NCBI GenBank assembly: GCA_963769885.1
Contig: CAVYNH010000006.1
Location: 352,001-416,000, forward strand
Direction: 5' to 3'
DNA length: 64,000 nucleotides
Origin: Methanobacteriota archaeon
GTDB lineage: Archaea > Thermoplasmatota > E2 > DHVEG-1
Positions 1-64,000 of this stretch are shown here, one piece after another (position 1 is the stretch's first letter; the number at the start of each line of letters is the position of its first letter). The notes under the pieces were generated by a model, which saw only the letters and a program-made list of their open reading frames with translations, was not told the origin of the DNA and ran no database searches. The translations under genes and the position numbers were made by a program.

Positions 1-554
1 TAGAAGACGCCAAGACCACCATTGATTTCCTCACCGGACTGAACGCAACCAACTCCACCTTCGGCGGCACCCTCGACCTCGGATGCGTCGGCATGTTCGG
101 CCACTCCTTCGGCGGCGGCAACACCGGCGTCTGCCTCCTCGAAGACGCCCGCGTCAAGGCCGGGCTGACCCTCGACGGCTACTTTACTCCTAGCTTCATG
201 AACGGCACCATCGACAAGCCCCTCCTCATGATGGTCCAGGAGGCACGCTTCGCGAACGACAGCAACACCATGTACGTCTGGAACCACACCTCCGCCGACG
301 TCTTCAAGGTCGGCATCAACGGCTCCACCCACTACGCCTTCACCGATGTCGGCGTCCTACTCTCCCACCTCGTCCCCCTCATCCCCCCCAAGCTCCTCGG
401 CTTCGGGACAATCCCGCCGAAGCGCATGGTGAACCTCACCCGAACCTATGAGGTCGCCTTCTTCGAAGTCTACCTCGACGGCAGGCCCCTCCAGGACCTC
501 CTCAACCTCTCCGCCCGCTTCCCTGAAGCCATGGTCGACTACCGACTCGGGTAG
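1..554 (+). CDS. Alpha/beta hydrolase (PAF-acetylhydrolase-like), 5' part outside the window
   Basis: Frame is open from base 3 (EDAKTTIDFL...). Nucleophile elbow GHSFGG, LDG, and GSTHYAFTD catalytic His region. Confidence 0.8.
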   Translation, partial: EDAKTTIDFLTGLNATNSTFGGTLDLGCVGMFGHSFGGGNTGVCLLEDARVKAGLTLDGYFTPSFMNGTIDKPLLMMVQEARFANDSNTMYVWNHTSADVFKVGINGSTHYAFTDVGVLLSHLVPLIPPKLLGFGTIPPKRMVNLTRTYEVAFFEVYLDGRPLQDLLNLSARFPEAMVDYRLG

Positions 555-561
555 ACCTATC

Positions 562-1017
562 ATGCCGCAGGCCGTCACCTGTGTCCTCATGCATCAGGGA
601 AAGGTGCTACTCCTGCGTCGCAGCGACCGCGTCCGCACCTACAAAGGCCTCTGGGGCGGCGTCGCCGGCTACGTCGAACCCGGCGAACAGCCCCTACAGA
701 CCGCCTACAAGGAGCTACGCGAGGAGACCGGCCTCACCCCCGACCTCGTCCGTCTCGTGGCCCAGGCAGAGCCGATTGCCTTTACCGACGTCTACCAAGG
801 TGAACGGTACGACTGGACCATCCATCCCTTCCTCTTCGAACTCCTCAAGGATAAAAACCTCAAGATCGACTGGGAACACTCAGAGTACCGCTGGGTAAAA
901 AACAAGGACCTCCCCGCCTACCAGACCGTCCCCCATTTCCCGGAGACCGTTCGACGCCTAACGCGGAAGAAGCGGATGGGGGAGCGTGGAGGTGTGGTGA
1001 GGAAGAGAGAGGAATGA
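562..1017 (+). CDS. NUDIX hydrolase
   Basis: Nudix box GYVEPGEQPLQTAYKELREETGL; DWEHSEYRW. ATG at 562 follows the upstream stop. Confidence 0.88.
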   Translation: MPQAVTCVLMHQGKVLLLRRSDRVRTYKGLWGGVAGYVEPGEQPLQTAYKELREETGLTPDLVRLVAQAEPIAFTDVYQGERYDWTIHPFLFELLKDKNLKIDWEHSEYRWVKNKDLPAYQTVPHFPETVRRLTRKKRMGERGGVVRKREE

Positions 1018-1038
1018 GAAATTGCAGGCTCCCCATCC
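974..1038 (-). ncRNA. Candidate ~65-nt stem-loop sRNA with pyrimidine-rich anti-SD-like loop
   Basis: Terminal inverted repeat GGATGGGG(G)AGC/GCTCCCCATCC. Minus-strand purine-rich BRE-like tract plus TTTAAATA (1068-1061) ends 22 nt before the stem. Confidence 0.45.
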
Positions 1039-1131
1039 ATAAAAAAAGTCTCTTTGTGAGTATTTAAATCTTCTCTTTACGATAGTTATCCATTTCATGA
1101 AAAAGAAAAGAGAAGAGCCCTCCTCCCAGGC

Positions 1132-1716
1132 CTAGTCTGCCGATGAGCGCTTATCCAACACATCCAAGATCCGCGAGATCTCCGCGGCCGTCTCCTCCAA
1201 CGGCCTGCTCGTATTGATGATGAACCACCCCGTCGCTAATCCGATCGCCTTCGACCGCACCTTCATGAACTCCTCCAACGTCTCAAACATCTCCGTCTCC
1301 GACCGCTGCTTGATCCGCTGCACCAGCTCCTGCGGCGACGCATCCAAAAAAAACAGATAACACGACGTCGGCACCAACTTCTCAAAAAACCGGTACCCCA
1401 GCCGCGCCAGCCGATGCGGCAGATACGCCGTCCCCATCAAATACCGCACCATGATCAACGTATCCGCCTGCGGATGCCGATAATACTTCCGCAGCGAATT
1501 CAACACATCCAACGCATAAAAAACACCGGCCCGCACCTGATTCAACCGCCCCTCCGCCAGCAGCGCCTGCTTCGCCCGACGACCATACAGGTTATCCACC
1601 GACGGATGCGACCGGACGATGACCGTCTCCCCCCGCGCCTCATACCGCTCCCTGATCAACGCCGCATGCGTATCCTTCCCCACCCCATCCAACCCATCCA
1701 CCACAATCAACCGCAC
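1132..1716 (-). CDS. tmk: Thymidylate kinase
   Basis: P-loop IVVDGLDGVGKDT; VRYLMGTAY equals the DRY-type motif; FLDASP. GTG start 1 nt after the upstream stop. Confidence 0.85.
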   Translation of the reverse strand: MRLIVVDGLDGVGKDTHAALIRERYEARGETVIVRSHPSVDNLYGRRAKQALLAEGRLNQVRAGVFYALDVLNSLRKYYRHPQADTLIMVRYLMGTAYLPHRLARLGYRFFEKLVPTSCYLFFLDASPQELVQRIKQRSETEMFETLEEFMKVRSKAIGLATGWFIINTSRPLEETAAEISRILDVLDKRSSAD

Positions 1717-1717
1717 C

Positions 1718-2410
1718 CTACACCACCACCAACAGCCAAAACACCACCGCCACCACGAACGGCACCGACAGATTATCCAACCCAAGCGGCGTCACCGCCT
1801 CCACCGCCGCCGCAAGCACAGAAATCCCCGCCAACGCCGCCAACAACACCGGCCACGACGGCAGCACGGAGACAGACCCGACCGCCAGATAAAACACCAC
1901 GGCAACAATCAACATCAGAAACGTCGCCAGCGCCATCACCAGCGACCCCACATAGCTCTTGGTATCATGAAACACCGTATACTTCCGTTTCCCATACTTC
2001 ACGCCAATCAGCGATGCCAGCCCATCCCCATACGACATCGCCAGAATCCCCGCCGCGATTATCACCCGTACATCAAAAAACACATACGCGAGCGCCGTCC
2101 ACGTGATCGCATAATACACCAGCCCCAGCCCATGCCCAGCCTCCGACGTCCGCCCCCGCAGCCGCTTCACCGGCGAATACGGACTCATCAAAAACGTAAA
2201 CAGGATAAACGGCCCCGCCGCCACAAACGCCATCACCCACCGCGTCTCAAACACCGGCAGCAAAAACGCCACATTCCCCGTCAAAATATGCAACAATTTC
2301 CGACTCTGCAACGGCCACCGCTTCGACAGCACCTTCTCCGTCAACACCAACAGAAACGCCACATACCCGTACACCACCGCGACACCAATCAGATCCCCGT
2401 ACCCAACCAC
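1718..2410 (-). CDS. CTP-dependent polyprenol/diacylglycerol kinase (SEC59/DGK1/VTE5 family), membrane protein
   Basis: SRKLLHI, GDGLASLIG, KSYVGS and DNLSVP motifs; multiple TM helices. Confidence 0.88.
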   Translation of the reverse strand: MVGYGDLIGVAVVYGYVAFLLVLTEKVLSKRWPLQSRKLLHILTGNVAFLLPVFETRWVMAFVAAGPFILFTFLMSPYSPVKRLRGRTSEAGHGLGLVYYAITWTALAYVFFDVRVIIAAGILAMSYGDGLASLIGVKYGKRKYTVFHDTKSYVGSLVMALATFLMLIVAVVFYLAVGSVSVLPSWPVLLAALAGISVLAAAVEAVTPLGLDNLSVPFVVAVVFWLLVVV

Positions 2411-2411
2411 C

Positions 2412-3305
2412 CTAGCCCACGCCTCCTATGAAGACACCGATCAAGAACCCAAACAACCCCACCGCCAACGCCAGCAGCGTCACCCGCCGCAGCCGCTTGA
2501 AATCCACATGACGATGCCGCAGCAGCTGCACCGACGCCCCGATCAACATCAAATCAGTCACCACGATGAACGCGAGATAAACGTAATTCCAATAATAGTG
2601 GTTCCCCGGCCAGTTCACCCCAAACGGCACGACACTCAACGCCACCGCAGCCAGATAAAACCCGACGGCCAACACCCCCGCCCCCCGCAGGCCCAGATAC
2701 CGCGGGAACGATTTCACCCCCATCGCCTCGTCGCCCGCAAAATCCTGGATATCCTTCATCACCTCCCGGCCGGCCCCGGCCAGGAACGCGATCACCGCCA
2801 CCATCAGGATCGACGGCTGTAACGCCCCAAGCCCGCCAGTGCGGGGGATGACGGCTACGCCGCCGAACACGAACGGGATCGCCATCACGTACGCGATGAA
2901 GAAGTTCCCGACCACCTTCACCCTCTTCAACACTACATCGTAGACCAACGCAAAGAGCGCCGTCACCACCGCGATGACAAAACACGGCAGGTTCACAAAG
3001 AACGCGGCCAGAAGCCCCAACGGGAACAACACCGCGGCGATGACAACCGTCGCTCGAGGCGACAAGTCACCGCGGACCAATGGCCGATCCACCCGTTTGT
3101 TCCGTCGATCGATTTCCAGATCGTAGTAATCGTTTAATGCAAACGTGCTCGCCTCCAGGAACAAGGCGACGCAGAACACCAACAGGAACATCGGCCATGG
3201 AGGCAAGGCCGGGACCGCGATGACCGCGCCGACCAGGATGCCCAACGCCAGCATCACGCCGTGCTCAAGCCGCAGCAGCTGCCAAATCGCCCTGGCTGTA
3301 TGCAT
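2412..3305 (-). CDS. UbiA-family prenyltransferase, probable digeranylgeranylglyceryl phosphate (DGGGP) synthase
   Basis: NDYYDLEIDRRNKRVDRPLVRG and REVMKDIQDFAGD Asp-rich motifs; adjacent to a geranylgeranyl reductase. Confidence 0.85.
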   Translation of the reverse strand: MHTARAIWQLLRLEHGVMLALGILVGAVIAVPALPPWPMFLLVFCVALFLEASTFALNDYYDLEIDRRNKRVDRPLVRGDLSPRATVVIAAVLFPLGLLAAFFVNLPCFVIAVVTALFALVYDVVLKRVKVVGNFFIAYVMAIPFVFGGVAVIPRTGGLGALQPSILMVAVIAFLAGAGREVMKDIQDFAGDEAMGVKSFPRYLGLRGAGVLAVGFYLAAVALSVVPFGVNWPGNHYYWNYVYLAFIVVTDLMLIGASVQLLRHRHVDFKRLRRVTLLALAVGLFGFLIGVFIGGVG

Positions 3306-3428
3306 ACCCAGCCCCACCAAATCACCAGAATCATTAAGAACTCATCGGCAACAATTCTTTCAATTATGACAAAACGTCTTTAAACTCATGCGCCGTTCCT
3401 TTCCGCAGGAACGAGAGCGAAAGGGGGC

Positions 3429-4454
3429 GTGGCTCGCATACGGGTGGATATCGTCGGCGGCAGTCTCAGCGGTCTCTGCACCGCGATTTCTCTGAAAAAG
3501 CACGACCCAGCCATCGACGTCGTCGTACACGAGAAATACAAACAGATCGGCTACAACCACGAGGGCCGGCGCTGCGGCGAAGCCCACAACGTCGAACGAG
3601 AATGGGCACACTGGAAACCCGAGCCTGCCAGCATCTTCAACGAGATCCATTCGGGCACAGTCACCATCGGCACCCATGACTACCATGCCTCGCAACCACC
3701 CGGCCGAGCGTACATTCTCAACCGCCAGGAATTTATCTGCCAGTTCTACCGTCAGGCACAACAACTGGGAGCGGCAATCCTCACCGGAGACCGAGTCAAG
3801 TCCGCAGATGACCTCGACGGAGACTTCATCGTTGATGCTTCCGGCTGCCCGAGCACCATCAAACGCGACCTCGGCTTGCCCCCGAGGTTCTATGGCACCA
3901 CGTATCAACAGACCATCGAGCATTCGAACTTCTATACTCCGCACATGGTTAGGATCATCTATACTCGTGACATGGGGTACTTTTGGATTTTCCCCCGGGA
4001 CCCGCAGAAACAGGAGATCAATCTCGGCATCGGCGTCCTCGGCGAACCAAACCACAACCTTAAAAACATCCTCGAGAAATTCAAAGCTGAACAAGGGATT
4101 AGCGGCGCCGTTAACTATACGGTCGGCGGGCTCGTCCCCCTGGGTCTGCAATATCCCCTTCGTCACGAGAACATCCTGTTCGTTGGTGATGCGGGAGTCG
4201 GCGCCTTTCCCTTTCTCGGCCAGGGCATCTACCGAGCCCTGCTCAGTGGCGACGCCGCCGGTAAATACCTCGCGCAACATCAACCAAAAAAATACCCGCT
4301 TGCCATGCAGCGTCTGTTCATCAAATGGGACGTGATTGGTCTTTTATTCATGAAAGCAAACATGTTACTTCGGAAAGTCCGTCCTACATTTTATCTTGAC
4401 TCCATGAACTTCCTGGCGCAGAGAGGAGGCGAGGAACTCAGCCTCTTCCATTAA
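3429..4454 (+). CDS. Geranylgeranyl reductase-family FAD-dependent oxidoreductase
   Basis: N-terminal Rossmann IVGGSLSG; CGEA, VDASG, GYFWIFP and VGDAGV...GQGI motifs. Confidence 0.82.
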   Translation: MARIRVDIVGGSLSGLCTAISLKKHDPAIDVVVHEKYKQIGYNHEGRRCGEAHNVEREWAHWKPEPASIFNEIHSGTVTIGTHDYHASQPPGRAYILNRQEFICQFYRQAQQLGAAILTGDRVKSADDLDGDFIVDASGCPSTIKRDLGLPPRFYGTTYQQTIEHSNFYTPHMVRIIYTRDMGYFWIFPRDPQKQEINLGIGVLGEPNHNLKNILEKFKAEQGISGAVNYTVGGLVPLGLQYPLRHENILFVGDAGVGAFPFLGQGIYRALLSGDAAGKYLAQHQPKKYPLAMQRLFIKWDVIGLLFMKANMLLRKVRPTFYLDSMNFLAQRGGEELSLFH

Positions 4455-4471
4455 CAAAACAGCTCAAGGGA

Positions 4472-5503
4472 TCATGGTTCGAGGATGACCTTGATGGAAT
4501 CCTGGGCGCTGGCGACCAGGGCGAAGCCCTTCGCCGCCTCCCGCAGAGGCAGACGGTGGGTGATCAGATCCGCGGTCTCTACCTGCTTGCTGGCGAGGAG
4601 ATTGATTGCCTCCGAGATGTCCCGGGGACTTCCCGCATAGGTTGAGACGAGTCGCAGCTGGCGGTTCCAGACGTCGAAGAGATCCACGGGGATCTTCGTT
4701 CCTGGTTCCGTCGGTGCGAAGAAGAGCACGGTCCCTCCCGGCCGGACGCTGGAGAGCGCCTGCTGCACGGCCGGTGGGGCTCCCGTGCAGGTCACGGCAA
4801 GGTCAACATATTGGCCCCCGGTCGCGTTTTTCACGGCGAGGGGGACGTCGTCTCGGGCGTTGATAGTGACGTCGGCCCCGCTTTTCTGGGCGGCCTTGAG
4901 GCGGTAGTCGGTGATGTCGGTGGCGATGATCTGGCGGGTGCCCCAGGCTCTGGCGAGCTTGATGAACAGGAGCCCGGAGATGCCGCTGCCGAGGACGAGG
5001 ATGCGTTGGCCTGCGGTGAAATTGGCCTGGTGGAGGCCGCGGATGACGCAGGCGAGCGGTTCGATGAAGACGCCGTCGTCGTAGGAGACGGAGTCCGGGA
5101 GTTTGAAGACGCCGCGGTCGACGTTGATGGCGGGGACGCGGAGGTACTCGACGAAGCCGCCGGGGTCGAAGTTCGTGGAGTGGAGGGTGTGGCAGAGGGT
5201 CTGTTGGCCGTGGAGGCAGTAGGTGCAGGTGTTGCAGGGGACGTGGTGGGAGATGAAGACGCGGTCGCCGACCTTGTAGTCGGTGATGTTCTTGCCGACT
5301 TTGGTGATGTCGCCGGTGATTTCGTGGCCGAGGACGCGGGGGGCTTTTTTGATGCGGTACCATTCCATGACGTCGCTGCCGCAGATGCCGCTGGCCTTGA
5401 CTTTGACGAGGAGCTCGTCGTCGGTGATGGTGGGGATGGGTCGTTGTTCGATGCGGACGTCGTGGTTGTTGTAGTAGACGGCGACGGTCATGGTGTTAGG
5501 CAT
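4472..5503 (-). CDS. Zn-dependent alcohol/polyol dehydrogenase (MDR; L-iditol/threonine dehydrogenase-like)
   Basis: GICGSD, GHE, structural CxxCxxC...C and GSGISG NAD-binding motifs. Confidence 0.92.
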   Translation of the reverse strand: MPNTMTVAVYYNNHDVRIEQRPIPTITDDELLVKVKASGICGSDVMEWYRIKKAPRVLGHEITGDITKVGKNITDYKVGDRVFISHHVPCNTCTYCLHGQQTLCHTLHSTNFDPGGFVEYLRVPAINVDRGVFKLPDSVSYDDGVFIEPLACVIRGLHQANFTAGQRILVLGSGISGLLFIKLARAWGTRQIIATDITDYRLKAAQKSGADVTINARDDVPLAVKNATGGQYVDLAVTCTGAPPAVQQALSSVRPGGTVLFFAPTEPGTKIPVDLFDVWNRQLRLVSTYAGSPRDISEAINLLASKQVETADLITHRLPLREAAKGFALVASAQDSIKVILEP

Positions 5504-5594
5504 AGCTGGTGGTCCTCGGGGTTTGGGTATAGGATGATGGGTTAATAAAAGTTCGAGGAGCCCTCGAGAGAAGGTCTGGGTGCGCCGAGGAGGT

Positions 5595-5912
5595 CTATCC
5601 GTAGGGGACGGCTTTTACGAATCCGAAGCCGCAAGGTTCCGTGCTGAGGTAAATGATGACGTTGGTGATGATGAAGCTTTCTTCTGAGTGGTACCGGGTA
5701 AGAGCAAGGGGATGGAACGTGATTGTGAAGAGGATGTAGGCCGTGAGGACAACGTTCGAACCGATGGTTTCGCTGTCGGTGCGACCGCGGAGAAACATCA
5801 GCTGTGATTCGATTGTCTTCGGTTAAAGTTTGGTGTAGCCTCAGTATCTCCAGGTAGAGTTAGCGCCGATGAGGATGTCTTAGAGGGTGAGGCCTTGGTC
5901 CTCGGGTGTCAT
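5595..5912 (-). pseudogene. Degenerate remnant of a beta-sandwich surface-protein domain
   Basis: One frame reads MTPEDQGLTL*DILIGANSTWRY*GYTKL*PKTIESQLMFLRG...LFTITFHPLA...PYG with three in-frame stops and host-like codon use. Confidence 0.35.
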
Positions 5913-5960
5913 TGTAAAAGTGTATTGTAAATCATTCTTTAATTGTAATAAAAGAGTATT

Positions 5961-5992
5961 AAAAAAAGGAAGAGGGGGGAGGAGGTCTCCCC
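5961..5992 (-). terminator. Hairpin plus T-tract terminator
   Basis: GGGGAG/CTCCCC stem followed on the minus strand by T7, downstream of the 1305-aa gene. Confidence 0.55.
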
Positions 5993-6006
5993 TTGGATTG
6001 TGGCTT

Positions 6007-9000
6007 TTACTTGAGACCGACAAGCTGTTTTGTGGGATTGGTGCTTGGGTTGCTTGGACTGCCTTGGGTGCTTCCTGAGCTTCCTTGGCCAGTGCTGCTG
6101 GGTGTGACTTGGGCGCTGGTCCCTGTGTTTCCGGCGTTGTCGTAGACGATGGCTTGGGCGACGTTTCCAGATCCGGAGTATCGGAACACATAGGGGGTTT
6201 CATTCACTGTACCGATGAAGTTGCCGTCGATGTAAAAGTCGACTCTAGCAATCCCGCTGGTTGCATCGGCGACCGTTGCGTTGAGGAGCCATCGAATCAG
6301 GCCGGTCCTGTTGACGGTGAGGGTGATGGTTGGTTTCGTTCGGTCTGATTTGAAGGTCACGGTTTTGTTGTCTTCTTTGTTGCCGCATTTGTCGATGGAG
6401 TAGTAGGTCAGCGTATGGATGGCGTCTTCGGTGACGAGGAACGGTACGGTGTAGGTTGTCCAGGGGTCGTCGTCGAGCTTGTATTTGGTGACAGCAATGC
6501 CTGCGGAGTCGTCTGTAGCGGTGAGGGTGATGCTGACCGCGCTGACGTACCAGTTGTTGTCTCCCATGGTGCCGCTGAGGGTGGATGTGGTCACCGGGGG
6601 TGTGGTGTCATGTGCGATGGTGAAGATGGCTTGTTTGGTGGCTTCTATGTTTCCTGCGAGGTCTTTACTGTAGTACGAGAAGGTGTAGTTGCCGTCTGCG
6701 GTGATGGTAATGGGTCCACCATACGCCGTCCAATTGGCGGTGTTGATCTTGTACATTGTGGCGTTCACTCCTGAGGTGGCGTCGGTAGTGTTCAGGAAAA
6801 TGGTGACGTTGGTGACGTATGTTCCATGGATTCCAATAAGTCCTTGAATGTCGATAGTCGTCGTTGGTGCGAGCTTGTCGATTTTCAGAGTCTGGGAGTG
6901 CGTTGTTTCTTGATGGCCGGCGTGGTCGATGCTATAGTATTGGACGGTGTGTTGGCCGGGGGTGGTAATGGCGAAGGGGGCGGTATAGATGTTCCAGCCT
7001 GTGTCCACCTTGTACCATGTCGTGTCAATGCCTGAGAGGGCATCGGTGGCTGTGAGAGTGACTGTGACGTTGCTGGTGTACCACGTGTTGTCGCCAAGGG
7101 TTCCGTTGATGATGATCGTGGTGACGGGGTTGACGGTGTCGAGGCCTGTGGATGCTTGGGCGCCGCCTGGGGTGGTTTGGACGTTGCCTTGGGTGTCGAT
7201 GGCGATGCTGTAGTATTGGTAGAAGCCATTGCTTCCGTTGAATGACCAGCTCCAGGGCCAGGTGTAGTCGGTGCTGTAGGCGGTCCATGCGGTCCAGTTC
7301 GTGCCGTGGGGTGAGTAGCGGTACCAGAGGGTGACGTTGGCGACGCCGGTGTTATCGTATGCGGTGGCTAAGATGTTGAAGGGTGCTGCGAGTTCCCATG
7401 TTGGGAGTGGACTGACTGAAGATGTAGGTTTATCGAACTCGGTGATGGTGAAGAAGTAGGTGCTGGAGATGGCGATATTTCCGCTGGTATCGTTTGCCCG
7501 AATGTGGTAGTAGTAGATGCCCATTGTTGAGTAAGTGTGGTTATAGTAGTAATGGCCGGTCATGGTCGCGTCGTGGGTGAATCCGTTGGGGTCGGTGATG
7601 TGGACCGTGACGGTTTTGACGCGGTTCCAGTTGTCCGTGACGGTGCAGCTGATGTTGACGGGTCTTGTGGTGTTCTGGACGTCTGGGGTTGCCTGGACTG
7701 CGGTGATGACGGGGGGAATGGTGTCGCGCGGGTTCATCAGTGGATAGTTATCGTGTCGGGCTGCGCCGCCTGGGATCGTGTAGGGGGTGTCTCCGATGCC
7801 GTCGCCGTTGGCGTCGATGCCTGTGTAATCGGACCAGAAGTTGCCCTCGCTGCCGTTGTCCCAGTAGTTGATGTATGTTCCCGTGCAGGCATCATAGCCG
7901 TTATTGACGACGTTAAAGCCGATATTATTGTGGTAGATCCGAGTTCCTCCGCAGTATGAGTAGCACATGACCCCGTAGCGGTTGTTGTAGATGTTGCAGT
8001 CTTTGACGAGGTTGTTGTGGGTCTGGTAGTCGAAGCGGATGCCGACGAAGTTGGTGTTGGTGCCGGTGAGGCCGTTGTTGTAGATGTTGCAGCCGATGAT
8101 GCTGTTGTTGACGTTGCCTTGGGACCAGTAGCCGGTTTGGTAGTTGTCGTGGAGGCTACAGTTGATGATCGTGTTGTAGGATGAGTCGTCCTGGGTTCGT
8201 ACGCCGGTGCTTTCGGCGTTGTTGTTGCCGTAGGATGTGCAGTTCATGATGGTGTTGTTTGCGGCTCGGACGTAGAGGTAGATGCCGTAGACGCTCGCTG
8301 AGAAGGTGCAGTCTTTGATCAGGCAGTTCGTTGAACCGATGATGAGGATTCCTGCCCCGTTATTGGAATTCTGAAAGTTTTGTACGGTGATGTTGTTGCA
8401 GTGGATCAAGGCGAGGAGGCCGATGTCGGTCACAGCGCCGTCGAGGACCTGATCCTGTTGGTTGACGAGGTAGTAGAGCGGTTTGCCGTTGATGATGTTG
8501 GAGGTGTCGATGTGGTTGGAGTCGTAATATTGCACGGCGTTTCCCATCATCCTGAAGTTGTACTGGTTGTTGTAGATGGTGTTGTTGTGCAGTGTGCAGT
8601 TGGTGGAGGTTGTGAGGAAAATGCCGCAGCCGGAGTATAGCGGGCATACTGTCGGCGGGGTGGAGCCTGTGCAGTTGTAGATTTCGTTGTCGAGGATTTC
8701 GCAATTAGTGCAGGCGAGGGCGTAGATGCCGAGGCCGACGGTGGTGGTGCCGACGAGGTTGTGGATGTCGTGGACGGTGCAGTTGATGACGCGGCTGTTC
8801 GTTGCCCGGGAGATATCGATGCCTGCTCTCGTATTGCCGTAGGTGATGCAATCCCTAACGGTGACGTTGTTTACATAGGGCGTAGAGGCGAGGAACAGGA
8901 GACCGGAGGCCCCGTTTTTGAGTGTGAATCCGCTCACGTTAAGCCTGCTTGACGTGATGTACATGACATTCCCGGTGCCGGAGCCGTCAATGATGACGGT

Positions 9001-9924
9001 GTTCTTGGAGGCACCGACCATCTCCACCTGTTTGTTCACGGTGACGTGTTCAACGTACGTGCCCGGGTAGACGTAGACGGTGTCGAATTCGCCTGACGAT
9101 GCATTGTTGACTCCTTCTTGGACAGCGTGGACGTGCCAGTGGTCGTACCATTCCGGTGGTCGGTCGTCGTCGACATAGACCACGGTTGGGGGCCCGAACG
9201 TGATGAAGGTCCAGAGCGGCCCGACTGTCTTAGCGCTTTGGTTGTCCCAGGCGACGATCCGCCAGTAGTAGAGGGTTTTATTGCTCAGGGTTCCGGGGGG
9301 GTCGTACGATGCTACGGATTGGTTCGATGACACTTTCGGCGGTGGCGAGGTCGTTCCGAAGTAGACGTCGTAGGTGAGAGGGCCACCTTCCGGGTCCTCA
9401 CAGGTCCAGCTCAGGTTCGTGTTGTTTGAGATGCCGGTGGCGCCGTTGGCTGGGCTGGGGTTTGACGGATTCCGGGGGGGATCATTGACGCCCAAGGTGA
9501 GATTGAGTTGGGTGGTAGCGCTCTGTTTGAAGTACGAGATTTCGCCGCAGTAGTGGTTATTGATCCAGAAGGTGATAAGGAGGCCGTTCTGGGCGTTGAC
9601 GCCGGCGCAGTCCAGTTTTGGGTCGGGGACGCCGTAGTAGCCTGCCTGGGTGGTATAGATCGGGTTGTTTGTTCCGTTGGCAATCGGTGGTGGCCCGCGG
9701 GCGTTGACTTTTGTTCCAACTGGTGCTGGAGAGCCATTAATACTGATGGTCCCGTAGAAATAGTTGTGGTACATGGGTGGTAAAGGACCACCTTTTGTGG
9801 TTCTTTCAACTCCAACTGCGTTGCTTGTGTCAAATTTCGCGAACACACCTGCCCCTGGTAGGATGAATGCTAAAGCAATAGCGACTGCGATGGCCGCCTT
9901 TAGCATCGCCGATTTTTTTCTCAT
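6007..9924 (-). CDS. Large secreted surface protein: Fn3-like domain, NosD/CASH parallel beta-helix, three OmpL47-type/Ig-like repeats
   Basis: Signal peptide; YVYPGTYVEHV; NYWDNGSEGNFWSDYTGIDANGDGIGDTPY; repeated (D)TxxPxTT...WYxSxVxVTLTATD...YYSxDxAGxxE. Confidence 0.85.
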   Translation of the reverse strand: MRKKSAMLKAAIAVAIALAFILPGAGVFAKFDTSNAVGVERTTKGGPLPPMYHNYFYGTISINGSPAPVGTKVNARGPPPIANGTNNPIYTTQAGYYGVPDPKLDCAGVNAQNGLLITFWINNHYCGEISYFKQSATTQLNLTLGVNDPPRNPSNPSPANGATGISNNTNLSWTCEDPEGGPLTYDVYFGTTSPPPKVSSNQSVASYDPPGTLSNKTLYYWRIVAWDNQSAKTVGPLWTFITFGPPTVVYVDDDRPPEWYDHWHVHAVQEGVNNASSGEFDTVYVYPGTYVEHVTVNKQVEMVGASKNTVIIDGSGTGNVMYITSSRLNVSGFTLKNGASGLLFLASTPYVNNVTVRDCITYGNTRAGIDISRATNSRVINCTVHDIHNLVGTTTVGLGIYALACTNCEILDNEIYNCTGSTPPTVCPLYSGCGIFLTTSTNCTLHNNTIYNNQYNFRMMGNAVQYYDSNHIDTSNIINGKPLYYLVNQQDQVLDGAVTDIGLLALIHCNNITVQNFQNSNNGAGILIIGSTNCLIKDCTFSASVYGIYLYVRAANNTIMNCTSYGNNNAESTGVRTQDDSSYNTIINCSLHDNYQTGYWSQGNVNNSIIGCNIYNNGLTGTNTNFVGIRFDYQTHNNLVKDCNIYNNRYGVMCYSYCGGTRIYHNNIGFNVVNNGYDACTGTYINYWDNGSEGNFWSDYTGIDANGDGIGDTPYTIPGGAARHDNYPLMNPRDTIPPVITAVQATPDVQNTTRPVNISCTVTDNWNRVKTVTVHITDPNGFTHDATMTGHYYYNHTYSTMGIYYYHIRANDTSGNIAISSTYFFTITEFDKPTSSVSPLPTWELAAPFNILATAYDNTGVANVTLWYRYSPHGTNWTAWTAYSTDYTWPWSWSFNGSNGFYQYYSIAIDTQGNVQTTPGGAQASTGLDTVNPVTTIIINGTLGDNTWYTSNVTVTLTATDALSGIDTTWYKVDTGWNIYTAPFAITTPGQHTVQYYSIDHAGHQETTHSQTLKIDKLAPTTTIDIQGLIGIHGTYVTNVTIFLNTTDATSGVNATMYKINTANWTAYGGPITITADGNYTFSYYSKDLAGNIEATKQAIFTIAHDTTPPVTTSTLSGTMGDNNWYVSAVSITLTATDDSAGIAVTKYKLDDDPWTTYTVPFLVTEDAIHTLTYYSIDKCGNKEDNKTVTFKSDRTKPTITLTVNRTGLIRWLLNATVADATSGIARVDFYIDGNFIGTVNETPYVFRYSGSGNVAQAIVYDNAGNTGTSAQVTPSSTGQGSSGSTQGSPSNPSTNPTKQLVGLK

Positions 9925-9972
9925 AGTTTCTCACTTTTTTTCATATTTTTAGGATTCTGTAGGGATTACGCC

Positions 9973-11265
9973 CTACATCGTCATGCCTGTCCCTCGAATG
10001 AAGAAGAGATACACGAATGCGTCTTGCTGGGCTGTGGCCGTGGAGTCCGCGATCTCAGCGGTGACGTTTATTGTGATTGGCCCATAGCCGAGGATGATGT
10101 TGGAGCTGATGATTCGCATGGCTCCCGGTTCAAGGTCCACGATTCTGCCTGAGGTCTTCCTGCCACAGAGGAGGGAGCCGTTTGAGATGGTGATTTTCCA
10201 GGCAATCCCGACGCCTGGGGCAGTCCCGTTGTTGAAGATTCTTACCTTGACCCTGAAGAGCCCGCCGGTGATGTTGCCGATCTCAAGAACCGGTTTTTCG
10301 AGGGTCATAATGCGGATGGTCTTGGGTTCCGACCAATTGCTTTCTTCTCTGTGGGGGTCTTTAGCCTTGACCGTGATGCTGTAGTTTCCCGTCGCCGTCC
10401 AGTTGTGGGTTGCGAACGCCGTCGCCCCTGATGCAACGGGACCTTGCCAGTCGCTCGTAGTCCCATCGCCCCAGTCCCAGAAATAATACAGGGGTTCCCC
10501 CTCCGGGTCTGTTGAGTTTGTTGAGAAGGTGTACTCCTGGCCGACAAGGCCTTCCGAGAACCCTGCGGGCTGCTGGGGCGTCTCCGGAGGCAGCGAAGGC
10601 TCCTCGATGCCTGCCCAGATGTTCCAGTTATAATCAAGGAAAAAAGGTCCTCCTCCTTGAATAGTCTGAAGTTCTATCCAATGCGTCCCATCGTAGATCC
10701 AGTCCCCCTTGCCGTCAACCGCAAACTGATTATCCACTCCGAGAGGGTATTCACCAGGGACCTGATTAATCTGAATAGAAACCCAGATGTCGTGTGAAGC
10801 GTTCAGCCTCACGAAATGCGAGAGCGGTATTTCCTTCCATCCCATCCCGGTGACCGTATAGGGCTCGGTTGTGATCAATGCCCCAGGCGAGGTCGGGGTG
10901 CCTTCCCCGTAAATCTTAATCATGCCAGAGTGCTGAGGGTTTGTTGTCACGTAATGGAACCATTTCACGGTACACAGCTTCCATCCGTTATACCCGCCGA
11001 GTTCGTCAGGGGTTATCCGTATCGCGCCTTCCCAGGTGCTGATAGTTGATCCGATAGCATTCGAGTTGACGCCATTATCAAAATGAATCCACATGCCGTT
11101 GAATACCGGTGCCTGGAGGGATGATCCCCTATAATCATGGCACTCGCAGAAGACTGCCGTACTTGGTTGAGAATTTGTTGCGCCGATGAGCGTTGGGAAA
11201 ACGCTTGAGATCATGAGGAAAACGCCTAATTCACACACAATTTTCGTACTGATTCTGTTCTTCAT
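9973..11265 (-). CDS. Secreted PKD-domain protein with C-terminal CARDB-like Ig domain
   Basis: Signal peptide MKNRISTKIVCELGVFLMISS; PKD motif DPEGEPLYYFWDWGDG. Confidence 0.8.
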   Translation of the reverse strand: MKNRISTKIVCELGVFLMISSVFPTLIGATNSQPSTAVFCECHDYRGSSLQAPVFNGMWIHFDNGVNSNAIGSTISTWEGAIRITPDELGGYNGWKLCTVKWFHYVTTNPQHSGMIKIYGEGTPTSPGALITTEPYTVTGMGWKEIPLSHFVRLNASHDIWVSIQINQVPGEYPLGVDNQFAVDGKGDWIYDGTHWIELQTIQGGGPFFLDYNWNIWAGIEEPSLPPETPQQPAGFSEGLVGQEYTFSTNSTDPEGEPLYYFWDWGDGTTSDWQGPVASGATAFATHNWTATGNYSITVKAKDPHREESNWSEPKTIRIMTLEKPVLEIGNITGGLFRVKVRIFNNGTAPGVGIAWKITISNGSLLCGRKTSGRIVDLEPGAMRIISSNIILGYGPITINVTAEIADSTATAQQDAFVYLFFIRGTGMTM

Positions 11266-11289
11266 TTCTTCCCCTTCTGGTCTTGTCAA

Positions 11290-11640
11290 AAGTCTTATTT
11301 AATTCCTCTAAGTCCCGCCTCCGTTAATTATTGATAATGCAGAACCCACTATTTAAAATTTATTGAATTTTTAAAATATTTTTAACAATATAATAAAGTA
11401 TAAATTGTATAATAATGGAATATAGATTGTTAATTAAAAGATAAGAAAGGAACGGAAGGCCAATTTTTCAAAATAGATTTTCGCATGATATATGATATAT
11501 AAACTTTGTTAATGCTAAGTATATAATTTATTAAACTTTACTTTACATAATATATAATTTATAAAGTAATATTCACACTAGATATATAACATAGAAAGCA
11601 ACTGCCTGAAGCCATTAAAGAAAGATTTATTATCGACCAT
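11290..11640. promoter_or_regulatory. Very AT-rich divergent promoter region
   Basis: About 350 bp almost lacking G/C, with several TATA-like boxes and repeated TATATAATTTA and ATGATATAT. Confidence 0.55.
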
Positions 11641-11667
11641 CCCCCTCCTCCATGCCAATACCTGGAG

Positions 11668-12168
11668 GTGCGGGACATCGGACTATTTAGAAAAGACCAG
11701 ATGACACTCCAACTCGAAAAATACAGCTTTTCCCCTGGTGAAATCGTCAAAGGATACGTCAAACTCAGCCTGCGCAAACCATTGCAAGGCCGCAAAATCA
11801 CCGTCTCCCTCCGCTGTACACGCATCGACACGGTCATGGTCCGCACCTACAACTCCAAGGGCGTCCCCTCGTCTCATATGGAGAAGGTCAAGACCATCTT
11901 GTATAACTTCGATCTGCCGCTCGATGAGGAGAACACCTATTTCAGCGAGATGTACCCCTTCGAGATCACGATCCCGCCGGACATCCTCAGCACCATCGAC
12001 ATCCGGCCCGCGGTTCACGAGATCAAGGTCTTCGGCCACTCCATCCCGATTTCCCCCGGTGGCGCGCCGCTCAGCACCGTCATCGAATGGGCGGTCGCCG
12101 GCCAGCTGGATGTCCCCTTGAAAATCGACGTCCGCGCCGAGCAGCAGGTCGTCCTCTCACCCCGATAA
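11668..12168 (+). CDS. Arrestin-N/SpoOM-like beta-sandwich protein
   Basis: LEKYSFSPGEIVKGYVKL...KITVSL...YPFEITIP...LDVP pattern of arrestin-clan N domains. Start is GTG 11668 or ATG 11701. Confidence 0.6.
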   Translation: MRDIGLFRKDQMTLQLEKYSFSPGEIVKGYVKLSLRKPLQGRKITVSLRCTRIDTVMVRTYNSKGVPSSHMEKVKTILYNFDLPLDEENTYFSEMYPFEITIPPDILSTIDIRPAVHEIKVFGHSIPISPGGAPLSTVIEWAVAGQLDVPLKIDVRAEQQVVLSPR

Positions 12169-12223
12169 CAACTCAAGAAGAGGCGAAACCTGTATTAACA
12201 AGTGGCCTATTACGAGACCACCC

Positions 12224-12655
12224 ATGATGAGGATCACCGCGATAAAACTAAAGACCATCGAAGCACGCCGCTACGTCGACCCTGACGAGAAGCCCCGCCA
12301 GATCCGCATCGACCACAACAGCCAGATCACCCAGGTCACCAGCACCACCGACAAGGCACTGACCCTGGAGTTCCAGTACAGCGCGAGCTACGGGCCCATC
12401 GGCATGATCAAGCTGGAAGGCAGCCTCCTCTGCGAGGAGGACGACGCCCGCAAGATCGCCAAAGAATGGATGGACACCCGCAAGATGCCGGACCAGTTCG
12501 CCAGCGCCATCCACACCGCGGTCATGCACGCCTGCGTCCCCGAAGCCGTCGGCATCGCCAAAGACCTCGGCCTGCCGCCCCCCATCCCGCTGCCGCAGGT
12601 CAAGCTCAACACCAGCACCAAACCCGGTCAGACCGGCGGCATGGAAGTCGCCTAA
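12224..12655 (+). CDS. Conserved archaeal hypothetical protein, SecB-like fold
   Basis: Four beta strands then helices, and a C-terminal LGLPPPIPLP resembling the SecB signature. Confidence 0.6.
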   Translation: MMRITAIKLKTIEARRYVDPDEKPRQIRIDHNSQITQVTSTTDKALTLEFQYSASYGPIGMIKLEGSLLCEEDDARKIAKEWMDTRKMPDQFASAIHTAVMHACVPEAVGIAKDLGLPPPIPLPQVKLNTSTKPGQTGGMEVA

Positions 12656-12718
12656 CATCCCGTCCCCCTCCGCTTTTCCCTACTTTTTAATACACCAGCC
12701 ACGATACTGCACTGGAGT

Positions 12719-13393
12719 ATGAACACGGTCGTCGCCTCCGTCGGCGGCTCCATCGTCGTCTCCGACGAGCCCAACATCCAATACCTCGGCAACCTCGCCG
12801 CCCTCCTCAAACGCGTCAGCAAATTCTGCCGCCTCTACGTCATCGTCGGCGGAGGCAAGATCGCCCGACGCTACATCACCCTCGGCCGCGACCTGGGCTT
12901 CGACGAAGACCGCCTCGACCAGCTCGGCATCGACGTCACCAGGGTCAACGCCCGCGTCATCGCCTACCTCCTCGGCACCTCCAACACCGAGATCCCCCAT
13001 ACCACCGATGAGGCCATCCGCCTCACAACCCCCATCGTGGTCATGGGAGGCACCGACCCCAAACACAGCACTGACCAAGTCGGGGCGGAGCTCGCGGAAA
13101 AGACCCATGCGGTCCGCTTCATCAACGCCACCAACGTCGACGGCATCTACGACAAAGACCCCAACAAATACCCGGACGCCCGGCAGCTCAAAGAAGTCAC
13201 GATCGACCAGCTCATCGCCCAGTACGGGACCAGCTGGGGCGCCGCAGGGAAAAACATCTTCATGGACGAGCCGGCGCTCGCCATCATCAAACGCGCCAGG
13301 ATCCCCACCCTCGTAGTCAACGGGAAGAGACTCGACCAATTCGAGAAGGCGCTGCTCGGCCAGCCTTTCGACGGCACCCGCATCCAAGTCTAA
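12719..13393 (+). CDS. pyrH: UMP kinase
   Basis: SVGGS, VGGGKIARRYI, HSTD and TNVDGIYDKDP motifs of archaeal PyrH. Confidence 0.95.
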   Translation: MNTVVASVGGSIVVSDEPNIQYLGNLAALLKRVSKFCRLYVIVGGGKIARRYITLGRDLGFDEDRLDQLGIDVTRVNARVIAYLLGTSNTEIPHTTDEAIRLTTPIVVMGGTDPKHSTDQVGAELAEKTHAVRFINATNVDGIYDKDPNKYPDARQLKEVTIDQLIAQYGTSWGAAGKNIFMDEPALAIIKRARIPTLVVNGKRLDQFEKALLGQPFDGTRIQV

Positions 13394-13412
13394 GGAGAAT
13401 CCCCGCCGATTA

Positions 13413-14600
13413 TTATTCGAAGATGTTCTTGATCATCCACTCCGGGTCGAACGGAATCTGATCCTCATAGCCCTGGCCGACGCCCACGAACAGGAGCGGC
13501 TTGCCGATTGTGTACGCAATCGACAGGCTGCTGCCGCCCTTGGCATCCGCATCCACCTTGGTGAGGATGACGCCGTCAATGCCGACGACCTCATTGAACC
13601 GCTTCGCCTGCTCCACCGCGTCGTTACCGGAGAGTGCGTCGCCGACGAAGATGATCAGGTCCGGCTTGGCGATCCGCTTGATCTTCGCCATCTCATCCAT
13701 GAGATTGGCATTCGTCTGCATCCGCCCAGCGGTATCCAGCAGCACGACGTCTTTGTGCTTCGCGGCCGCATGCTCAATCGCGTCGAACGCGACCGCCGCG
13801 GGGTCCGCCCCGGGCCCATGCTTGATGATCTTGACGCCGACGCGGTCCGCATGGATGCTCAGCTGCTCGATAGCCCCCGCGCGGAACGTGTCGCCGGCGG
13901 CCATCACGCAGGTCTTCCCCTTCTTCTGCAACAGCGCCGCCATCTTCGCGATCGACAGGGTCTTCCCCGTGCCGTTGACGCCGACGAACATGATCACGAT
14001 CGGCTTCTCATGCGTCTCCAAAAACGTGTCGAAGTTGAAGTTGTTGGACTGCAGGATATGAGCGATGGCATGCTTCAAGACGGTCTCGATGAAATCCCCG
14101 GCCTTCGTCTTATCAAACGGCAGGGTGGAGATCTCGTTGCGGATGTCTTTCTTGATTGAATCGATGACGCTATAGGCGACATCCGCCTCCAGCAGCCCCA
14201 TCTCGAGGTCCCAAAGGAGCTCATCCAGTTTCTTTTGATCGATCATCCGCGACGGCTTCTTCTCCGTCGTCACGGTCTGTTCGATGCTGCGGCGGGTGGC
14301 GACCGCGCGCTGCAGCTCGGACTCGATGCCCTCCTGAATCTGGCGGTCCTGCTGCTCCGCCCTGGTCTGCGCCGGCGGCGACGGCTCCTTCCGGAGTCGG
14401 AAGGCGCGGCGCCGGGTCGGCTCCACAGGAGCCGGCTCGGGTTGCGATACCGGCTTCGGCTCCGGTTTAACTTCGGGGGCTGGTACTGGTTCAGGCTGCA
14501 CCGCGGCTTCTTTCGTCGCGTCTTTTTTCAGCTCAGCCTCGATCTCGTCTTCAAGGTTCTTCTCAAAAATTTTGAGCTTCTTCTTCAGAAAATTGAACAT
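13413..14600 (-). CDS. ftsY: Signal recognition particle docking protein
   Basis: GVNGTGKT, DTFRAGA, DTAGR, TKVDADAKGG; charged/Pro-rich N-terminus. Confidence 0.97.
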   Translation of the reverse strand: MFNFLKKKLKIFEKNLEDEIEAELKKDATKEAAVQPEPVPAPEVKPEPKPVSQPEPAPVEPTRRRAFRLRKEPSPPAQTRAEQQDRQIQEGIESELQRAVATRRSIEQTVTTEKKPSRMIDQKKLDELLWDLEMGLLEADVAYSVIDSIKKDIRNEISTLPFDKTKAGDFIETVLKHAIAHILQSNNFNFDTFLETHEKPIVIMFVGVNGTGKTLSIAKMAALLQKKGKTCVMAAGDTFRAGAIEQLSIHADRVGVKIIKHGPGADPAAVAFDAIEHAAAKHKDVVLLDTAGRMQTNANLMDEMAKIKRIAKPDLIIFVGDALSGNDAVEQAKRFNEVVGIDGVILTKVDADAKGGSSLSIAYTIGKPLLFVGVGQGYEDQIPFDPEWMIKNIFE

Positions 14601-14634
14601 AGATACTCCGAACTCTCTCGTGAAACAGTGGGGA

Positions 14635-15054
14635 TTATTTTTGTGCGGCTTCCATCATCTGCTGGGTCTTCTGGGACAGCTCGGAGGCCTCGGTCTGCAG
14701 CCGGGACGCGAGCTGGTACACCCGCTCCTGGTTGTCCTGGATCCGCTTGATGTGCTCATCGAGCTTGGCGATCGCCTCCTGTGGCGTCTTCTCCATGACG
14801 TAGCCGGCGCCGATGCTGACCAGCGTCGCCTTGGTGTTCGTCAGGCTGCCGTTGAGGTACACGCCGCCGCCCGCCGGGATCAGAATCTCGTTCTTCCCCT
14901 CAGCCTTAGGGAGCTGGTCCACCGTCAGACGGGCACGCTGGTAGTCCGCGAGCGCGGACTGCAGCATCTGCAGCTGCAGATCGAGTGAGTCAATCTGCTG
15001 TTTGTAGTACTCGATAAGCGTCAGGTTCCGGGTGATCTCATCCTCTTGCGCCAT
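14635..15054 (-). CDS. pfdA: Prefoldin subunit alpha
   Basis: Coiled coils flanking EILIPAGGGVYL...VSIGAGYVMEK hairpins; directly upstream of ftsY. Confidence 0.92.
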   Translation of the reverse strand: MAQEDEITRNLTLIEYYKQQIDSLDLQLQMLQSALADYQRARLTVDQLPKAEGKNEILIPAGGGVYLNGSLTNTKATLVSIGAGYVMEKTPQEAIAKLDEHIKRIQDNQERVYQLASRLQTEASELSQKTQQMMEAAQK

Positions 15055-15244
15055 AGCCGCGACGCCCCCCAATCCCAGATGGCCGGGATAGTGAAAGCAC
15101 CCTCTAACCACCAACGTAGTATTAATATCTTCTCCCCTCCTGTTGATGCCGTCTCAGGGCGACCGCCGCCGGCGCACCGCCATAAAATATATAAACGCAG
15201 ATGCTGATTTTGCGGCTCGAGGAGAAACAGGAGAGAGGATACAC

Positions 15245-15316
15245 GTGGAGTTTAGTCGAGAGTTCGTAGAGAAGTTCTCTGAGATCTTCTTCTGCGAGAA
15301 TCTCAGAGACTTCTGA
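15245..15316 (+). CDS. Candidate 23-aa micro-protein MEFSREFVEKFSEIFFCENLRDF, or a structured sRNA
   Basis: Own TATATAAA (15188), SD GGAGAGAGG, GTG start and T8 terminator. The transcript folds into a long hairpin. Confidence 0.45.
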   Translation: MEFSREFVEKFSEIFFCENLRDF

Positions 15317-15394
15317 ATATTCACCCCCCTCTCTTCCCTCTTTTTTTTAGATTGCTTTAAAAAACACCCCGCCTGTACCCCAACCCGACAGGCT

Positions 15395-16024
15395 ATGCAC
15401 ATCCTCGCGGCCGCCGACATCCACGGCTCCCAACACCGCCTCAACCTCATCCTCGGCCAAATCACCAAGCAGCGGCCGGACCTCGTCATCCTCTGCGGCG
15501 ACCTCACCCAATACGGGCCAGCCGAGACCGCCACCGCCTTCCTCAACCAGATCCCTGTTCAGACGCTCGCCGTCCCCGGCAACATCGACACGCCGGACGT
15601 CGGCGACGGCATCACCCACAGCAACGCCACCAACATCGACCGCCGCCGCGTCATCATCAACGGCATCCCGTTCATCGGCCTCGGCGGACGGCCCTCCCCC
15701 AACATCGCCGCCGCCCCCATCCAGACGGGTGACGGCACAAAACCGATCGAAGAACTCCTTGATGCGTCCTCCGTCCTTGTCACGCACGTGCCGCCCTACA
15801 AGACGATGGACCGCATGGCGCTCGGACCGCACGGCGGCAACAAGGGCCTGCGGCGGCTCGTCGAGGACCGCCAGCCCCGCCTCGTCCTCTCCGGCCACAT
15901 CCACGAGGACCCTGGCATCGCCCACGTTGGCGCGACCATGGTCATAAACTGCAGCCTCGCCCGACGCTACGAAGGCGCCCTCATCGTCATCGACGACGCT
16001 GTCACCGCGACCATGCTTGACTAA
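15395..16024 (+). CDS. Calcineurin-like metallophosphoesterase
   Basis: DIHG, GDLT, PGNID, THVPP and GHIHE motifs. Confidence 0.92.
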   Translation: MHILAAADIHGSQHRLNLILGQITKQRPDLVILCGDLTQYGPAETATAFLNQIPVQTLAVPGNIDTPDVGDGITHSNATNIDRRRVIINGIPFIGLGGRPSPNIAAAPIQTGDGTKPIEELLDASSVLVTHVPPYKTMDRMALGPHGGNKGLRRLVEDRQPRLVLSGHIHEDPGIAHVGATMVINCSLARRYEGALIVIDDAVTATMLD

Positions 16025-16065
16025 GAAAACCAAAGGAAAAAGAGAGAGTGCTTCTGAGAGTTTTT

Positions 16066-17172
16066 CTATGAGGCTTGCTTGGTAGGCTGTTCAAGCCTGA
16101 TCGTCTGCGTTGGAAACGCAAGTGCGATCCCCTCCTTGCGGAAGGCCTCCAGGATCCCGAAGTTGATCTGCTCCTGCACATCCATGAACACCGTATAGTC
16201 CGCGGAATCGATGGTGTACATCCCCTCGAACACGATGCTGTAGTCCGCCAGGCTCTTCAGATGCACCCGCTGCAGCGTCGTCTTCGGACACCCCTGAATC
16301 ACCTCGGTGACGAGCTGCCGGACGCGCCGCAGCTTCTCGATCGGCGTCCCGTACTCGACCCCGAGCTTGAAGATCACCGTCCGTTTCTCCAGCCGCTTGA
16401 AGTTCTGGATGTTCTTCTCCAGGATCGCCTTGTTCGAGACGACCAGCTCCTCGCCCTGCACGGTCTTGATCCGCGTCGACCGCATGCTCACATGCGTGAC
16501 CGTCCCCCCGAACTCCCCGATCTGGATGAAATCCCCGATTTCAAACGGCTTATCGAAATAGATGAAGAACGCGCTGAACATATCCGACAAGACGTTCTGC
16601 AGCGCGAACGCGATCGCGATCCCTCCGACCCCCAACCCCAGGACCGCCCCCGTCAAGTTCACCCCACTTAGAATCAAGATCGCCATCAACGCGCCGAGGT
16701 ATACGATGAAGTGCAGCAACTTGCGGAACACCGTCATGATGTTCGCGCTCAACACCTTCCCCCGACGGCGGGCCTGACGCTCCACGTACCAGGCGATGAA
16801 CACGTTAATGATCCGCGTGAAAATGAAAGCGATCAGGAAGACCTCAAGGGCCATGAACCCAAACCCGATGAACCTCTCATACGGCATCAACGCCGTGACC
16901 TGATACACCCCGTAGTAGAACCCGACCAGCATCACCAGAAAATAGATCGGCTTCTTCACGTTCTTGATGATCTCGTCATCCAGCGTCGTCGCCGTCTTCT
17001 TCGCAAGCCTGGTCAGATACCGCTCCACGAAATGGTACACCAAGAACCCGACCAACACCGACACCGCGAAGAAGATCAACGCCGCGAGAATCTCACCAAA
17101 GATCGGATCGACAGAAATCTTACCTTCACGCAGCAGCTGGTTGATGATCTGGGACAGACTAAAGAGCTCCAT
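16066..17172 (-). CDS. mscS: Small-conductance mechanosensitive channel
   Basis: GLGVGGIAIAFALQN, DKPFEIGDFI and AFPTQT motifs. Confidence 0.93.
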   Translation of the reverse strand: MELFSLSQIINQLLREGKISVDPIFGEILAALIFFAVSVLVGFLVYHFVERYLTRLAKKTATTLDDEIIKNVKKPIYFLVMLVGFYYGVYQVTALMPYERFIGFGFMALEVFLIAFIFTRIINVFIAWYVERQARRRGKVLSANIMTVFRKLLHFIVYLGALMAILILSGVNLTGAVLGLGVGGIAIAFALQNVLSDMFSAFFIYFDKPFEIGDFIQIGEFGGTVTHVSMRSTRIKTVQGEELVVSNKAILEKNIQNFKRLEKRTVIFKLGVEYGTPIEKLRRVRQLVTEVIQGCPKTTLQRVHLKSLADYSIVFEGMYTIDSADYTVFMDVQEQINFGILEAFRKEGIALAFPTQTIRLEQPTKQAS

Positions 17173-17256
17173 AGACTGGATACCCCTCCTGCCCCAAAAG
17201 AAAAAACCCCTACATAAGCCTTTCCCGAACCACCCACAAACAAGACCAGGAAACTC

Positions 17257-18345
17257 CTACCCGATCTCCTCCAACACAATCGCCCGCTCCGGACAGACCT
17301 CCTGACAACAATAACACCGGATGCACCCTCCCAAGTCAATGGACGCCCGCCCCTCCGTGATGCGGATCACCTGCCGCGGGCAGACCCGCACGCAATCCCC
17401 ACACGCGGTACACCGCTGCATGACCCGCGGGCTCTTCGTTGGTGCAAGCCTCCCCGTCGACAGCCGCTCCGCGGTCTTCGGCAACACAAAACCATGGAAC
17501 GCCACATCTCCTGGAGACAGCAACGGATACTCGATATCCCCCGGCCATAGGCCGCGAAGCCGCGCCTGACGCAACACTGGCACGCTCACCGGCTCTACCC
17601 CCAGCATCCTGCACACCGCCAGATCCAGACTGACGACATCCCGTGACGCCATCATCACCCCCAGGTGCACCGGCGTCCCGGAACTCCCCGGCCCCTCGCC
17701 CTGCATACCCACCACTCCATCCAGAACATTCAAGGCGGGCGGCACCACGGACACCACGTCCAGCAGCATGTCCGCGAACGCGGCCCTCCGCATGTACATT
17801 GAGTGGTACCGCGGCTTCGTCAACCCAGGCACCACCCCGTACATGTTCTTGACCCCCAGCGTCAGGATCTGGAACGAATGCGTCTTGATCTTCGGCAGCG
17901 ACACAATCACATCAGCCCTCCGCACGTACGACGCGAGATTCACTGACGATAGCGCCTTCCCGCCGGGGACCGCGACTTTCTCCGACCCCGTGTCGTAATT
18001 CAGCTCGACGCCTAGCTCACGGCTCAGATCAAGCAGTCCGGCCTTTCGGTACACCCGCGTCAGCCGCCTTTTCGTGAACGGCCCTGCCGGCGAATCCCCG
18101 ATGAACGGCGTCGCCCCCGCCCGCAGCACCGCCTCCGCCACTATCCGCACCAGACGCGGGTCCGTCACGATCGCCTGGTCCGGCGTGCTCGCACTCAGCA
18201 GATTCACCTTCAACAGCACCCGCTGGCCTCTCTTCACAAACGACGAGAGCCCGCCCAGCGGATCCAGCAATCCTTCAAGGTCCACAGACTCGTACTCTGC
18301 CCTCTGGATACAGACCATGGGATTTGACGGAGACGTCGACGGCAT
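17257..18345 (-). CDS. DUF362 protein with C-terminal 2[4Fe-4S] ferredoxin domain
   Basis: LLKVNLL, LPKIKTH, GVKNMYG, GEGP; CxxCxxCxxxCP twice. Confidence 0.9.
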   Translation of the reverse strand: MPSTSPSNPMVCIQRAEYESVDLEGLLDPLGGLSSFVKRGQRVLLKVNLLSASTPDQAIVTDPRLVRIVAEAVLRAGATPFIGDSPAGPFTKRRLTRVYRKAGLLDLSRELGVELNYDTGSEKVAVPGGKALSSVNLASYVRRADVIVSLPKIKTHSFQILTLGVKNMYGVVPGLTKPRYHSMYMRRAAFADMLLDVVSVVPPALNVLDGVVGMQGEGPGSSGTPVHLGVMMASRDVVSLDLAVCRMLGVEPVSVPVLRQARLRGLWPGDIEYPLLSPGDVAFHGFVLPKTAERLSTGRLAPTKSPRVMQRCTACGDCVRVCPRQVIRITEGRASIDLGGCIRCYCCQEVCPERAIVLEEIG

Positions 18346-18423
18346 AGTCCAGCCCACAACCCTGCAACGCTCTTAAACCTATCAGTCTTCAGCCGGCCTT
18401 CGAAGGTTTTTTAGAATCCAACA

Positions 18424-18984
18424 ATGATGCAGGAGCCAAGCGTGGTATCTATGATGACCCAGACCTCCTACGAACGATTCCCCCTGCGGATTACCATCCC
18501 CGTCGTCCTCATCAACCTCCTTCTGTATGCCCTGGGTGCCTACATCCTCCTCAGGATCCATGTCGCCGCCGCCATCCTCTACCTCGGGTACTGCGCGGTC
18601 ATCCACGTCAATGTCATGCGCCGCAGCTGCCGGGCCTGCTATTACTACGGGAAGAACTGCGCCTTCGGCATAGGGGCGCTCTGCTCCCGGCTCTTCACCC
18701 GACAGGACCCCGCCGCCTTCATCAACAAGGACGTTTCCGCCCTCACCATGATCCCCGATTTCCTCGTCGTGATCTTCCCGGTCGTCGGCGGGCTCATCTC
18801 TCTCGTCTTCTCTTTTTCCTGGCTCTACCTCGGCGTCGTCCTCGCCTTCTTGTTCTTCTATCTCATCGGGACCGCAGCGGTCCGCGGCATGGCGGCCTGC
18901 AAGTACTGCCGGCAGCGCGAGCTCGGCTGCCCCGCCGCCCAGATGTTCGCGAGGAAAACCAGAGAACCCGCACCCGAGCGGTAA
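18424..18984 (+). CDS. Hypothetical membrane protein with Cys clusters
   Basis: Four TM segments; CRACYYYGKNC and CKYCRQRELGCP. Confidence 0.75.
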   Translation: MMQEPSVVSMMTQTSYERFPLRITIPVVLINLLLYALGAYILLRIHVAAAILYLGYCAVIHVNVMRRSCRACYYYGKNCAFGIGALCSRLFTRQDPAAFINKDVSALTMIPDFLVVIFPVVGGLISLVFSFSWLYLGVVLAFLFFYLIGTAAVRGMAACKYCRQRELGCPAAQMFARKTREPAPER

Positions 18985-19028
18985 AAAAACGAGGAAAGGG
19001 GGGAGTCGTTCCCCCACTGTTTCTAGGC

Positions 19029-20153
19029 TTAGGAGTAGCCCCCGATCATGAGGCTGGGGTCCCCGAGCAGGATCCATTCCTGGACGGTCTTCTGGTCGAT
19101 GCCGTCCCAGCCGCCGACCCCGGCGAACATGGTCTCGTTGATCGTCTCTCGGGTCAGGCTCACCCGCATCCAGACTGGGGAGGGAAGCGTCGTGACCCCC
19201 CATCGGAAGGGAAGCGTCGTGTAGGTCGTTGTCGTCCCTGGCGTCACGTTGACAACCTCGTTGATTACGGTCCACTCCGTGCCCTCGGCGCCCTCCATCC
19301 AGCTTCCGTTCTGATCGAAGTCGATCAGCGCGTTCAGGTAGCGTGGGACGTCAGGGGCGGTCGCGTTCACCGTGATGGTCACGGAGAGTCGAGCGGTATG
19401 ATTTGAGAGGATGATGGCCATGCCGTCGTCACTATCCGCGTTGACGAGGTTCGGTACAAGGTCCGGGTCGTTGGGATCGGTGACGTCCACCTCGGCGCTG
19501 ACCGTCGTCCCGAGCATCTCCTGGCCGGTGGTGACGGCATGTGCGCAGTGGTCGCCGACCCGGCTGTGGGTGGTGTTGTAATAAGTGGGGAACGCTCCTG
19601 TGACGCCGACGTATGCCTCCTGGCCGTCAGGGGCGTCGCCGTAGTCGGCTCTCGGTGCACCGGGACTCGTCGCTACTGGTATCGGCAGTGGGTAGCTCAG
19701 GGTTGGATAGACGGTGATAAGGTCGCCTCGATGATGGCTGCGGTTGTCCCCCAGGGAGTGGTTGTTGATGAGGGGCGGCCAGGATTCGTTGATCGTGGTC
19801 GTTACGCCTGTTTCTGCGTCGATGAGGAGGTATCGTGTCGGGTGGGCATACAAGGCCCAGGGGGCGTCGTCGATGAACACGAACCAGGAGTTGGCGGAGA
19901 CCGGATACGAGGTTCCGCTTTCGGAGGTGATGACGTCGCCGGGGCGGAGGACTCTGGTGAGCATGAGTGCGGAACTGTTGGTCGTCGAGGCACCGGGTTT
20001 CAGGATTTGGTCAACGAAAATGCGTACGGCTTCTTGCTGCTTGATCTTAGTGATGGGATTCACATCGGCATTGGGGTTGGGTGTGAGACAGCCGCTTAAC
20101 GCAGCAGACCCAATGCAGGATACAGCTATGAGCACAACAAGGATTGGTTTCAT
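19029..20153 (-). CDS. Lipoprotein with truncated GEVED-like domain fused to a C25-peptidase-like C-terminus
   Basis: Lipobox LSGC; DYGDAPD, YLNALIDFDQNGSW and WMRVSL; ends KTVQEWILLGDPSLMIGGYS. ATG 20153 is preferred over the long track ORF. Confidence 0.7.
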   Translation of the reverse strand: MKPILVVLIAVSCIGSAALSGCLTPNPNADVNPITKIKQQEAVRIFVDQILKPGASTTNSSALMLTRVLRPGDVITSESGTSYPVSANSWFVFIDDAPWALYAHPTRYLLIDAETGVTTTINESWPPLINNHSLGDNRSHHRGDLITVYPTLSYPLPIPVATSPGAPRADYGDAPDGQEAYVGVTGAFPTYYNTTHSRVGDHCAHAVTTGQEMLGTTVSAEVDVTDPNDPDLVPNLVNADSDDGMAIILSNHTARLSVTITVNATAPDVPRYLNALIDFDQNGSWMEGAEGTEWTVINEVVNVTPGTTTTYTTLPFRWGVTTLPSPVWMRVSLTRETINETMFAGVGGWDGIDQKTVQEWILLGDPSLMIGGYS

Positions 20154-20611
20154 TTGTGTCGCGTCTCCCTCGCCAAAGGCGTACCTCGTGTATTTTCTGG
20201 AGGAATTTAAAGATTTGGAAATGAATCCCTCATAAGGCAGCAGCATTCTCAATTGATACAGTCGGTGGTAGCCTGGGCGCGAAAAATCTATATGACTGCC
20301 TCGCAGAAATTGACACCCTACTATAGGCGAATCAACATCATCGGAGACATGTATCGGAACAAGTACGTCGCCTTCCCGATCCACGGCAGGGAATCTCAGT
20401 CGAGTCCGCAATGTCTTGATCTCGATATGTTCTTTGTCAAAGACGGTTTTATGGAACAATCATTGGCTAACGATGTTGGGCAAGATCGAACTTGGAAAAC
20501 GATAATCCTCGGAAATGTTAAATAGAGGGATGCAGCATAATTATTTCTTGAACATGTCTGAAAAAGAGAAACAGGAGTTAAAGGAGTTCGTCCTTAAACG
20601 TAAAAAATACC

Positions 20612-21043
20612 TCAAGTTTTGTGCGAAGGCTCATTAGAGTTAAACTGAGTCAGCCATGTTCTCAACTCTTTTCCATAGGAGGATTTCATCAAATCCTTGA
20701 TTCTCTTTGCTTTGACGGTATCTTTTTCAATATTCGCTATCGAAAAGAATTCGCGGTGAAGGTCATGTTCTTCTTCAAAACGTAAACGCCATTCTTCGAG
20801 GCGAATTCTATCTTCATCCCTTGCTTTGTTTGTGTAATGGTTCAGTGCAAGAAACCGCTCAGCAGCAATGAGCGAGGTGCGATGGTTTCCATTTTTAAAG
20901 GGATGAAGTGCGATAATGGCAACACAATACGCCATGGCTTTATCGTAGATATCGCCTTTGAGCTCTCGGACAAAACTAAGAATGAAACGGACATCATCTG
21001 ATTGAATGACGAGATGCTGTTCATCTTCATGAGTTGCGCTCAA
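20612..21043 (-). CDS. Fic/Doc family protein (Doc-like), start uncertain or 5'-truncated
   Basis: KAMAYCVAIIALHPFKNGNHRTS matches the Doc variant of HPFxxGNxR. Confidence 0.8.
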   Translation of the reverse strand: MSATHEDEQHLVIQSDDVRFILSFVRELKGDIYDKAMAYCVAIIALHPFKNGNHRTSLIAAERFLALNHYTNKARDEDRIRLEEWRLRFEEEHDLHREFFSIANIEKDTVKAKRIKDLMKSSYGKELRTWLTQFNSNEPSHKT

Positions 21044-21076
21044 TGCTTGACTGAAGAGAGAAGCAAAGTCTTCTTT

Positions 21077-21970
21077 CTATAATTGTATGAGCTTCAATTC
21101 TTCTGTGTTATTCTCAACCGACGGCCATCCATCGGACAGCTGCGGATGCTGAGAAACTAGTTTATGACTGAATATGAAATTATTAATCGTAGACCGGAAG
21201 GCAACCGGCCCTTCGGTGTATTTCAGCGCTTCCTCTGCAGACACGAACCCATCGTGGTTCAAATCGGCACGACCTCGTAACCCCTGGATGAGGAAATACG
21301 GGAACATCCAATGAAGCCGCGGCAGAAACATGCATGACGCCTCATCGACACCACAGGATGTCAAGACAACCCGACCGGAGCCGCCGAAATCGCTGCTTCC
21401 ATCGATCATCCCCCCGGAATGGCACGTATCAAAAATAATGACGATGTTGTGTGATTTGAGCGTGTTGAACCGCGCTGCGAAATCATCGTCGACGATATAC
21501 ACACTCCAATTCCATGTAGGGTACTGTGGATCGTAGGGAAATACGCGTTCGTCTCTCCCATCAGGCTCATCGATCGGAGGCAGATCAACGGGAAGGTAAT
21601 AGCCATGCATGAAAACAAAGTACAAAATGAGGTCGTCTTCGCCTGCCCCGCTTAGCCACTCAAACGAGGTATTCAGTATCGCATCCCTCGTCGCTTCTTT
21701 CTCAAGGAAACAGCGGATGTGATCGTTGTCCCATCCATGCGAAAGCAATATTCTTTTCAATGCCCGAACGTCGTTATTTGCAAGAATTCTATGATGCCAA
21801 TACGTGTACCCCCCACCATAGGAGACGAATACCGCCCATTTCGTTGGGCCTGTGGATGCTGTCGTTGTTGCATATGAATGATCGGTTTTGGGAGGCATTG
21901 CTGAAGTGAGAGGAGGAAAAATCGACGCCAGCACTATGCTTCCAACAATATAAACAAATATTTTTTTCAT
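21077..21970 (-). CDS. Secreted caspase-family (C14, metacaspase-like) peptidase
   Basis: Signal peptide; catalytic dyad FMHG and FDTCHSGG; ADLNHDGFVSAEE; QHPQL. Confidence 0.88.
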   Translation of the reverse strand: MKKIFVYIVGSIVLASIFPPLTSAMPPKTDHSYATTTASTGPTKWAVFVSYGGGYTYWHHRILANNDVRALKRILLSHGWDNDHIRCFLEKEATRDAILNTSFEWLSGAGEDDLILYFVFMHGYYLPVDLPPIDEPDGRDERVFPYDPQYPTWNWSVYIVDDDFAARFNTLKSHNIVIIFDTCHSGGMIDGSSDFGGSGRVVLTSCGVDEASCMFLPRLHWMFPYFLIQGLRGRADLNHDGFVSAEEALKYTEGPVAFRSTINNFIFSHKLVSQHPQLSDGWPSVENNTEELKLIQL

Positions 21971-22118
21971 GGCCTCTTCCCTGGTGATAATAAGGCCGTT
22001 CTTCTATAAATATGTATATTTGCCTCTAATTTATATATCCAGAAGTCCCGGTCTTATAGGAACAGGGTCGTAACTTTGATATAAATGATATGCATTAGCA
22101 ATACATGGGGGAAGCGAT

Positions 22119-22728
22119 ATGAAAAGAGCTGCAGGAATCATTGTTTGTATACTGTTGATTCCAACGTTTTTACCGATCTCGGCAATGGCTGGAGACGCGG
22201 CACACCCTGAGATCTCGGATGGGACGGGGGACGCACGAAAAAGCGCCGATATCCAGAAAGCCTGGTTCTCTGAAGACCCGGCAACCCCCGAGTTCCTCTA
22301 CGTGACCATCCAATTTGTGGAACTCAATCCAGACTATCGAGGGACTATCATCAACGGCGTCTTTTGGACGATGAACCACGAGAACTATATCGCGTACGGC
22401 CGGATTGGAACGTACCTGGGCGAGAATTATTTTTGGGCGGGTCTTGCAGGAACGAATACGGGGAGCATGGTGAACGGATCTCTAAACATGACAAACGGAA
22501 CGATCACCTATACAATCCCGAAGTCAGTCATTGGAAGCCCACACACAGGAGACATCCTGAACAGAACCCTTGGCGCAACAGGTACAGCGCACCCCGCTTC
22601 TGGAACAATTGAATTGGAATCCATTTTTCAGAGACGTCTTGTTCAAAATACTTGGATTAAAAAAATTGATCTTGCAAGATTACGCACCAGACAAAGGACT
22701 AGGAAACGACTACACCATTCTGTATTAA
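22119..22728 (+). pseudogene. Secreted hypothetical protein with a +1 frameshift near 22580 (real or sequencing error)
   Basis: Signal peptide; ADIQKAWF. The shifted frame continues VQRTPLLEQLNWNPFFRDVLFKILGLKKLILQDYAPDKGLGNDYTILY* to TAA 22726-22728. Span is 3n+1. Confidence 0.65.
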
Positions 22729-22857
22729 AACCAGACACATCGCAGCATCGGCCTCCTCTCTTTTTTCACACTAACAGTAAACAGGTGAATAGAGATTCTT
22801 AATAACGAGAAAGACCGAAAAGACACTTGTTGAGGGGTTTGTAGGTTTGCTGTTTGA

Positions 22858-23286
22858 TTAATAATTCTTCTTTGTCGCGCTTTTCCCCAAATGTCGCGTC
22901 GTCATCTCGAGGTACTCCTTCGCCGTCCCAACCCAGAAATCATCCGCGGACTTCGACGACTGGCTCCGGATGAACTCACGGGTAGCTATGGCCTTGAAAT
23001 CCCGGTCATACGTAATAATCCCGCAGACCTCCGGGTTCTCCAACGCCGCCTGCACCAGCAACAAATCAGCCAAGGACGGCCGCTTACGGTCATCCGTCCA
23101 CAACTCACGCAGCCCCGGCGAGATCTCCTTCACCATATAGACCATGATCCGCGGCTCGACCGACGCCCGGACCTCCTCCAGCACCTGCTTGGTCACCGCG
23201 ATTTTCGCCACCAGAAGCACCCGCTCGCAGTCCCGCCCACGCACCGGATTCTTATTCCTCGCGTACAGCAAAATATTCGCATCCAC
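22858..23286 (-). CDS. PIN-domain (VapC-like) nuclease, copy lacking the N-terminal Zn ribbon
   Basis: VDANILLYA...EEV...LAD...TYDRDF acidic tetrad; open frame; GTG start with no SD. Confidence 0.6.
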   Translation of the reverse strand: MDANILLYARNKNPVRGRDCERVLLVAKIAVTKQVLEEVRASVEPRIMVYMVKEISPGLRELWTDDRKRPSLADLLLVQAALENPEVCGIITYDRDFKAIATREFIRSQSSKSADDFWVGTAKEYLEMTTRHLGKSATKKNY

Positions 23287-23302
23287 CAGGTAAAGGGGGA
23301 AT

Positions 23303-23394
23303 TACCGAAATCTACCAAAATCTACAAAATCGGTAGAAACATTTATAAGAACTCACGACCTACCAATATCTACCGAAATCTACGAAATTGGTAG
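23303..23394. promoter_or_regulatory. Duplicated operator array around the TATA box of fic
   Basis: TACCGAAATCTACCAAAATCTACAAAATCGGTAG (23303-23336) and TACCAATATCTACCGAAATCTACGAAATTGGTAG (23361-23394) flank TTTATAA (23342-23348). Confidence 0.75.
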
Positions 23395-23399
23395 TTCCC

Positions 23400-24707
23400 A
23401 TGAAAATTCCTGAAAAACCAAAGGAGTACAAAGAAATCTTCAAAGAATCCTACGAAGAAATTTCAAAACACTTCCATGACAAGAAAATTCTTGAATTCCT
23501 CGCCAAATGCAATCAGCCTTATCTCCACTGGGATCAACTTCGCTATAAACCGACACCACAGAACCTCCCACCAGAGCTTATCTGGGCCATGTTAAAAATC
23601 ATCCGAGAAAGCCAATATAAGAACCTGAGATTCTCCTCGTGGCATTTCCGCTATATCCTCCTGGATGATTTCCAGAAAAAACTCCATATCCTCGACAAAG
23701 GAACCGCAGGGATCTTGGGAACAAACTTCGAATCAATCAACTCCTACGTCCGCGAACGCTACATCATCAGTTCCCTCATGGAAGAGGCGATCGCCTCAAG
23801 CCAACTCGAAGGGGCAGCAACCACACGAACCATCGCCAAAGAGCTGCTCAGGAAAAAGAAAAAACCGAGAAACTACTCGGAACAAATGATTGTCAACGGG
23901 TACAGCACTCTGCAGAAGATAGTCGCAGCCAAGACCCACACGATTACACCTGACTTCATCCTCGATCTCCATAAGAGCATCACGGAGAGCACCTTGAAGG
24001 ACAGGTCACACGAAGGAAGGTTTCGGGACAACAACGAAGTGGTCGTAGCCGACCCTTTTGAAATCGACAAAGTATTCTATAAACCTCCTGATTTCAAACA
24101 GATCCCTGCACTCATCGAAGAATTCTGTCAGTTCGCCAACAACGACACCGAGGAGTTCATCCATCCTATCATCAAGGGAGTCCTTCTTCACTTCCTGATC
24201 GCCTATATCCATCCCTTCGAGGATGGCAACGGCAGGGCCGCTCGGACGATTTTCTATTGGTATGTCCTCAGCCACGGCTATTGGCTCTTCGAATTCATGG
24301 CCATCTCCAGAATCCTTCTCCGATCGAAGGTGAACTACGGACTGTCATATTTGTATACCGAGACTGACGACAATGATATGACATATTTCATCGACTTTAA
24401 CCTAAAGGCAATCCAAGAAGCAGTCGAAGACATGAATGCATACCTGAAGAGGAAACAAGAAGAACAGACAGAGATTCTCAACCTCATTAAGCAGTATAAA
24501 AATCTGAACCTCCGACAAGCCGAAATATTAAAGGAATTCGTCAAAGACCCTGAAAAAATCCATGACGTCAAAGAGATTATGACGACCTATGGCATCGCGT
24601 ACGACACGGCAAGAAACAACCTCCTCCACTTAACGAAACTCAGATTCTTGGAAAAAACGCGGATGCAAAAGAAATTCCTCTTCAAACTCTCACCAAAGAA
24701 AAGATAG
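23400..24707 (+). CDS. Fic family protein (class II, with inhibitory helix and C-terminal wHTH)
   Basis: HPFEDGNGRAAR catalytic loop; SSQLEG inhibitory motif; C-terminal LNLRQ...YDTARNNLLHL wHTH. Confidence 0.93.
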   Translation: MKIPEKPKEYKEIFKESYEEISKHFHDKKILEFLAKCNQPYLHWDQLRYKPTPQNLPPELIWAMLKIIRESQYKNLRFSSWHFRYILLDDFQKKLHILDKGTAGILGTNFESINSYVRERYIISSLMEEAIASSQLEGAATTRTIAKELLRKKKKPRNYSEQMIVNGYSTLQKIVAAKTHTITPDFILDLHKSITESTLKDRSHEGRFRDNNEVVVADPFEIDKVFYKPPDFKQIPALIEEFCQFANNDTEEFIHPIIKGVLLHFLIAYIHPFEDGNGRAARTIFYWYVLSHGYWLFEFMAISRILLRSKVNYGLSYLYTETDDNDMTYFIDFNLKAIQEAVEDMNAYLKRKQEEQTEILNLIKQYKNLNLRQAEILKEFVKDPEKIHDVKEIMTTYGIAYDTARNNLLHLTKLRFLEKTRMQKKFLFKLSPKKR

Positions 24708-24732
24708 GCAAGATCAATCATGAGGCCAATGA

Positions 24733-25269
24733 TCACTTCGCCCTTCTCTGATTCTTCTGCGTCTTCTCCAGGTACTCCTTCGCCGTCCCAACCCAGAAAT
24801 CATCCGCGGACTTCGACGACTGGCTCCGGATGAACCCCCGCGTCGCAATCGCCTTGAAATCCCGGTCGTACATAATGATCCCGCAGATCTCCGGGTTCTC
24901 CAGCGCCGCCTGCACCAGCGACAAGTCCGCCAGCGACGGCTGCTTACGGTCATCCGTCCACAGCTCACGCAGACTCGGGGAAATCTCCTTCACCGTATAG
25001 ACCATGATCCGCGGCTCGACCGACGCCCGGACCTCCTCCAGCACCTGCTTGGTCACCGCAACCGGTGCCACCAGAAGCACCCGCTCGCAGTCCCGCCCAC
25101 GCACCGGATTCTTATTCCTCGCGTACAGCAAAATATTCGCATCCACCAGGTACCGCTTCTCCCGACGCGCAAGCCGCATGTACACCAGCTCACGGCCGCA
25201 CACGCAGTGCACGTTGCGCGACTTCGGCAGCCGCAGCCGCCGCTTACACCCCGGGCACGTCACCTTCAT
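24733..25269 (-). CDS. Zn-ribbon plus PIN-domain nuclease
   Basis: MKVTCPGCKRR...HCVCG followed by YLVDANILLYA...YDRDF; G-rich SD. Confidence 0.8.
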   Translation of the reverse strand: MKVTCPGCKRRLRLPKSRNVHCVCGRELVYMRLARREKRYLVDANILLYARNKNPVRGRDCERVLLVAPVAVTKQVLEEVRASVEPRIMVYTVKEISPSLRELWTDDRKQPSLADLSLVQAALENPEICGIIMYDRDFKAIATRGFIRSQSSKSADDFWVGTAKEYLEKTQKNQRRAK

Positions 25270-25507
25270 CCAGCGTCCCCCATACACATGAGAAACAAGA
25301 TAGCATATATCATGCTTCCCCCGCTCCTTAAGAAACGCTTCTTTTTCCGTCCCCCTCCTGGCTAATGCAAACCTATATAAACCAATGCTCCCCTGGAAGA
25401 GCAAACATAAAAGAACGAAAATGAGGTTTCCGTCACTTTTCACACTCAGGAAAGGCGAACGGCGAAGCGGATAGTTTTTCTTCTTTTATTGGGAACGTGA
25501 AATTCAC

Positions 25508-25705
25508 ATGAAAGGAATCGTGCGGTGCTATAGTTTCAGGCGACGGCGCGGGTTGATCTCCGGCGACGGGGACCGGGACGTCTTCTTCAGACAGGCGGAC
25601 ATCCCGATGGATCTTATGCTTGAGAACGGCGATCTCGTCGAGTTCGACTGCTACGACTCCGAGCAGGGGCTTCAGGCGAAGAACCTCAGGAAACTCTGCG
25701 GATAG
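25508..25705 (+). CDS. Cold-shock domain protein (divergent RNP motifs)
   Basis: MKGIVRCY...RGLISGD..DVFF...GDLVEF...GLQAKNL. Confidence 0.85.
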   Translation: MKGIVRCYSFRRRRGLISGDGDRDVFFRQADIPMDLMLENGDLVEFDCYDSEQGLQAKNLRKLCG

Positions 25706-25725
25706 ATACCCCAGTCCGTCTTCTT

Positions 25726-25752
25726 GGGGACGGCGTCCCCCGTTGTTTTTTT
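25726..25752 (+). terminator. Hairpin plus T-tract terminator
   Basis: GGGGAC-GGC-GTCCCC followed by a T run after the csp stop. Confidence 0.6.
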
Positions 25753-25810
25753 CGTGGTTCTTGTGGTTTTCGGGGAGTCCTTATAGACTTAGTGTGGGTT
25801 GTGGTGGGAT

Positions 25811-25975
25811 ATGGGCGATGATCGTTATTGTGCGATCTGCGGGGATGCGTTGGAGGAGTCTGAGATGGGGGATGTCTGCTGGGATTGTCAGAATCTGATG
25901 CTCGCCAGTCCGGTCACGAACCCCGGGGGAAACGCAAGTGATGGGAAGGGATTGGGGAAGCGGCCGTACCTCTAA
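25811..25975 (+). CDS. 54-aa Zn-finger micro-protein
   Basis: MGDDRYCAICGDALEESEMGDVCWDCQNLM... with two CxxC; SD GGTGGG. Absent from the ORF track. Confidence 0.65.
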   Translation: MGDDRYCAICGDALEESEMGDVCWDCQNLMLASPVTNPGGNASDGKGLGKRPYL

Positions 25976-26023
25976 GCCTGCTCTCGACTAAGGAAGAGAG
26001 AAAAAAAGAAAAAAGAGAAGGGT

Positions 26024-28359
26024 TTAGGAGGCAGTAACCCAGATGAGGAGGGCGAAGCCGGACCCGGTCTTTTGAGCAGTGGTGTTGTCGTCGGCGGTCG
26101 CGGCGACGGTGATGCTGAGGGCTCCGAGGCCGATGATGGGGCGGTCCGTGATGGTCGTGCTGTTGCCGGGGTCGAGGACTGCGATGGTACCGTTGGCGTG
26201 GGGGCCGATGAGGATGAATCCTCCGGTGAGGTTGATGGTCCAGGTGATGTTGGTGAGGGGGGTAGTGCCGTTGTTGGTGAGGGTGGTGCTGAGGCTGAGG
26301 AAGCCGCCTTTGAGGGCGCCGATGAGGAGGCTGCCGGGGGTGGTGCCTTGGGTGACGGTGGCGGTGGCGACGGCGGGCAGGCAGTTCTGGGCGGTGGCGG
26401 TGACGGTGAGGGTGCCGGGGGTGGCGGGGTCCGGGGTGAAGGTGGCGGTGCCGGTGCCGTCGGTGGTGGCGGTGAGGTAGACGTCCGGGTTTTTCCAGAG
26501 GCAGACGGTGACGTCGGCCTTGGGGCTGTCGCCGCTGGTGACGGTGACGGTGAAGGTGCTGGGGCCGGTTTGGAGGCTGGTGGGGGCGGTGATGGCGAGG
26601 GGCTGCGGGGTGGCAAGCCAGATGGGCAGCTCCGGGTCGCCGAGCAGGGTGAGTTCGCTGTAGATGTATTGGTCGTACTCGTCGCCGGTGTTGATGTAGC
26701 TGTCTTTGTGGTCGGAGAACGCAGCTCCGAGGTGGTAGAGGTTGTTGCTCATGAGGCTGTGGAAGAAGGATTGGTCGTAGCCCATGCTGAGGGTGTTGTA
26801 GCTTTGGGATTGGTACCAGCCGTAGCGGCTGTTGCCGATGAAGGCGAGGCTGCCGCCGTTGGGGTTTTGGAGGAAGTGTTCAGCGATGCAGTCGTTTTCG
26901 TCGAAGGCGGCGGGGTCGCAGCCCATGCTGTAGAGGGTGCCTTGTTTATTGCCGTTGGTGAGGGCGTCGACGTCGGCGATGTCGAGGAGGAGGTTGTGGT
27001 GGGTGTAGCCCATGCCCATGACGTCGGTGTTGGAGTGGTCGGCGTGGTTTATGATGTTCTGGCCGGCGTTCATGGCGGCGATGGCGTTGGTGAGGTGGTT
27101 GCCGGTCTGGCTGTCGTAGACGGTGGTGACGGTCCAGCCGGTGGTGAAGTGGGCGTTGACGATGGCGATCTTGCATTGTTCTGCTTTGGTGCGGCTGTCG
27201 AGGTCGAAGCCGAACATGGCGGCGGTGGTGGTGAAGGCGGGCGGGTTCTGTTCGTAGGTGAGGAGTTTGGTGATGAAGGTGCCGATCTGTCCGGCGCCGG
27301 TGCCGGGTCCGCTGACGCTGGCTCTGCCGACGTTGAGTTCGCTGATCCAGTCGTTGTCGAAGTCGGCGTAGTAGGCGTCGTTGGGGACGGGGTCTGAGTC
27401 GGGGGGATTGATGGTTCTCATGTTGGTGGGGATGGTGTCGATGTCGCCGCCGAGGAGGATGTAGCTGGCGCCCCAGGTGGCGTACGCGTCTTGGACGAAG
27501 GCGCGGATCTTGCTGATGTCGGTGCTGCCGCTGTAGCTGCTGAGGACCCAGTCGGTGGTGACGATGGTGGCGGGGACGCCTTTCTGGGTCTTCCAGTCGG
27601 CGAGGGGCTGGAAGGCGCTGACCCAGTCGGCGCGGGTGATGATGACGTAGTCGTAGTCGCCGGTGGGGACGACGCTGTGGTGCGGGAAGGGAGAGGTTTG
27701 GAGATGGACGTCAGTAGGGTTGATGACGAGGGCTTCGGTGCGATCTATGAGTTGTTGGGTGGTCTGGGGGGTGGCGTGGTCGGAGAGGTAGTCGCTGCAG
27801 GGGCGTGGGGTGGTGTGGATGGTGATAATGATCTGGGTGGTGAGGGTGAGGGTGCCGGTGGCGGGGGTGTAGTGGATGGGGGTGATGGCGATTGTTGTGA
27901 TGGGCTGGCCGGCGAGGTCACCGGTGCTTTGGATGGTGGCAGTGGTCGCGGGGTAGGGGGTGGTCTGCTGGTAGATGGCGGGGTCTGGTGGGATGAGGGA
28001 GGCGGGGGTGTCGAGGGTCTGTGGGTTGGCGGGGATGATGGTGTAGGTGCCGGGGATGGGCTGTTCTGTGGTGGTGATGGTGAGGCTGGTGGCGGTGGTG
28101 TCGGCGGGGAGGGCGACGTGGATGGTCTGGGTGGGGAGTTGGGGTGCGCCGGGGGTGGTGAGGCTGGGGTAGGGGCTAGTGATGAGGGTGCAGCCGTCAA
28201 TGGTATCGAGTTTGAAGTCAGCGGGGTTGTAGGTGAGGGCGACCGTGACGGTGTCCGTCGTGGTCGCATGCGTTCGGGTCGCGGTGATGGGGAGGAGAAG
28301 GCAGCCTGTAATGAGAAGGATGGTTAGCGTCTTCGCTATCGTGGTGGTGATGGTTTCAT
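26024..28359 (-). CDS. C25 (gingipain) cysteine peptidase with propeptide and C-terminal Ig domains; 1-nt deletion right after the start codon
   Basis: Frame is open 28354-26024 (PGAPQLP, YVIIT, LADWKTQKG, YILLGGD, NHADHS, SMGC, LLGDP). Adding one A to ATGAAA gives signal peptide MKTITTTIAKTLTILLITGCLLLP. Confidence 0.85.
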
Positions 28360-28501
28360 ACCCCCTTAGGGGTCGTTATAGGCACTAATGGTTTTTATAG
28401 TTATCCCATGCTGGAGATATGGTCTGTGTTTTTGGAGTATTTATATCACTCCGCTTGGAGAACCTCAGGGGAATGGATGGAAAAGACGGGAGGGATGATG
28501 G

Positions 28502-29770
28502 TTAGGTTCCGGCGATGGCGAGGAGGGCGACGGGGGCCTGGTGGGTGGTGAGTGTGAGAAGGGCGGCGACGGCGGCGGGGCTGGTGGGAGTGGCGAGACA
28601 GGTCTGCAGGCCGAGGCTGGTGGCCTGCAGCATCGTGGTGTGGAGGGCGGCGCCGGCTTCGAGGAACCAGAACTGGGTGTAGTTCTGTTCGCCGTGGGTC
28701 TTGGCGGTGTCGAGGACGGCGACGAGGGTGAGGGGCGCGCTGGCGATGCCGGGCTGGTCGGTGGCGGCGGCGAGTTCGGCGCGGTGGTCGCCGTCGGCGA
28801 TGGGGATGAGGCGGGCGAGGATGGGGAGACCGATGCGGTCGACGGGTTTGCCGAATGCTTTGAGGAGGCTGGGCTGGTAGCGGGTGACGGCGGTGGGGGT
28901 GACGGCGTAGTAGTCGAGGGGGTATTCGCCTTTGGCGCTGGGGGTGGTGCGGTGGCGTTGGATGGTGTTGAGGTCTTGGTGGCTGCGGTCGAGGTAGGGG
29001 GAGAAGCCGTCGGTGGCCCAGATGAGCTGGTCGATCTGGGGTTGGGTGAGGGTACCGGAGAGGTTCGTGGTCTCTGTGCGGGCGGTGAGGGCGGCGGTGA
29101 GGTTCATCGTGTGCTGGGTTGGCGGCTGCATGCGGCTGATCCACATGGGGTGGTTTTTGAAGTGGTAGGGCTGGAGGGGGTGGCCGATGGGGTAGACGAT
29201 GAGGCCTCGTTGGTCTGGGGGGATGCTGAGGTTGTTGATGGCTGGTGGGAGGCCGCCGGTGACGACGCCGCTGAGGTTGAGGGCGTCGAGGGTGAAGGCG
29301 ATGTTCTGGCAGATCTGGCCGATCTCCAGGCCGCCTTCGTTGCTGTTGGCTTGGGTGGTGTTGTAGCAGAAGCCGAGGACGAGGGTGGCAGTTTGGTATT
29401 GGTAGCCGACGATGGTGCGCCAGTCGCCGGGTTTGTACATGATGAGGCTGTGATTCGCTGGTGCATAGGTGTAGGCGGCGTCGGGGAGGAGGACGTAGAG
29501 GACGGTGGAGTAGGTGCCGTTGTGGCCGGGGTTGGTGCGGCTGCCGTCGGGGCGCTGGCCCATGGCGTCGTAGAGGATGGTGGAGAGCTCAGTGTCGGTG
29601 ATGGTCTGGTTCGTGAACACGCGGATGCTCATGCGCTCGAAGATCGTCTTCTCCAACGTCGTGGGGATGGATTGTGGTGGGGGGAGGCTGCGGGCGGTGG
29701 CGAGGCACGTGAGGGCGAGGCAGCCAAGGATGATGACGACGCTAACACAAAGGATTTTTTTCATGCTCAA
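28502..29770 (-). CDS. Signal-peptide protein with two nitroreductase (SagB/ThcOx-like) domains
   Basis: LEKTIFERMSIRVF, EIGQICQNI, RTTPSA..YPL and LEAGAALH...LGL motifs. Confidence 0.75.
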   Translation of the reverse strand: MSMKKILCVSVVIILGCLALTCLATARSLPPPQSIPTTLEKTIFERMSIRVFTNQTITDTELSTILYDAMGQRPDGSRTNPGHNGTYSTVLYVLLPDAAYTYAPANHSLIMYKPGDWRTIVGYQYQTATLVLGFCYNTTQANSNEGGLEIGQICQNIAFTLDALNLSGVVTGGLPPAINNLSIPPDQRGLIVYPIGHPLQPYHFKNHPMWISRMQPPTQHTMNLTAALTARTETTNLSGTLTQPQIDQLIWATDGFSPYLDRSHQDLNTIQRHRTTPSAKGEYPLDYYAVTPTAVTRYQPSLLKAFGKPVDRIGLPILARLIPIADGDHRAELAAATDQPGIASAPLTLVAVLDTAKTHGEQNYTQFWFLEAGAALHTTMLQATSLGLQTCLATPTSPAAVAALLTLTTHQAPVALLAIAGT

Positions 29771-29860
29771 GAGTTCTCCTTTTTCTAGGGAGTGGAAGGC
29801 GTGTTTTCAGATATAAAACTTCGCGTGGCTCCCGGCTTTGGAAATAGTTGGCGCATGTGG

Positions 29861-30112
29861 TTACTTGATTTTTCCGCAGGTGGGGCAGGTGGCGTCGTCG
29901 GGGAGGTCGGCGCCGCAGGTCGGGCAGGACTGGACCAGGGGTTTGTTCTGTGGTCTCCTTTTGCTTGGAAGGGCGAGGCCGAGGATGGCGAGGAGGAAAC
30001 CGATGATTCGGAGGGGCCAGGGTAGGACGTTTCCTAATTCGAGTGGGAAGTAGAGGAAGAAGGAGCCGATGAAAAATATCACTAAGCCGGTGATGATGAG
30101 CGGTACCCTCAT
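29861..30112 (-). CDS. Small two-TM protein with C-terminal Zn ribbon
   Basis: Two hydrophobic helices, then CPTCG...CPTCG. Confidence 0.75.
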   Translation of the reverse strand: MRVPLIITGLVIFFIGSFFLYFPLELGNVLPWPLRIIGFLLAILGLALPSKRRPQNKPLVQSCPTCGADLPDDATCPTCGKIK

Positions 30113-30323
30113 ACGATGTGCCTTGGGGGTGGTAGACCTTCTCGCTTAATAAATATCGTCCTCGCCGTGGCCTCCCTCCATTCGAATGTGTTCCTCCGCT
30201 AGGGAATCATAAGGCAAGTCGAGGAGGCAATGCTATAGAAAACATCTTAACGAGGGGACGTGAAATCATTTTGTCAAACTCAAAGCATCCAAACCTCATA
30301 GAAAGGGCGTTACCATCGGACTC

Positions 30324-31532
30324 TTAGGTCGCCTCATCCGTGGTCTTACTGAGGTACAGTCGCTTCTTCTTCTCAACCTCAGCATACTTCATGAGCTTGG
30401 CGACGAGCTCCGGATCCCATGCTCTTTCGGCAAGGATCTTAGCAAGCACGGTTGTGTCGAGTTGGCTGACTGCCGCAAGCTTCCCCGCTTTGGCCAACAA
30501 TGCCTCGAGCTTGGCGCGCTCCGGGCTGCCTTTCCCCGGGAACGCGATCTTCTCCGACTCTGTGATCCGCACCTTGTTCTTCTCGCCGAACACGCAGCTG
30601 ACCTTCTCTTTTTCCGCGAACGCGAGCAACGCCGCCTCCAGCGTCTCGATCTGCGCGTCCCACTCCGCGTTCATCTGCTTCTGCACCGTCTTCAGCTCCG
30701 CGTACTTGTTCACCAGCTGCACGCCGCTGTCCGTCTGGTACCCCGTGGGGTCCTCCTTAACCTTGTAGAGGTGCGACCACTGCCCGCACAGCGACTTGAA
30801 CTCGCACCAGTCACAGAGGAACGACGGCCGCGCCGAGAACCGCTCCTCCCGCTCGATCACATCGATGAGCACCCGCGTCTGATCCTTCAGCGCCTGCAGC
30901 TGCGCCTCCGTCCGCGTCGAATCCATCTCCTTATCGAACGCCAGAAAATGCCAGATCAACCGCACGTCCCGCGCGTCCGGATACCGGTCCTTGACCCCGA
31001 TCATGTACAACGCGAGCTGCCGGTCCTCATGCAAATACTGTGCCAGCGGCAATCGAGAATTCGTCTTGTAGTCATGGATCTCGTACCGCCCGTCCCCCGC
31101 CTCCGCGAGCCGGTCGATGAACCCGGTCAGCCGATACGCCCCCGACCCATCCAGGTCGATCGTGATGTTCTCCTCCAGCGCGATCGTCTTCTCCCGCGTG
31201 AACGGCGCATACCGCCGATAGTAATCCGCGAGGTACTTCTCGGCCATCCGCCGGTAATTCTCAGCCGAGTACTCCGTCCGGACGATGACGACGTCCGTGC
31301 TCCAGTTCTTCGTCCACTCCTCGCGTAGAAACCCGAGGATCTCGTCAAGGGAGCTCTGCTTCTGATGCATCAGATCCCGGTACAGCTTCTCCAGCGCCTC
31401 ATGCACCCGCGTCCCCAGGAACGCCTCCACGGTCTCCGCCACCATCGGCTCCACCTTTTCCACATACTGGTACTTGAACTTCTGCGGACACTGCTCAAAA
31501 CAGCTCAGCCGAGAGTGAGAATAGACCGTCAT
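30324..31532 (-). CDS. PD-(D/E)XK nuclease (RecB/Cas4-like, Fe-S staple) with coiled-coil C-terminal extension
   Basis: YSHSRLSCFEQCP, GTRVH, GFIDRL, DYKT, QLALY and CDWCEFKSLC motifs. Confidence 0.9.
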   Translation of the reverse strand: MTVYSHSRLSCFEQCPQKFKYQYVEKVEPMVAETVEAFLGTRVHEALEKLYRDLMHQKQSSLDEILGFLREEWTKNWSTDVVIVRTEYSAENYRRMAEKYLADYYRRYAPFTREKTIALEENITIDLDGSGAYRLTGFIDRLAEAGDGRYEIHDYKTNSRLPLAQYLHEDRQLALYMIGVKDRYPDARDVRLIWHFLAFDKEMDSTRTEAQLQALKDQTRVLIDVIEREERFSARPSFLCDWCEFKSLCGQWSHLYKVKEDPTGYQTDSGVQLVNKYAELKTVQKQMNAEWDAQIETLEAALLAFAEKEKVSCVFGEKNKVRITESEKIAFPGKGSPERAKLEALLAKAGKLAAVSQLDTTVLAKILAERAWDPELVAKLMKYAEVEKKKRLYLSKTTDEAT

Positions 31533-31703
31533 CCACCCCAGGGATAACCAGGAACAGGATTTAACCTTACGGAACCCACCACACCGCAACACACCCCACG
31601 GCCCCCCTCAAAACCGCGTTTCCCCCCGCGATTTCTTATAAAATTATAAATACTAAATCCCATATTTTTATCCACGCTTACCACTAGGGGCGAGGTTAAC
31701 ACC

Positions 31704-33383
31704 ATGAAGAAGACCATCCTCTCACTACTAATATGTACACTGCTGATCACCCCGATCGGTGTCATCTGCACCATCGCCGCACCAACCACACCCGCGCACC
31801 AGCCCCCAGGGCCGGCCTACGCACCACCGCTCACCTACATCGACACCTCCACGCCAACACCGGATCATCCAACGCTCCCCAGCAGCGGCGTCAACCCCCT
31901 CATCATCAACGTTCTCCAACAGGTTACCCCAGACTACTACCTCAGCTACCTCCAGACCCTCGTCAACTTCGGACCCCGCGTCACCGGCACCACCGCCTGC
32001 CAAAACGCCGCCGCCTGGATCCTCCAACAGTTCCAAGACATGGGCCTGGATGCCACCTACAAGCACTGGACCTACAGCTCCTACTCCTCGGACAACGTCG
32101 AGGCCACCATCAACGGCACCGACACCAGCAGCAGCGACATCTATATCATCTGCGGCCACTACGACACCGTCTCCGCTGGGCCCGGCGCGGACGATGACGG
32201 CTCCGGCACCTGCGCGGTCATCGTCGCCGCCAGCCTTCTGAAAGACTACAGCTTCAACTTCACCCTCAAGTTCGTCTGCTTCAGTGGCGAAGAGGAAGGC
32301 CTCTACGGCAGCAGGGTCTACGCCCAGCAGGCCGCGGCCGCCGGCTGGCACATCATCGGCGTCCTCAACTGCGACATGGTCAGCTACGCCATCACCACCA
32401 CCGACGGCTCGAACCTCATCATCTACGAAAACACCGCCTCCCATTGGCTCACCCAGTACACCTATAACATCGCCGCCAACTACAGCGCCTACGTCGGGTT
32501 GACGCTCCATAATCAACCAGGGTCGGGAAACAGCGACCATTATTATTTCTGGCAGAATGGCTATAACGCCATCTTCTTCTTCGAATACACCGAGACCCCG
32601 TACTACCACCAATCCGGCGACATCATCGCCCACTGCAACATGAGCTACGCGGCGAAGAACATCAAGCTCTTCATCGCCACCCTCGCGGAGCTCGCCGAGA
32701 TCTCACTGAAGAGCGACCCGCCCGCGGTCCCAGACCTCACCGGGCCGAGCTGGGCGCTCATCAACGACTCGGTCACCTTCTCCGTCAACACCACGGATCC
32801 CGACGGAGACAACGTGTACTACTACCTCGACTGGGGCGACGGGACGAACACCGGCTGGGTCGGACCCAGCCCGTCCGGCGTACAGCAGAACATCGCCCAC
32901 GCCTGGCACAGCCTCGGCATCTACAATGTCACGGCCAAGGCGAAAGACTACCACGGCTCCTCCAGCACCTGGACCACGCCATTGACCCTGACCATCGTCG
33001 ACAACACCCCGCCCAACGACCCAAGCATCGAGGGCCCCACCATCATCCATCCCTTCATCAAGCACACCTACACCATCAACAGCACGGACCCGCAGAACCA
33101 GGACCTCCGCTATGACATCAACTGGGGTGACAGCACCGGCGCCAGCGGCTACGGCCCCTTCGCCTCCGGCCAAGCCGTCGAAATCACACACACCTATAAG
33201 ACGAAAGGCAACTTCACCATCCGCGTCCGCTCCGTCGACACCAAGGGCGCGCCCAGCAACTGGACGGAGCTGAAAGTCCACGTGCCACTCGCCTACCAGC
33301 CCCACACGCTCCTCGAACACCTCATCCACTGGCTCCAAGGCACCAGGCTCGGCGAACTCCTCGCCCGCCTCCTGCACCACTAG
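31704..33383 (+). CDS. Secreted M28 aminopeptidase with two PKD domains
   Basis: GHYD, GADDDGSG, GEEEGLYGS, SDH and YHQSGD motifs; DWGDG PKD motifs. Confidence 0.92.
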   Translation: MKKTILSLLICTLLITPIGVICTIAAPTTPAHQPPGPAYAPPLTYIDTSTPTPDHPTLPSSGVNPLIINVLQQVTPDYYLSYLQTLVNFGPRVTGTTACQNAAAWILQQFQDMGLDATYKHWTYSSYSSDNVEATINGTDTSSSDIYIICGHYDTVSAGPGADDDGSGTCAVIVAASLLKDYSFNFTLKFVCFSGEEEGLYGSRVYAQQAAAAGWHIIGVLNCDMVSYAITTTDGSNLIIYENTASHWLTQYTYNIAANYSAYVGLTLHNQPGSGNSDHYYFWQNGYNAIFFFEYTETPYYHQSGDIIAHCNMSYAAKNIKLFIATLAELAEISLKSDPPAVPDLTGPSWALINDSVTFSVNTTDPDGDNVYYYLDWGDGTNTGWVGPSPSGVQQNIAHAWHSLGIYNVTAKAKDYHGSSSTWTTPLTLTIVDNTPPNDPSIEGPTIIHPFIKHTYTINSTDPQNQDLRYDINWGDSTGASGYGPFASGQAVEITHTYKTKGNFTIRVRSVDTKGAPSNWTELKVHVPLAYQPHTLLEHLIHWLQGTRLGELLARLLHH

Positions 33384-33527
33384 ACAACACCACACGTCCG
33401 TGACGGACGCCAACCAACCGGAGACGGGAACCCCCCCTCTCCTCCCACCATTTTTGTCGATTCTTTTTTTCCCTCCTGGAGACAAAAGGTTCTTAATATA
33501 ACCCCACGATAATTAAAATCACCCACG

Positions 33528-35748
33528 ATGAAGAAAACAGCCACCCTCCTCCTCGCCCTCCTGCTCACCACCACCATCCCCCACGCCACCCCAACACACC
33601 CCACCACCCAGCCCTACGCCGCCGTCCTCATCCCCGACACCACCCCCCTCCTCGGCCTCCTCGCCGCCAGCCTCGCCTGCACCTACGACCCCGCCACCAA
33701 CACCACCACGCTCCTCCCCCTCCTCCTCACCCACCACAACACCCTCACCGCCACCCAAAACCAACTCCTCGCAACACTCCTCGACCCCACTGACACCATC
33801 CTTTCCCTCAACACCACACCAACCACAAGCTACCCCACCCACCAGATCCTCGGCACCCCAACCGCCATCTCCTACACCACCGCCACCACCCTCTACCAGA
33901 CCGCCCCCACCACCCTCCTCATCCCCACAGACAACTACTCCCTCGGCCTCACCGCCGCCCCCCTCGCCAGCTACCTCCACATCCCCCTCCTCCTCACCGA
34001 CACCAACACCACACTTCTCACCCACACCCTCACCCAGCTCCACACCACCACCGCCATCCTCATCGGACCAACCAACCTCACCCTCCCCAACATCACCATC
34101 GACCACCTCACCACCCCAGACCAAATCCACCACCGACTCCTCCAAGAAACCCACCACCTCTTCAACACAATAAATTACCTCACCCTCACCAACCCCACGG
34201 ACGCCACCCCACCCACCACCACCAACACCACCACCAACACCACAACCACCACCCTCCACGCCACCCAACTCACCCTCCTCGGACACACCACCACCCTCAC
34301 CGGCAACGCCACCACCACCCTCCCCCTCACCATCCCCGACGGCATCACCCAACTCACCATCACCGCCGCCACCCCCACCACAAACCGCCTCCTCCCCACC
34401 CTCCTCTTCCTCAGACTCACCGACCCCAACGGAACCCTCGCCGCCTACACCACCAGCCAAGCAACCACCACCGGCACCGCCCAACTCCAGACCCTCACCT
34501 GCCACGACCCCGGCACCTACCCCCTCACCATCAGAGCCTTCCACGGCCTCCAAGGCGGCTACTTCAGCCGACGCGGCGTCTCCCACATCAACACCACCAT
34601 CACCATCACCACCACAAAACAGACCCAGACCACACCACACCACCCCCTCATCCCCAACCTCTCCATGCTCGCCCCCTACCTCACCGCCGCCCACGGCGGC
34701 ATCATCATCCCCACCGACCACGAGCCTCACCGGCCCCGACTACGAGACCACAGCCACCAACACCCCCGCCGGACCCTGGTACACCCCCAGTCTCCTCGAC
34801 TACAACAACCAGCAGGCCAACCAGACCCTCGTCGACCTGACCCACACCCTCGCCCTCCTCGACGATGAAGGCATGCTCGACGGCTACCTCGCTGGGCCGG
34901 CATGGCTCGGCATCCTCGCCGACACCACCATGATCCCCATGTACTACGCCGGGCCCACCCAACCCGACCTCGACGAACAAGGCCTCCCCACCGACAACCT
35001 CTACAACCTCAACGGCAGCCTCTCCACCGGCCGCATCATCGGCTGGAATGTCACCGACGTCTCAACCCTCATCGCCAGGACCCTCTTCTACCAAGACATC
35101 TGCGGCGAGCCCACCGACCCCTGGTTCACCACCTTCAACTTCGTCTTCGGCGAAGGCTTCGGCGAGACCGGTGGGCTCTTCCACCAAATTCCCTACTCGC
35201 GTCAGATCCGCCAATACAATTTCACCACCCATGTTTATGGAGATCTGCGGAACAGCCGGCAGTATGCAGATCGCCATCAGGTCTACACCGGTGCGAACTT
35301 CATTGAGTATCTCGGTCATGGCGATTGGTACTGGTACGCCCCCTCCATTTATGGGTTTGATACCTATGGTCGAGCTGTGGACGTCGCTCACGCTCGGGAC
35401 TGGGTGTTCGAACGGCCCAGCGTCTTCCTCACCGCCGCCTGCCTCATGGGACGAGTCGACGGCATCCCCCCGGAGCAGAACATCGGCCTGGCGATGCTGC
35501 ATGCGGGCTGCAACGCCTTCGTCGGCGCCACCCGCGAGACTGGGGAGGAGGCAGGGCTTTCAGTAATCGAAAATCATCTGATTGTGAACGACTCCAGCAT
35601 TGGCGCGGCGCTTCGGATGGAGAAACAGGTTGACCATGAGCCGCCGACGTACCTCGTCCGGACGCTGTATGGTGACCCTGCCTTCAACCCGTTCGACCCC
35701 CTTCATGGGTTCAGCGAGCAAGGCAGGCCGCATCTCCTTCCACCGTAA
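33528..35748 (+). CDS. Secreted C25-family cysteine peptidase, frameshifted near 34718
   Basis: ORF 33528 continues in a shifted frame TSLTGPDY...WLGILADTTMIPMYY...YLGHGDW...TAACLMG...LYGDPAF. Total span is 3n+1. Confidence 0.8.
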
Positions 35749-35773
35749 AACCAGAAGATGCTTTGGTTTATGC

Positions 35774-37594
35774 TTAGAAGAATTTCCAGACCTTGATTTC
35801 AGCGCTGGCCGTCACGTTGCCACCTTTTGCGACGGCTTTGACCAGGTGGGACCCAAAGGAGAACCGGTGCCAGTCCCACTTATATGGCTCCGCATTTGTG
35901 CTGAACATCGAGGATCCGTCGAGGTAGAACTGGACCTGGTCGATCTTGACTTTGGTCTGCCCGGTCATCACGATAATCTCACAGGTGAGATGCCCGATCG
36001 CTACTGGTTTGGAGAGGTTCATGATTTTTTTGTCGCCAAGGTACAGGCCGTTGACGGGTCGGGTGAACATGATGGTGAATGGCGGCTCGTAGGGAGTGGT
36101 CGTGATGATCAGGTGCAGGAGTTCTTTTGCGGTCAGCGTCGACAGCGTGATGTTCGTGGCGTTCTCGGCGATCAGTGTGCCATCCTGGTAGTACCAGTAA
36201 GCGGGGTAGGTGATACACAGTTTGGTGTTGTAGAGCGGGTGGTCGTACTGGTTGTTCACGGTGCAGTAGAGCATGCCGCCGCTGGGCGTGCAGGTGGCGG
36301 TGAGGCGCTGCCATTCGGTGAGGCCGACGGGGGAGTAGGCGGTGTTCCAGGAGTCGTAGCGGTGGCGGACCCAGTCTCCTGAGCCGGCGCCGAAGGCGAA
36401 GGCATACATGTTCCAGCCGTCAGAGCCGCAGTACATGGTGCCGCCGACGATGGAGGGCGGGCAGGTGACGCTGGCGCCGATGGGGTAGCGCCAGATGATG
36501 CCGCCGGTGGTTTCGTTGAGGGCGTAGTAGGCACCGTTGGCAGCGTCACGGGTGCCGATGAAGAGGAGGCCGCCGCTGAGGGTCGGGCTGCTGATGTCGC
36601 AGTCGCCGCCGATCTTGGTCTCCCAGATGGGGGCGCCGTCGGCGGCGTTGAAGCAGTAGACGGTGCCGCTGGTGTCGGCGATGAAGACGTGGCCGTTGTG
36701 GTAGGCGTTGAAGGAGAGGGGGCCGCCGTGGAGTGGTCTGCTCCAGATGAGGCCGCCGTCGCTGTCGCGGTAGGCGTTCATGGTGCTGGCGTAGTAGATG
36801 GCGAGGAAGAGGCGGCCGTCGCCGTCGGTGGTGATGCTGTTGTCCCAGGGGCCGGCGGCGAGGATGACGGTCCAGATGGGTTGTCCGGTGGTGGTGTCCA
36901 TTTTGTAGAGGCGGCCGGCGGCTGAGCCTCCCCAGAGGGCGACGTAGAGGGTGTGGTTGCTGAGCATGGGTTTGTTGGGGGCGACGGAGGCGTCGGTGGG
37001 GTAGGACCAGGTGGTGCCGCCGGTGTTTTTGTTGATGGCCATGATCTGGCAGTTGTTGAAGCCGGTGGCGAAGTAGAGGTTGGTGTCGTCGATGTGGATG
37101 GATTCGGCGATGCCGCCGTAGACGGGGATGGTCCAGAGGTTTTGGCCGGTGTAGCGGTTGTAGGCGTAGAGGTGTTCGTTGTTGGGGTATTGGCCGTGGG
37201 TGCAGGTGCCGAGGTAGACGGTGTCGGCGTCGATGGCGGGTCCGACGTAGCCGGGGCCGGTGGGTTGGCTCCAGAGGATGTCGCCGGTGGTGGTGTTGAC
37301 CGCGAAGAGCTTGTCGTGGCCGGCGCCGTGGGTGGCGCAGCTGCCGATGTAGGCGATGCCGTCTTTGACGGCGACCGCGGATTCTTCGTAGTTGGTGCCG
37401 GTGGTGTTGGCGGTCCAGAGGAGTTGTTGGGCGAAGACGGTACCGGTGGTGTTCAGGTGGAGGGTGATGGGGGGGCCGGGGGTGATGGTGAATGGTGGTT
37501 CTGGGGTTGTGGTGGTGGGTTGGAGTGTGGCATGTGCGGTGATGGTGAGGAAAAGCATGGTGGTGATGACGGTCATGATCTGAGTATAGTTCAT
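35774..37594 (-). CDS. Secreted PQQ-like beta-propeller protein with C-terminal Ig-like domain
   Basis: Repeated LYA.N..TG..xW and SSP motifs; signal peptide. Confidence 0.88.
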   Translation of the reverse strand: MNYTQIMTVITTMLFLTITAHATLQPTTTTPEPPFTITPGPPITLHLNTTGTVFAQQLLWTANTTGTNYEESAVAVKDGIAYIGSCATHGAGHDKLFAVNTTTGDILWSQPTGPGYVGPAIDADTVYLGTCTHGQYPNNEHLYAYNRYTGQNLWTIPVYGGIAESIHIDDTNLYFATGFNNCQIMAINKNTGGTTWSYPTDASVAPNKPMLSNHTLYVALWGGSAAGRLYKMDTTTGQPIWTVILAAGPWDNSITTDGDGRLFLAIYYASTMNAYRDSDGGLIWSRPLHGGPLSFNAYHNGHVFIADTSGTVYCFNAADGAPIWETKIGGDCDISSPTLSGGLLFIGTRDAANGAYYALNETTGGIIWRYPIGASVTCPPSIVGGTMYCGSDGWNMYAFAFGAGSGDWVRHRYDSWNTAYSPVGLTEWQRLTATCTPSGGMLYCTVNNQYDHPLYNTKLCITYPAYWYYQDGTLIAENATNITLSTLTAKELLHLIITTTPYEPPFTIMFTRPVNGLYLGDKKIMNLSKPVAIGHLTCEIIVMTGQTKVKIDQVQFYLDGSSMFSTNAEPYKWDWHRFSFGSHLVKAVAKGGNVTASAEIKVWKFF

Positions 37595-37778
37595 GGTGAC
37601 GAGTCCCCCGTGTTCTTAACCGGTGGTGGGTTATTTAGTTGTTTTCGTGGTTGTGGAGGCGTTTTTCTGGCGTGTATTAATAGGATTTTTGCTGGTCCCT
37701 TCGTGATTTCGGCAGGCGCGGGCGACCTTAGGCTTATATAGGAGCCCCGCATTAATATCATCGGAGGAAGATTTCCCT

Positions 37779-39548
37779 ATGCGCTCCAATAGTCGAGTCG
37801 TAACAGTCCTGATAAGCTTTGTCTGCGCCGTGCTCATGCTGCCGATCACTTCCCTGGCCGCCCCCACCCAGACGTACCCTACCCAGGCCTTCGTCTACCG
37901 CGAGCCCGGGCCGTCGCAGGACAGCATCCTGTACGCGGACGGCTCCCACGTCACCCTAGACACCGAGTCGGTCACTTGGCCGATGATTGGCAGTGACCTG
38001 TCCCAGACCACGCCCGCCGCCTTCCGAGAGGCGGTGACGAGGGCCAAGCAGCATGCGGACGCGTCCCACCACGTCCTCATCACCAGCACCAGCTCCCGCG
38101 GCCTCACCATCACGTTCTCCGCGACCTCCCCGCCGTCCGGGGCTACCGCCGCCCTGACGGCGATCGCGAACTACATCAGCGGGCTCTTCTCCGACCCGGT
38201 CTCCATCACAATCAACATCGTCTTCGGGTCCATGGGCCCCGGCATTCTCGGCGGCACCACCTCCTATTACGCCAGTTCCGTCACGTATACGAACACTCGC
38301 AGCGGGATGGTTAATGGAATGGACGCGGATGACACGATCCAGACGTACTTGCCCTCCGGCTCCACGATCCCGGTCCGCTACAACATCGCCAGCGGGTCGG
38401 CGACCTCCGAGACCCGCTGCTACTTCACCAAAGCGAACTACCGGGCGACGATCGGCACCGTGACCGGCGACGCCGCCGACATGAGCATCAACACCGATTA
38501 TACCTGGGACTACGACCCCAGCAACGGCGTGAGCGGGTACTGCTTCCGCAGCGTCGTCGCCCACGAGGTCGGCCACGTCCTGGGATTCACCTCCGGGGCG
38601 GATTTCCGCACCAACGACATCGAGGCGCTGGACCTCTACCGGTTCCAGAACAGCGACGGCAGCGGGGACTACAACCCGGACACGATCCCGGAGTTCCAGA
38701 CCACGGCCCGGCTCTGCTGGCTCGACCAGACCGGGTCCTCGGATGACGACTGCAACTCAGACCTGATCAGCGTGGAGTACCGGATGTCCGATGGGACGCC
38801 GTACCAGGCCAGCCATTTCAGCCAGGGGCTCGTCAACGCGATCATGCAGCCGGCGATCTCGGAGGGGACCACGTTCTATCCGAACTACTATCGCGTTCCG
38901 GATCGGACGATGCTGGATGCGATCGGCTGGGACTACATCGCCGGCACGGGGTATTCCCTCCAAATTCAGATTGATCCCGCGGGGGCCGGGTACGTGACGA
39001 AGGATCCGGATCAGGGTCTCTATTACCCAGGAGATGTGGTGACGCTCACCGCGTACGGCAACAGCGGGCATACGTTCAGTAACTGGAGCGGGGCCGTCAG
39101 TGGGACGCAGAACCCGATCACGCTGACGATGAATGGGAACAAGTCGGTCACCGCGCACTTCAGCGGGGCGCCGCCGAACACGCCGGACATGCCTGACGGG
39201 CAGGCGTTCGGCTTCACGGGCATCGAGTACACCTACACGAGTAAGACGTCGGATCCGAACGGCGACGATGTCTATTATATGTGGGACTGGGGTGACGGGT
39301 CGACCATGGTGTGGGTCGGGCCGCTGCACTCCGGGGTCACGGTCTCGACGCCGCATACCTTCGCGACGGGCGGATCGTACTCGATTCGCGTCAAGGCCAA
39401 GGACACCTCGAATGCTGAGAGCGACTGGTCGCCGTCGCTGCCGGTGACGATGCCGTTCATCGACCCCGTTCAAGAAGGGCATCAAGGGCCGTTCCTCACC
39501 CTGCTGCTGCGGCTGCTGCACCTGCTGTGGTCAGCTGCGTTCTTGTAG
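37779..39548 (+). CDS. Secreted zincin metalloprotease (NF038122-like) with InlB B-repeat and PKD domain
   Basis: HEVGHVLGF, ALDLYRF, ASH, LDAIGWD; VTLTA...FSNWSG; WDWGDG. Confidence 0.85.
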   Translation: MRSNSRVVTVLISFVCAVLMLPITSLAAPTQTYPTQAFVYREPGPSQDSILYADGSHVTLDTESVTWPMIGSDLSQTTPAAFREAVTRAKQHADASHHVLITSTSSRGLTITFSATSPPSGATAALTAIANYISGLFSDPVSITINIVFGSMGPGILGGTTSYYASSVTYTNTRSGMVNGMDADDTIQTYLPSGSTIPVRYNIASGSATSETRCYFTKANYRATIGTVTGDAADMSINTDYTWDYDPSNGVSGYCFRSVVAHEVGHVLGFTSGADFRTNDIEALDLYRFQNSDGSGDYNPDTIPEFQTTARLCWLDQTGSSDDDCNSDLISVEYRMSDGTPYQASHFSQGLVNAIMQPAISEGTTFYPNYYRVPDRTMLDAIGWDYIAGTGYSLQIQIDPAGAGYVTKDPDQGLYYPGDVVTLTAYGNSGHTFSNWSGAVSGTQNPITLTMNGNKSVTAHFSGAPPNTPDMPDGQAFGFTGIEYTYTSKTSDPNGDDVYYMWDWGDGSTMVWVGPLHSGVTVSTPHTFATGGSYSIRVKAKDTSNAESDWSPSLPVTMPFIDPVQEGHQGPFLTLLLRLLHLLWSAAFL

Positions 39549-40613
39549 CCAGCGGGCGATGCGGGGGTAGACTTCGTCTCGGACATGGAGTCCGAGGTTG
39601 AGGTCGAGGTGGCCGTAGTCGGCGCTGAACCCGTTCTTCTGTGAGAGTTCAAGATAGGTAATGTCCGTGCTGCCGACGTGGTGGGTGACGTATTGGACGT
39701 CGGCGGGTGGGCCGAGGTGGTCCTGGGCGCCGGCGATGGCGAGGAGCGGGGCGGTGAACTGGTTGAGGTGGTCGGTGTAGCTGTAGGGGGCGGCGAGGGT
39801 TTTGATTCCGGGGAGCCGGCCGACGGTGTCGTAGATCCAGGGACGCCGCGGGTATTTGCAGAAGGTGGTATGACGGAAGAAGAGGCTGAAGTGGTTGATG
39901 ACTTTGGTGGAGATGACGGTCTGGTGGCCGATTTTGAGGTATTGTTCCCAGATTTTTTGGTCGACGTTGGTGGGGTTGATGCTAATTTTTTGGAGGTAGC
40001 GGACGAGGTCGGGTGATTTGATGACGAGGTCGGGGAGGCGGAGGGGGATGGCGAAGTTGCGGGGCGTGATGTGGGTGAGGAATTCGAGGAGGACGCCGGT
40101 TTTTTGGAAGGTGACGGGGCTGCCGAGGGTGATGACGCCTTTGAAGTCATTTTTTCCTTGTGGTGTTTCGCCGTAGGCGTAGGCGATCATGCCGCCCATG
40201 CTTTTGCCGACCCAGAAGACCTGGGGGCGGTTTCCTGTGTGGTTTTGGTGCCAGTCGCGGACGGTTTGTATGATGGCGGGGGCGTCTTTGTCGATGTAGT
40301 CGTCGACGGTCCAGTGGTATTTTTCCGGGTTCTTGTGGGGGTCGTAGGTTGGTGTGGTGCCGTTGCCTCTGAGTTCGGGGACCCAGACGTGGTAGCTGGG
40401 GGTTGTGGTGGTGAGGTGGGCGGCGAGGCTGTAGCGGTCCCATTCGGGGGTGCCGGGGGTGCCGAAGTCGCAGCTGTTTTTGTTGGCGACGAGGCCGTGG
40501 CAGAGGATGACTGGGGTGGGTGCGGTGGTGGTGGTGCGGGGGTGGTAGTGGGTGAGGGTGAGGTGCCAGCCGTCGGTGGTGGTGGCGGTGTGGGTCTCGT
40601 AGGGGATGGTCAT
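39531..40613 (-). CDS. Alpha/beta hydrolase (lipase/PHA-synthase-like)
   Basis: TTDGWHL, VILCHG, ELRGNG, GKSMGG elbow, GAQD and YGHLDL motifs. Confidence 0.85.
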   Translation of the reverse strand: MTIPYETHTATTTDGWHLTLTHYHPRTTTTAPTPVILCHGLVANKNSCDFGTPGTPEWDRYSLAAHLTTTTPSYHVWVPELRGNGTTPTYDPHKNPEKYHWTVDDYIDKDAPAIIQTVRDWHQNHTGNRPQVFWVGKSMGGMIAYAYGETPQGKNDFKGVITLGSPVTFQKTGVLLEFLTHITPRNFAIPLRLPDLVIKSPDLVRYLQKISINPTNVDQKIWEQYLKIGHQTVISTKVINHFSLFFRHTTFCKYPRRPWIYDTVGRLPGIKTLAAPYSYTDHLNQFTAPLLAIAGAQDHLGPPADVQYVTHHVGSTDITYLELSQKNGFSADYGHLDLNLGLHVRDEVYPRIARWLQERS

Positions 40614-41260
40614 GGGGCGGCACCGTGTGTGGTGAGGAAGGATTCGGCGAGTTTTTTTGTGGTGGGTCGGGTGCTTTTCGTGTAGCGAGCGGCGTACTTC
40701 AAGATTTGATCGTGGTTTTTGATTTGAGGGTAGATTGTGTCGAAGGTGATGAGGGTTTTTGCGGCGATGATGTGTTTGCATTCTTGCGTGAGGTGGGGGT
40801 TGGTGGGGAGTTGTTCGGCGGCGAGGAGGTGGGTGGTGATGCGGTCCGCGAGGGTTGGTTTGGCGGCGACGATGGTGGGGGTGTGGTCGATGATGGTGGT
40901 GGCGGTGACGAGGTAGCCGTCGGTGAGGTGGTGGTAGTAGCGGTCGAGGATGGGTTCGAATTTGTTTTTGGTGTCGACGGTGGTGAGGTTGGCGAGGATG
41001 GTGAGGGCGTTCCAGGTGAGGATGCGGTGGGGGTTGTCGAGGAGTTTAACAAAATCGTCGAAGTGTGGGTAGAGGAGGATAGGTTGTCTTTCGCTGAGGA
41101 GGATGAGGGTTTTGCTGCTACCATAGCGAATCACGGCGGTGGAGTCGTAAAGTCCGGCGAGGAGTTGGGGGAGGAGGCTGGGGTCGTGTTGGATTTTTTG
41201 TGCGAGTGCTTCTGGGGTCGTGGTTTTGTTTTTAAGACCTTGGGTGATGAGGATGGGCAT
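40610..41260 (-). CDS. HEAT/ARM-repeat-like hypothetical protein
   Basis: All-helical with LYPHFDDFVKLL; overlaps the downstream start (ATGA). Confidence 0.7.
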   Translation of the reverse strand: MPILITQGLKNKTTTPEALAQKIQHDPSLLPQLLAGLYDSTAVIRYGSSKTLILLSERQPILLYPHFDDFVKLLDNPHRILTWNALTILANLTTVDTKNKFEPILDRYYHHLTDGYLVTATTIIDHTPTIVAAKPTLADRITTHLLAAEQLPTNPHLTQECKHIIAAKTLITFDTIYPQIKNHDQILKYAARYTKSTRPTTKKLAESFLTTHGAAP

Positions 41261-41400
41261 CGGTGTTCTCCTTGGGCTTGGTCTGCTGAGGGAATGTTGG
41301 AGTGGTCTTATTAATTCGTTGGGAGGGAAAAAGAGGGAGATGGTGTCGGCGGTGTTGAGACCGGCACCTAGGTGTTTTTTTTGTAAGGTGGTTTTATGGT

Positions 41401-42468
41401 TTATTCGACGGGTGGGATGTCGTAGGGTTCTGCTGCTGGGCTGAAGTCGAACATGACGCGGGTGGCGTGGTGGCCGGCGATTTGGTTGTAGTATCCGCGC
41501 CAGCCGGGGATTGGGTAGGGTTTGGTGTAGGATTGTCCCCAGTAGTTTGACTGCCAGGTGGCGACGTTGAGAGGGTTTTGGTTGATGCTGAAGTAGTCGG
41601 TTCTTTTGAAGACAATGACGGTGATCCGGTAGAGGATGTTGAGGAAGGGGTTGCGGGTGAAGGTGGCGGGGTGGGTGTTGTTGATGAAGTTGTTCTTGAT
41701 AGTGGAGTCGTAGGCGTTTTGGAGGCTGACGCCGATAAGACAGTCGGTGAATTCGTTTTGGTAGATGGTGTTGTTGGCGTCCGCTTCTGAGAAAAGGCCG
41801 TTGTGGGCGCTGCGGACGTGGTTGAGGGTGACGAGGCTGTTGAAGGAGCTGCTGAGGTGGATGCCGGAGAGGTCGATGGGGCTTGTTGTGTTCATGGTGA
41901 TGTCGTTGTGTTCGATGCGGGTCTTGTCTGAGGTCCAGACGCCGATGCCGGTCTGGCAGTTGCTGATGATGTTGTTGCTGATGATGTTTCTGCTGACTGG
42001 TTCGTAAGTCCAGGGGACGACGGTGATGCCGCCGGCGCTGCAGTCGGTGATGCGGGTGTGGTTGACGAGGGTGTCGTTGGCTCGGATGAGGATGCCGTCG
42101 AACTGAGTGTTTCTGATGGTGAAGCCTTGGATCGTGACGCCGTCGGCGCGGACGAGGAGGATTGGGACGGCGCCGTGGCCGGCATCAATGATGGTGGTGT
42201 CCCTGTCTTCTCCCATGAGTATGATGCTGTGGGTGATGGTGAAGTTCCCGAGGTAGGGGGAACCGTCGTGGTAGACGTAAATGGTGTCACCGTCGGTGGC
42301 GTGGTCGAGGGCGTCTTGGATGCTGGTGTAGTTGCCGGGTCCGCTGCCGCCTACATAGAGGATGGTCCCGGTTGGTGCTGGGGTGTTGGTTTTGGTGGTG
42401 GCGAGGACGGGTGTTGCCAGGCAGAATGTGACTAGCATGCATAACATAAGCCGTAAGATTCCCTTCAT
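41401..42468 (-). CDS. Secreted right-handed beta-helix (NosD) protein
   Basis: LYVGGSGPGNYTSIQDA, GDTIYV, NNFINN, NYW and FDFSPAAEPYDI motifs. Confidence 0.88.
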   Translation of the reverse strand: MKGILRLMLCMLVTFCLATPVLATTKTNTPAPTGTILYVGGSGPGNYTSIQDALDHATDGDTIYVYHDGSPYLGNFTITHSIILMGEDRDTTIIDAGHGAVPILLVRADGVTIQGFTIRNTQFDGILIRANDTLVNHTRITDCSAGGITVVPWTYEPVSRNIISNNIISNCQTGIGVWTSDKTRIEHNDITMNTTSPIDLSGIHLSSSFNSLVTLNHVRSAHNGLFSEADANNTIYQNEFTDCLIGVSLQNAYDSTIKNNFINNTHPATFTRNPFLNILYRITVIVFKRTDYFSINQNPLNVATWQSNYWGQSYTKPYPIPGWRGYYNQIAGHHATRVMFDFSPAAEPYDIPPVE

Positions 42469-42618
42469 GCTTCTTGCCTCTAGGGAATTTAAAGGGCGGT
42501 CGGATTATTAATACTTTCGTCTTGATTCGATTCAATTGGCTGATTAATAAATGAAAAGAAGAAGAGATGTTGTTTTTTACGAATGTATAGAAGATGGAGC
42601 GGATCTCACTCTGATGCG

Positions 42619-42741
42619 TTACTCGAGGCGATCGAAGAGGACCCGATAGCGGTTGCACTCTACACAGCTGCGTAGGAACGGGTCGGGAATCGGGCAGGAG
42701 CCGCAGATGTCAGGCATATAGGGCAATGATCGGTCTCTCAT
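42619..42741 (-). CDS. 40-aa Cys-rich micro-protein
   Basis: MRDRSLPYMPDICGSCPIPDPFLRSCVECNRYRVLFDRLE; two CxxC; divergent from the Lrp gene. Alternative start at 42717. Confidence 0.5.
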   Translation of the reverse strand: MRDRSLPYMPDICGSCPIPDPFLRSCVECNRYRVLFDRLE

Positions 42742-42865
42742 ATTTCAACCATTTTCAGCAATTGCCATTCAAATGACCAATAATATGTTAAAAATCCGTA
42801 TTTGTTTTGAATCTCAGCCAAAACACCGCGAAAAATACTTAACTTGACCAGGCGTTGTATGGCGT

Positions 42866-43309
42866 ATGGACTCCCTCGACGAACGAATCCTGACGCAGCT
42901 GACCGCCAACGCCCGCACCAGCTACCGCGACATCGCACGTGCCCTCCATGTCAGCCTCTCCACCGTCTCCGCCCACATCCGCAGACTCGAAACAACCGGC
43001 GTCATCACCGGCTACACCGCCCTCGTCGACCCCGAACGCCTCGGCTACAGCCTCACCGCCATCATCAACCTCAAGATCGGCCGCGGCAAACTCCTCGAAG
43101 TTCAACGCACCATCGCCAAAGACCCCCACGTCAGCGCCGTCTACGACATCACCGGCGACTGGGACAGCCTCGTCATCGCCCACTTCAAAGAACGCCGCGA
43201 CCTCAACACCTTCATCAAACGCGTCCTCACCCTCCCTGACGTCGAACGCACCAACACCCAGCTCGTCCTCAACATCGTCAAAGACGAACGACTCACACAC
43301 CCATCATGA
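42866..43309 (+). CDS. Lrp/AsnC transcriptional regulator
   Basis: LDERIL...NARTSY..IA HTH, GVITGY and YDITGDWD motifs. Confidence 0.95.
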   Translation: MDSLDERILTQLTANARTSYRDIARALHVSLSTVSAHIRRLETTGVITGYTALVDPERLGYSLTAIINLKIGRGKLLEVQRTIAKDPHVSAVYDITGDWDSLVIAHFKERRDLNTFIKRVLTLPDVERTNTQLVLNIVKDERLTHPS

Positions 43310-43392
43310 CTGTGCGACACGAACGGTTTGAGTACCCACGCTCCCGCAGGTTCCCCTGAAGTCTGTTCAGTGTTTGGATTCTAGGGAATGAC

Positions 43393-44055
43393 CTACATGG
43401 CGGTAATGGTCACAATGTCAAGATACATGTTTTCGCCGTAACCAGAGATCCCTCTGAAGCCAATTTTTACTAAATTAAAACGATAGTTACTGATATCGAT
43501 GGTGTGGTTCATCCATCCCGCATATGATGCATATCTGGGGAACGCTCCAACGAGATCCCATTGATGAGTTGGGTTTCCGAATAACCTCAAAATATAGACT
43601 TCTACAGTGTCAGCACTGCTCGGATAGCCGCTATCGTGATACATCGAAAACTGCAGTAATCGTACCGGGTAAAACAATTTGAATAGGCAAATCCATTTTT
43701 TTGTGTTCAATTGTGCGCTCATTCCCGCAGGCACGACATAGCTGTAATACTCCGCCATCCAGGTACCGCTCAAGGGGCTGACAGTCGGGGAACTCCCGCT
43801 CGTCACACCAGCCCATAAGTTGCTCGCATGTGATCCCGCGATGGGGACGGAAATCCATTTCGTGCTGAAGGTCTCAAAACCATCGGAGAACATCACAAAT
43901 GGCACTGGAAGGGGCTGCAATGGCATCGCACCAGGGCTCATAACCGAATTACCCACAGACGAGCCAATTCTTAACTGCGGAGTGCCTGCGACCGCAGTGG
44001 TTGGAATCGTACTAATCAACGTTACCATGACACAGAGCAAGAAACAGAATTTCAT
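43393..44055 (-). CDS. Secreted beta-sandwich protein (MAM/cleaved-adhesin-like)
   Basis: Signal peptide; FSDGFE, FSMYHDSGY, IDISNY...IGFRGISGYGENMYLD. Confidence 0.65.
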   Translation of the reverse strand: MKFCFLLCVMVTLISTIPTTAVAGTPQLRIGSSVGNSVMSPGAMPLQPLPVPFVMFSDGFETFSTKWISVPIAGSHASNLWAGVTSGSSPTVSPLSGTWMAEYYSYVVPAGMSAQLNTKKWICLFKLFYPVRLLQFSMYHDSGYPSSADTVEVYILRLFGNPTHQWDLVGAFPRYASYAGWMNHTIDISNYRFNLVKIGFRGISGYGENMYLDIVTITAM

Positions 44056-44323
44056 TCCTCTCACTAGCCTCCAATAAAAATCTCGTGTTTCATTTCCACT
44101 CTTCATTTTTTTCTGACCTCCTCAAACAAAACGGTCATAAATCTTATTCAACGAAAATATATAAAGATTTTCAAAATATAAATAATAGAACCAAGGTAAC
44201 AATAATATTACTGAGTATATCTAGTGACTTTTCCTTCACACATCCAAGACTCACTTTCAAAGGGAGACGTACGGGAAAGAACTGTCAAAGAACGCTTAAA
44301 TACCTGAAACGCAGACACACTCA

Positions 44324-44647
44324 GTGATGACCATGGACAAACGCATCATCGCCATCTCCATCGCAGCCATTTTCCTGGCACTCATCCCGGCCGCGGGAGC
44401 CGCCGGCCCACGCACCTACACCACCGTCTCCGGCATCTGCCTCTCCGTGCTGCCCCACACCCACATCCCGATGAAATCCATGAACGCCGTCCTGGTGTAC
44501 TACACCATCCACCAGCCGCTCCACATGCCCAAGCACGGCGTCTTCATCATGCAACACGTGACCTTCACCGGCGACTTCGTCGGCCACGTCCGCTACTGCA
44601 TGATCAACGGAGAATTCGCCGGGACCCCAGTCCTGGTCCACGAATAA
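44324..44647 (+). CDS. Small secreted hypothetical protein
   Basis: Signal peptide MDKRIIAISIAAIFLALIPAAGA; host codon bias; T-tract terminator. Confidence 0.7.
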   Translation: MMTMDKRIIAISIAAIFLALIPAAGAAGPRTYTTVSGICLSVLPHTHIPMKSMNAVLVYYTIHQPLHMPKHGVFIMQHVTFTGDFVGHVRYCMINGEFAGTPVLVHE

Positions 44648-44804
44648 ACACAGCGTTCATTCCCCCCCTCTTTTTTCTTTTTAATTCTTCCCCCCGCCAT
44701 CTTGCCCCAGATTTCCTAACGAGCCGGACCCCGCACCATCCCTTGAAGAAGCCATCCTAAAACAGTCACACTTTTCTAACACCACACCGATACCTCTCCC
44801 TGAC

Positions 44805-45287
44805 ATGAAACCAGCCGTCAAACTCACCATCATCATGCTCTGCGCCTTCCTCGCCACCCTCGTCGCCCTCTACGAACTCCTCTACCTCCCCCTCCAAGAC
44901 CAAACCACCACCATCTCCGCCGCCAGACCCCTCGCCGGCACCTGGACCGGCACCGTCACCTTCACCGACCGCCCCACCCAGACCTGCCTCTACCAAGGGC
45001 CACTCACCCTCCACCTCACCCAAAACGGAGACCAACTCGACGGATCCTTCACCGCCACCGTCACCTCCACCAACAACAACCCCGCCTGCGTCCGCGTCGG
45101 CTCAACCTTCACCTACGACCTCCAGGGCACCGTCAGCTCCTCCGCCGTCCACCTCACCGTCGCCGACACCGACGCCCTCACCGGCGCCTACACCACCAAC
45201 ATCCTCACCCTCCGCTGGCAACGATGCGAAAACTGCACCTCCGGGCCAGCCATCACCTTCGTCGGCATGGTCTCCCTCACCAAATAA
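44805..45287 (+). CDS. Membrane-anchored beta-barrel hypothetical protein
   Basis: N-terminal TM; LAGTWTG, LTQNGDQLDG. Confidence 0.7.
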   Translation: MKPAVKLTIIMLCAFLATLVALYELLYLPLQDQTTTISAARPLAGTWTGTVTFTDRPTQTCLYQGPLTLHLTQNGDQLDGSFTATVTSTNNNPACVRVGSTFTYDLQGTVSSSAVHLTVADTDALTGAYTTNILTLRWQRCENCTSGPAITFVGMVSLTK

Positions 45288-45302
45288 AAAAATATTCTTA
45301 TT

Positions 45303-45716
45303 TTAAGGCCGAACCGACCGCACCAACGCCTCCACCACCGCCACATCCCCAGCCACGAACTGAAACAACCGCAGCCCCTCCACCGGCACCCACCGGAAAT
45401 CCTGACAATCCAGACACCGTGGCTCCCCCAATACCCACCGCGCAAAAAACACATGCAGCACGATCGGCGACGAACGGCCATCCCTCAGATAAACAAACGG
45501 ATGGACCATGAACAGCCGCTCTACCGCAATCTCGATGCCCAGCTCCTCACGGATCTCCCGACGAATACACTCCTCCGGCTTCTCACCCGGCTCCAGCTTC
45601 CCGCCCGGGAACTCCCACTTATCGGGCTCAAGCCGACTCGAATGCTTCCGCTGCGCCACCAACACCAACCCATCCTTCCGGATGATCGCCGCCGTCACCT
45701 GAACCGGATCCAACAT
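45303..45716 (-). CDS. mutT: MutT-like NUDIX pyrophosphohydrolase
   Basis: VTAAII, WEFPGGKLEPGEKPEECIRREIREELG. Confidence 0.85.
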   Translation of the reverse strand: MLDPVQVTAAIIRKDGLVLVAQRKHSSRLEPDKWEFPGGKLEPGEKPEECIRREIREELGIEIAVERLFMVHPFVYLRDGRSSPIVLHVFFARWVLGEPRCLDCQDFRWVPVEGLRLFQFVAGDVAVVEALVRSVRP

Positions 45717-45769
45717 ACCACAAGACGAAAACCAACCACTATTATATACACACCGATACAACCCGCGCT

Positions 45770-46597
45770 TCAGGACAACCCGACGGTCTTCGCCGACGCA
45801 TCCCACAACCGCTGCGCCACAGCCATATCATACGATTCGTCAGACAACCGCTTCACCTGGCACGCCGCGAAATACTCCCCCGTGACATCCTTCACCTCAG
45901 GAGAACTCGCCACATAGACCGACGTCCGCGCCCGCTCCACCGGAGACTTCCCGAACATCCAGAACCCCACTCGATACACCCACGGCGCGTCCCGCGCCAG
46001 ATTCGTCCGCGCCAATCCGGGCTGCACACAATTCACCGTCACCCCTGATCCCGACAGCTTCTTCGCCAGCAACCGCGTAAACAAGATCACCCCGAGCTTC
46101 GAATGCCGATACGCCTTCATCCCGGACCACCCCTTCCTCAACTCCAGATCATCGAAATGGATCGCCCCCGAATGCAGCCCCGACGTTATATTCACAATCC
46201 GCGATGGCGCACTCCGCTTCACCACATCAAGCAGGAGATTCGTCAACAGAAACGGCGCCAGATAATTCACCGCAAAGATCCGCTCGATCCCATCCGCCGA
46301 CTCCCGCCTATGAAAATCCCAGACCCCCGCATTATTAATCAGCACATCCAACCGCGGATACCGCTGCAGATACTCCGCCGCACACCGACGCACCGACGCC
46401 AACGACTCCAGATCACAAAACAAGACCTCGATATCACGATTCCCAGTCGACTCCTGCAGCTCACGCAACGCCTCAGCACCACGCCGCTCATCATGCGTCG
46501 TAAACACAATACTATACCCCATCCTGGCCAAGCCACGCGCTGTCTCCTTCCCAATCCCTGAGGTCGCACCCGTGATTAAAACTCTCTTCCCATTCAT
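45770..46597 (-). CDS. SDR oxidoreductase (retinol-dehydrogenase-like)
   Basis: TGATSGIG, NNAG and YRHSK motifs. Confidence 0.92.
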   Translation of the reverse strand: MNGKRVLITGATSGIGKETARGLARMGYSIVFTTHDERRGAEALRELQESTGNRDIEVLFCDLESLASVRRCAAEYLQRYPRLDVLINNAGVWDFHRRESADGIERIFAVNYLAPFLLTNLLLDVVKRSAPSRIVNITSGLHSGAIHFDDLELRKGWSGMKAYRHSKLGVILFTRLLAKKLSGSGVTVNCVQPGLARTNLARDAPWVYRVGFWMFGKSPVERARTSVYVASSPEVKDVTGEYFAACQVKRLSDESYDMAVAQRLWDASAKTVGLS

Positions 46598-46653
46598 GGA
46601 AGCCTCACCACTACAAACACATCCCACCAAGAGTACAAATAAATTCCGACTAA

Positions 46654-47703
46654 CTATCTGACCGTCTTCCTGACTGCCGCGACGAACCCCTCGATCTCCT
46701 CCGGCCGCGTCTGAAACGAGCAGACCAGCCGGACCTCCGGACGCCGCTCATCGAACCGATGGAAGAAAAACTCCCGCTGCAGCCTCGGAATCGACGCCTC
46801 AGGGAGCAACGCGAACACCATGTTCGCCTCCACCGGCTGCGTGACCTTAACGCCCGGGATCCCCCGGAGGCCGTCCGCCAGCCGCCGGGCCATCGCATTC
46901 GCATGCCGCGCGTTCTCAAGCCACAGATCCCCCTCCAGCATCGCAAGGAACTGCGCCGTGATGTACCGCATCTTCGAATCCAGCTGCATCCCCTGCTTCC
47001 GGAAAAAAGGAAAACACGACGACAATTTCTTGTTGAGAAAGACGACGGCCTCACCGAACATCATCCCGTTCTTCGTCCCGCCAAACGAGAGCACATCCAC
47101 GCCGGCTTTCCCCACGAGATCATTCAAGCCGACGTTCAACGACGCGGCGGCATTGCACAACCGCGCCCCATCCATTTGAACAAAGAGATCATGCTCATGC
47201 GCGAACTTCGACATAGCTGTGATCTCCTCTGGCGTATAAACGGTCCCGCGCTCCGTCGCCTCAGTCAAAGAGATCACCTTCGGCTGGGCCATGTGAGGAT
47301 CCCCGATACCGACAAGACAGGACGCCACCGCCTCCACCGTCAGCTTCCCATCGGGCATCGGCACAGGGACGAGCTTGCAGCCGATGAACGACTCCGGGCC
47401 ACAGCACTCATGGACCGTCAGGTGGGCGACGTCGGTGCAGATGACGGAGTTGAAGGACTCCATGACGGTGCGCAATCCTAGGATGTTGGCCCCGGTGCCA
47501 TTGTAGAGGAAGTAAGGGTCAGACGCCGGACCGAAGATCTTCTTGAACAATGCGACGGCCTGCGCCGTGGTCTCGTCGTCCCCGTAGGCGACGGCATAAC
47601 CCGTGTTGACGTGTTCCAGGGCTTTGAGGACGGCGGGGTGGACGCCAGCGTGGTTGTCACTGCCGAACCCAGCGAAGACGGACATAGCCGTCGTATCACC
47701 CAT
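46654..47703 (-). CDS. ltaE: Low-specificity L-threonine aldolase
   Basis: FGSDN, GTGAN, HE, MDGARL and SFGGTKNG (PLP Lys) motifs. Confidence 0.92.
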   Translation of the reverse strand: MGDTTAMSVFAGFGSDNHAGVHPAVLKALEHVNTGYAVAYGDDETTAQAVALFKKIFGPASDPYFLYNGTGANILGLRTVMESFNSVICTDVAHLTVHECCGPESFIGCKLVPVPMPDGKLTVEAVASCLVGIGDPHMAQPKVISLTEATERGTVYTPEEITAMSKFAHEHDLFVQMDGARLCNAAASLNVGLNDLVGKAGVDVLSFGGTKNGMMFGEAVVFLNKKLSSCFPFFRKQGMQLDSKMRYITAQFLAMLEGDLWLENARHANAMARRLADGLRGIPGVKVTQPVEANMVFALLPEASIPRLQREFFFHRFDERRPEVRLVCSFQTRPEEIEGFVAAVRKTVR

Positions 47704-47795
47704 GGTCGTTATAAAAATAATCTATGACCTTAAAAGGAGGATCTCCGGCCTTCCCGCGAAGTGTTAATAAACGGGGGAGGTGTTGGCCGTGCCCA

Positions 47796-48140
47796 ATGGA
47801 ACAGCAGGGGGACCTGAGCCGGTTTTTCGGTCGATGGCATGCGACGATCGGCGGCGAGCAGGTGTTCCTCGAGTTCTATCCGGATGGCAGGCTTTTTTAC
47901 ACGGGGTTGTGGGGCGAGGATACAAAGGAGTTCATGCATGACATGCGGCATCCCTTGGAGTTCGGCAGACCCCGGCCCGGTCCCGCCTGGGAAGTACGGG
48001 GCGGCCTCCTCGTCATCTTCCTGTTACCACGACAAGAATTCAAATTCGAATACGCGTTTTCCGACCTCGACACGAACCTGGTCCTACGCAGCCTTCAGTC
48101 CAAGGAATCGCTGACGTTCACCAAAAAAACACGGAAGTGA
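47796..48140 (+). CDS. Hypothetical protein (lipocalin-like)
   Basis: FFGRW...LEFYPDG...WEVRGGLL beta pattern. Confidence 0.55.
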   Translation: MEQQGDLSRFFGRWHATIGGEQVFLEFYPDGRLFYTGLWGEDTKEFMHDMRHPLEFGRPRPGPAWEVRGGLLVIFLLPRQEFKFEYAFSDLDTNLVLRSLQSKESLTFTKKTRK

Positions 48141-48180
48141 AAACACGGTCTTGTCGGTGACCATGAGGATGACTAGGAGA

Positions 48181-48354
48181 TCATAGTGAGTCGAGTGCCA
48201 CGGCTTGTGTGATGTAGTACGTGAGGGCGTCTGCGTCGAGGTCTTGGAGGGTCTTGATTTTCATGTGTTTGGAGAAGGTTCCTTTGCCTTGGAGGAGGCC
48301 GTATTTGTCTTCGAACTTGGCTCCTTGGGCGAAGGCGAAGGTGAAAGAAGCCAC
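48181..48354 (-). pseudogene. 3' half of a DUF1801/YdhG-like gene
   Basis: FTFAFAQGAKFEDKYGLLQGKGTFSKHMKIKTLQDLDADALTYYITQAVALDSL*; the N-terminal half is missing. Confidence 0.65.
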
Positions 48355-48390
48355 GGGGTCGCAAGGATCGAGGCCGTTTCGTGGGGACTG

Positions 48391-49461
48391 CTAGCTGACG
48401 TTTTTCACGGTATACGTCCATCCTGCGGTGTAGCTGGCGACGAACTCGCGCATCTCTTGTTCGATGTCATTGATCTGAGCGCGGGTGTACCCGTCGACGT
48501 AGTCGAAGTCGGAGTGCAGGTTCGCCAGGGTCATGCCGTGCTTGTCAGAGCCGATGATGGACCTGGCGTTGTCATAGGTGCCGATGTACCCGCGTTCGTC
48601 TGGGACCGGCAGGTTCCCGAGGTATCTCGTCGTGGTTTCAGTCCAGCCGTACGGATAGAGCGTGCACCAGGCTTTCCCCCACTCTTGATAATCGCATGAG
48701 CTGAAGATGCTCTGGGCAGGTTTCGGGTTCCCGTTGAAATGGATATGGAGCTCGTAGTACCGCACGTACGGGCTGGGGTCCCAGGCGATGTATGCCCCGC
48801 AATAAAAACTGTAGTCGATCTGGTCCGGGTAATTTTCCCATGGCGTAAAATTCGTCTCGTATTCGTAAAGTTGTACCGGGACGTCGAAGGTGATGCTCGC
48901 CGAGGTGTTCTTCTGGCTCTCGTTATGCTCCCTGGTGTGCTCGAGTTTCTCTGAGGGTATATAGCCGATGCCGATGGTGCTGAAATGGGTGATTGGCCCG
49001 GTGACGGTCTGGTGTGCGGTATCGGCAACGCATCCCTGGATTTTCATCCACTCGGTGCCGGAGAGGACGAACAAGTGGAGGATGTCCGCCGGGGTGTCAG
49101 CAGGGATCTTCGAAGGGTTGTACTGCATAGTGAGGCTGACGTTGTCAGCAAACACGGTTCCCTCCGGGCCAAAGGTATAACAGTTTGCTAAGACGATATC
49201 AGAATCATACGGGGGATCTGGGACCGAGTCGAGTGTCACGGCGACGTCCTGCAAGGTAGCGTTCTCGGGAACGGAAAAATGGACTCTTTCGTCTGCGAGA
49301 TCGTATTCTCCCCCTGTTGCAGTGATCGTGCATTCATCATGGATAGGTAGCGCTGAAGGAGTATTGTTCGCGTTGTTCGAGGTCTGGTTCGCACAGCCGC
49401 TGAGTAGCAATACGGCCAGAAGAACGATGCTGAGTAAGGCACCAACGGTTCTTTTCTTCAT
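48391..49461 (-). CDS. Lipoprotein with ZU5-like domain
   Basis: Lipobox LSGC; ITATGG, VPENA, FGPEGTVF and THFS motifs. Confidence 0.75.
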   Translation of the reverse strand: MKKRTVGALLSIVLLAVLLLSGCANQTSNNANNTPSALPIHDECTITATGGEYDLADERVHFSVPENATLQDVAVTLDSVPDPPYDSDIVLANCYTFGPEGTVFADNVSLTMQYNPSKIPADTPADILHLFVLSGTEWMKIQGCVADTAHQTVTGPITHFSTIGIGYIPSEKLEHTREHNESQKNTSASITFDVPVQLYEYETNFTPWENYPDQIDYSFYCGAYIAWDPSPYVRYYELHIHFNGNPKPAQSIFSSCDYQEWGKAWCTLYPYGWTETTTRYLGNLPVPDERGYIGTYDNARSIIGSDKHGMTLANLHSDFDYVDGYTRAQINDIEQEMREFVASYTAGWTYTVKNVS

Positions 49462-49616
49462 AAGCTTCGCCTCCTTTCTCTAGGAAGATGAAACGAAATC
49501 ATATTTTTAATCGTATCTAAATAAATGGGATAAAAAAAAGAGCCGATATCGAGCCATCGCAGGATTCATAACAGGATTGATTTAAGTATCGCAAGAGACC
49601 CTCCAGGAGAGGTAAG

Positions 49617-49689
49617 TGGGCCAGGCCGGAATTGAACCGGCGGCCTCCGCGTTGTAAGCGCGACGTCATAACCACTAGACCACTGGCCC
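49617..49689 (-). tRNA. trnV: tRNA-Val(TAC), copy 1 (acceptor and T stems fully paired)
   Basis: GGGCCAG TG GTCT AGTGGTT ATGAC G TCGCG CT TAC AA CGCGG AGGCC GCCGG TTCAATT CCGGC CTGGCCC A. Confidence 0.95.
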
Positions 49690-49709
49690 ATCTTTTTTTT
49701 TTATGTTGT

Positions 49710-49997
49710 TCATTTTTTTTTTAATAGCGTGTAAATATTTATGGAAAGAAGTGGGACTAAGATGAAAAATAGGTATTCTTCAATCGGCAGTCCGAAAAGT
49801 GTACCAACGATTTCTTTTGAAGAGAAGGTCCATATTCCCATCTGGACTGAGAGGTGATCCCAGATGAACCCGATGAGAAAGAGAATCAGGAGCGATAGTA
49901 GTAAGTTTTTCCATTGTAATTTGGCTCTGTTGAGATATAGAAGAATACTATTTGGAATAAGAACGAATGCGATAAGCAAGATGAGGTATAAGTACAT
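49710..49997 (-). CDS. Lycopene cyclase domain (CrtYc/Yd, CarR-type) small membrane protein
   Basis: WDHLSVQMGIWTF and GLPIEEYLFF signature. Confidence 0.85.
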   Translation of the reverse strand: MYLYLILLIAFVLIPNSILLYLNRAKLQWKNLLLSLLILFLIGFIWDHLSVQMGIWTFSSKEIVGTLFGLPIEEYLFFILVPLLSINIYTLLKKK

Positions 49998-50101
49998 ATG
50001 AACGTGATAAAAGTGGCCTATTATTTATGTGTGTGCATTGATTCTTTTCTCTACTGGTGAACGAGTCGACCCTTAACGGCTCTCATGGAATGCTGTGTAC
50101 T

Positions 50102-51196
50102 CTAGGTTCTTTTCACTTTATTGATCTGATGTTCGATGGCCCGATACGCGTTTTGTATAGCTTGCATGGGGCCGTACCCCTCAGAGGTGGTATAGAAGAT
50201 GCCGGGTCTTCCAGAGAGTTTCATTTCGCAGACGACGCGATGGAGTCCTTGTTTTGTTTCCTTGTGTTGTTCAAGGGTGACATGGAGGTAGCCGACTTCG
50301 AGATATTTTTCGTAGTTTTTGAGGAATTCCTCTCTGAGGACGTCTGCAGTTTCTTGTTTGTCGAACCCTTCGACTTTGTCGTTGTTATGGTGGAACTGGA
50401 TCTCGATGGTCTCTTCTCGGTCGAATCCTCCGTAGGGTGCGAGCAGTTCGTGGTGAGTGACGATGCCGTAGAGGTGGTTGTCTTTTCCGATGAGAATCCC
50501 TGGTTGTTCGAACTTGTGCATCTTGGCGTGGGCATCTTTTATAGAGGTTTCCGGCGGTATAAGTAAGGGCTGTTCTTGCATGATGGTTTTCGCCGGGAGG
50601 TTCAGTTTCTGCCGGCGTTCTGATTCAACGTCGGAGCGTCCCTCGACGTTGCTGTGCGCATGTATGACTTTGTTAATGATAGTGTTGATGGTGATCGAGC
50701 CGACAACAACAGAATGATCAACCACGGCAAGATACAAGACGTTATCATGTTGGAACAGGTGAAGGACTTTCCCTATGGTTTCCTCTGGGCTAATGGAGAG
50801 TGGTTCACTGCACATGATCGTGTTTATTGGTTGTGATCCAAGATTTTGTTCTGTGAGTGTTTTCACGATGCTGTCTGCGGTGACCACACCAATGATAGTT
50901 TCGTTTTCGAGGACGGGGAGGGTATAGACGTGGCTTTCGATCATGGCCCGAGCGATTTCTTCTACGGGTGTATCTAAGGAAAGTTTTTGGGTGTGGGAAA
51001 GCAAGGTGTGTAGTTTTGTTTTTAATGTTGTTTTGGGGTCCAACAATGTTCGTTGGAGCAGCATACCCTGGTATTTCTCGTGGTCAGTGATGACAATAGC
51101 GTCGGTGTCGTTGAACAAGTTAATGACTTGGGAGAAGATGTCGTTTGCGTCTCTTTTAATCACGTCTTTATCAAGGATGTCTTGTGCAGTTACCAT
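50102..51196 (-). CDS. Four-CBS-domain protein with C-terminal HPF/RaiA-like domain (candidate ribosome hibernation factor)
   Basis: Tandem CBS motifs (LPVLE..IIGVVT, YGIVT). C-terminal LHVTLEQHK...VCEMKL...FYTTSEGYGPMQAIQNAYRAIEHQINK. Confidence 0.75.
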   Translation of the reverse strand: MVTAQDILDKDVIKRDANDIFSQVINLFNDTDAIVITDHEKYQGMLLQRTLLDPKTTLKTKLHTLLSHTQKLSLDTPVEEIARAMIESHVYTLPVLENETIIGVVTADSIVKTLTEQNLGSQPINTIMCSEPLSISPEETIGKVLHLFQHDNVLYLAVVDHSVVVGSITINTIINKVIHAHSNVEGRSDVESERRQKLNLPAKTIMQEQPLLIPPETSIKDAHAKMHKFEQPGILIGKDNHLYGIVTHHELLAPYGGFDREETIEIQFHHNNDKVEGFDKQETADVLREEFLKNYEKYLEVGYLHVTLEQHKETKQGLHRVVCEMKLSGRPGIFYTTSEGYGPMQAIQNAYRAIEHQINKVKRT

Positions 51197-51347
51197 ACGG
51201 ATTTCAACTCCCTCCCTGATGGAGAATGAAATTTATAATGTTTTTCAGAGAAAAAACCCCCGGTTCTACCCAGATACAGGAAGCAAAGCTGACCGCTGAA
51301 TTTCACCGTATGCACACGATACTAAAGGAAGTGGTACAAGGGAACCG

Positions 51348-51746
51348 TCATTTGGAAGGTTCAAAGTAGGCCTTGAGTCGATCCCAGTACCATTCCTGCC
51401 ATCCCTGCTGGATCTCCGGATAGGCCTCGGCCGGGATATCGGTCTGGGTGAACTCAAGGGTCGTCTTGCCGCCTTTCTCTGAAAACAGGAAGGTCACGGT
51501 GGTGTAATGGTCCTTCGGCCAATCCGCTGCCCGCCATGTCTGCACGATTTTCTTATCCGGGATTAATTCGAGATTCTTCCCTGTCGCGTACCCGTCGTAG
51601 GTTTTGAAGCTGCCTCCTACCCTTCGGCTGATTGCCGCCTGCGAGTCCGTGAACGCCGCATGCTTCTTCGAATCCATCAGCGCTTCGTAGAGGTCATGCG
51701 CAGTCGCCTTGAAGACGATGGTCTGATGCAGAGTCTTTGTTTTCAT
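51348..51746 (-). CDS. SRPBCC/AHSA1 family protein
   Basis: LYEALMD, VGGSF, PDKKIVQTWR and GWQEWYW motifs. Confidence 0.9.
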   Translation of the reverse strand: MKTKTLHQTIVFKATAHDLYEALMDSKKHAAFTDSQAAISRRVGGSFKTYDGYATGKNLELIPDKKIVQTWRAADWPKDHYTTVTFLFSEKGGKTTLEFTQTDIPAEAYPEIQQGWQEWYWDRLKAYFEPSK

Positions 51747-51915
51747 CTGGAAACACCTTACGCAGATGGACAAAACCATCCCCGGATAAGAATGTTACGA
51801 GGCCTTTTTTCCAGGAGAGGATTCAGGGGGTGTGAAGCGACACGGAAGAACAATCGTGGAGGGCGACCCTGTGATTCCTTGAGACGAAGTGTTGTCGCGT
51901 ATTGCGAAAAGAAGA

Positions 51916-51988
51916 TGGGCCGGACCGGAATTGAACCGGCGGCCTCCGCGTTGTAAGCGCGACGTCATAACCACTAGGCCACTGGCCC
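51916..51988 (-). tRNA. trnV: tRNA-Val(TAC), copy 2 (three substitutions; possibly degenerate)
   Basis: Same as copy 1 except D-stem GCCT (C:A), T-stem end CCGGT (G:U) and acceptor CCGGCCC (A6:C67). Followed by TCTTCTTTT. Confidence 0.85.
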
Positions 51989-52055
51989 AGGTTTCAGAGA
52001 ATGATAAACCTGATAGAAACTATGAAATATCCATCGGGATTTAATCTTACTTACG

Positions 52056-52883
52056 TTGCTAAGGCATATTAAAGTCTTCCTCAACTTTATTCGAATTCGA
52101 AGTTTTGCGCCAATACTCGTTCTGGTTTTCACAGGAGCGTTCGCTGGTGCAGGGCTGTCAAGTTTTTCACTCCCCGTGCTGTTCGCCTTAATTTCAATCA
52201 CCTTTGCGTGTGCCGGGGCCATCTCTCTCAATAATTACTATGATCTTGAAGTCGACAGAATAGTGCATTCAGAGCGGCCGTTGCCATCCGGAGAACTCAC
52301 CCCCAACCAAGGATTATTAATCGCATTCTCTTGTTGTGCTATGGCGCTGGTGATTGCCGCCTTCGTTAACCTCCCCTTTTTCATCATGGTGCTTTTTGGG
52401 TATGGAATCTGTATCCTCTATGAAAAAGTCACAAAAGACCAAGGATTCATTGGCAACGTCCTTGTCGCGTTCCTCGCAGGGGCTACGGTATGCGGCGGAT
52501 TTGCCGTCAATAACCCGATCCCCGCCTTGATTATATCGGTCCTTGTCTTTCCCCAAACACTCGGGGGAGAAGTTCTTCGTGATGTCCGAGACGTTGAAGG
52601 AGATCGCGTAAAGCGACGCACCCTCCCCATGCAAATAGGAGAAAAAAATGCCGTGTATATCGGCTGCTATTTCTTGGGCACGACCCTGCTTTTCATCCCC
52701 CTCCCAATCCTATTAGACACGTTCAATTCATGGTATTTACCTGGCATGGTTCTCACGAGCATTCTCTTGATTCTCGGAATTGGATATTCTGTCTCTAATC
52801 CCAAGAATGTGAAAAGAACACTTCAAATCACGAGAGTGGCATTATTACTTACTCTCGCGACATGCATAGTTGCGAGTATATAA
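52056..52883 (+). CDS. UbiA-family prenyltransferase (DGGGP-synthase-like paralog)
   Basis: NNYYDLEVDRIVHSERPLPSG and EVLRDVRDVEGD motifs. Confidence 0.88.
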   Translation: MLRHIKVFLNFIRIRSFAPILVLVFTGAFAGAGLSSFSLPVLFALISITFACAGAISLNNYYDLEVDRIVHSERPLPSGELTPNQGLLIAFSCCAMALVIAAFVNLPFFIMVLFGYGICILYEKVTKDQGFIGNVLVAFLAGATVCGGFAVNNPIPALIISVLVFPQTLGGEVLRDVRDVEGDRVKRRTLPMQIGEKNAVYIGCYFLGTTLLFIPLPILLDTFNSWYLPGMVLTSILLILGIGYSVSNPKNVKRTLQITRVALLLTLATCIVASI

Positions 52884-52934
52884 ACATTGATTACAAAATT
52901 CTTAAATTGCACAATGATTTCTTCAAGGGTTCTT

Positions 52935-55406
52935 ATGCCGCAAAAAAAAATTCTAATTCTTCCTCTCCATCAAGTGCGGCGTACAGATGAAGCACTCGTC
53001 GGAAGAAAGGCAGCCCATCTTGGGGAACTGTCATCATTTCTGCCGGTCCCAAACGGCTTCTGCGTGACGATTTCAAGTTTCCAACTCTTCCTCGAATACA
53101 ACAAAATTGACGCGATATCAACACCAGATCGCTTGACAGAGCAGAGGTGCTCTCAAATACAGGCGGGGATAACGAATGGCCAATGGCCTCGAAGCCTAAA
53201 AAAAGAAATCATTGACTCATACCAAAAGCTTCAGGCGTCCATCGTCGCGGTCCGCAGCTCCGGCCTTTCCGAGGATCAGCCCGAGGCGAGCTACGCTGGG
53301 CAACTTGCCACCACACTTGGGATAACAACCGAGGCAGCGCTCCTCGATGCCATTAAAACCTGCTGGGCTTCCCTCTTCGCCCCTCGTGTTCTCACCTATC
53401 GGAACACCATCAATGACCGAGGTTCATTGTTGGGCGCGGTCATTGTACAAGAGATGATCAACGCTGACTTCTCCGGCGTCACCTTCACTCAAGATCCCCT
53501 CGTCAGTCAATACCTTGTGATTGAGACCATTGCCGGATTGGGACAAGGCCTCGTCTCAGGGACAATCACCCCGAGCAGATATATCTTCAAAAGGAAGAAC
53601 CTCCAGCTCCAACAGATCAAACAAAACAACCAGCCACAACAAATCACCATGGGGCCGCACGGTATCAGAACAGTCCCCTTTAATCAATTCCCCACTCTTC
53701 CGAAACCTACGGCAAAGGAAATCGTTCGGAAAAGTATGCAGATTGAACGACACTTCGGAAGCCCCCAGGACATCGAATGGGTGATAGGACAAAATCGTCT
53801 TTTCTTTGTTCAGACACGGCCGATTTCAATTCGGCCACCTGAACAACTCTGGACACGCACATTCGGCGACGAGTACATCTCCGGCGTCATGTCTCCCTTA
53901 TTTTTCTCCTGGTGTGCAGAATTAATGGGCACTAATGTCGTGAAACAGCAACAGGGATATCTTTTCGTCACCACCTCCTTTCTTCAGAATTTCTTCAACA
54001 TCCAGCATTTACCCCGGTTCTGCCGACGCAGCCTCATCCGGAATAATTTTCCCCTGTGCATGCAGGAGGAATTGTCAAATCTCCCGTATGCACCACAGCA
54101 AAAACTCATCCTTGAATTTATGAAACTTCTTACATCTCCCGATGTCCTTTTTTTCACCACACCACAAGCCTATCAGCAATTCGAAAAAGGATATCGTCGA
54201 TACATAGCGGAATTTGACAAGCAGCTTGCTTCTGCGTCAACCCCGCATGACCTTCTAACGCTGTATTCTCAACTCAACACCATGTTTGCGCCGCATCTCA
54301 AGCTGAGTTTTGCAGGAGTTGGACACTGTCTCACTCTTACCTCCTTGTTAGAAGGGCTTCTCAAACGTTGGCTTCACGACTCCTCTTTCCTTTACACGTT
54401 ACTTACAGAAACGTCCAATAGAACCACAGAGACAAACACCACGCTCGCCTCACTAGCGCGACAGGTACAACAGGGCAAGAGCCTTACTGAGCTATTCACC
54501 CATGAAACTGGATACATTCTTCAGCATCTCCCACAGCATCCCTCATTTTCTCAAGACTTCGGCCAGTTCCTAACGGACTATGGACATCGATCATTCACCA
54601 GAGACCCTCTGTACCCTCGATGGAATGAACAACCATCGCTCGTGATTGACAATATCAAAAACATCACGAAGAAATCACGCACCGATCTTGAAGAAAATAC
54701 TCTCTCTTCTCCATCGCAGCAGGAAGCAATACAGCGTCTAAAAAAATTGACGATAGGCAAATATCTTCTGGTAAAAATCCTCCTATCCTACACAGTCAAG
54801 TATATCAATTTTAGAGAAAATGAACGATTCATCCTCGACCTCCATATTTCTCGAATGCGAGCATTATACCTGGCGATGGGACAGATGCTCGTTGAGAGAA
54901 AGAAGTTAAAGAAAAAAGAGGATGTCTTCTATCTCAGCATTGGTACCGTTCGCAGTCTTCTAACTGGAGAAAACCAGGACGTACTCAAACAAATCAGCCA
55001 AACAAAACAAGAGTATAAAAAGAATCTGGAAACGATTCCTCCAAAATTCTTACGCGGCGATTCAGCACTCGATGATTTCCAACCAGAACTAGTTGGCACA
55101 CCCGCTAGTAGCGGAATCATTAAAGGGAAGGCCCGTGTAATTGCAGCCATCGATGAATTCCCCACTCTCCAGGCGAATGAGATTCTGATTACTCGAATTA
55201 TCGATCCTGGAATGACCCCCTATTTTTCTACTATCGCCGGTGTTATAACTGAAATCGGCGGCGTTCTCTGTCACGGTGCAATTCTGGCTCGAGAATATCA
55301 CATTCCTGCAGTCACTGGAGTACACGGAGCCCTCGACAAAATATCCACAGGCGATGAGGTTACAATTGATGGCGATACCGGTAGAATTTACGTCAAGAAA
55401 AAATAA
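52935..55406 (+). CDS. PEP-synthase/rifampin-phosphotransferase-like dikinase (ATP-grasp, helical substrate domain, phospho-His swivel)
   Basis: VGRKAAHLGEL, VAVRSSG..ED...SYAGQ, PQDIEW, QTRPI, YGHR, GGVLCHGAILAREY; no pyruvate TIM barrel. Confidence 0.9.
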   Translation: MPQKKILILPLHQVRRTDEALVGRKAAHLGELSSFLPVPNGFCVTISSFQLFLEYNKIDAISTPDRLTEQRCSQIQAGITNGQWPRSLKKEIIDSYQKLQASIVAVRSSGLSEDQPEASYAGQLATTLGITTEAALLDAIKTCWASLFAPRVLTYRNTINDRGSLLGAVIVQEMINADFSGVTFTQDPLVSQYLVIETIAGLGQGLVSGTITPSRYIFKRKNLQLQQIKQNNQPQQITMGPHGIRTVPFNQFPTLPKPTAKEIVRKSMQIERHFGSPQDIEWVIGQNRLFFVQTRPISIRPPEQLWTRTFGDEYISGVMSPLFFSWCAELMGTNVVKQQQGYLFVTTSFLQNFFNIQHLPRFCRRSLIRNNFPLCMQEELSNLPYAPQQKLILEFMKLLTSPDVLFFTTPQAYQQFEKGYRRYIAEFDKQLASASTPHDLLTLYSQLNTMFAPHLKLSFAGVGHCLTLTSLLEGLLKRWLHDSSFLYTLLTETSNRTTETNTTLASLARQVQQGKSLTELFTHETGYILQHLPQHPSFSQDFGQFLTDYGHRSFTRDPLYPRWNEQPSLVIDNIKNITKKSRTDLEENTLSSPSQQEAIQRLKKLTIGKYLLVKILLSYTVKYINFRENERFILDLHISRMRALYLAMGQMLVERKKLKKKEDVFYLSIGTVRSLLTGENQDVLKQISQTKQEYKKNLETIPPKFLRGDSALDDFQPELVGTPASSGIIKGKARVIAAIDEFPTLQANEILITRIIDPGMTPYFSTIAGVITEIGGVLCHGAILAREYHIPAVTGVHGALDKISTGDEVTIDGDTGRIYVKKK

Positions 55407-55458
55407 CTACACATTTTTTCTTTAAAAAAGGGTATTTCGGGTATTGAAGGATTATTTG

Positions 55459-58400
55459 CTATTGTTCTAGAACCGTATCTTTGGGAGCTTCTGCCTTCCT
55501 TGTGAGTCGTCCCTGGATTCTTCGTGCGAATATTGTCAGCAGGGCGAGGACGGCGGCGGCGATGATGAGGCAGAAGCCAAGGCCGGGTCCCCATGAACAG
55601 GGGACCTTCACCTGCTCGGTGCCGCCGGGGAGGGTGACGTCAAGCGTGCCGCTACCCATGAAGCTGCCGACGCCGATCTGGGTCACTTGGGAAAAGGCGT
55701 AGTAGAAGACGCCGAGGATCATTAAAATCACGATCACCGCCAGAATTGAAAAGATGAGTGTGGTCTTCCTCAGCCGTAGGCTGGCCACCAGGCTAATGAT
55801 GAGGAGGACGCAGGCGATGCCGACGAGCAAAGACAAGAGCCCTAGCACCATGGTGACCTCCGCGGGGACCGCGCTGATTTCGCCGCCGATGGCGTTCGTC
55901 GCCTTCGTCATGGTCACGATCTGCGGGGGGATGACGAGCGTGTTGGTGGTAGTCGAGACCACGCCGGTCTGGCCGTTGAGGACCCACCAGGGGGATGCGA
56001 GGGCGATGATGAGGAGGCCGACGGTGGCGATCTTCAAGGTCGGGTTCGGTCGGCGTTTCCAGAGAAAGAAGACGAGGGCGCCGATGGCGACGGCAATGCC
56101 GAGGGCGGTTAACAGGGCATGCAGGGTCGACCCTTGGGTGGTGACGAGGTCAAGGGATTTCTCCCCTCGGACCTGGACTTGCTGTTGGGCGATGGTTTCC
56201 TGTCCTGATTGGACGAGGAGTTCGTAGTCGCCCGGAGGAATGCTGATGGTGGCGGTGCCGTCCAGGGTGATCTCAGTAGTGTTGGTCTTCTCTTGGCGTT
56301 GGACGCTGACGCTGCCGTGGGAGAGTCGGTTCGCGTAGGAGTCGTAGAGGGTCAGGTTGATGGGGAATTCGGCGGGGAAGACGATGGCAAGTGTGGTGTC
56401 TTTGTCGATGGTGAGATTGCGGTCGACTTTGAAGGTCTTGTAGGAAAGGCTGAGGCGGTAGGGGGCCGGGGGGATGTCGGCGAACTGGTAGGCGCCGGCC
56501 TGGGTCGTGGTCGCATGGATGGCAGTGGGTTGAGTCATGTCGCCGCTGGTGAGGGCAGGGTTGAGGTCGACGGCGGGGGGAAAGCCCCAGGTGTCGGTGG
56601 TGGTGAGGCTGAGGCGGTAGCGTTGGAGGGTGAAGGAGGTTTTCATGGCGATGAAGTGGCGGAGGGTGGTGAGACGGATGGTTTTGGTGCCGATTTGAAA
56701 CCCCCGATAGTTGAGTGCGAGTCGGTACGGTTTGAGAGGAGAGCAGGGGGCGGTGAGGCGGGCGGTGCCGTTTTGGTCGGTGGCGGCCTCGGCGATGGTT
56801 GCGTCGTCGAGCGTAAAGGTACAGTAGGCGTTGGGAACCGGGGTGTTGGTCTGGTCGTTGAGCGTGACGGTGATGGTGCCTTGAGAGCGGCAGCGGATGT
56901 GGATGGTGGTGTCTTGTGTGAGGTTGACGACGGCGACGCCGATGTATTGGTGTTCTTTGGCGTGGCGGGGGTTTTCGCGGTAGATTTTGATGACGTAGGT
57001 GCCGAGGTCGAGGTTGGGGAATCTGATCTTCTTGTGCAAGGAGGAGTTTTTCAAGTCGAAGATGCCGAGAATCATCTGGAGTTTTTGGCGGAGGTTCGTG
57101 CCGGAGAAGTTGAGGGAGATGGCGCCGAGGGAGAGGCGTCCGACGGTGCCTGAGGAACGGAAAGTGGTCTGTTGGTAGAGTTCGGCGTAGATGTAGGAGA
57201 GGTTCTTGCCGAGGGCGGCGGAGAGGAGGGAGCCGAGGGGAACGGAGGGGGCGTGGCGGACGTAGACGGTCAGGTTGTAGCGTGTGGTTTTCTTTTCGGT
57301 TGCGGTTGTGTTTTCCCGGAAGATGGGGACGGTTTGGATCAGGTGCTGATAGAGGGTGGATTCCTCCCCGATGGGTGTCGTGCTGGTTTTTTCCATGGTG
57401 AGGAACTCGGCCTTGTAGTGGTAGGTGTTTCCTTGGTCGATGGTGGTGAGGTGGTTGCCGTTGTGGTAGGCGGTTCTGGAGAGGGCGGTGGTTCCTGAGT
57501 CGGCTTCGAGTCCGGGGAGTTTGACGTTTTGTTTGGCCCAAGATCGGACTTGGAGGCCGTCTTCGGTGCCGTTGGTGATGCCGGTGGTGGCGCTGAAGAT
57601 GATGCTGTGGAGTTTGCCGGTGGCCGGGTCTTGGAGACTAATCCAGGCTTGTGGGCCGAGGTTGATGTCGTCCTGGGGGCTGAGGACGATCTCCGGGGTG
57701 GTGCTCTGGGGGCTGGTGGGGACGGTGTAGTTTTGGATGGTGCCATCGGTGGTGTAGACGGAAAGGCTGGGGAGGATGTCGCCGACGTTCATTTTTTGGA
57801 TAGAGGCGCTACGGGCTTTGATGGAGACGATGCCGGCGTAGAGGCCGTCTTGGATGGAAGGGTCCGGGATGGTGATGGGTTTGAGGATGGTGTGGTGGGC
57901 GTCGACCGTGATTCGTTTTGTGGTGGTGGGGCTGTAGTAGTAGGTGTAGATGTTGTCTGAGGCGATTTCTCCTTGCGGGCTGGTGCAGGTGAGGCGGACG
58001 CGCGCCATGAGGGTGCCGGTGACGAGGATGGTTTTTTTGATGTCGGTGGCGAAGGCGGTGCCGATGTAGTCCGGGGTTCCTGGGACGCCGTAGCGGAGGT
58101 CGAAGTCGGCGAGTTGGTCGAGGTTGTAGGTTTCGACGGCGGTGGAGTTGGGTTTGAATTTGATGGCGGCCAGCGCGATGGGGTTGCCGAGGAGCTGGCC
58201 TTTTTGGACAACGGTGTAGACGACGTAGCCGTCTTGGCGGATGCCGTAGTAGTCGAAGTCGATGGTCTGGCCTGGGATGGGTTCGTAGAAGTAGTGGGTG
58301 TCTTCGACGGTGATGTGGGTGGGGTAGTCGGCGGGGGGTGTTTCGGTGGGGTTGTAGAGGACGTAGAATTTGGTGTTGCTGGTGGTGGGTTCTGGGATGA

Positions 58401-58746
58401 GGAAGACGAGGCTGCAGGCGCTGACGTGGGTGTCGTCGGTGTGTTGGAGGTCGTAGGCCTGAGAGTCGATTTCTTGGGGTCCGGTGCCGTCGTCGGCGGC
58501 GACGCGGATGGAGGTGTGGGTGTCGTTGATGGCCCAGCAGGGGTTGGTGAAGGTGACGCGGATGTCGATGGGCTGGTCGGCGGCGGTGGCGTTGCCGGTG
58601 TCGATGGGGAGGGTGAGGAGCTGTTTGTACTGGAGGGTTTCAATGGCGGTGTGCGGTGAGGGTGGCTGTGCGGTAAGTGTACTTGTCGTAAGGAGAAGGA
58701 GCGTAAAGGCTATCCAGAGCCGTCCTCGCGGTGATGCTGACGCCAT
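55459..58746 (-). CDS. Large secreted/membrane protein with carboxypeptidase-regulatory-like domains and C-terminal TM helices
   Basis: Signal peptide; TDQNGTA-type prealbumin-like repeats; several C-terminal TM segments. Confidence 0.75.
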   Translation of the reverse strand: MASASPRGRLWIAFTLLLLTTSTLTAQPPSPHTAIETLQYKQLLTLPIDTGNATAADQPIDIRVTFTNPCWAINDTHTSIRVAADDGTGPQEIDSQAYDLQHTDDTHVSACSLVFLIPEPTTSNTKFYVLYNPTETPPADYPTHITVEDTHYFYEPIPGQTIDFDYYGIRQDGYVVYTVVQKGQLLGNPIALAAIKFKPNSTAVETYNLDQLADFDLRYGVPGTPDYIGTAFATDIKKTILVTGTLMARVRLTCTSPQGEIASDNIYTYYYSPTTTKRITVDAHHTILKPITIPDPSIQDGLYAGIVSIKARSASIQKMNVGDILPSLSVYTTDGTIQNYTVPTSPQSTTPEIVLSPQDDINLGPQAWISLQDPATGKLHSIIFSATTGITNGTEDGLQVRSWAKQNVKLPGLEADSGTTALSRTAYHNGNHLTTIDQGNTYHYKAEFLTMEKTSTTPIGEESTLYQHLIQTVPIFRENTTATEKKTTRYNLTVYVRHAPSVPLGSLLSAALGKNLSYIYAELYQQTTFRSSGTVGRLSLGAISLNFSGTNLRQKLQMILGIFDLKNSSLHKKIRFPNLDLGTYVIKIYRENPRHAKEHQYIGVAVVNLTQDTTIHIRCRSQGTITVTLNDQTNTPVPNAYCTFTLDDATIAEAATDQNGTARLTAPCSPLKPYRLALNYRGFQIGTKTIRLTTLRHFIAMKTSFTLQRYRLSLTTTDTWGFPPAVDLNPALTSGDMTQPTAIHATTTQAGAYQFADIPPAPYRLSLSYKTFKVDRNLTIDKDTTLAIVFPAEFPINLTLYDSYANRLSHGSVSVQRQEKTNTTEITLDGTATISIPPGDYELLVQSGQETIAQQQVQVRGEKSLDLVTTQGSTLHALLTALGIAVAIGALVFFLWKRRPNPTLKIATVGLLIIALASPWWVLNGQTGVVSTTTNTLVIPPQIVTMTKATNAIGGEISAVPAEVTMVLGLLSLLVGIACVLLIISLVASLRLRKTTLIFSILAVIVILMILGVFYYAFSQVTQIGVGSFMGSGTLDVTLPGGTEQVKVPCSWGPGLGFCLIIAAAVLALLTIFARRIQGRLTRKAEAPKDTVLEQ

Positions 58747-58973
58747 GTCCACCTCTAAAAGTATTATTGCTATATTTATATAATTATTCTCCTTTTTATC
58801 TAGTCCTCCCTTGGTTTTTTTTGCCCGCTCATCAAGAATGGGTGGAGCCAGGCATGCTTTCATTTTATGGACGCTCGAGCGGCTCCTGGTGCAAACGCCC
58901 CCGGCTCCACCAAGCCTGAGGATTAAAATACCTCGGACCCCTTCTTTCCCCAGACCGAGATAAAGGACCAGTC

Positions 58974-59936
58974 ATGCCCCAGAAAGACCCTGACCACCCC
59001 TACCTCAACGACCTCGACACCGTCGGCTTCACCCCGATTTTCATCCTCGGCCTGCACCGCAGCGGCACCAGCATCCTCTACAAGACCCTCACCGCCACCG
59101 ACCGCTTCAACCCCATCACCGCATACCACCTCATCCGCTACCACGAACTCCTCACCCATTTTCACACCCACACCACAGACCAGGCGAAGACCGACCTCAC
59201 CGCCCTCCTCCACGCCAAAGGACAGACCGACCGCGGCATCGACCGCCTCCAACTCACCGCCGACTTCCCCGAAGAATACGGTTTCCTCCTCGGCCACCAG
59301 ACCATCCGTATGAACCTCACCCCCCGCACCCTCCTCCTCTTCACCACCCTCTGCAAGAAAATCCAGTACACCGCCCAGAACACCCGCCCCCTCCTCCTCA
59401 AAAACCCGTACGACTTCCCCAACTTCCGCTACCTCAAAGCCGCCTTCCCCACCGCCCGCTTCGTCTTCATCCACCGCCACCCCCTCAAGACCCTCAGCTC
59501 CACCCTCAACGCCTGGCAGCACCTCGTCCGCACCAAAAACCCGTACACCGAACAACTCGCCCGACACTACCAACAATCCAGCGACAACCCACTCCTCCAC
59601 CTCCCGCTACGCACCGTCTTCCTTGACGCACCCGAGCTCGGCGCCGTCGCCCTCACCGCCACCGCCGCGAAGGCGACCCGCTACTACCTCACCAACATCG
59701 CCAAACTCCCCGCACGCGACTACGTCTCCATCACCTACGAACAGCTCTGCAGCCGCCCACAGCAGACCCTCGACAAGATCCTCACCGCCCTCGGCGAGCC
59801 GCCGACCGACCTCGACGCCTCAACGCTCATCAGCCCCCGCGACGTCCCCATCGACCCCACCATCCAGAAGCTTGCCCCGTACATCAAGCGGGTCATGCGG
59901 CCGTACTGCGACGCCTTCGGCTACACCATCCCCTAA
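58974..59936 (+). CDS. PAPS-dependent sulfotransferase
   Basis: PIFILGLHRSGTSILY (5'-PSB), LLKNP, FIHRHP...S (3'-PB) and YEQL motifs. Confidence 0.9.
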   Translation: MPQKDPDHPYLNDLDTVGFTPIFILGLHRSGTSILYKTLTATDRFNPITAYHLIRYHELLTHFHTHTTDQAKTDLTALLHAKGQTDRGIDRLQLTADFPEEYGFLLGHQTIRMNLTPRTLLLFTTLCKKIQYTAQNTRPLLLKNPYDFPNFRYLKAAFPTARFVFIHRHPLKTLSSTLNAWQHLVRTKNPYTEQLARHYQQSSDNPLLHLPLRTVFLDAPELGAVALTATAAKATRYYLTNIAKLPARDYVSITYEQLCSRPQQTLDKILTALGEPPTDLDASTLISPRDVPIDPTIQKLAPYIKRVMRPYCDAFGYTIP

Positions 59937-61087
59937 CTCGCCTTGAGGTCCGCCAGGTCTTTTTTCCGATACGTCTTCCCGCACCAGCGGATCTCCCGCT
60001 TGACGCTGGAGACCACCGCGTTGTAGGCATACAAGAGGAACGCGATCGGCGCCAGCAGCCCGTACCAGATCCTGTACCTGAATTTCTCCGCTGGGTATCG
60101 CATCAGCCGCTGGAACGTCAGCAGCCCGATCCAGCCGTAGATTATCTCTAGGCCGATGGTCGCAAGGAAAAAGATGCCGAACACCGTGTCCCCCAATACG
60201 AACAGGACGGCATCCATGGCCAGGACCGCGGTCACAAACAACACGCCTAGGTAATAGATGATCCAGGCGGGGAGGCTGTACCAGCGGATCCAGGTGAGCT
60301 GCTGGCTGCCCCACTGGATGAAATTCCGAATGCTCGGCTCCGCTGGGCTTTCCGCCACGCACTGGGGGACGAACCGGATTTTGTATTTTGCCTTCTTCAT
60401 CGCGTGCGTCAGGATGAGATCGTCGGAGAGGCCCTGCCGCCAGCGCGTGGCGATCCCCAGCTCCTGGAACAGAGATTTTCGCACGGCCGTGGATCCCCCC
60501 CAAGCGAAGGTCGTGATCTGATAGAACATGGCGCTGACCGTGGAGAGGCTCCAGGTGGAGATTAACGCGGATTTCAGGTTCGTCGCAAAGAACCAGCGGT
60601 AACCCGTGGAGGCACCGACCTTCGCATCGGTCAGCGGAGCGACGAGGTCGGTGAGCCAGTCTGGATGCGGCCGGATGTCAGAGTCGGCGAAGACGAGAAT
60701 TTCGGCATCCGCACTGCGATCGATGCCCGTGAGTAGCGCCGAGATTTTCCCGCTCGTCCCGGGGACCGGCACGGCGTACTCCAGGCGGGTATGCGCGAGG
60801 CCCTGGATGACCTCGCTGACAACCGGGAACGCGGGGTCCTGCGGGGAATCCAAGACGAACAGGAGGCGATAGGCAGGGTACTTCTGACGGCAGAGCGCCT
60901 GAAGATTCTCCCGAAGACCTTCGCCTTTCCCTTTGCAGGGGACAATGACGCAGACCGACGGCGTCGTAGTCGGTCTCTCCTCCCTGCGTGTCTGGAAGTA
61001 CCCGATGATGAAGAGGAACGGCAGCGCCCCGATGCCGATGATCACGAGGCTCGCCAGGGAGAGCAGGAAGACGGTGACCGGCTCCAT
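59933..61087 (-). CDS. GT2/GT21 glycosyltransferase (ceramide-glucosyltransferase/HpnI-like)
   Basis: N-terminal TM; IVPCKG, FADSD, WGGS, SDD and QQLTW motifs; C-terminal TMs; IRWCGKTY. Confidence 0.88.
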   Translation of the reverse strand: MEPVTVFLLSLASLVIIGIGALPFLFIIGYFQTRREERPTTTPSVCVIVPCKGKGEGLRENLQALCRQKYPAYRLLFVLDSPQDPAFPVVSEVIQGLAHTRLEYAVPVPGTSGKISALLTGIDRSADAEILVFADSDIRPHPDWLTDLVAPLTDAKVGASTGYRWFFATNLKSALISTWSLSTVSAMFYQITTFAWGGSTAVRKSLFQELGIATRWRQGLSDDLILTHAMKKAKYKIRFVPQCVAESPAEPSIRNFIQWGSQQLTWIRWYSLPAWIIYYLGVLFVTAVLAMDAVLFVLGDTVFGIFFLATIGLEIIYGWIGLLTFQRLMRYPAEKFRYRIWYGLLAPIAFLLYAYNAVVSSVKREIRWCGKTYRKKDLADLKAS

Positions 61088-61229
61088 AGAGGTCTAGATG
61101 AAGGAAACGCCGACAACCCTTAAAAGATGTTCTCATCACAAAACCCAGGAAAAGAAATAATTCAGATTCCCTCACCGTCTCCCCCCAGTCCAATCCTTAT
61201 ATACCCAGATGCCGTACACGCCTCCCATC

Positions 61230-61826
61230 ATGAGCACCCTCCTGGCCGTCGAGCATTGCGAACGCGGCCTCTCCGACTGGCTCTTCCTAGAATACCGGCA
61301 CGCAGCCACGATCTGGGAACCCGACGTTCTCTTCACCAACGTCAGCAGCAAGACAGCCACAACGAAGCTCCTCACCATCGGCCACGTGACACGCGAGCCC
61401 GTCAACACCCACCTCAAAGGCCGCCGCTGCATCATCCTCGACCCCAAAGCCACCACACCCCTGTCAACCCGGGACTTCACCAGGCTGCATGCCATCGTCA
61501 TCGGCGGGATCCTCGGCTACAAGAACCCGCGCGGCCGCACCAAGACCCTGATCAGCGACCACTCATCCTTCGAGACCCGCCACATCGGCCCCATCCAACT
61601 CACCATCGACGGCGCCGCCCTCGTCGCCAAGGCCGTCGCCCTCGGCCTGCGCATCAAAGACATCGAGATCGCCTACGAAGTCGAAATCACCCACGACGCC
61701 GTCCACTCCACCATCCTGCCCTTCGGCTACCCGATCCTGGAGGGAAAACCCATCATCACCCCTGGCCTCATCGAGTACCTGATGAGGAAAGACGAACAAA
61801 AAAACAAAGAAAAGAAGTCGACTTAA
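61230..61826 (+). CDS. SPOUT methyltransferase, Sfm1-like
   Basis: VEH....WLFLEY, LDPKA, IGGILG...PRGRT, RHIGPIQLTIDGA and LPFGYP motifs. Confidence 0.85.
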   Translation: MSTLLAVEHCERGLSDWLFLEYRHAATIWEPDVLFTNVSSKTATTKLLTIGHVTREPVNTHLKGRRCIILDPKATTPLSTRDFTRLHAIVIGGILGYKNPRGRTKTLISDHSSFETRHIGPIQLTIDGAALVAKAVALGLRIKDIEIAYEVEITHDAVHSTILPFGYPILEGKPIITPGLIEYLMRKDEQKNKEKKST

Positions 61827-62077
61827 TTCTCCTTGACCGCAAGGTTCGTCGCGACCGGACCGCGCTTCGACTCCGAAACGCAGTACGTCACGCGATCCCC
61901 CTTCTCAAGAAAAATCGTCCAAAACGGCAGCACGGATTTATGGACGAACACCCGCTGACCATCCTCACCGCGGATGAACCCAAAACCCTTCCGCACATCA
62001 TAAAACGACACAATACCTTGAATACTCTCTTTCAAACACTCACTTTCTTCATTGAATTTTCTTTTCTGTGACATCAT
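61823..62077 (-). CDS. Cold-shock domain protein
   Basis: RNP1 KGFGFI, RNP2 VFVH; GPVATNL. Confidence 0.88.
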   Translation of the reverse strand: MMSQKRKFNEESECLKESIQGIVSFYDVRKGFGFIRGEDGQRVFVHKSVLPFWTIFLEKGDRVTYCVSESKRGPVATNLAVKEN

Positions 62078-62232
62078 AAGAAATCACTTTAAACTGGAAA
62101 ACGGAACATCAGGACTCGTTGTTCACCAAAAGGCTTGGCGACAAAACGCCGACTCTGTTTTCAACGGTTTGACCACCCCATACCATAAACGTCTTTAAAT
62201 ACTTTTCTCACCGTACCCACCGACCAACCACA

Positions 62233-62709
62233 ATGCCACCCGCCACCACCGGCACCATCAGAAGAGCCACCCCTGCGGACCTCCCCGCCATCATCGCACT
62301 CGAACAAGCCTGCTTCCCCGGCCCCCTCGCCTACTCACGTAGACAACTCCGTTACCTCCTCACCCACGCCCACAGCACCGTCCTCGTCGAAACCACAGAC
62401 ACCACGCTGCGCGGCTTCGTCATCATCCTCTACCGCCACGGATCAAAAACCGCCGGCATCGAAACCATCAACGTCGACCCCGCCCACCAACGCCGCGGCA
62501 TCGCCCGCCAGCTCCTCACCGCCGCCGAGACCGAGATGCACGCCCACGGCGTCCGTCGCATCCGCCTCGAAGTCTCCACACAAAACGCCCCCGCCCTCGC
62601 CCTCTACTACCAGGCAGGCTACCGAAAGACCGAGCTCCTCCCCAACTACTACATCTTCTCCCATCACGGTTCGCGCGACGCCTTCCGCATGGTCAAAGAC
62701 CTCACCTGA
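62233..62709 (+). CDS. GNAT acetyltransferase (RimI-like)
   Basis: VDPAHQRRGIA, LEV..QN..ALALY...GY...PNYY. Confidence 0.9.
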   Translation: MPPATTGTIRRATPADLPAIIALEQACFPGPLAYSRRQLRYLLTHAHSTVLVETTDTTLRGFVIILYRHGSKTAGIETINVDPAHQRRGIARQLLTAAETEMHAHGVRRIRLEVSTQNAPALALYYQAGYRKTELLPNYYIFSHHGSRDAFRMVKDLT

Positions 62710-64000
62710 TTCGAAGACACCCACTCCTCGTTCTGCAGCACACAATACCCCCTCGTGTGTGCCTCCATAATCGACAGCAGCCCCTCACGGAACTGCTCCG
62801 GCACATACGACATGCTGCATGTCGGCCCTTCATGAATCCGCTCCACATGGTCCAAGCTGTGGACTTCCGTACCACCGCCACCCTGCATCAGGAAAAACGA
62901 CTGCTCCTTCTCATCCTGATCCAGCTTCAGGTTCGCTGACTTCACCCGCATAGGGAACAATTCAATGGCCTCATCCGTATAATTGATGAGCCGCGGGTCA
63001 GTCTTATTGGCTGAGAGGAACAACAGAACCCCCATGCACTTCGAACACGTACCACACGGCATGACCTTCTCCCCTTCGATGTGGCACGAGTGGCATGACC
63101 GCTGGTTCTTCGCCAGCTCCGGGTACCGCGAAAACAAGATCCGCTCGACAACCAACCCAGTCACGGACCGCAGCGCGGACCACTGGACCAGCCCCGACAT
63201 CCGCCGGTTATACCACAGGTTCATCCGCTGGTCGAACGCGACATCCTGATCATAGACGCCGTAATAGTCAACAAGCCCCTTGAATGACGGCGTTATCCGT
63301 AAATCGTCGAACTCGCTGCCGAGGAGGAGATTGCCGATCCGGCGCTCAGAGAATAGAGGCATCAAAGAGAAGACATAGTATGGAAAGATGCACATGCGAA
63401 TGGGATAGACATCCGCCCGGATCTGCCGATGATCCTTCCTGATGAACGGCAGATGGTCAAGCATGAAAAGGTAGAATCGGTCCACGTTCGTCCACACCCG
63501 ATTGGTGTTCGGCTCGGTCTGCTGATGGTACCGATAGGCAGTCATCGCGGTGCGCCAATGTCCGCCGCTCTCATTGACGTAGAGCGGGTGGACGTCCATG
63601 CCCATTTCCTTGAGCATCCCGTAGGTCGTGAGGCTCTCTTTACCGCCGCTGGATAAGATTCCGCAGCGCTTGTTATTAAAATTTTGTTGCAGAGGGGCAT
63701 CCATGCTGATGCTCGCAGGGATGAACTGGGACTTTGGTTGCGCCGCCGCAGCGGTGGCCTCCTCCTCAGGAACTTGGTAGCCAGGAAGCAGGTAGTCTGC
63801 CGTGGGTTTCACCAGCTCATGGATGTAGGTCTCGCTGCAGAAGACCGTGTTGAGGTCGTTGAGCAGACCGAGGTCTGCCGAGCTGACGGGGAATTGTAAC
63901 GTGAACCGCTCGGTGAACAGGCCGTAGTTGAGCAACGGCATGCAGAAGGCGAGACGGAGCAGGGGGAGATGCTCAGGGGCAATCGGGTCCTGGTACTGCA
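62664..64000 (-). CDS. PP-loop ATPase-fold protein with C-terminal Cys/His metal site (QueC/MurL-like); 5' end outside the window
   Basis: LSSGGKES PP-loop variant; RSCHSCH...PCGTCSKC. Confidence 0.7.
   Translation of the reverse strand, partial: QYQDPIAPEHLPLLRLAFCMPLLNYGLFTERFTLQFPVSSADLGLLNDLNTVFCSETYIHELVKPTADYLLPGYQVPEEEATAAAAQPKSQFIPASISMDAPLQQNFNNKRCGILSSGGKESLTTYGMLKEMGMDVHPLYVNESGGHWRTAMTAYRYHQQTEPNTNRVWTNVDRFYLFMLDHLPFIRKDHRQIRADVYPIRMCIFPYYVFSLMPLFSERRIGNLLLGSEFDDLRITPSFKGLVDYYGVYDQDVAFDQRMNLWYNRRMSGLVQWSALRSVTGLVVERILFSRYPELAKNQRSCHSCHIEGEKVMPCGTCSKCMGVLLFLSANKTDPRLINYTDEAIELFPMRVKSANLKLDQDEKEQSFFLMQGGGGTEVHSLDHVERIHEGPTCSMSYVPEQFREGLLSIMEAHTRGYCVLQNEEWVSSNQVRSLTMRKASREP

Follow-up and report, generated by a model that had tools for sequence, protein, structure and literature searches.

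Bacterial leading strands are G/T-rich, and in Borrelia burgdorferi the replication strand skew splits codon usage. Eukaryotic N-domains show abrupt skew jumps at fixed start sites, gradual reversal between them and a long-range mean of zero, and their genes tend toward co-orientation with the polarity. The transcription-linked asymmetry known from bacteria and humans produces a G+T-rich sense strand. Replication strand skew also splits codon usage in Lawsonia intracellularis (PMC2671203). In vertebrate mitochondrial DNA one strand loses C and A and gains T and G; most sense strands are C/A-rich and G-poor, and the rare gene on the opposite strand has the mirror composition (PMC3269012). GRINS are by definition duplications, longer than 500 bp and more than 80% identical, within polyketide synthase clusters; they have been linked to gene conversion, and their authors proposed error-prone synthesis giving C to T and A to G changes (PMC8256042). 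In Haloferax, the GC skews of third positions and non-coding DNA are opposite in sign to gene-strand bias (PMC12999951), and archaeal skews have been ascribed to gene direction and translation, with little strand-specific mutation (PMC12999951, bioRxiv 10.1101/2023.11.15.567178).

Both strands of the uncultured sediment archaeon described here alternate between C/A-rich and G/T-rich at a spacing of a few kilobases, a bias powerful enough to alter protein composition. Polarity flips approximately every 4 kb along the 2-Mb chromosome, giving 303 polarity domains genome-wide with a median length of 3.9 kb. No account of a comparable chromosome-wide pattern in archaea was found in the literature.

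Extent of the alternating skew

Within the window (the whole 64,000-nucleotide stretch of DNA analysed), the standard deviation of 500-bp keto skew was 0.252, whereas 200 shuffles gave 0.044 and at most 0.052. The skew blocks are confirmed as real: all those listed by the first-pass annotation are present near the coordinates it gave, although the block it placed at 15.4-19k was found as a weaker one at 11.6-18.7k (Table 1). The extreme lies at 33.5-34.5k (GC skew −0.74 to −0.78, keto skew −0.58 to −0.67), and freely variable codon sites reach up to 82% C on one strand and 73% G on the complement. Skew strength climbs with GC content, which ranges unevenly from 0.28 to 0.70. Some AT-rich islands carry no skew, which argues that part of the DNA is recent; the stretch at 20000-22800 is probably of younger age and not yet reshaped by the bias. 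The two minus-strand ORFs around the Fic/DOC gene carry a common 393-bp direct repeat. The switch at 30150-30320 has a minus-strand gene on either side and thus involves no change of gene direction, and the skew of the 42900-47300 domain declines gradually inside the beta-eliminating lyase gene. The minus-strand genes that the annotation had named in C/A-rich blocks are supported by Pfam, except 1718-2410, for which a Pfam search of either strand gave no match, and its 16066-18345 proved to be two genes. This strand-asymmetric substitution bias is shown to form a wave along the whole genome, of which the window is one sample.

Table 1 Polarity domains and genes of the window. Domain polarity refers to the + strand.
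Feature	Position	Strand	Polarity or type	Remarks
Domain	1-3900	+	C/A-rich	extends upstream beyond window
Gene	end at 554	+	C-type	in domain 1-3900
Thymidylate kinase	1132-1785	−	G-type	Pfam
ORF	1718-2410	−	G-type	
UbiA	2412-3320	−	G-type	Pfam
Gene	4472-5503	−	C-type	
Domain	4500-10100	+	G/T-rich	
Beta-helix/Ig surface protein	6007-9924	−	C-type	
Domain	11600-18700	+	C-rich at third positions	weaker C/A stretch
AA kinase	12719-13393	+	C-type	
FtsY	13413-14600	−	G-type (weak)	
Metallophosphoesterase	15395-16024	+	C-type	
MscS	16066-17172	−	G-type	Pfam
DUF362/Fer4	17257-18357	−	G-type	Pfam
Low-skew stretch	20000-22800		skew nearly absent	AT-richer, GC 0.40-0.48
Caspase-like gene	21077-21970			inside low-skew stretch
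Domain	22900-25400	+	C/A-rich	
Fic/DOC gene	23388-24707	+		flanked by two G-type minus-strand ORFs
Domain	25800-30100	+	G/T-rich	
Peptidase C25	26024-27421	−	C-type	82% C at third positions
Nitroreductase	28502-29770	−	C-type	
Sharp G-to-C switch	30150-30320			AT-richer gap, GC 0.46
Domain	30300-35400	+	C/A-rich	
PD-(D/E)XK nuclease	30324-31592	−	G-type	Pfam
Peptidase M28	31704-33383	+	C-type	
Thr/Pro/His-rich ORF	33528-34868	+	C-type	holds skew peak
C25 fragment	34873-35748	+	C-type	
PQQ beta-propeller	35774-37594	−	C-type	
Domain	35900-42500	+	G/T-rich	strong at 35.9-37.6k, 39.3-42.5k; dip at 37.8-39.3k
Alpha/beta hydrolase	39531-40781	−	C-type	
ORF	41401-42468	−	C-type	
Lrp/AsnC	42866-43309	+	C-type	
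Domain	42900-47300	+	C/A-rich	across converging genes
ORF	44324-44647	+	C-type	
ORF	44805-45287	+	C-type	
NUDIX	45303-45806	−	G-type	Pfam
SDR	45770-46630	−	G-type	Pfam
Beta-eliminating lyase	46654-47703	−	G-type	
Stretch	47.5-51k		weakly G/T-rich	
Stretch	49.5-55.4k		nearly skew-free	AT-richer; two tRNA-Val genes
Surface protein	55459-58863	−	C-type	
Stretch	55.5-58.7k		strongly G/T-rich	
Domain	58950-63100	+	C/A-rich	
Sulfotransferase	58974-59936	+	C-type	
Gene	59933-61087	−	near-neutral skew	
ORF	61209-61826	+	C-type	
ORF	62233-62709	+	C-type	
Domain	from 63400	+	G/T-rich	runs past window end at 64000

Substitution bias, gene direction and lineage

Minus-strand genes within C/A blocks have 52-60% G and only 3-7% A at third positions, in line with the earlier claim that their codons end in G/T, while third positions are 61-82% C in genes with a C/A-rich coding strand. 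Amino-acid counts agree with the description of C/A genes as Thr/His/Pro-rich and G/T genes as Val/Gly/Arg-rich (C-type versus G-type genes: Thr 10.1% versus 4.4%, His 3.8 versus 1.9, Pro 5.9 versus 4.5, Val 4.9 versus 10.7, Gly 6.3 versus 8.8, Arg 4.9 versus 7.2). Two-fold sites are C:T 93:7 and A:G 76:24 in C-type genes, G:A 92:8 and T:C 70:30 in G-type genes, and G:A 76:24 and C:T 66:34 in unskewed genes. Intergenic gaps inside domains have GC skews of −0.30 and +0.32, versus 0.02 in neutral domains, and the bias showed no dependence on neighbouring bases. The mirror-image transition bias at two-fold sites, together with the intergenic skew, therefore marks this as a substitution bias at the DNA level and excludes codon selection; ordinary codon bias is insufficient, as the first-pass annotation had held. 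Equilibrium is shown to be driven toward G and T on one strand per domain, and the complement thus turns C- and A-rich. Judged from composition, the changes on the G/T strand of a domain would be C to T, A to G and more G-ward changes.

Gene orientation accounts for 29% of third-position skew variance and 71% is independent of gene direction. The claim that the skew ignores orientation therefore stands for the larger part of the variance but was overstated, since 52% of genes have a C-rich sense strand (S3 below −0.3) and 11.5% a G-rich one (S3 above +0.3); genes are mostly co-oriented with polarity, with exceptions. Skew is correlated between adjacent genes on the same strand (r = +0.60) and anticorrelated between divergent (−0.46) and convergent (−0.44) neighbours, with 30% of divergent pairs being C+G type and 19% C+C. 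Pfam-verified genes on opposite strands are found within one and the same domain, others on the same strand have opposite skews, and paralogs within one family occur as both C-type and G-type. The ribosomal-protein cluster, which lies on one strand throughout, passes from −0.8 through 0, +0.35 and −0.84 to +0.85, and this oscillation of a colinear cluster excludes inversions as the source of the pattern. At the 40-kb scale, skew is correlated with gene-strand bias at r of about −0.75. Neither of the two outcomes that the annotation had set against its own claim was found, namely a skew fully predicted by gene strand plus expression level, or block edges at recent inversion or misassembly breakpoints in a genome with one ordinary replichore skew.

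Orthologs in this genome (G000) and a sister species (G001) agree in skew (r = 0.90) and in sign (31/31), while about 40% of their four-fold sites differ, with a net C-ward change of similar size from G, A and T. Gene order over 28.5-47.7k of the window is common to both species and skew signs agree. In genus G014 the ribosomal cluster is colinear and the sign is reversed at L4-L23-L2. Polarity is shown to be bound to chromosome position and to differ among lineages. Weaker versions of the wave occur in other genera; of 25 genera compared within the family, most have AT-rich third positions and a flat profile, and on this distribution the trait is derived. The flat relatives hold orthologs of both C-type and G-type genes.

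Switch points, candidate start sites and alternatives

Skew autocorrelation falls to −0.25 at 4-7 kb, whereas that of gene direction stays non-negative. The power spectrum shows the skew to be band-limited, peaking at 10-18 kb and dropping about five-fold toward long wavelengths; the spectrum of gene direction continues to rise there. No replichore-scale skew was found, 40-kb averages staying within ±0.19 with no step at the origin candidate, as expected from the claim that replichore skew is no explanation. Switches from G- to C-rich are sharper than those from C- to G-rich (0.56 versus 0.36, p = 2e-6) and, even where gene direction is unchanged, lie closer to a gene end (median 41 bp versus 301 bp, p = 0.001); the C-to-G switches are gradual and have no anchor. 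Divergent genes flank 48 of the 78 G-to-C switches. A motif search at G-to-C gaps found no sequence motif that sets them apart. In long genes, mean skew peaks 300-1500 nt from the start and declines toward the 3' end, and arm strengths across divergent gaps are anticorrelated, not shared.

The genome has a single exact ORB core, in an AT-rich gap adjoining cdc6; it coincides with a G-to-C switch flanked by Pfam-verified same-strand genes, with Cdc6/NucS to one side and PRC-barrel/CDC48 to the other; the sister species has the same switch at its own ORB cluster. The strand leading away from this origin candidate is C/A-rich. Genome-wide, the ORB motif gave 54 matches at ≤2 mismatches versus 79 for a control pattern. 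Orc1/Cdc6, NucS, PolB, EndoV and UDG are all present, likewise in flat relatives, and comparison with these relatives revealed no gene gain or loss that accounts for the onset of skew.

From this geometry we infer a polar DNA process that sets out in both directions from fixed sites between genes and, within a few kilobases, either dies away or runs into that of the adjacent site. Our preferred reading, put forward tentatively, is that many fixed start sites in intergenic DNA send out tracts of synthesis or repair that are biased between the strands. In a lineage with copying or repair errors strongly unequal between strands, hundreds of such sites would launch tracts in which DNA is synthesized or a strand is exposed, possibly through origin-independent or recombination-dependent replication or through break repair with resection and resynthesis, and the strand running 5' to 3' away from the site would become C/A-rich; fork or repair direction is here read from composition. 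The annotation's proposal of local strand-asymmetric mutation or repair, or many initiation sites, agrees with the geometry as a possible cause; the switch points share no motif, and the exact ORB motif occurs once. Counting against the start-site reading, ORB is not dispersed, so added sites must be independent of Orc1 sites; at about one per 7-12 kb, we know of no precedent for these. The inferred polarity is also opposite to the bacterial leading-strand rule, and the anticorrelated arms at divergent gaps run contrary to a simple common start-site frequency. The 5'-peaked skew and mostly C-rich sense strands are also compatible with a promoter-linked process.

The main rival, which we consider somewhat unlikely, is transcription-coupled mutation or repair, whereby each promoter, by firing bidirectionally or reading past weak terminators, would turn several kilobases of the non-template strand C/A-rich and G-type genes are those crossed by a stronger opposing transcript. 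The excess of C-rich sense strands (52% versus 11.5% of genes), the 40-kb correlation with gene-strand bias (r about −0.75), the location of G-to-C switches in promoter-bearing intergenic gaps (48/78 with divergent flanks), the 5' maximum in long genes and the Haloferax skews, which oppose gene-strand bias in third positions and non-coding sequence alike (PMC12999951), all fit such a process. The + strand at 44.7k-47.8k, where the domain is antisense to the NUDIX, SDR and lyase genes, also has no T5+ run, but this absence is confounded by composition. However, the ribosomal-protein operon reverses sign repeatedly at constant gene direction, and its start (L4-L23-L2) has the opposite sign in G014. 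The opposite-strand C-type neighbour of G-type runs lies upstream in 57 cases and on the read-through side in 49, divergent pairs are C+G in 30% and C+C in just 19%, the long-wavelength pattern of gene direction is not transmitted to skew, and the sign is opposite to known transcription-linked asymmetries.

Gene conversion of the GRINS type, in which error-prone synthesis during frequent conversion among the several chromosomes of a polyploid cell would build up local keto/amino skew without fixed start sites, is improbable, and polyploidy is an assumption. Its compositional signature agrees (GC/TA skew correlation, third positions, both signs, amino-acid shifts; PMC8256042) and skew strength increases with GC content, as predicted if GC-biased conversion contributes, but no repeat in the window reaches 500 bp with at least 80% identity, and the whole chromosome is affected, not repeated modules. 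Moreover, random tracts would not hold polarity in place across species (r = 0.90) and are not expected to anchor only G-to-C switches at gene ends.

Selection on strand composition, for example for C-ending codons in translation or unstructured C/A-rich mRNAs, is very improbable. The C-type set includes ribosomal proteins, EF-1alpha, EF-2 and thermosome, and the C-ward four-fold changes between the sister species, alike from G, A and T, resemble fixation bias; but opposite-strand neighbours have a common DNA polarity, one family's paralogs split between both types, G-type genes are exactly complementary (T over C, G over A), and this two-fold mirror pattern, the non-coding skew and the opposite sign of the same genes in G014 contradict selection.

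We give even less weight to a mosaic of many small inversions or foreign DNA in an ordinary genome with strong replichore skew, as the patchy GC content (0.28 to 0.70) and skew-free AT-rich islands might suggest. An inversion leaves a gene's own sense-strand skew unchanged and therefore cannot yield the G-type genes of a conserved colinear operon, flat AT-rich relatives hold orthologs of both types, and the mosaic is further contradicted by the synteny and shared signs with G001 over 28.5-47.7k and the missing replichore-scale skew and origin step. An assembly or sequencing artefact is scarcely credible even for a metagenome-assembled genome of 7 contigs, as the independently assembled sister species repeats the wave gene by gene, proteins from skewed frames match Pfam strongly and weaker versions are visible in other genera.

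Comparison with described systems

As in GRINS, intense correlated GC and TA skews take both signs per strand and are strongest at third codon positions, with a shift to Gly/Val on the G/T side and Pro/Thr/His on the C/A side. Unlike GRINS, the archaeal wave is repeat-free in the window (at least 500 bp, at least 80%), chromosome-wide, of preferred length and kept in position across species. The paired directions of change are those of vertebrate mitochondrial DNA, which likewise has mostly C/A-rich sense strands and a minority of mirror-type genes; however, strand-displacement replication gives that molecule a single polarity, whereas the archaeon alternates along 2 Mb.

As in bacterial replichores, third positions and non-coding DNA alike are G/T-rich on one strand and C/A-rich on the other, and polarity flips at the origin (here a candidate); in both, strand skew means that codon and amino-acid use depend on the gene's strand. 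Replichores form two polarity domains per chromosome, whereas the archaeon has about 300 with no replichore-scale component, and the bacterial rule is reversed at its origin candidate, where the strand leading away is C/A-rich. Sharp jumps, gradual reversals, a zero long-distance mean and gene co-orientation recall eukaryotic N-domains and fork-direction profiles, although mammalian N-domains span hundreds of kilobases versus about 12 kb here, their amplitude is a few percent versus up to 0.8, and the archaeal start sites are candidates. The gene-linked component of the skew has the same sign as in Haloferax. In contrast to published archaeal skews, gene direction does not account for 71% of the third-position variance, and strong skew extends to non-coding DNA.

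Skew domains and strand-asymmetric substitution

The first-pass annotation described alternating A+C-rich and G+T-rich blocks in the window, and in 500-bp windows every one of them was recovered close to the place assigned to it. The keto skew (G+T versus A+C) of the + strand ranged from -0.67 to +0.54, with a standard deviation of 0.252 compared with 0.044 in shuffles. GC skew reached values of +/-0.5-0.78, with TA skew of the same sign, the extreme being -0.78 at 34.0-34.5k. Because skewed DNA gives long open reading frames (ORFs) on both strands, gene strand in the window was decided by Pfam. Pfam-verified + strand genes that are C/A-rich at third positions (C-type; Lrp/AsnC, peptidase M28, a peptidase C25 fragment, metallophosphoesterase, AA kinase and sulfotransferase) share + strand C-rich domains with minus-strand genes whose sense strand is G/T-rich (G-type; MscS, DUF362, PD-(D/E)XK, NUDIX, SDR, thymidylate kinase and UbiA), the latter carrying 52-60% G and 11-26% T at third positions. 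A single polarity therefore covers both gene directions, as the annotation had claimed. Minus-strand C-type genes, with 61-82% C at third positions, encode a peptidase C25, a nitroreductase, an alpha/beta hydrolase and a beta-helix protein. Overall, the genes of the window are ordinary single-copy enzymes and surface proteins, skew elsewhere in the genome is also found in ribosomal proteins, and the relatives retrieved with the FtsY encoded here are uncultured Thermoplasmata/Thermoplasmatales MAGs of sediment origin.

The skew is a substitution bias acting at the DNA level. Two-fold sites have C:T at 93:7 and A:G at 76:24 in C-type genes, and G:A at 92:8 and T:C at 70:30 in G-type genes (unskewed genes, G:A 76:24 and C:T 66:34). 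These patterns are exact mirrors, including the changes that lower GC, and thus reflect neither GC pressure nor translational selection. Intergenic DNA within domains is skewed in the domain's direction, and at neutral sites (two-fold and intergenic) one strand is losing C and A and gaining T and G. Four-fold sites reach up to 82% C or 73% G, so that transversions toward C (or G) contribute too. The bias is independent of flanking bases, which argues against a motif-specific deaminase or methylation. Protein composition tracks the skew, with Thr, His, Pro, Ile and Asn raised on one side and Val, Gly, Arg and Glu on the other, and skew strength increases with GC, AT-rich islands being flat.

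Skewed domains contain no stop codons on either strand, so that real genes are faced by long false ORFs and gene starts extend too far upstream; this will mislead gene callers as well as codon-based tests for horizontal transfer. ORFs of at least 400 aa facing real genes occur throughout the window, two of them being tabulated as examples, and the first ~55 residues of a hydrolase ORF are His/Arg-rich, an over-extended start where the counterpart in the sister species (G001) has an in-frame TGA. At the skew peak lies an ORF of 446 aa that is rich in Thr, Leu, Pro and His, begins with a signal-peptide-like sequence and has no Pfam match; it ends 4 nt before the peptidase C25 fragment, whose own Pfam match starts at profile position 90. 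The G001 ortholog has the C25 part only, and the pair may represent either a single gene interrupted by a stop or a domain that the composition drive has eroded. Elsewhere in the window, the two copies of a 393-bp direct repeat are 92% identical and resemble a duplicated gene end or cassette boundary, and the tRNA-Val region may represent recently acquired DNA or the scar of an integration.

Features of the window and of related loci (bare coordinates are window positions; G000, source genome; G001, sister species; C and L, contigs and loci)
Feature	Location	Strand	Remarks
393-bp repeat, copy 1	22900-23292		inside small G-type minus-strand ORF flanking Fic/DOC-family gene
Fic/DOC-family gene	23388-24707	+	
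393-bp repeat, copy 2	24760-25152		inside small G-type minus-strand ORF flanking Fic/DOC-family gene
ORF facing real gene	26072-27397	+	opposite 26024-27421 (-)
ORF facing real gene	28541-29788	+	opposite 28502-29770 (-)
446-aa ORF with adjoining C25 fragment	33528-35748		
Hydrolase ORF	39531-40781		
tRNA-Val(TAC)	49616-49689	minus	with next copy, brackets CBS-domain gene and small ORF
tRNA-Val(TAC)	51914-51989	minus	
Region adjoining tRNA-Val pair	52056-55406		AT-richer, almost skewless; second UbiA gene and PEP-utilising enzyme
Candidate oriC	G000:C6:261631-262032 (L134:3131-3533)		exact ORB core and degenerate copy flanking very AT-rich stretch
Candidate oriC, sister species	G001 L135:4851-5264		same ORB element clustered beside cdc6
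AT-rich island	G000:C4:264000-271500		
AT-rich island	G000:C6:265000-275000		
Ribosomal-protein cluster	G000:C4:271.9-288.2k	+	
Shorter family-B DNA polymerase	G000:C3:60006-61097		
Shorter family-B DNA polymerase	G001:C9:44538-45626		

Polarity, gene direction and the geometry of switches

The window is positions 352001-416000 of contig C6 in the source genome, an archaeal assembly of 2.09 Mb in 7 contigs that is 92% complete. Across that genome, ~1,490 genes were called with a purpose-built three-class codon-model caller and the calls checked with Pfam. Their sense-strand third-position GC skew was broadly distributed, with a mode near -0.75, a mean of -0.27 and a tail to +0.8. Same-strand neighbours were correlated in this skew (r=+0.60), while divergent (-0.46) and convergent (-0.44) neighbours were inversely so, and the relationship stands when only confidently called genes are used. 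Among divergent pairs, 30% joined a C-type to a G-type gene and just 19% were both C-type. Gene direction explained 29% of the variance in + strand third-position skew, the remaining 71% being independent of it, and polarity domains number 303 across the genome, their cores measuring 3.9 kb at the median.

The autocorrelation of the skew changes sign at 3 kb and has its minimum, -0.255, at 6 kb; that of gene direction takes no negative values at any lag. Similarly, the skew has its spectral peak at 10-18 kb, with about five-fold less power above 50 kb, and the spectrum of gene direction climbs steadily with wavelength. Switches at which the C-rich strands point away from the switch (G/C) are the sharper kind, lying a median of 75 bp from a gene end, while those of the opposite kind (C/G) are gradual and lie a median of 210 bp away, a random-like placement (random points, 295 bp). 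Among switches without a change of gene direction, the distances are 41 bp for G/C versus 301 bp for C/G (p=0.001). Opposite-strand C-type neighbours of G-type gene runs occur 57 times on the upstream side and 49 times on the read-through side, indicating that polarity spreads symmetrically and not in a downstream direction. No k-mer enrichment in G/C intergenic gaps relative to other gaps survived multiple testing, and oligo-T terminator runs were suggestive in one domain, where they are confounded by composition.

All genes of the ribosomal-protein cluster lie on the + strand, yet their third-position skew passes smoothly from -0.8 through 0 to +0.35, then to -0.84 and +0.85. The sister species reproduces this wave (r=0.88 in the cluster; r=0.90 over 43 orthologs, with signs agreeing in 31/31), with ~40% of four-fold sites differing between the two. 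In another genus of the family, G014, the same ribosomal genes occur in unchanged order, but the skew of L4-L23-L2 is toward G/T (+0.44 to +0.55), whereas in the source genome these genes are C/A-rich (-0.35 to -0.63). Partial versions of the wave were present in G015 and G051, and most of the 25 genera sampled were flat with AT-rich third positions. The wave is thus shown to be position-locked, lineage-specific, strand-asymmetric substitution with a preferred length, and neither gene identity nor the direction of transcription, inversions or replichores set its polarity. Weaker waves in other genera, at just 37-48% GC3, were seen in L035 (G014, out of phase with the source genome), L030 (G015), L038 (G051) and L079; their GC3 and the G014 phase imply that the trait had more than one origin or spread repeatedly, or predates the rise in GC.

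Transcription-coupled bias would account for the usual C-rich sense strand and for the anchored switches at promoter-bearing gaps, but does not explain the ribosomal cluster, the sign reversal in G014, the symmetric spread or the spectrum, and we consider it rather unlikely. A polarity simply dictated by the sense strand of every transcription unit does not fit the R2 of 0.29, the 30% of divergent pairs that are of opposite type, the sign changes within the ribosomal cluster or the opposite sign in G014. Replichore-type polarity, changing at origin and terminus only and dominant over >100 kb, is at odds with the 303 domains and the suppressed long-wavelength power. Skew means over 40 kb stay within +/-0.19, merely following gene-strand bias, with no step at the origin candidate (C6:261.8k), and a model combining a replichore and a transcription component was rejected on the autocorrelation and these averages. 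Codon selection, given the two-fold mirror images and the intergenic skew, and mosaics of inversions or of horizontal transfers were also rejected as sources of the wave.

The origin candidate and possible sources of the wave

The sole exact origin-recognition (ORB) core in the source genome (GTTCCAGTGGAAA) lies in an AT-rich gap beside orc1/cdc6 at C6:261.9k. This candidate origin has cdc6, itself next to NucS, on one side and the PRC-barrel and CDC48 genes on the other, an arrangement kept in the sister species. In both genomes a G/C switch coincides with the ORB-bearing gap, and in the source genome that switch separates NucS and Cdc6 from PRC-barrel and CDC48, all of them Pfam-verified and on the minus strand. 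A switch of the anchored kind therefore occurs at the sole site where two-directional replication initiation can be independently inferred, with its polarity extending only a few kilobases. Genome-wide, a search for dispersed ORB elements returned this one exact site, near-matches being rarer than for a control pattern, and no ORB-like or other motif was found at the remaining switches. Two AT-rich islands of 8-10 kb (GC 0.28-0.43, no skew, no genes called) probably represent elements inserted recently; one lies immediately upstream of ribosomal protein L3, the second next to the origin candidate.

No gene gain or loss tracked the skew among the 25-41 family genomes searched for NucS, Orc1/Cdc6, PolB, EndoV, UDG and Y-family polymerase. 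The first five, with Orc1/Cdc6 in two copies, occur in skewed and flat lineages alike, and Y-family polymerase was found in none of the genomes. A shorter family-B DNA polymerase of G000, G001, G003 and G018 gives a weak two-piece match to Pfam DNA_pol_B (E about 1e-17 to 1e-22) compared with about 1e-32 to 1e-36 for family-B polymerases of other genera. It represents a divergent subtype whose occurrence does not follow the skew, as G003 is flat.

The reading we tentatively favour is that strand-biased DNA synthesis or strand exposure occurs in tracts that would start both ways at fixed intergenic sites, through break repair or through initiation that is dispersed or dependent on recombination. 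A bolder and rather improbable extension is that the wave is a natural, evolution-averaged map of the direction of replication forks or repair synthesis. The 2-Mb chromosome would then be copied from ~150-300 preferred, ORB-independent intergenic sites (recombination- or R-loop-primed), with the canonical cdc6-linked origin just one among them, and a lineage-specific strand-biased error process would make the pattern visible. If polarity does record the direction of DNA synthesis, sequence alone maps the starts of copying or repair at kilobase resolution in an uncultured archaeon, and the pattern bears on origin-independent, recombination-driven archaeal replication.

Comparison with known skew systems

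GRINS are duplicated segments of >500 bp and >80% identity within one gene cluster, a sign of gene conversion (PMC8256042). The window shares their compositional signature, with correlated GC and TA skews of mean absolute value >0.15, the strongest skew at third codon positions and a shift between Gly/Val and Pro/Thr/His. However, the repeats that define GRINS are absent: no window bases fall in repeats of >500 bp and >80% identity, the 393-bp pair is the sole repeat, and the skewed genes are not of the modular, repeated kind exemplified by polyketide synthases. Mitochondrial-type deamination asymmetry likewise entails loss of C and A and gain of T and G on one strand, but has a single polarity per replicon, unlike the 303 domains described here. 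A switch at the origin is shared with replichore skew, although its sign is the opposite of the bacterial replichore rule. Multi-origin fork-direction profiles are alike in switch shape and spacing, with abrupt anchored switches of one sign, gradual unanchored switches of the other, a long-range mean of zero and a preferred spacing, but beyond the unique ORB core at the candidate origin, origin-recognition elements were not found at the switch sites of the source genome.

In full-text searches of the literature, no account emerged of archaeal chromosomes with kilobase-scale skew domains that are independent of gene direction. A 2026 survey ascribes archaeal skews to gene direction and reports few strand-specific mutations in archaea (PMC12999951). 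With third positions driven to as much as 82% C, protein composition rewritten and most of the skew variance independent of gene direction, this genus is a clear counter-example to that view.
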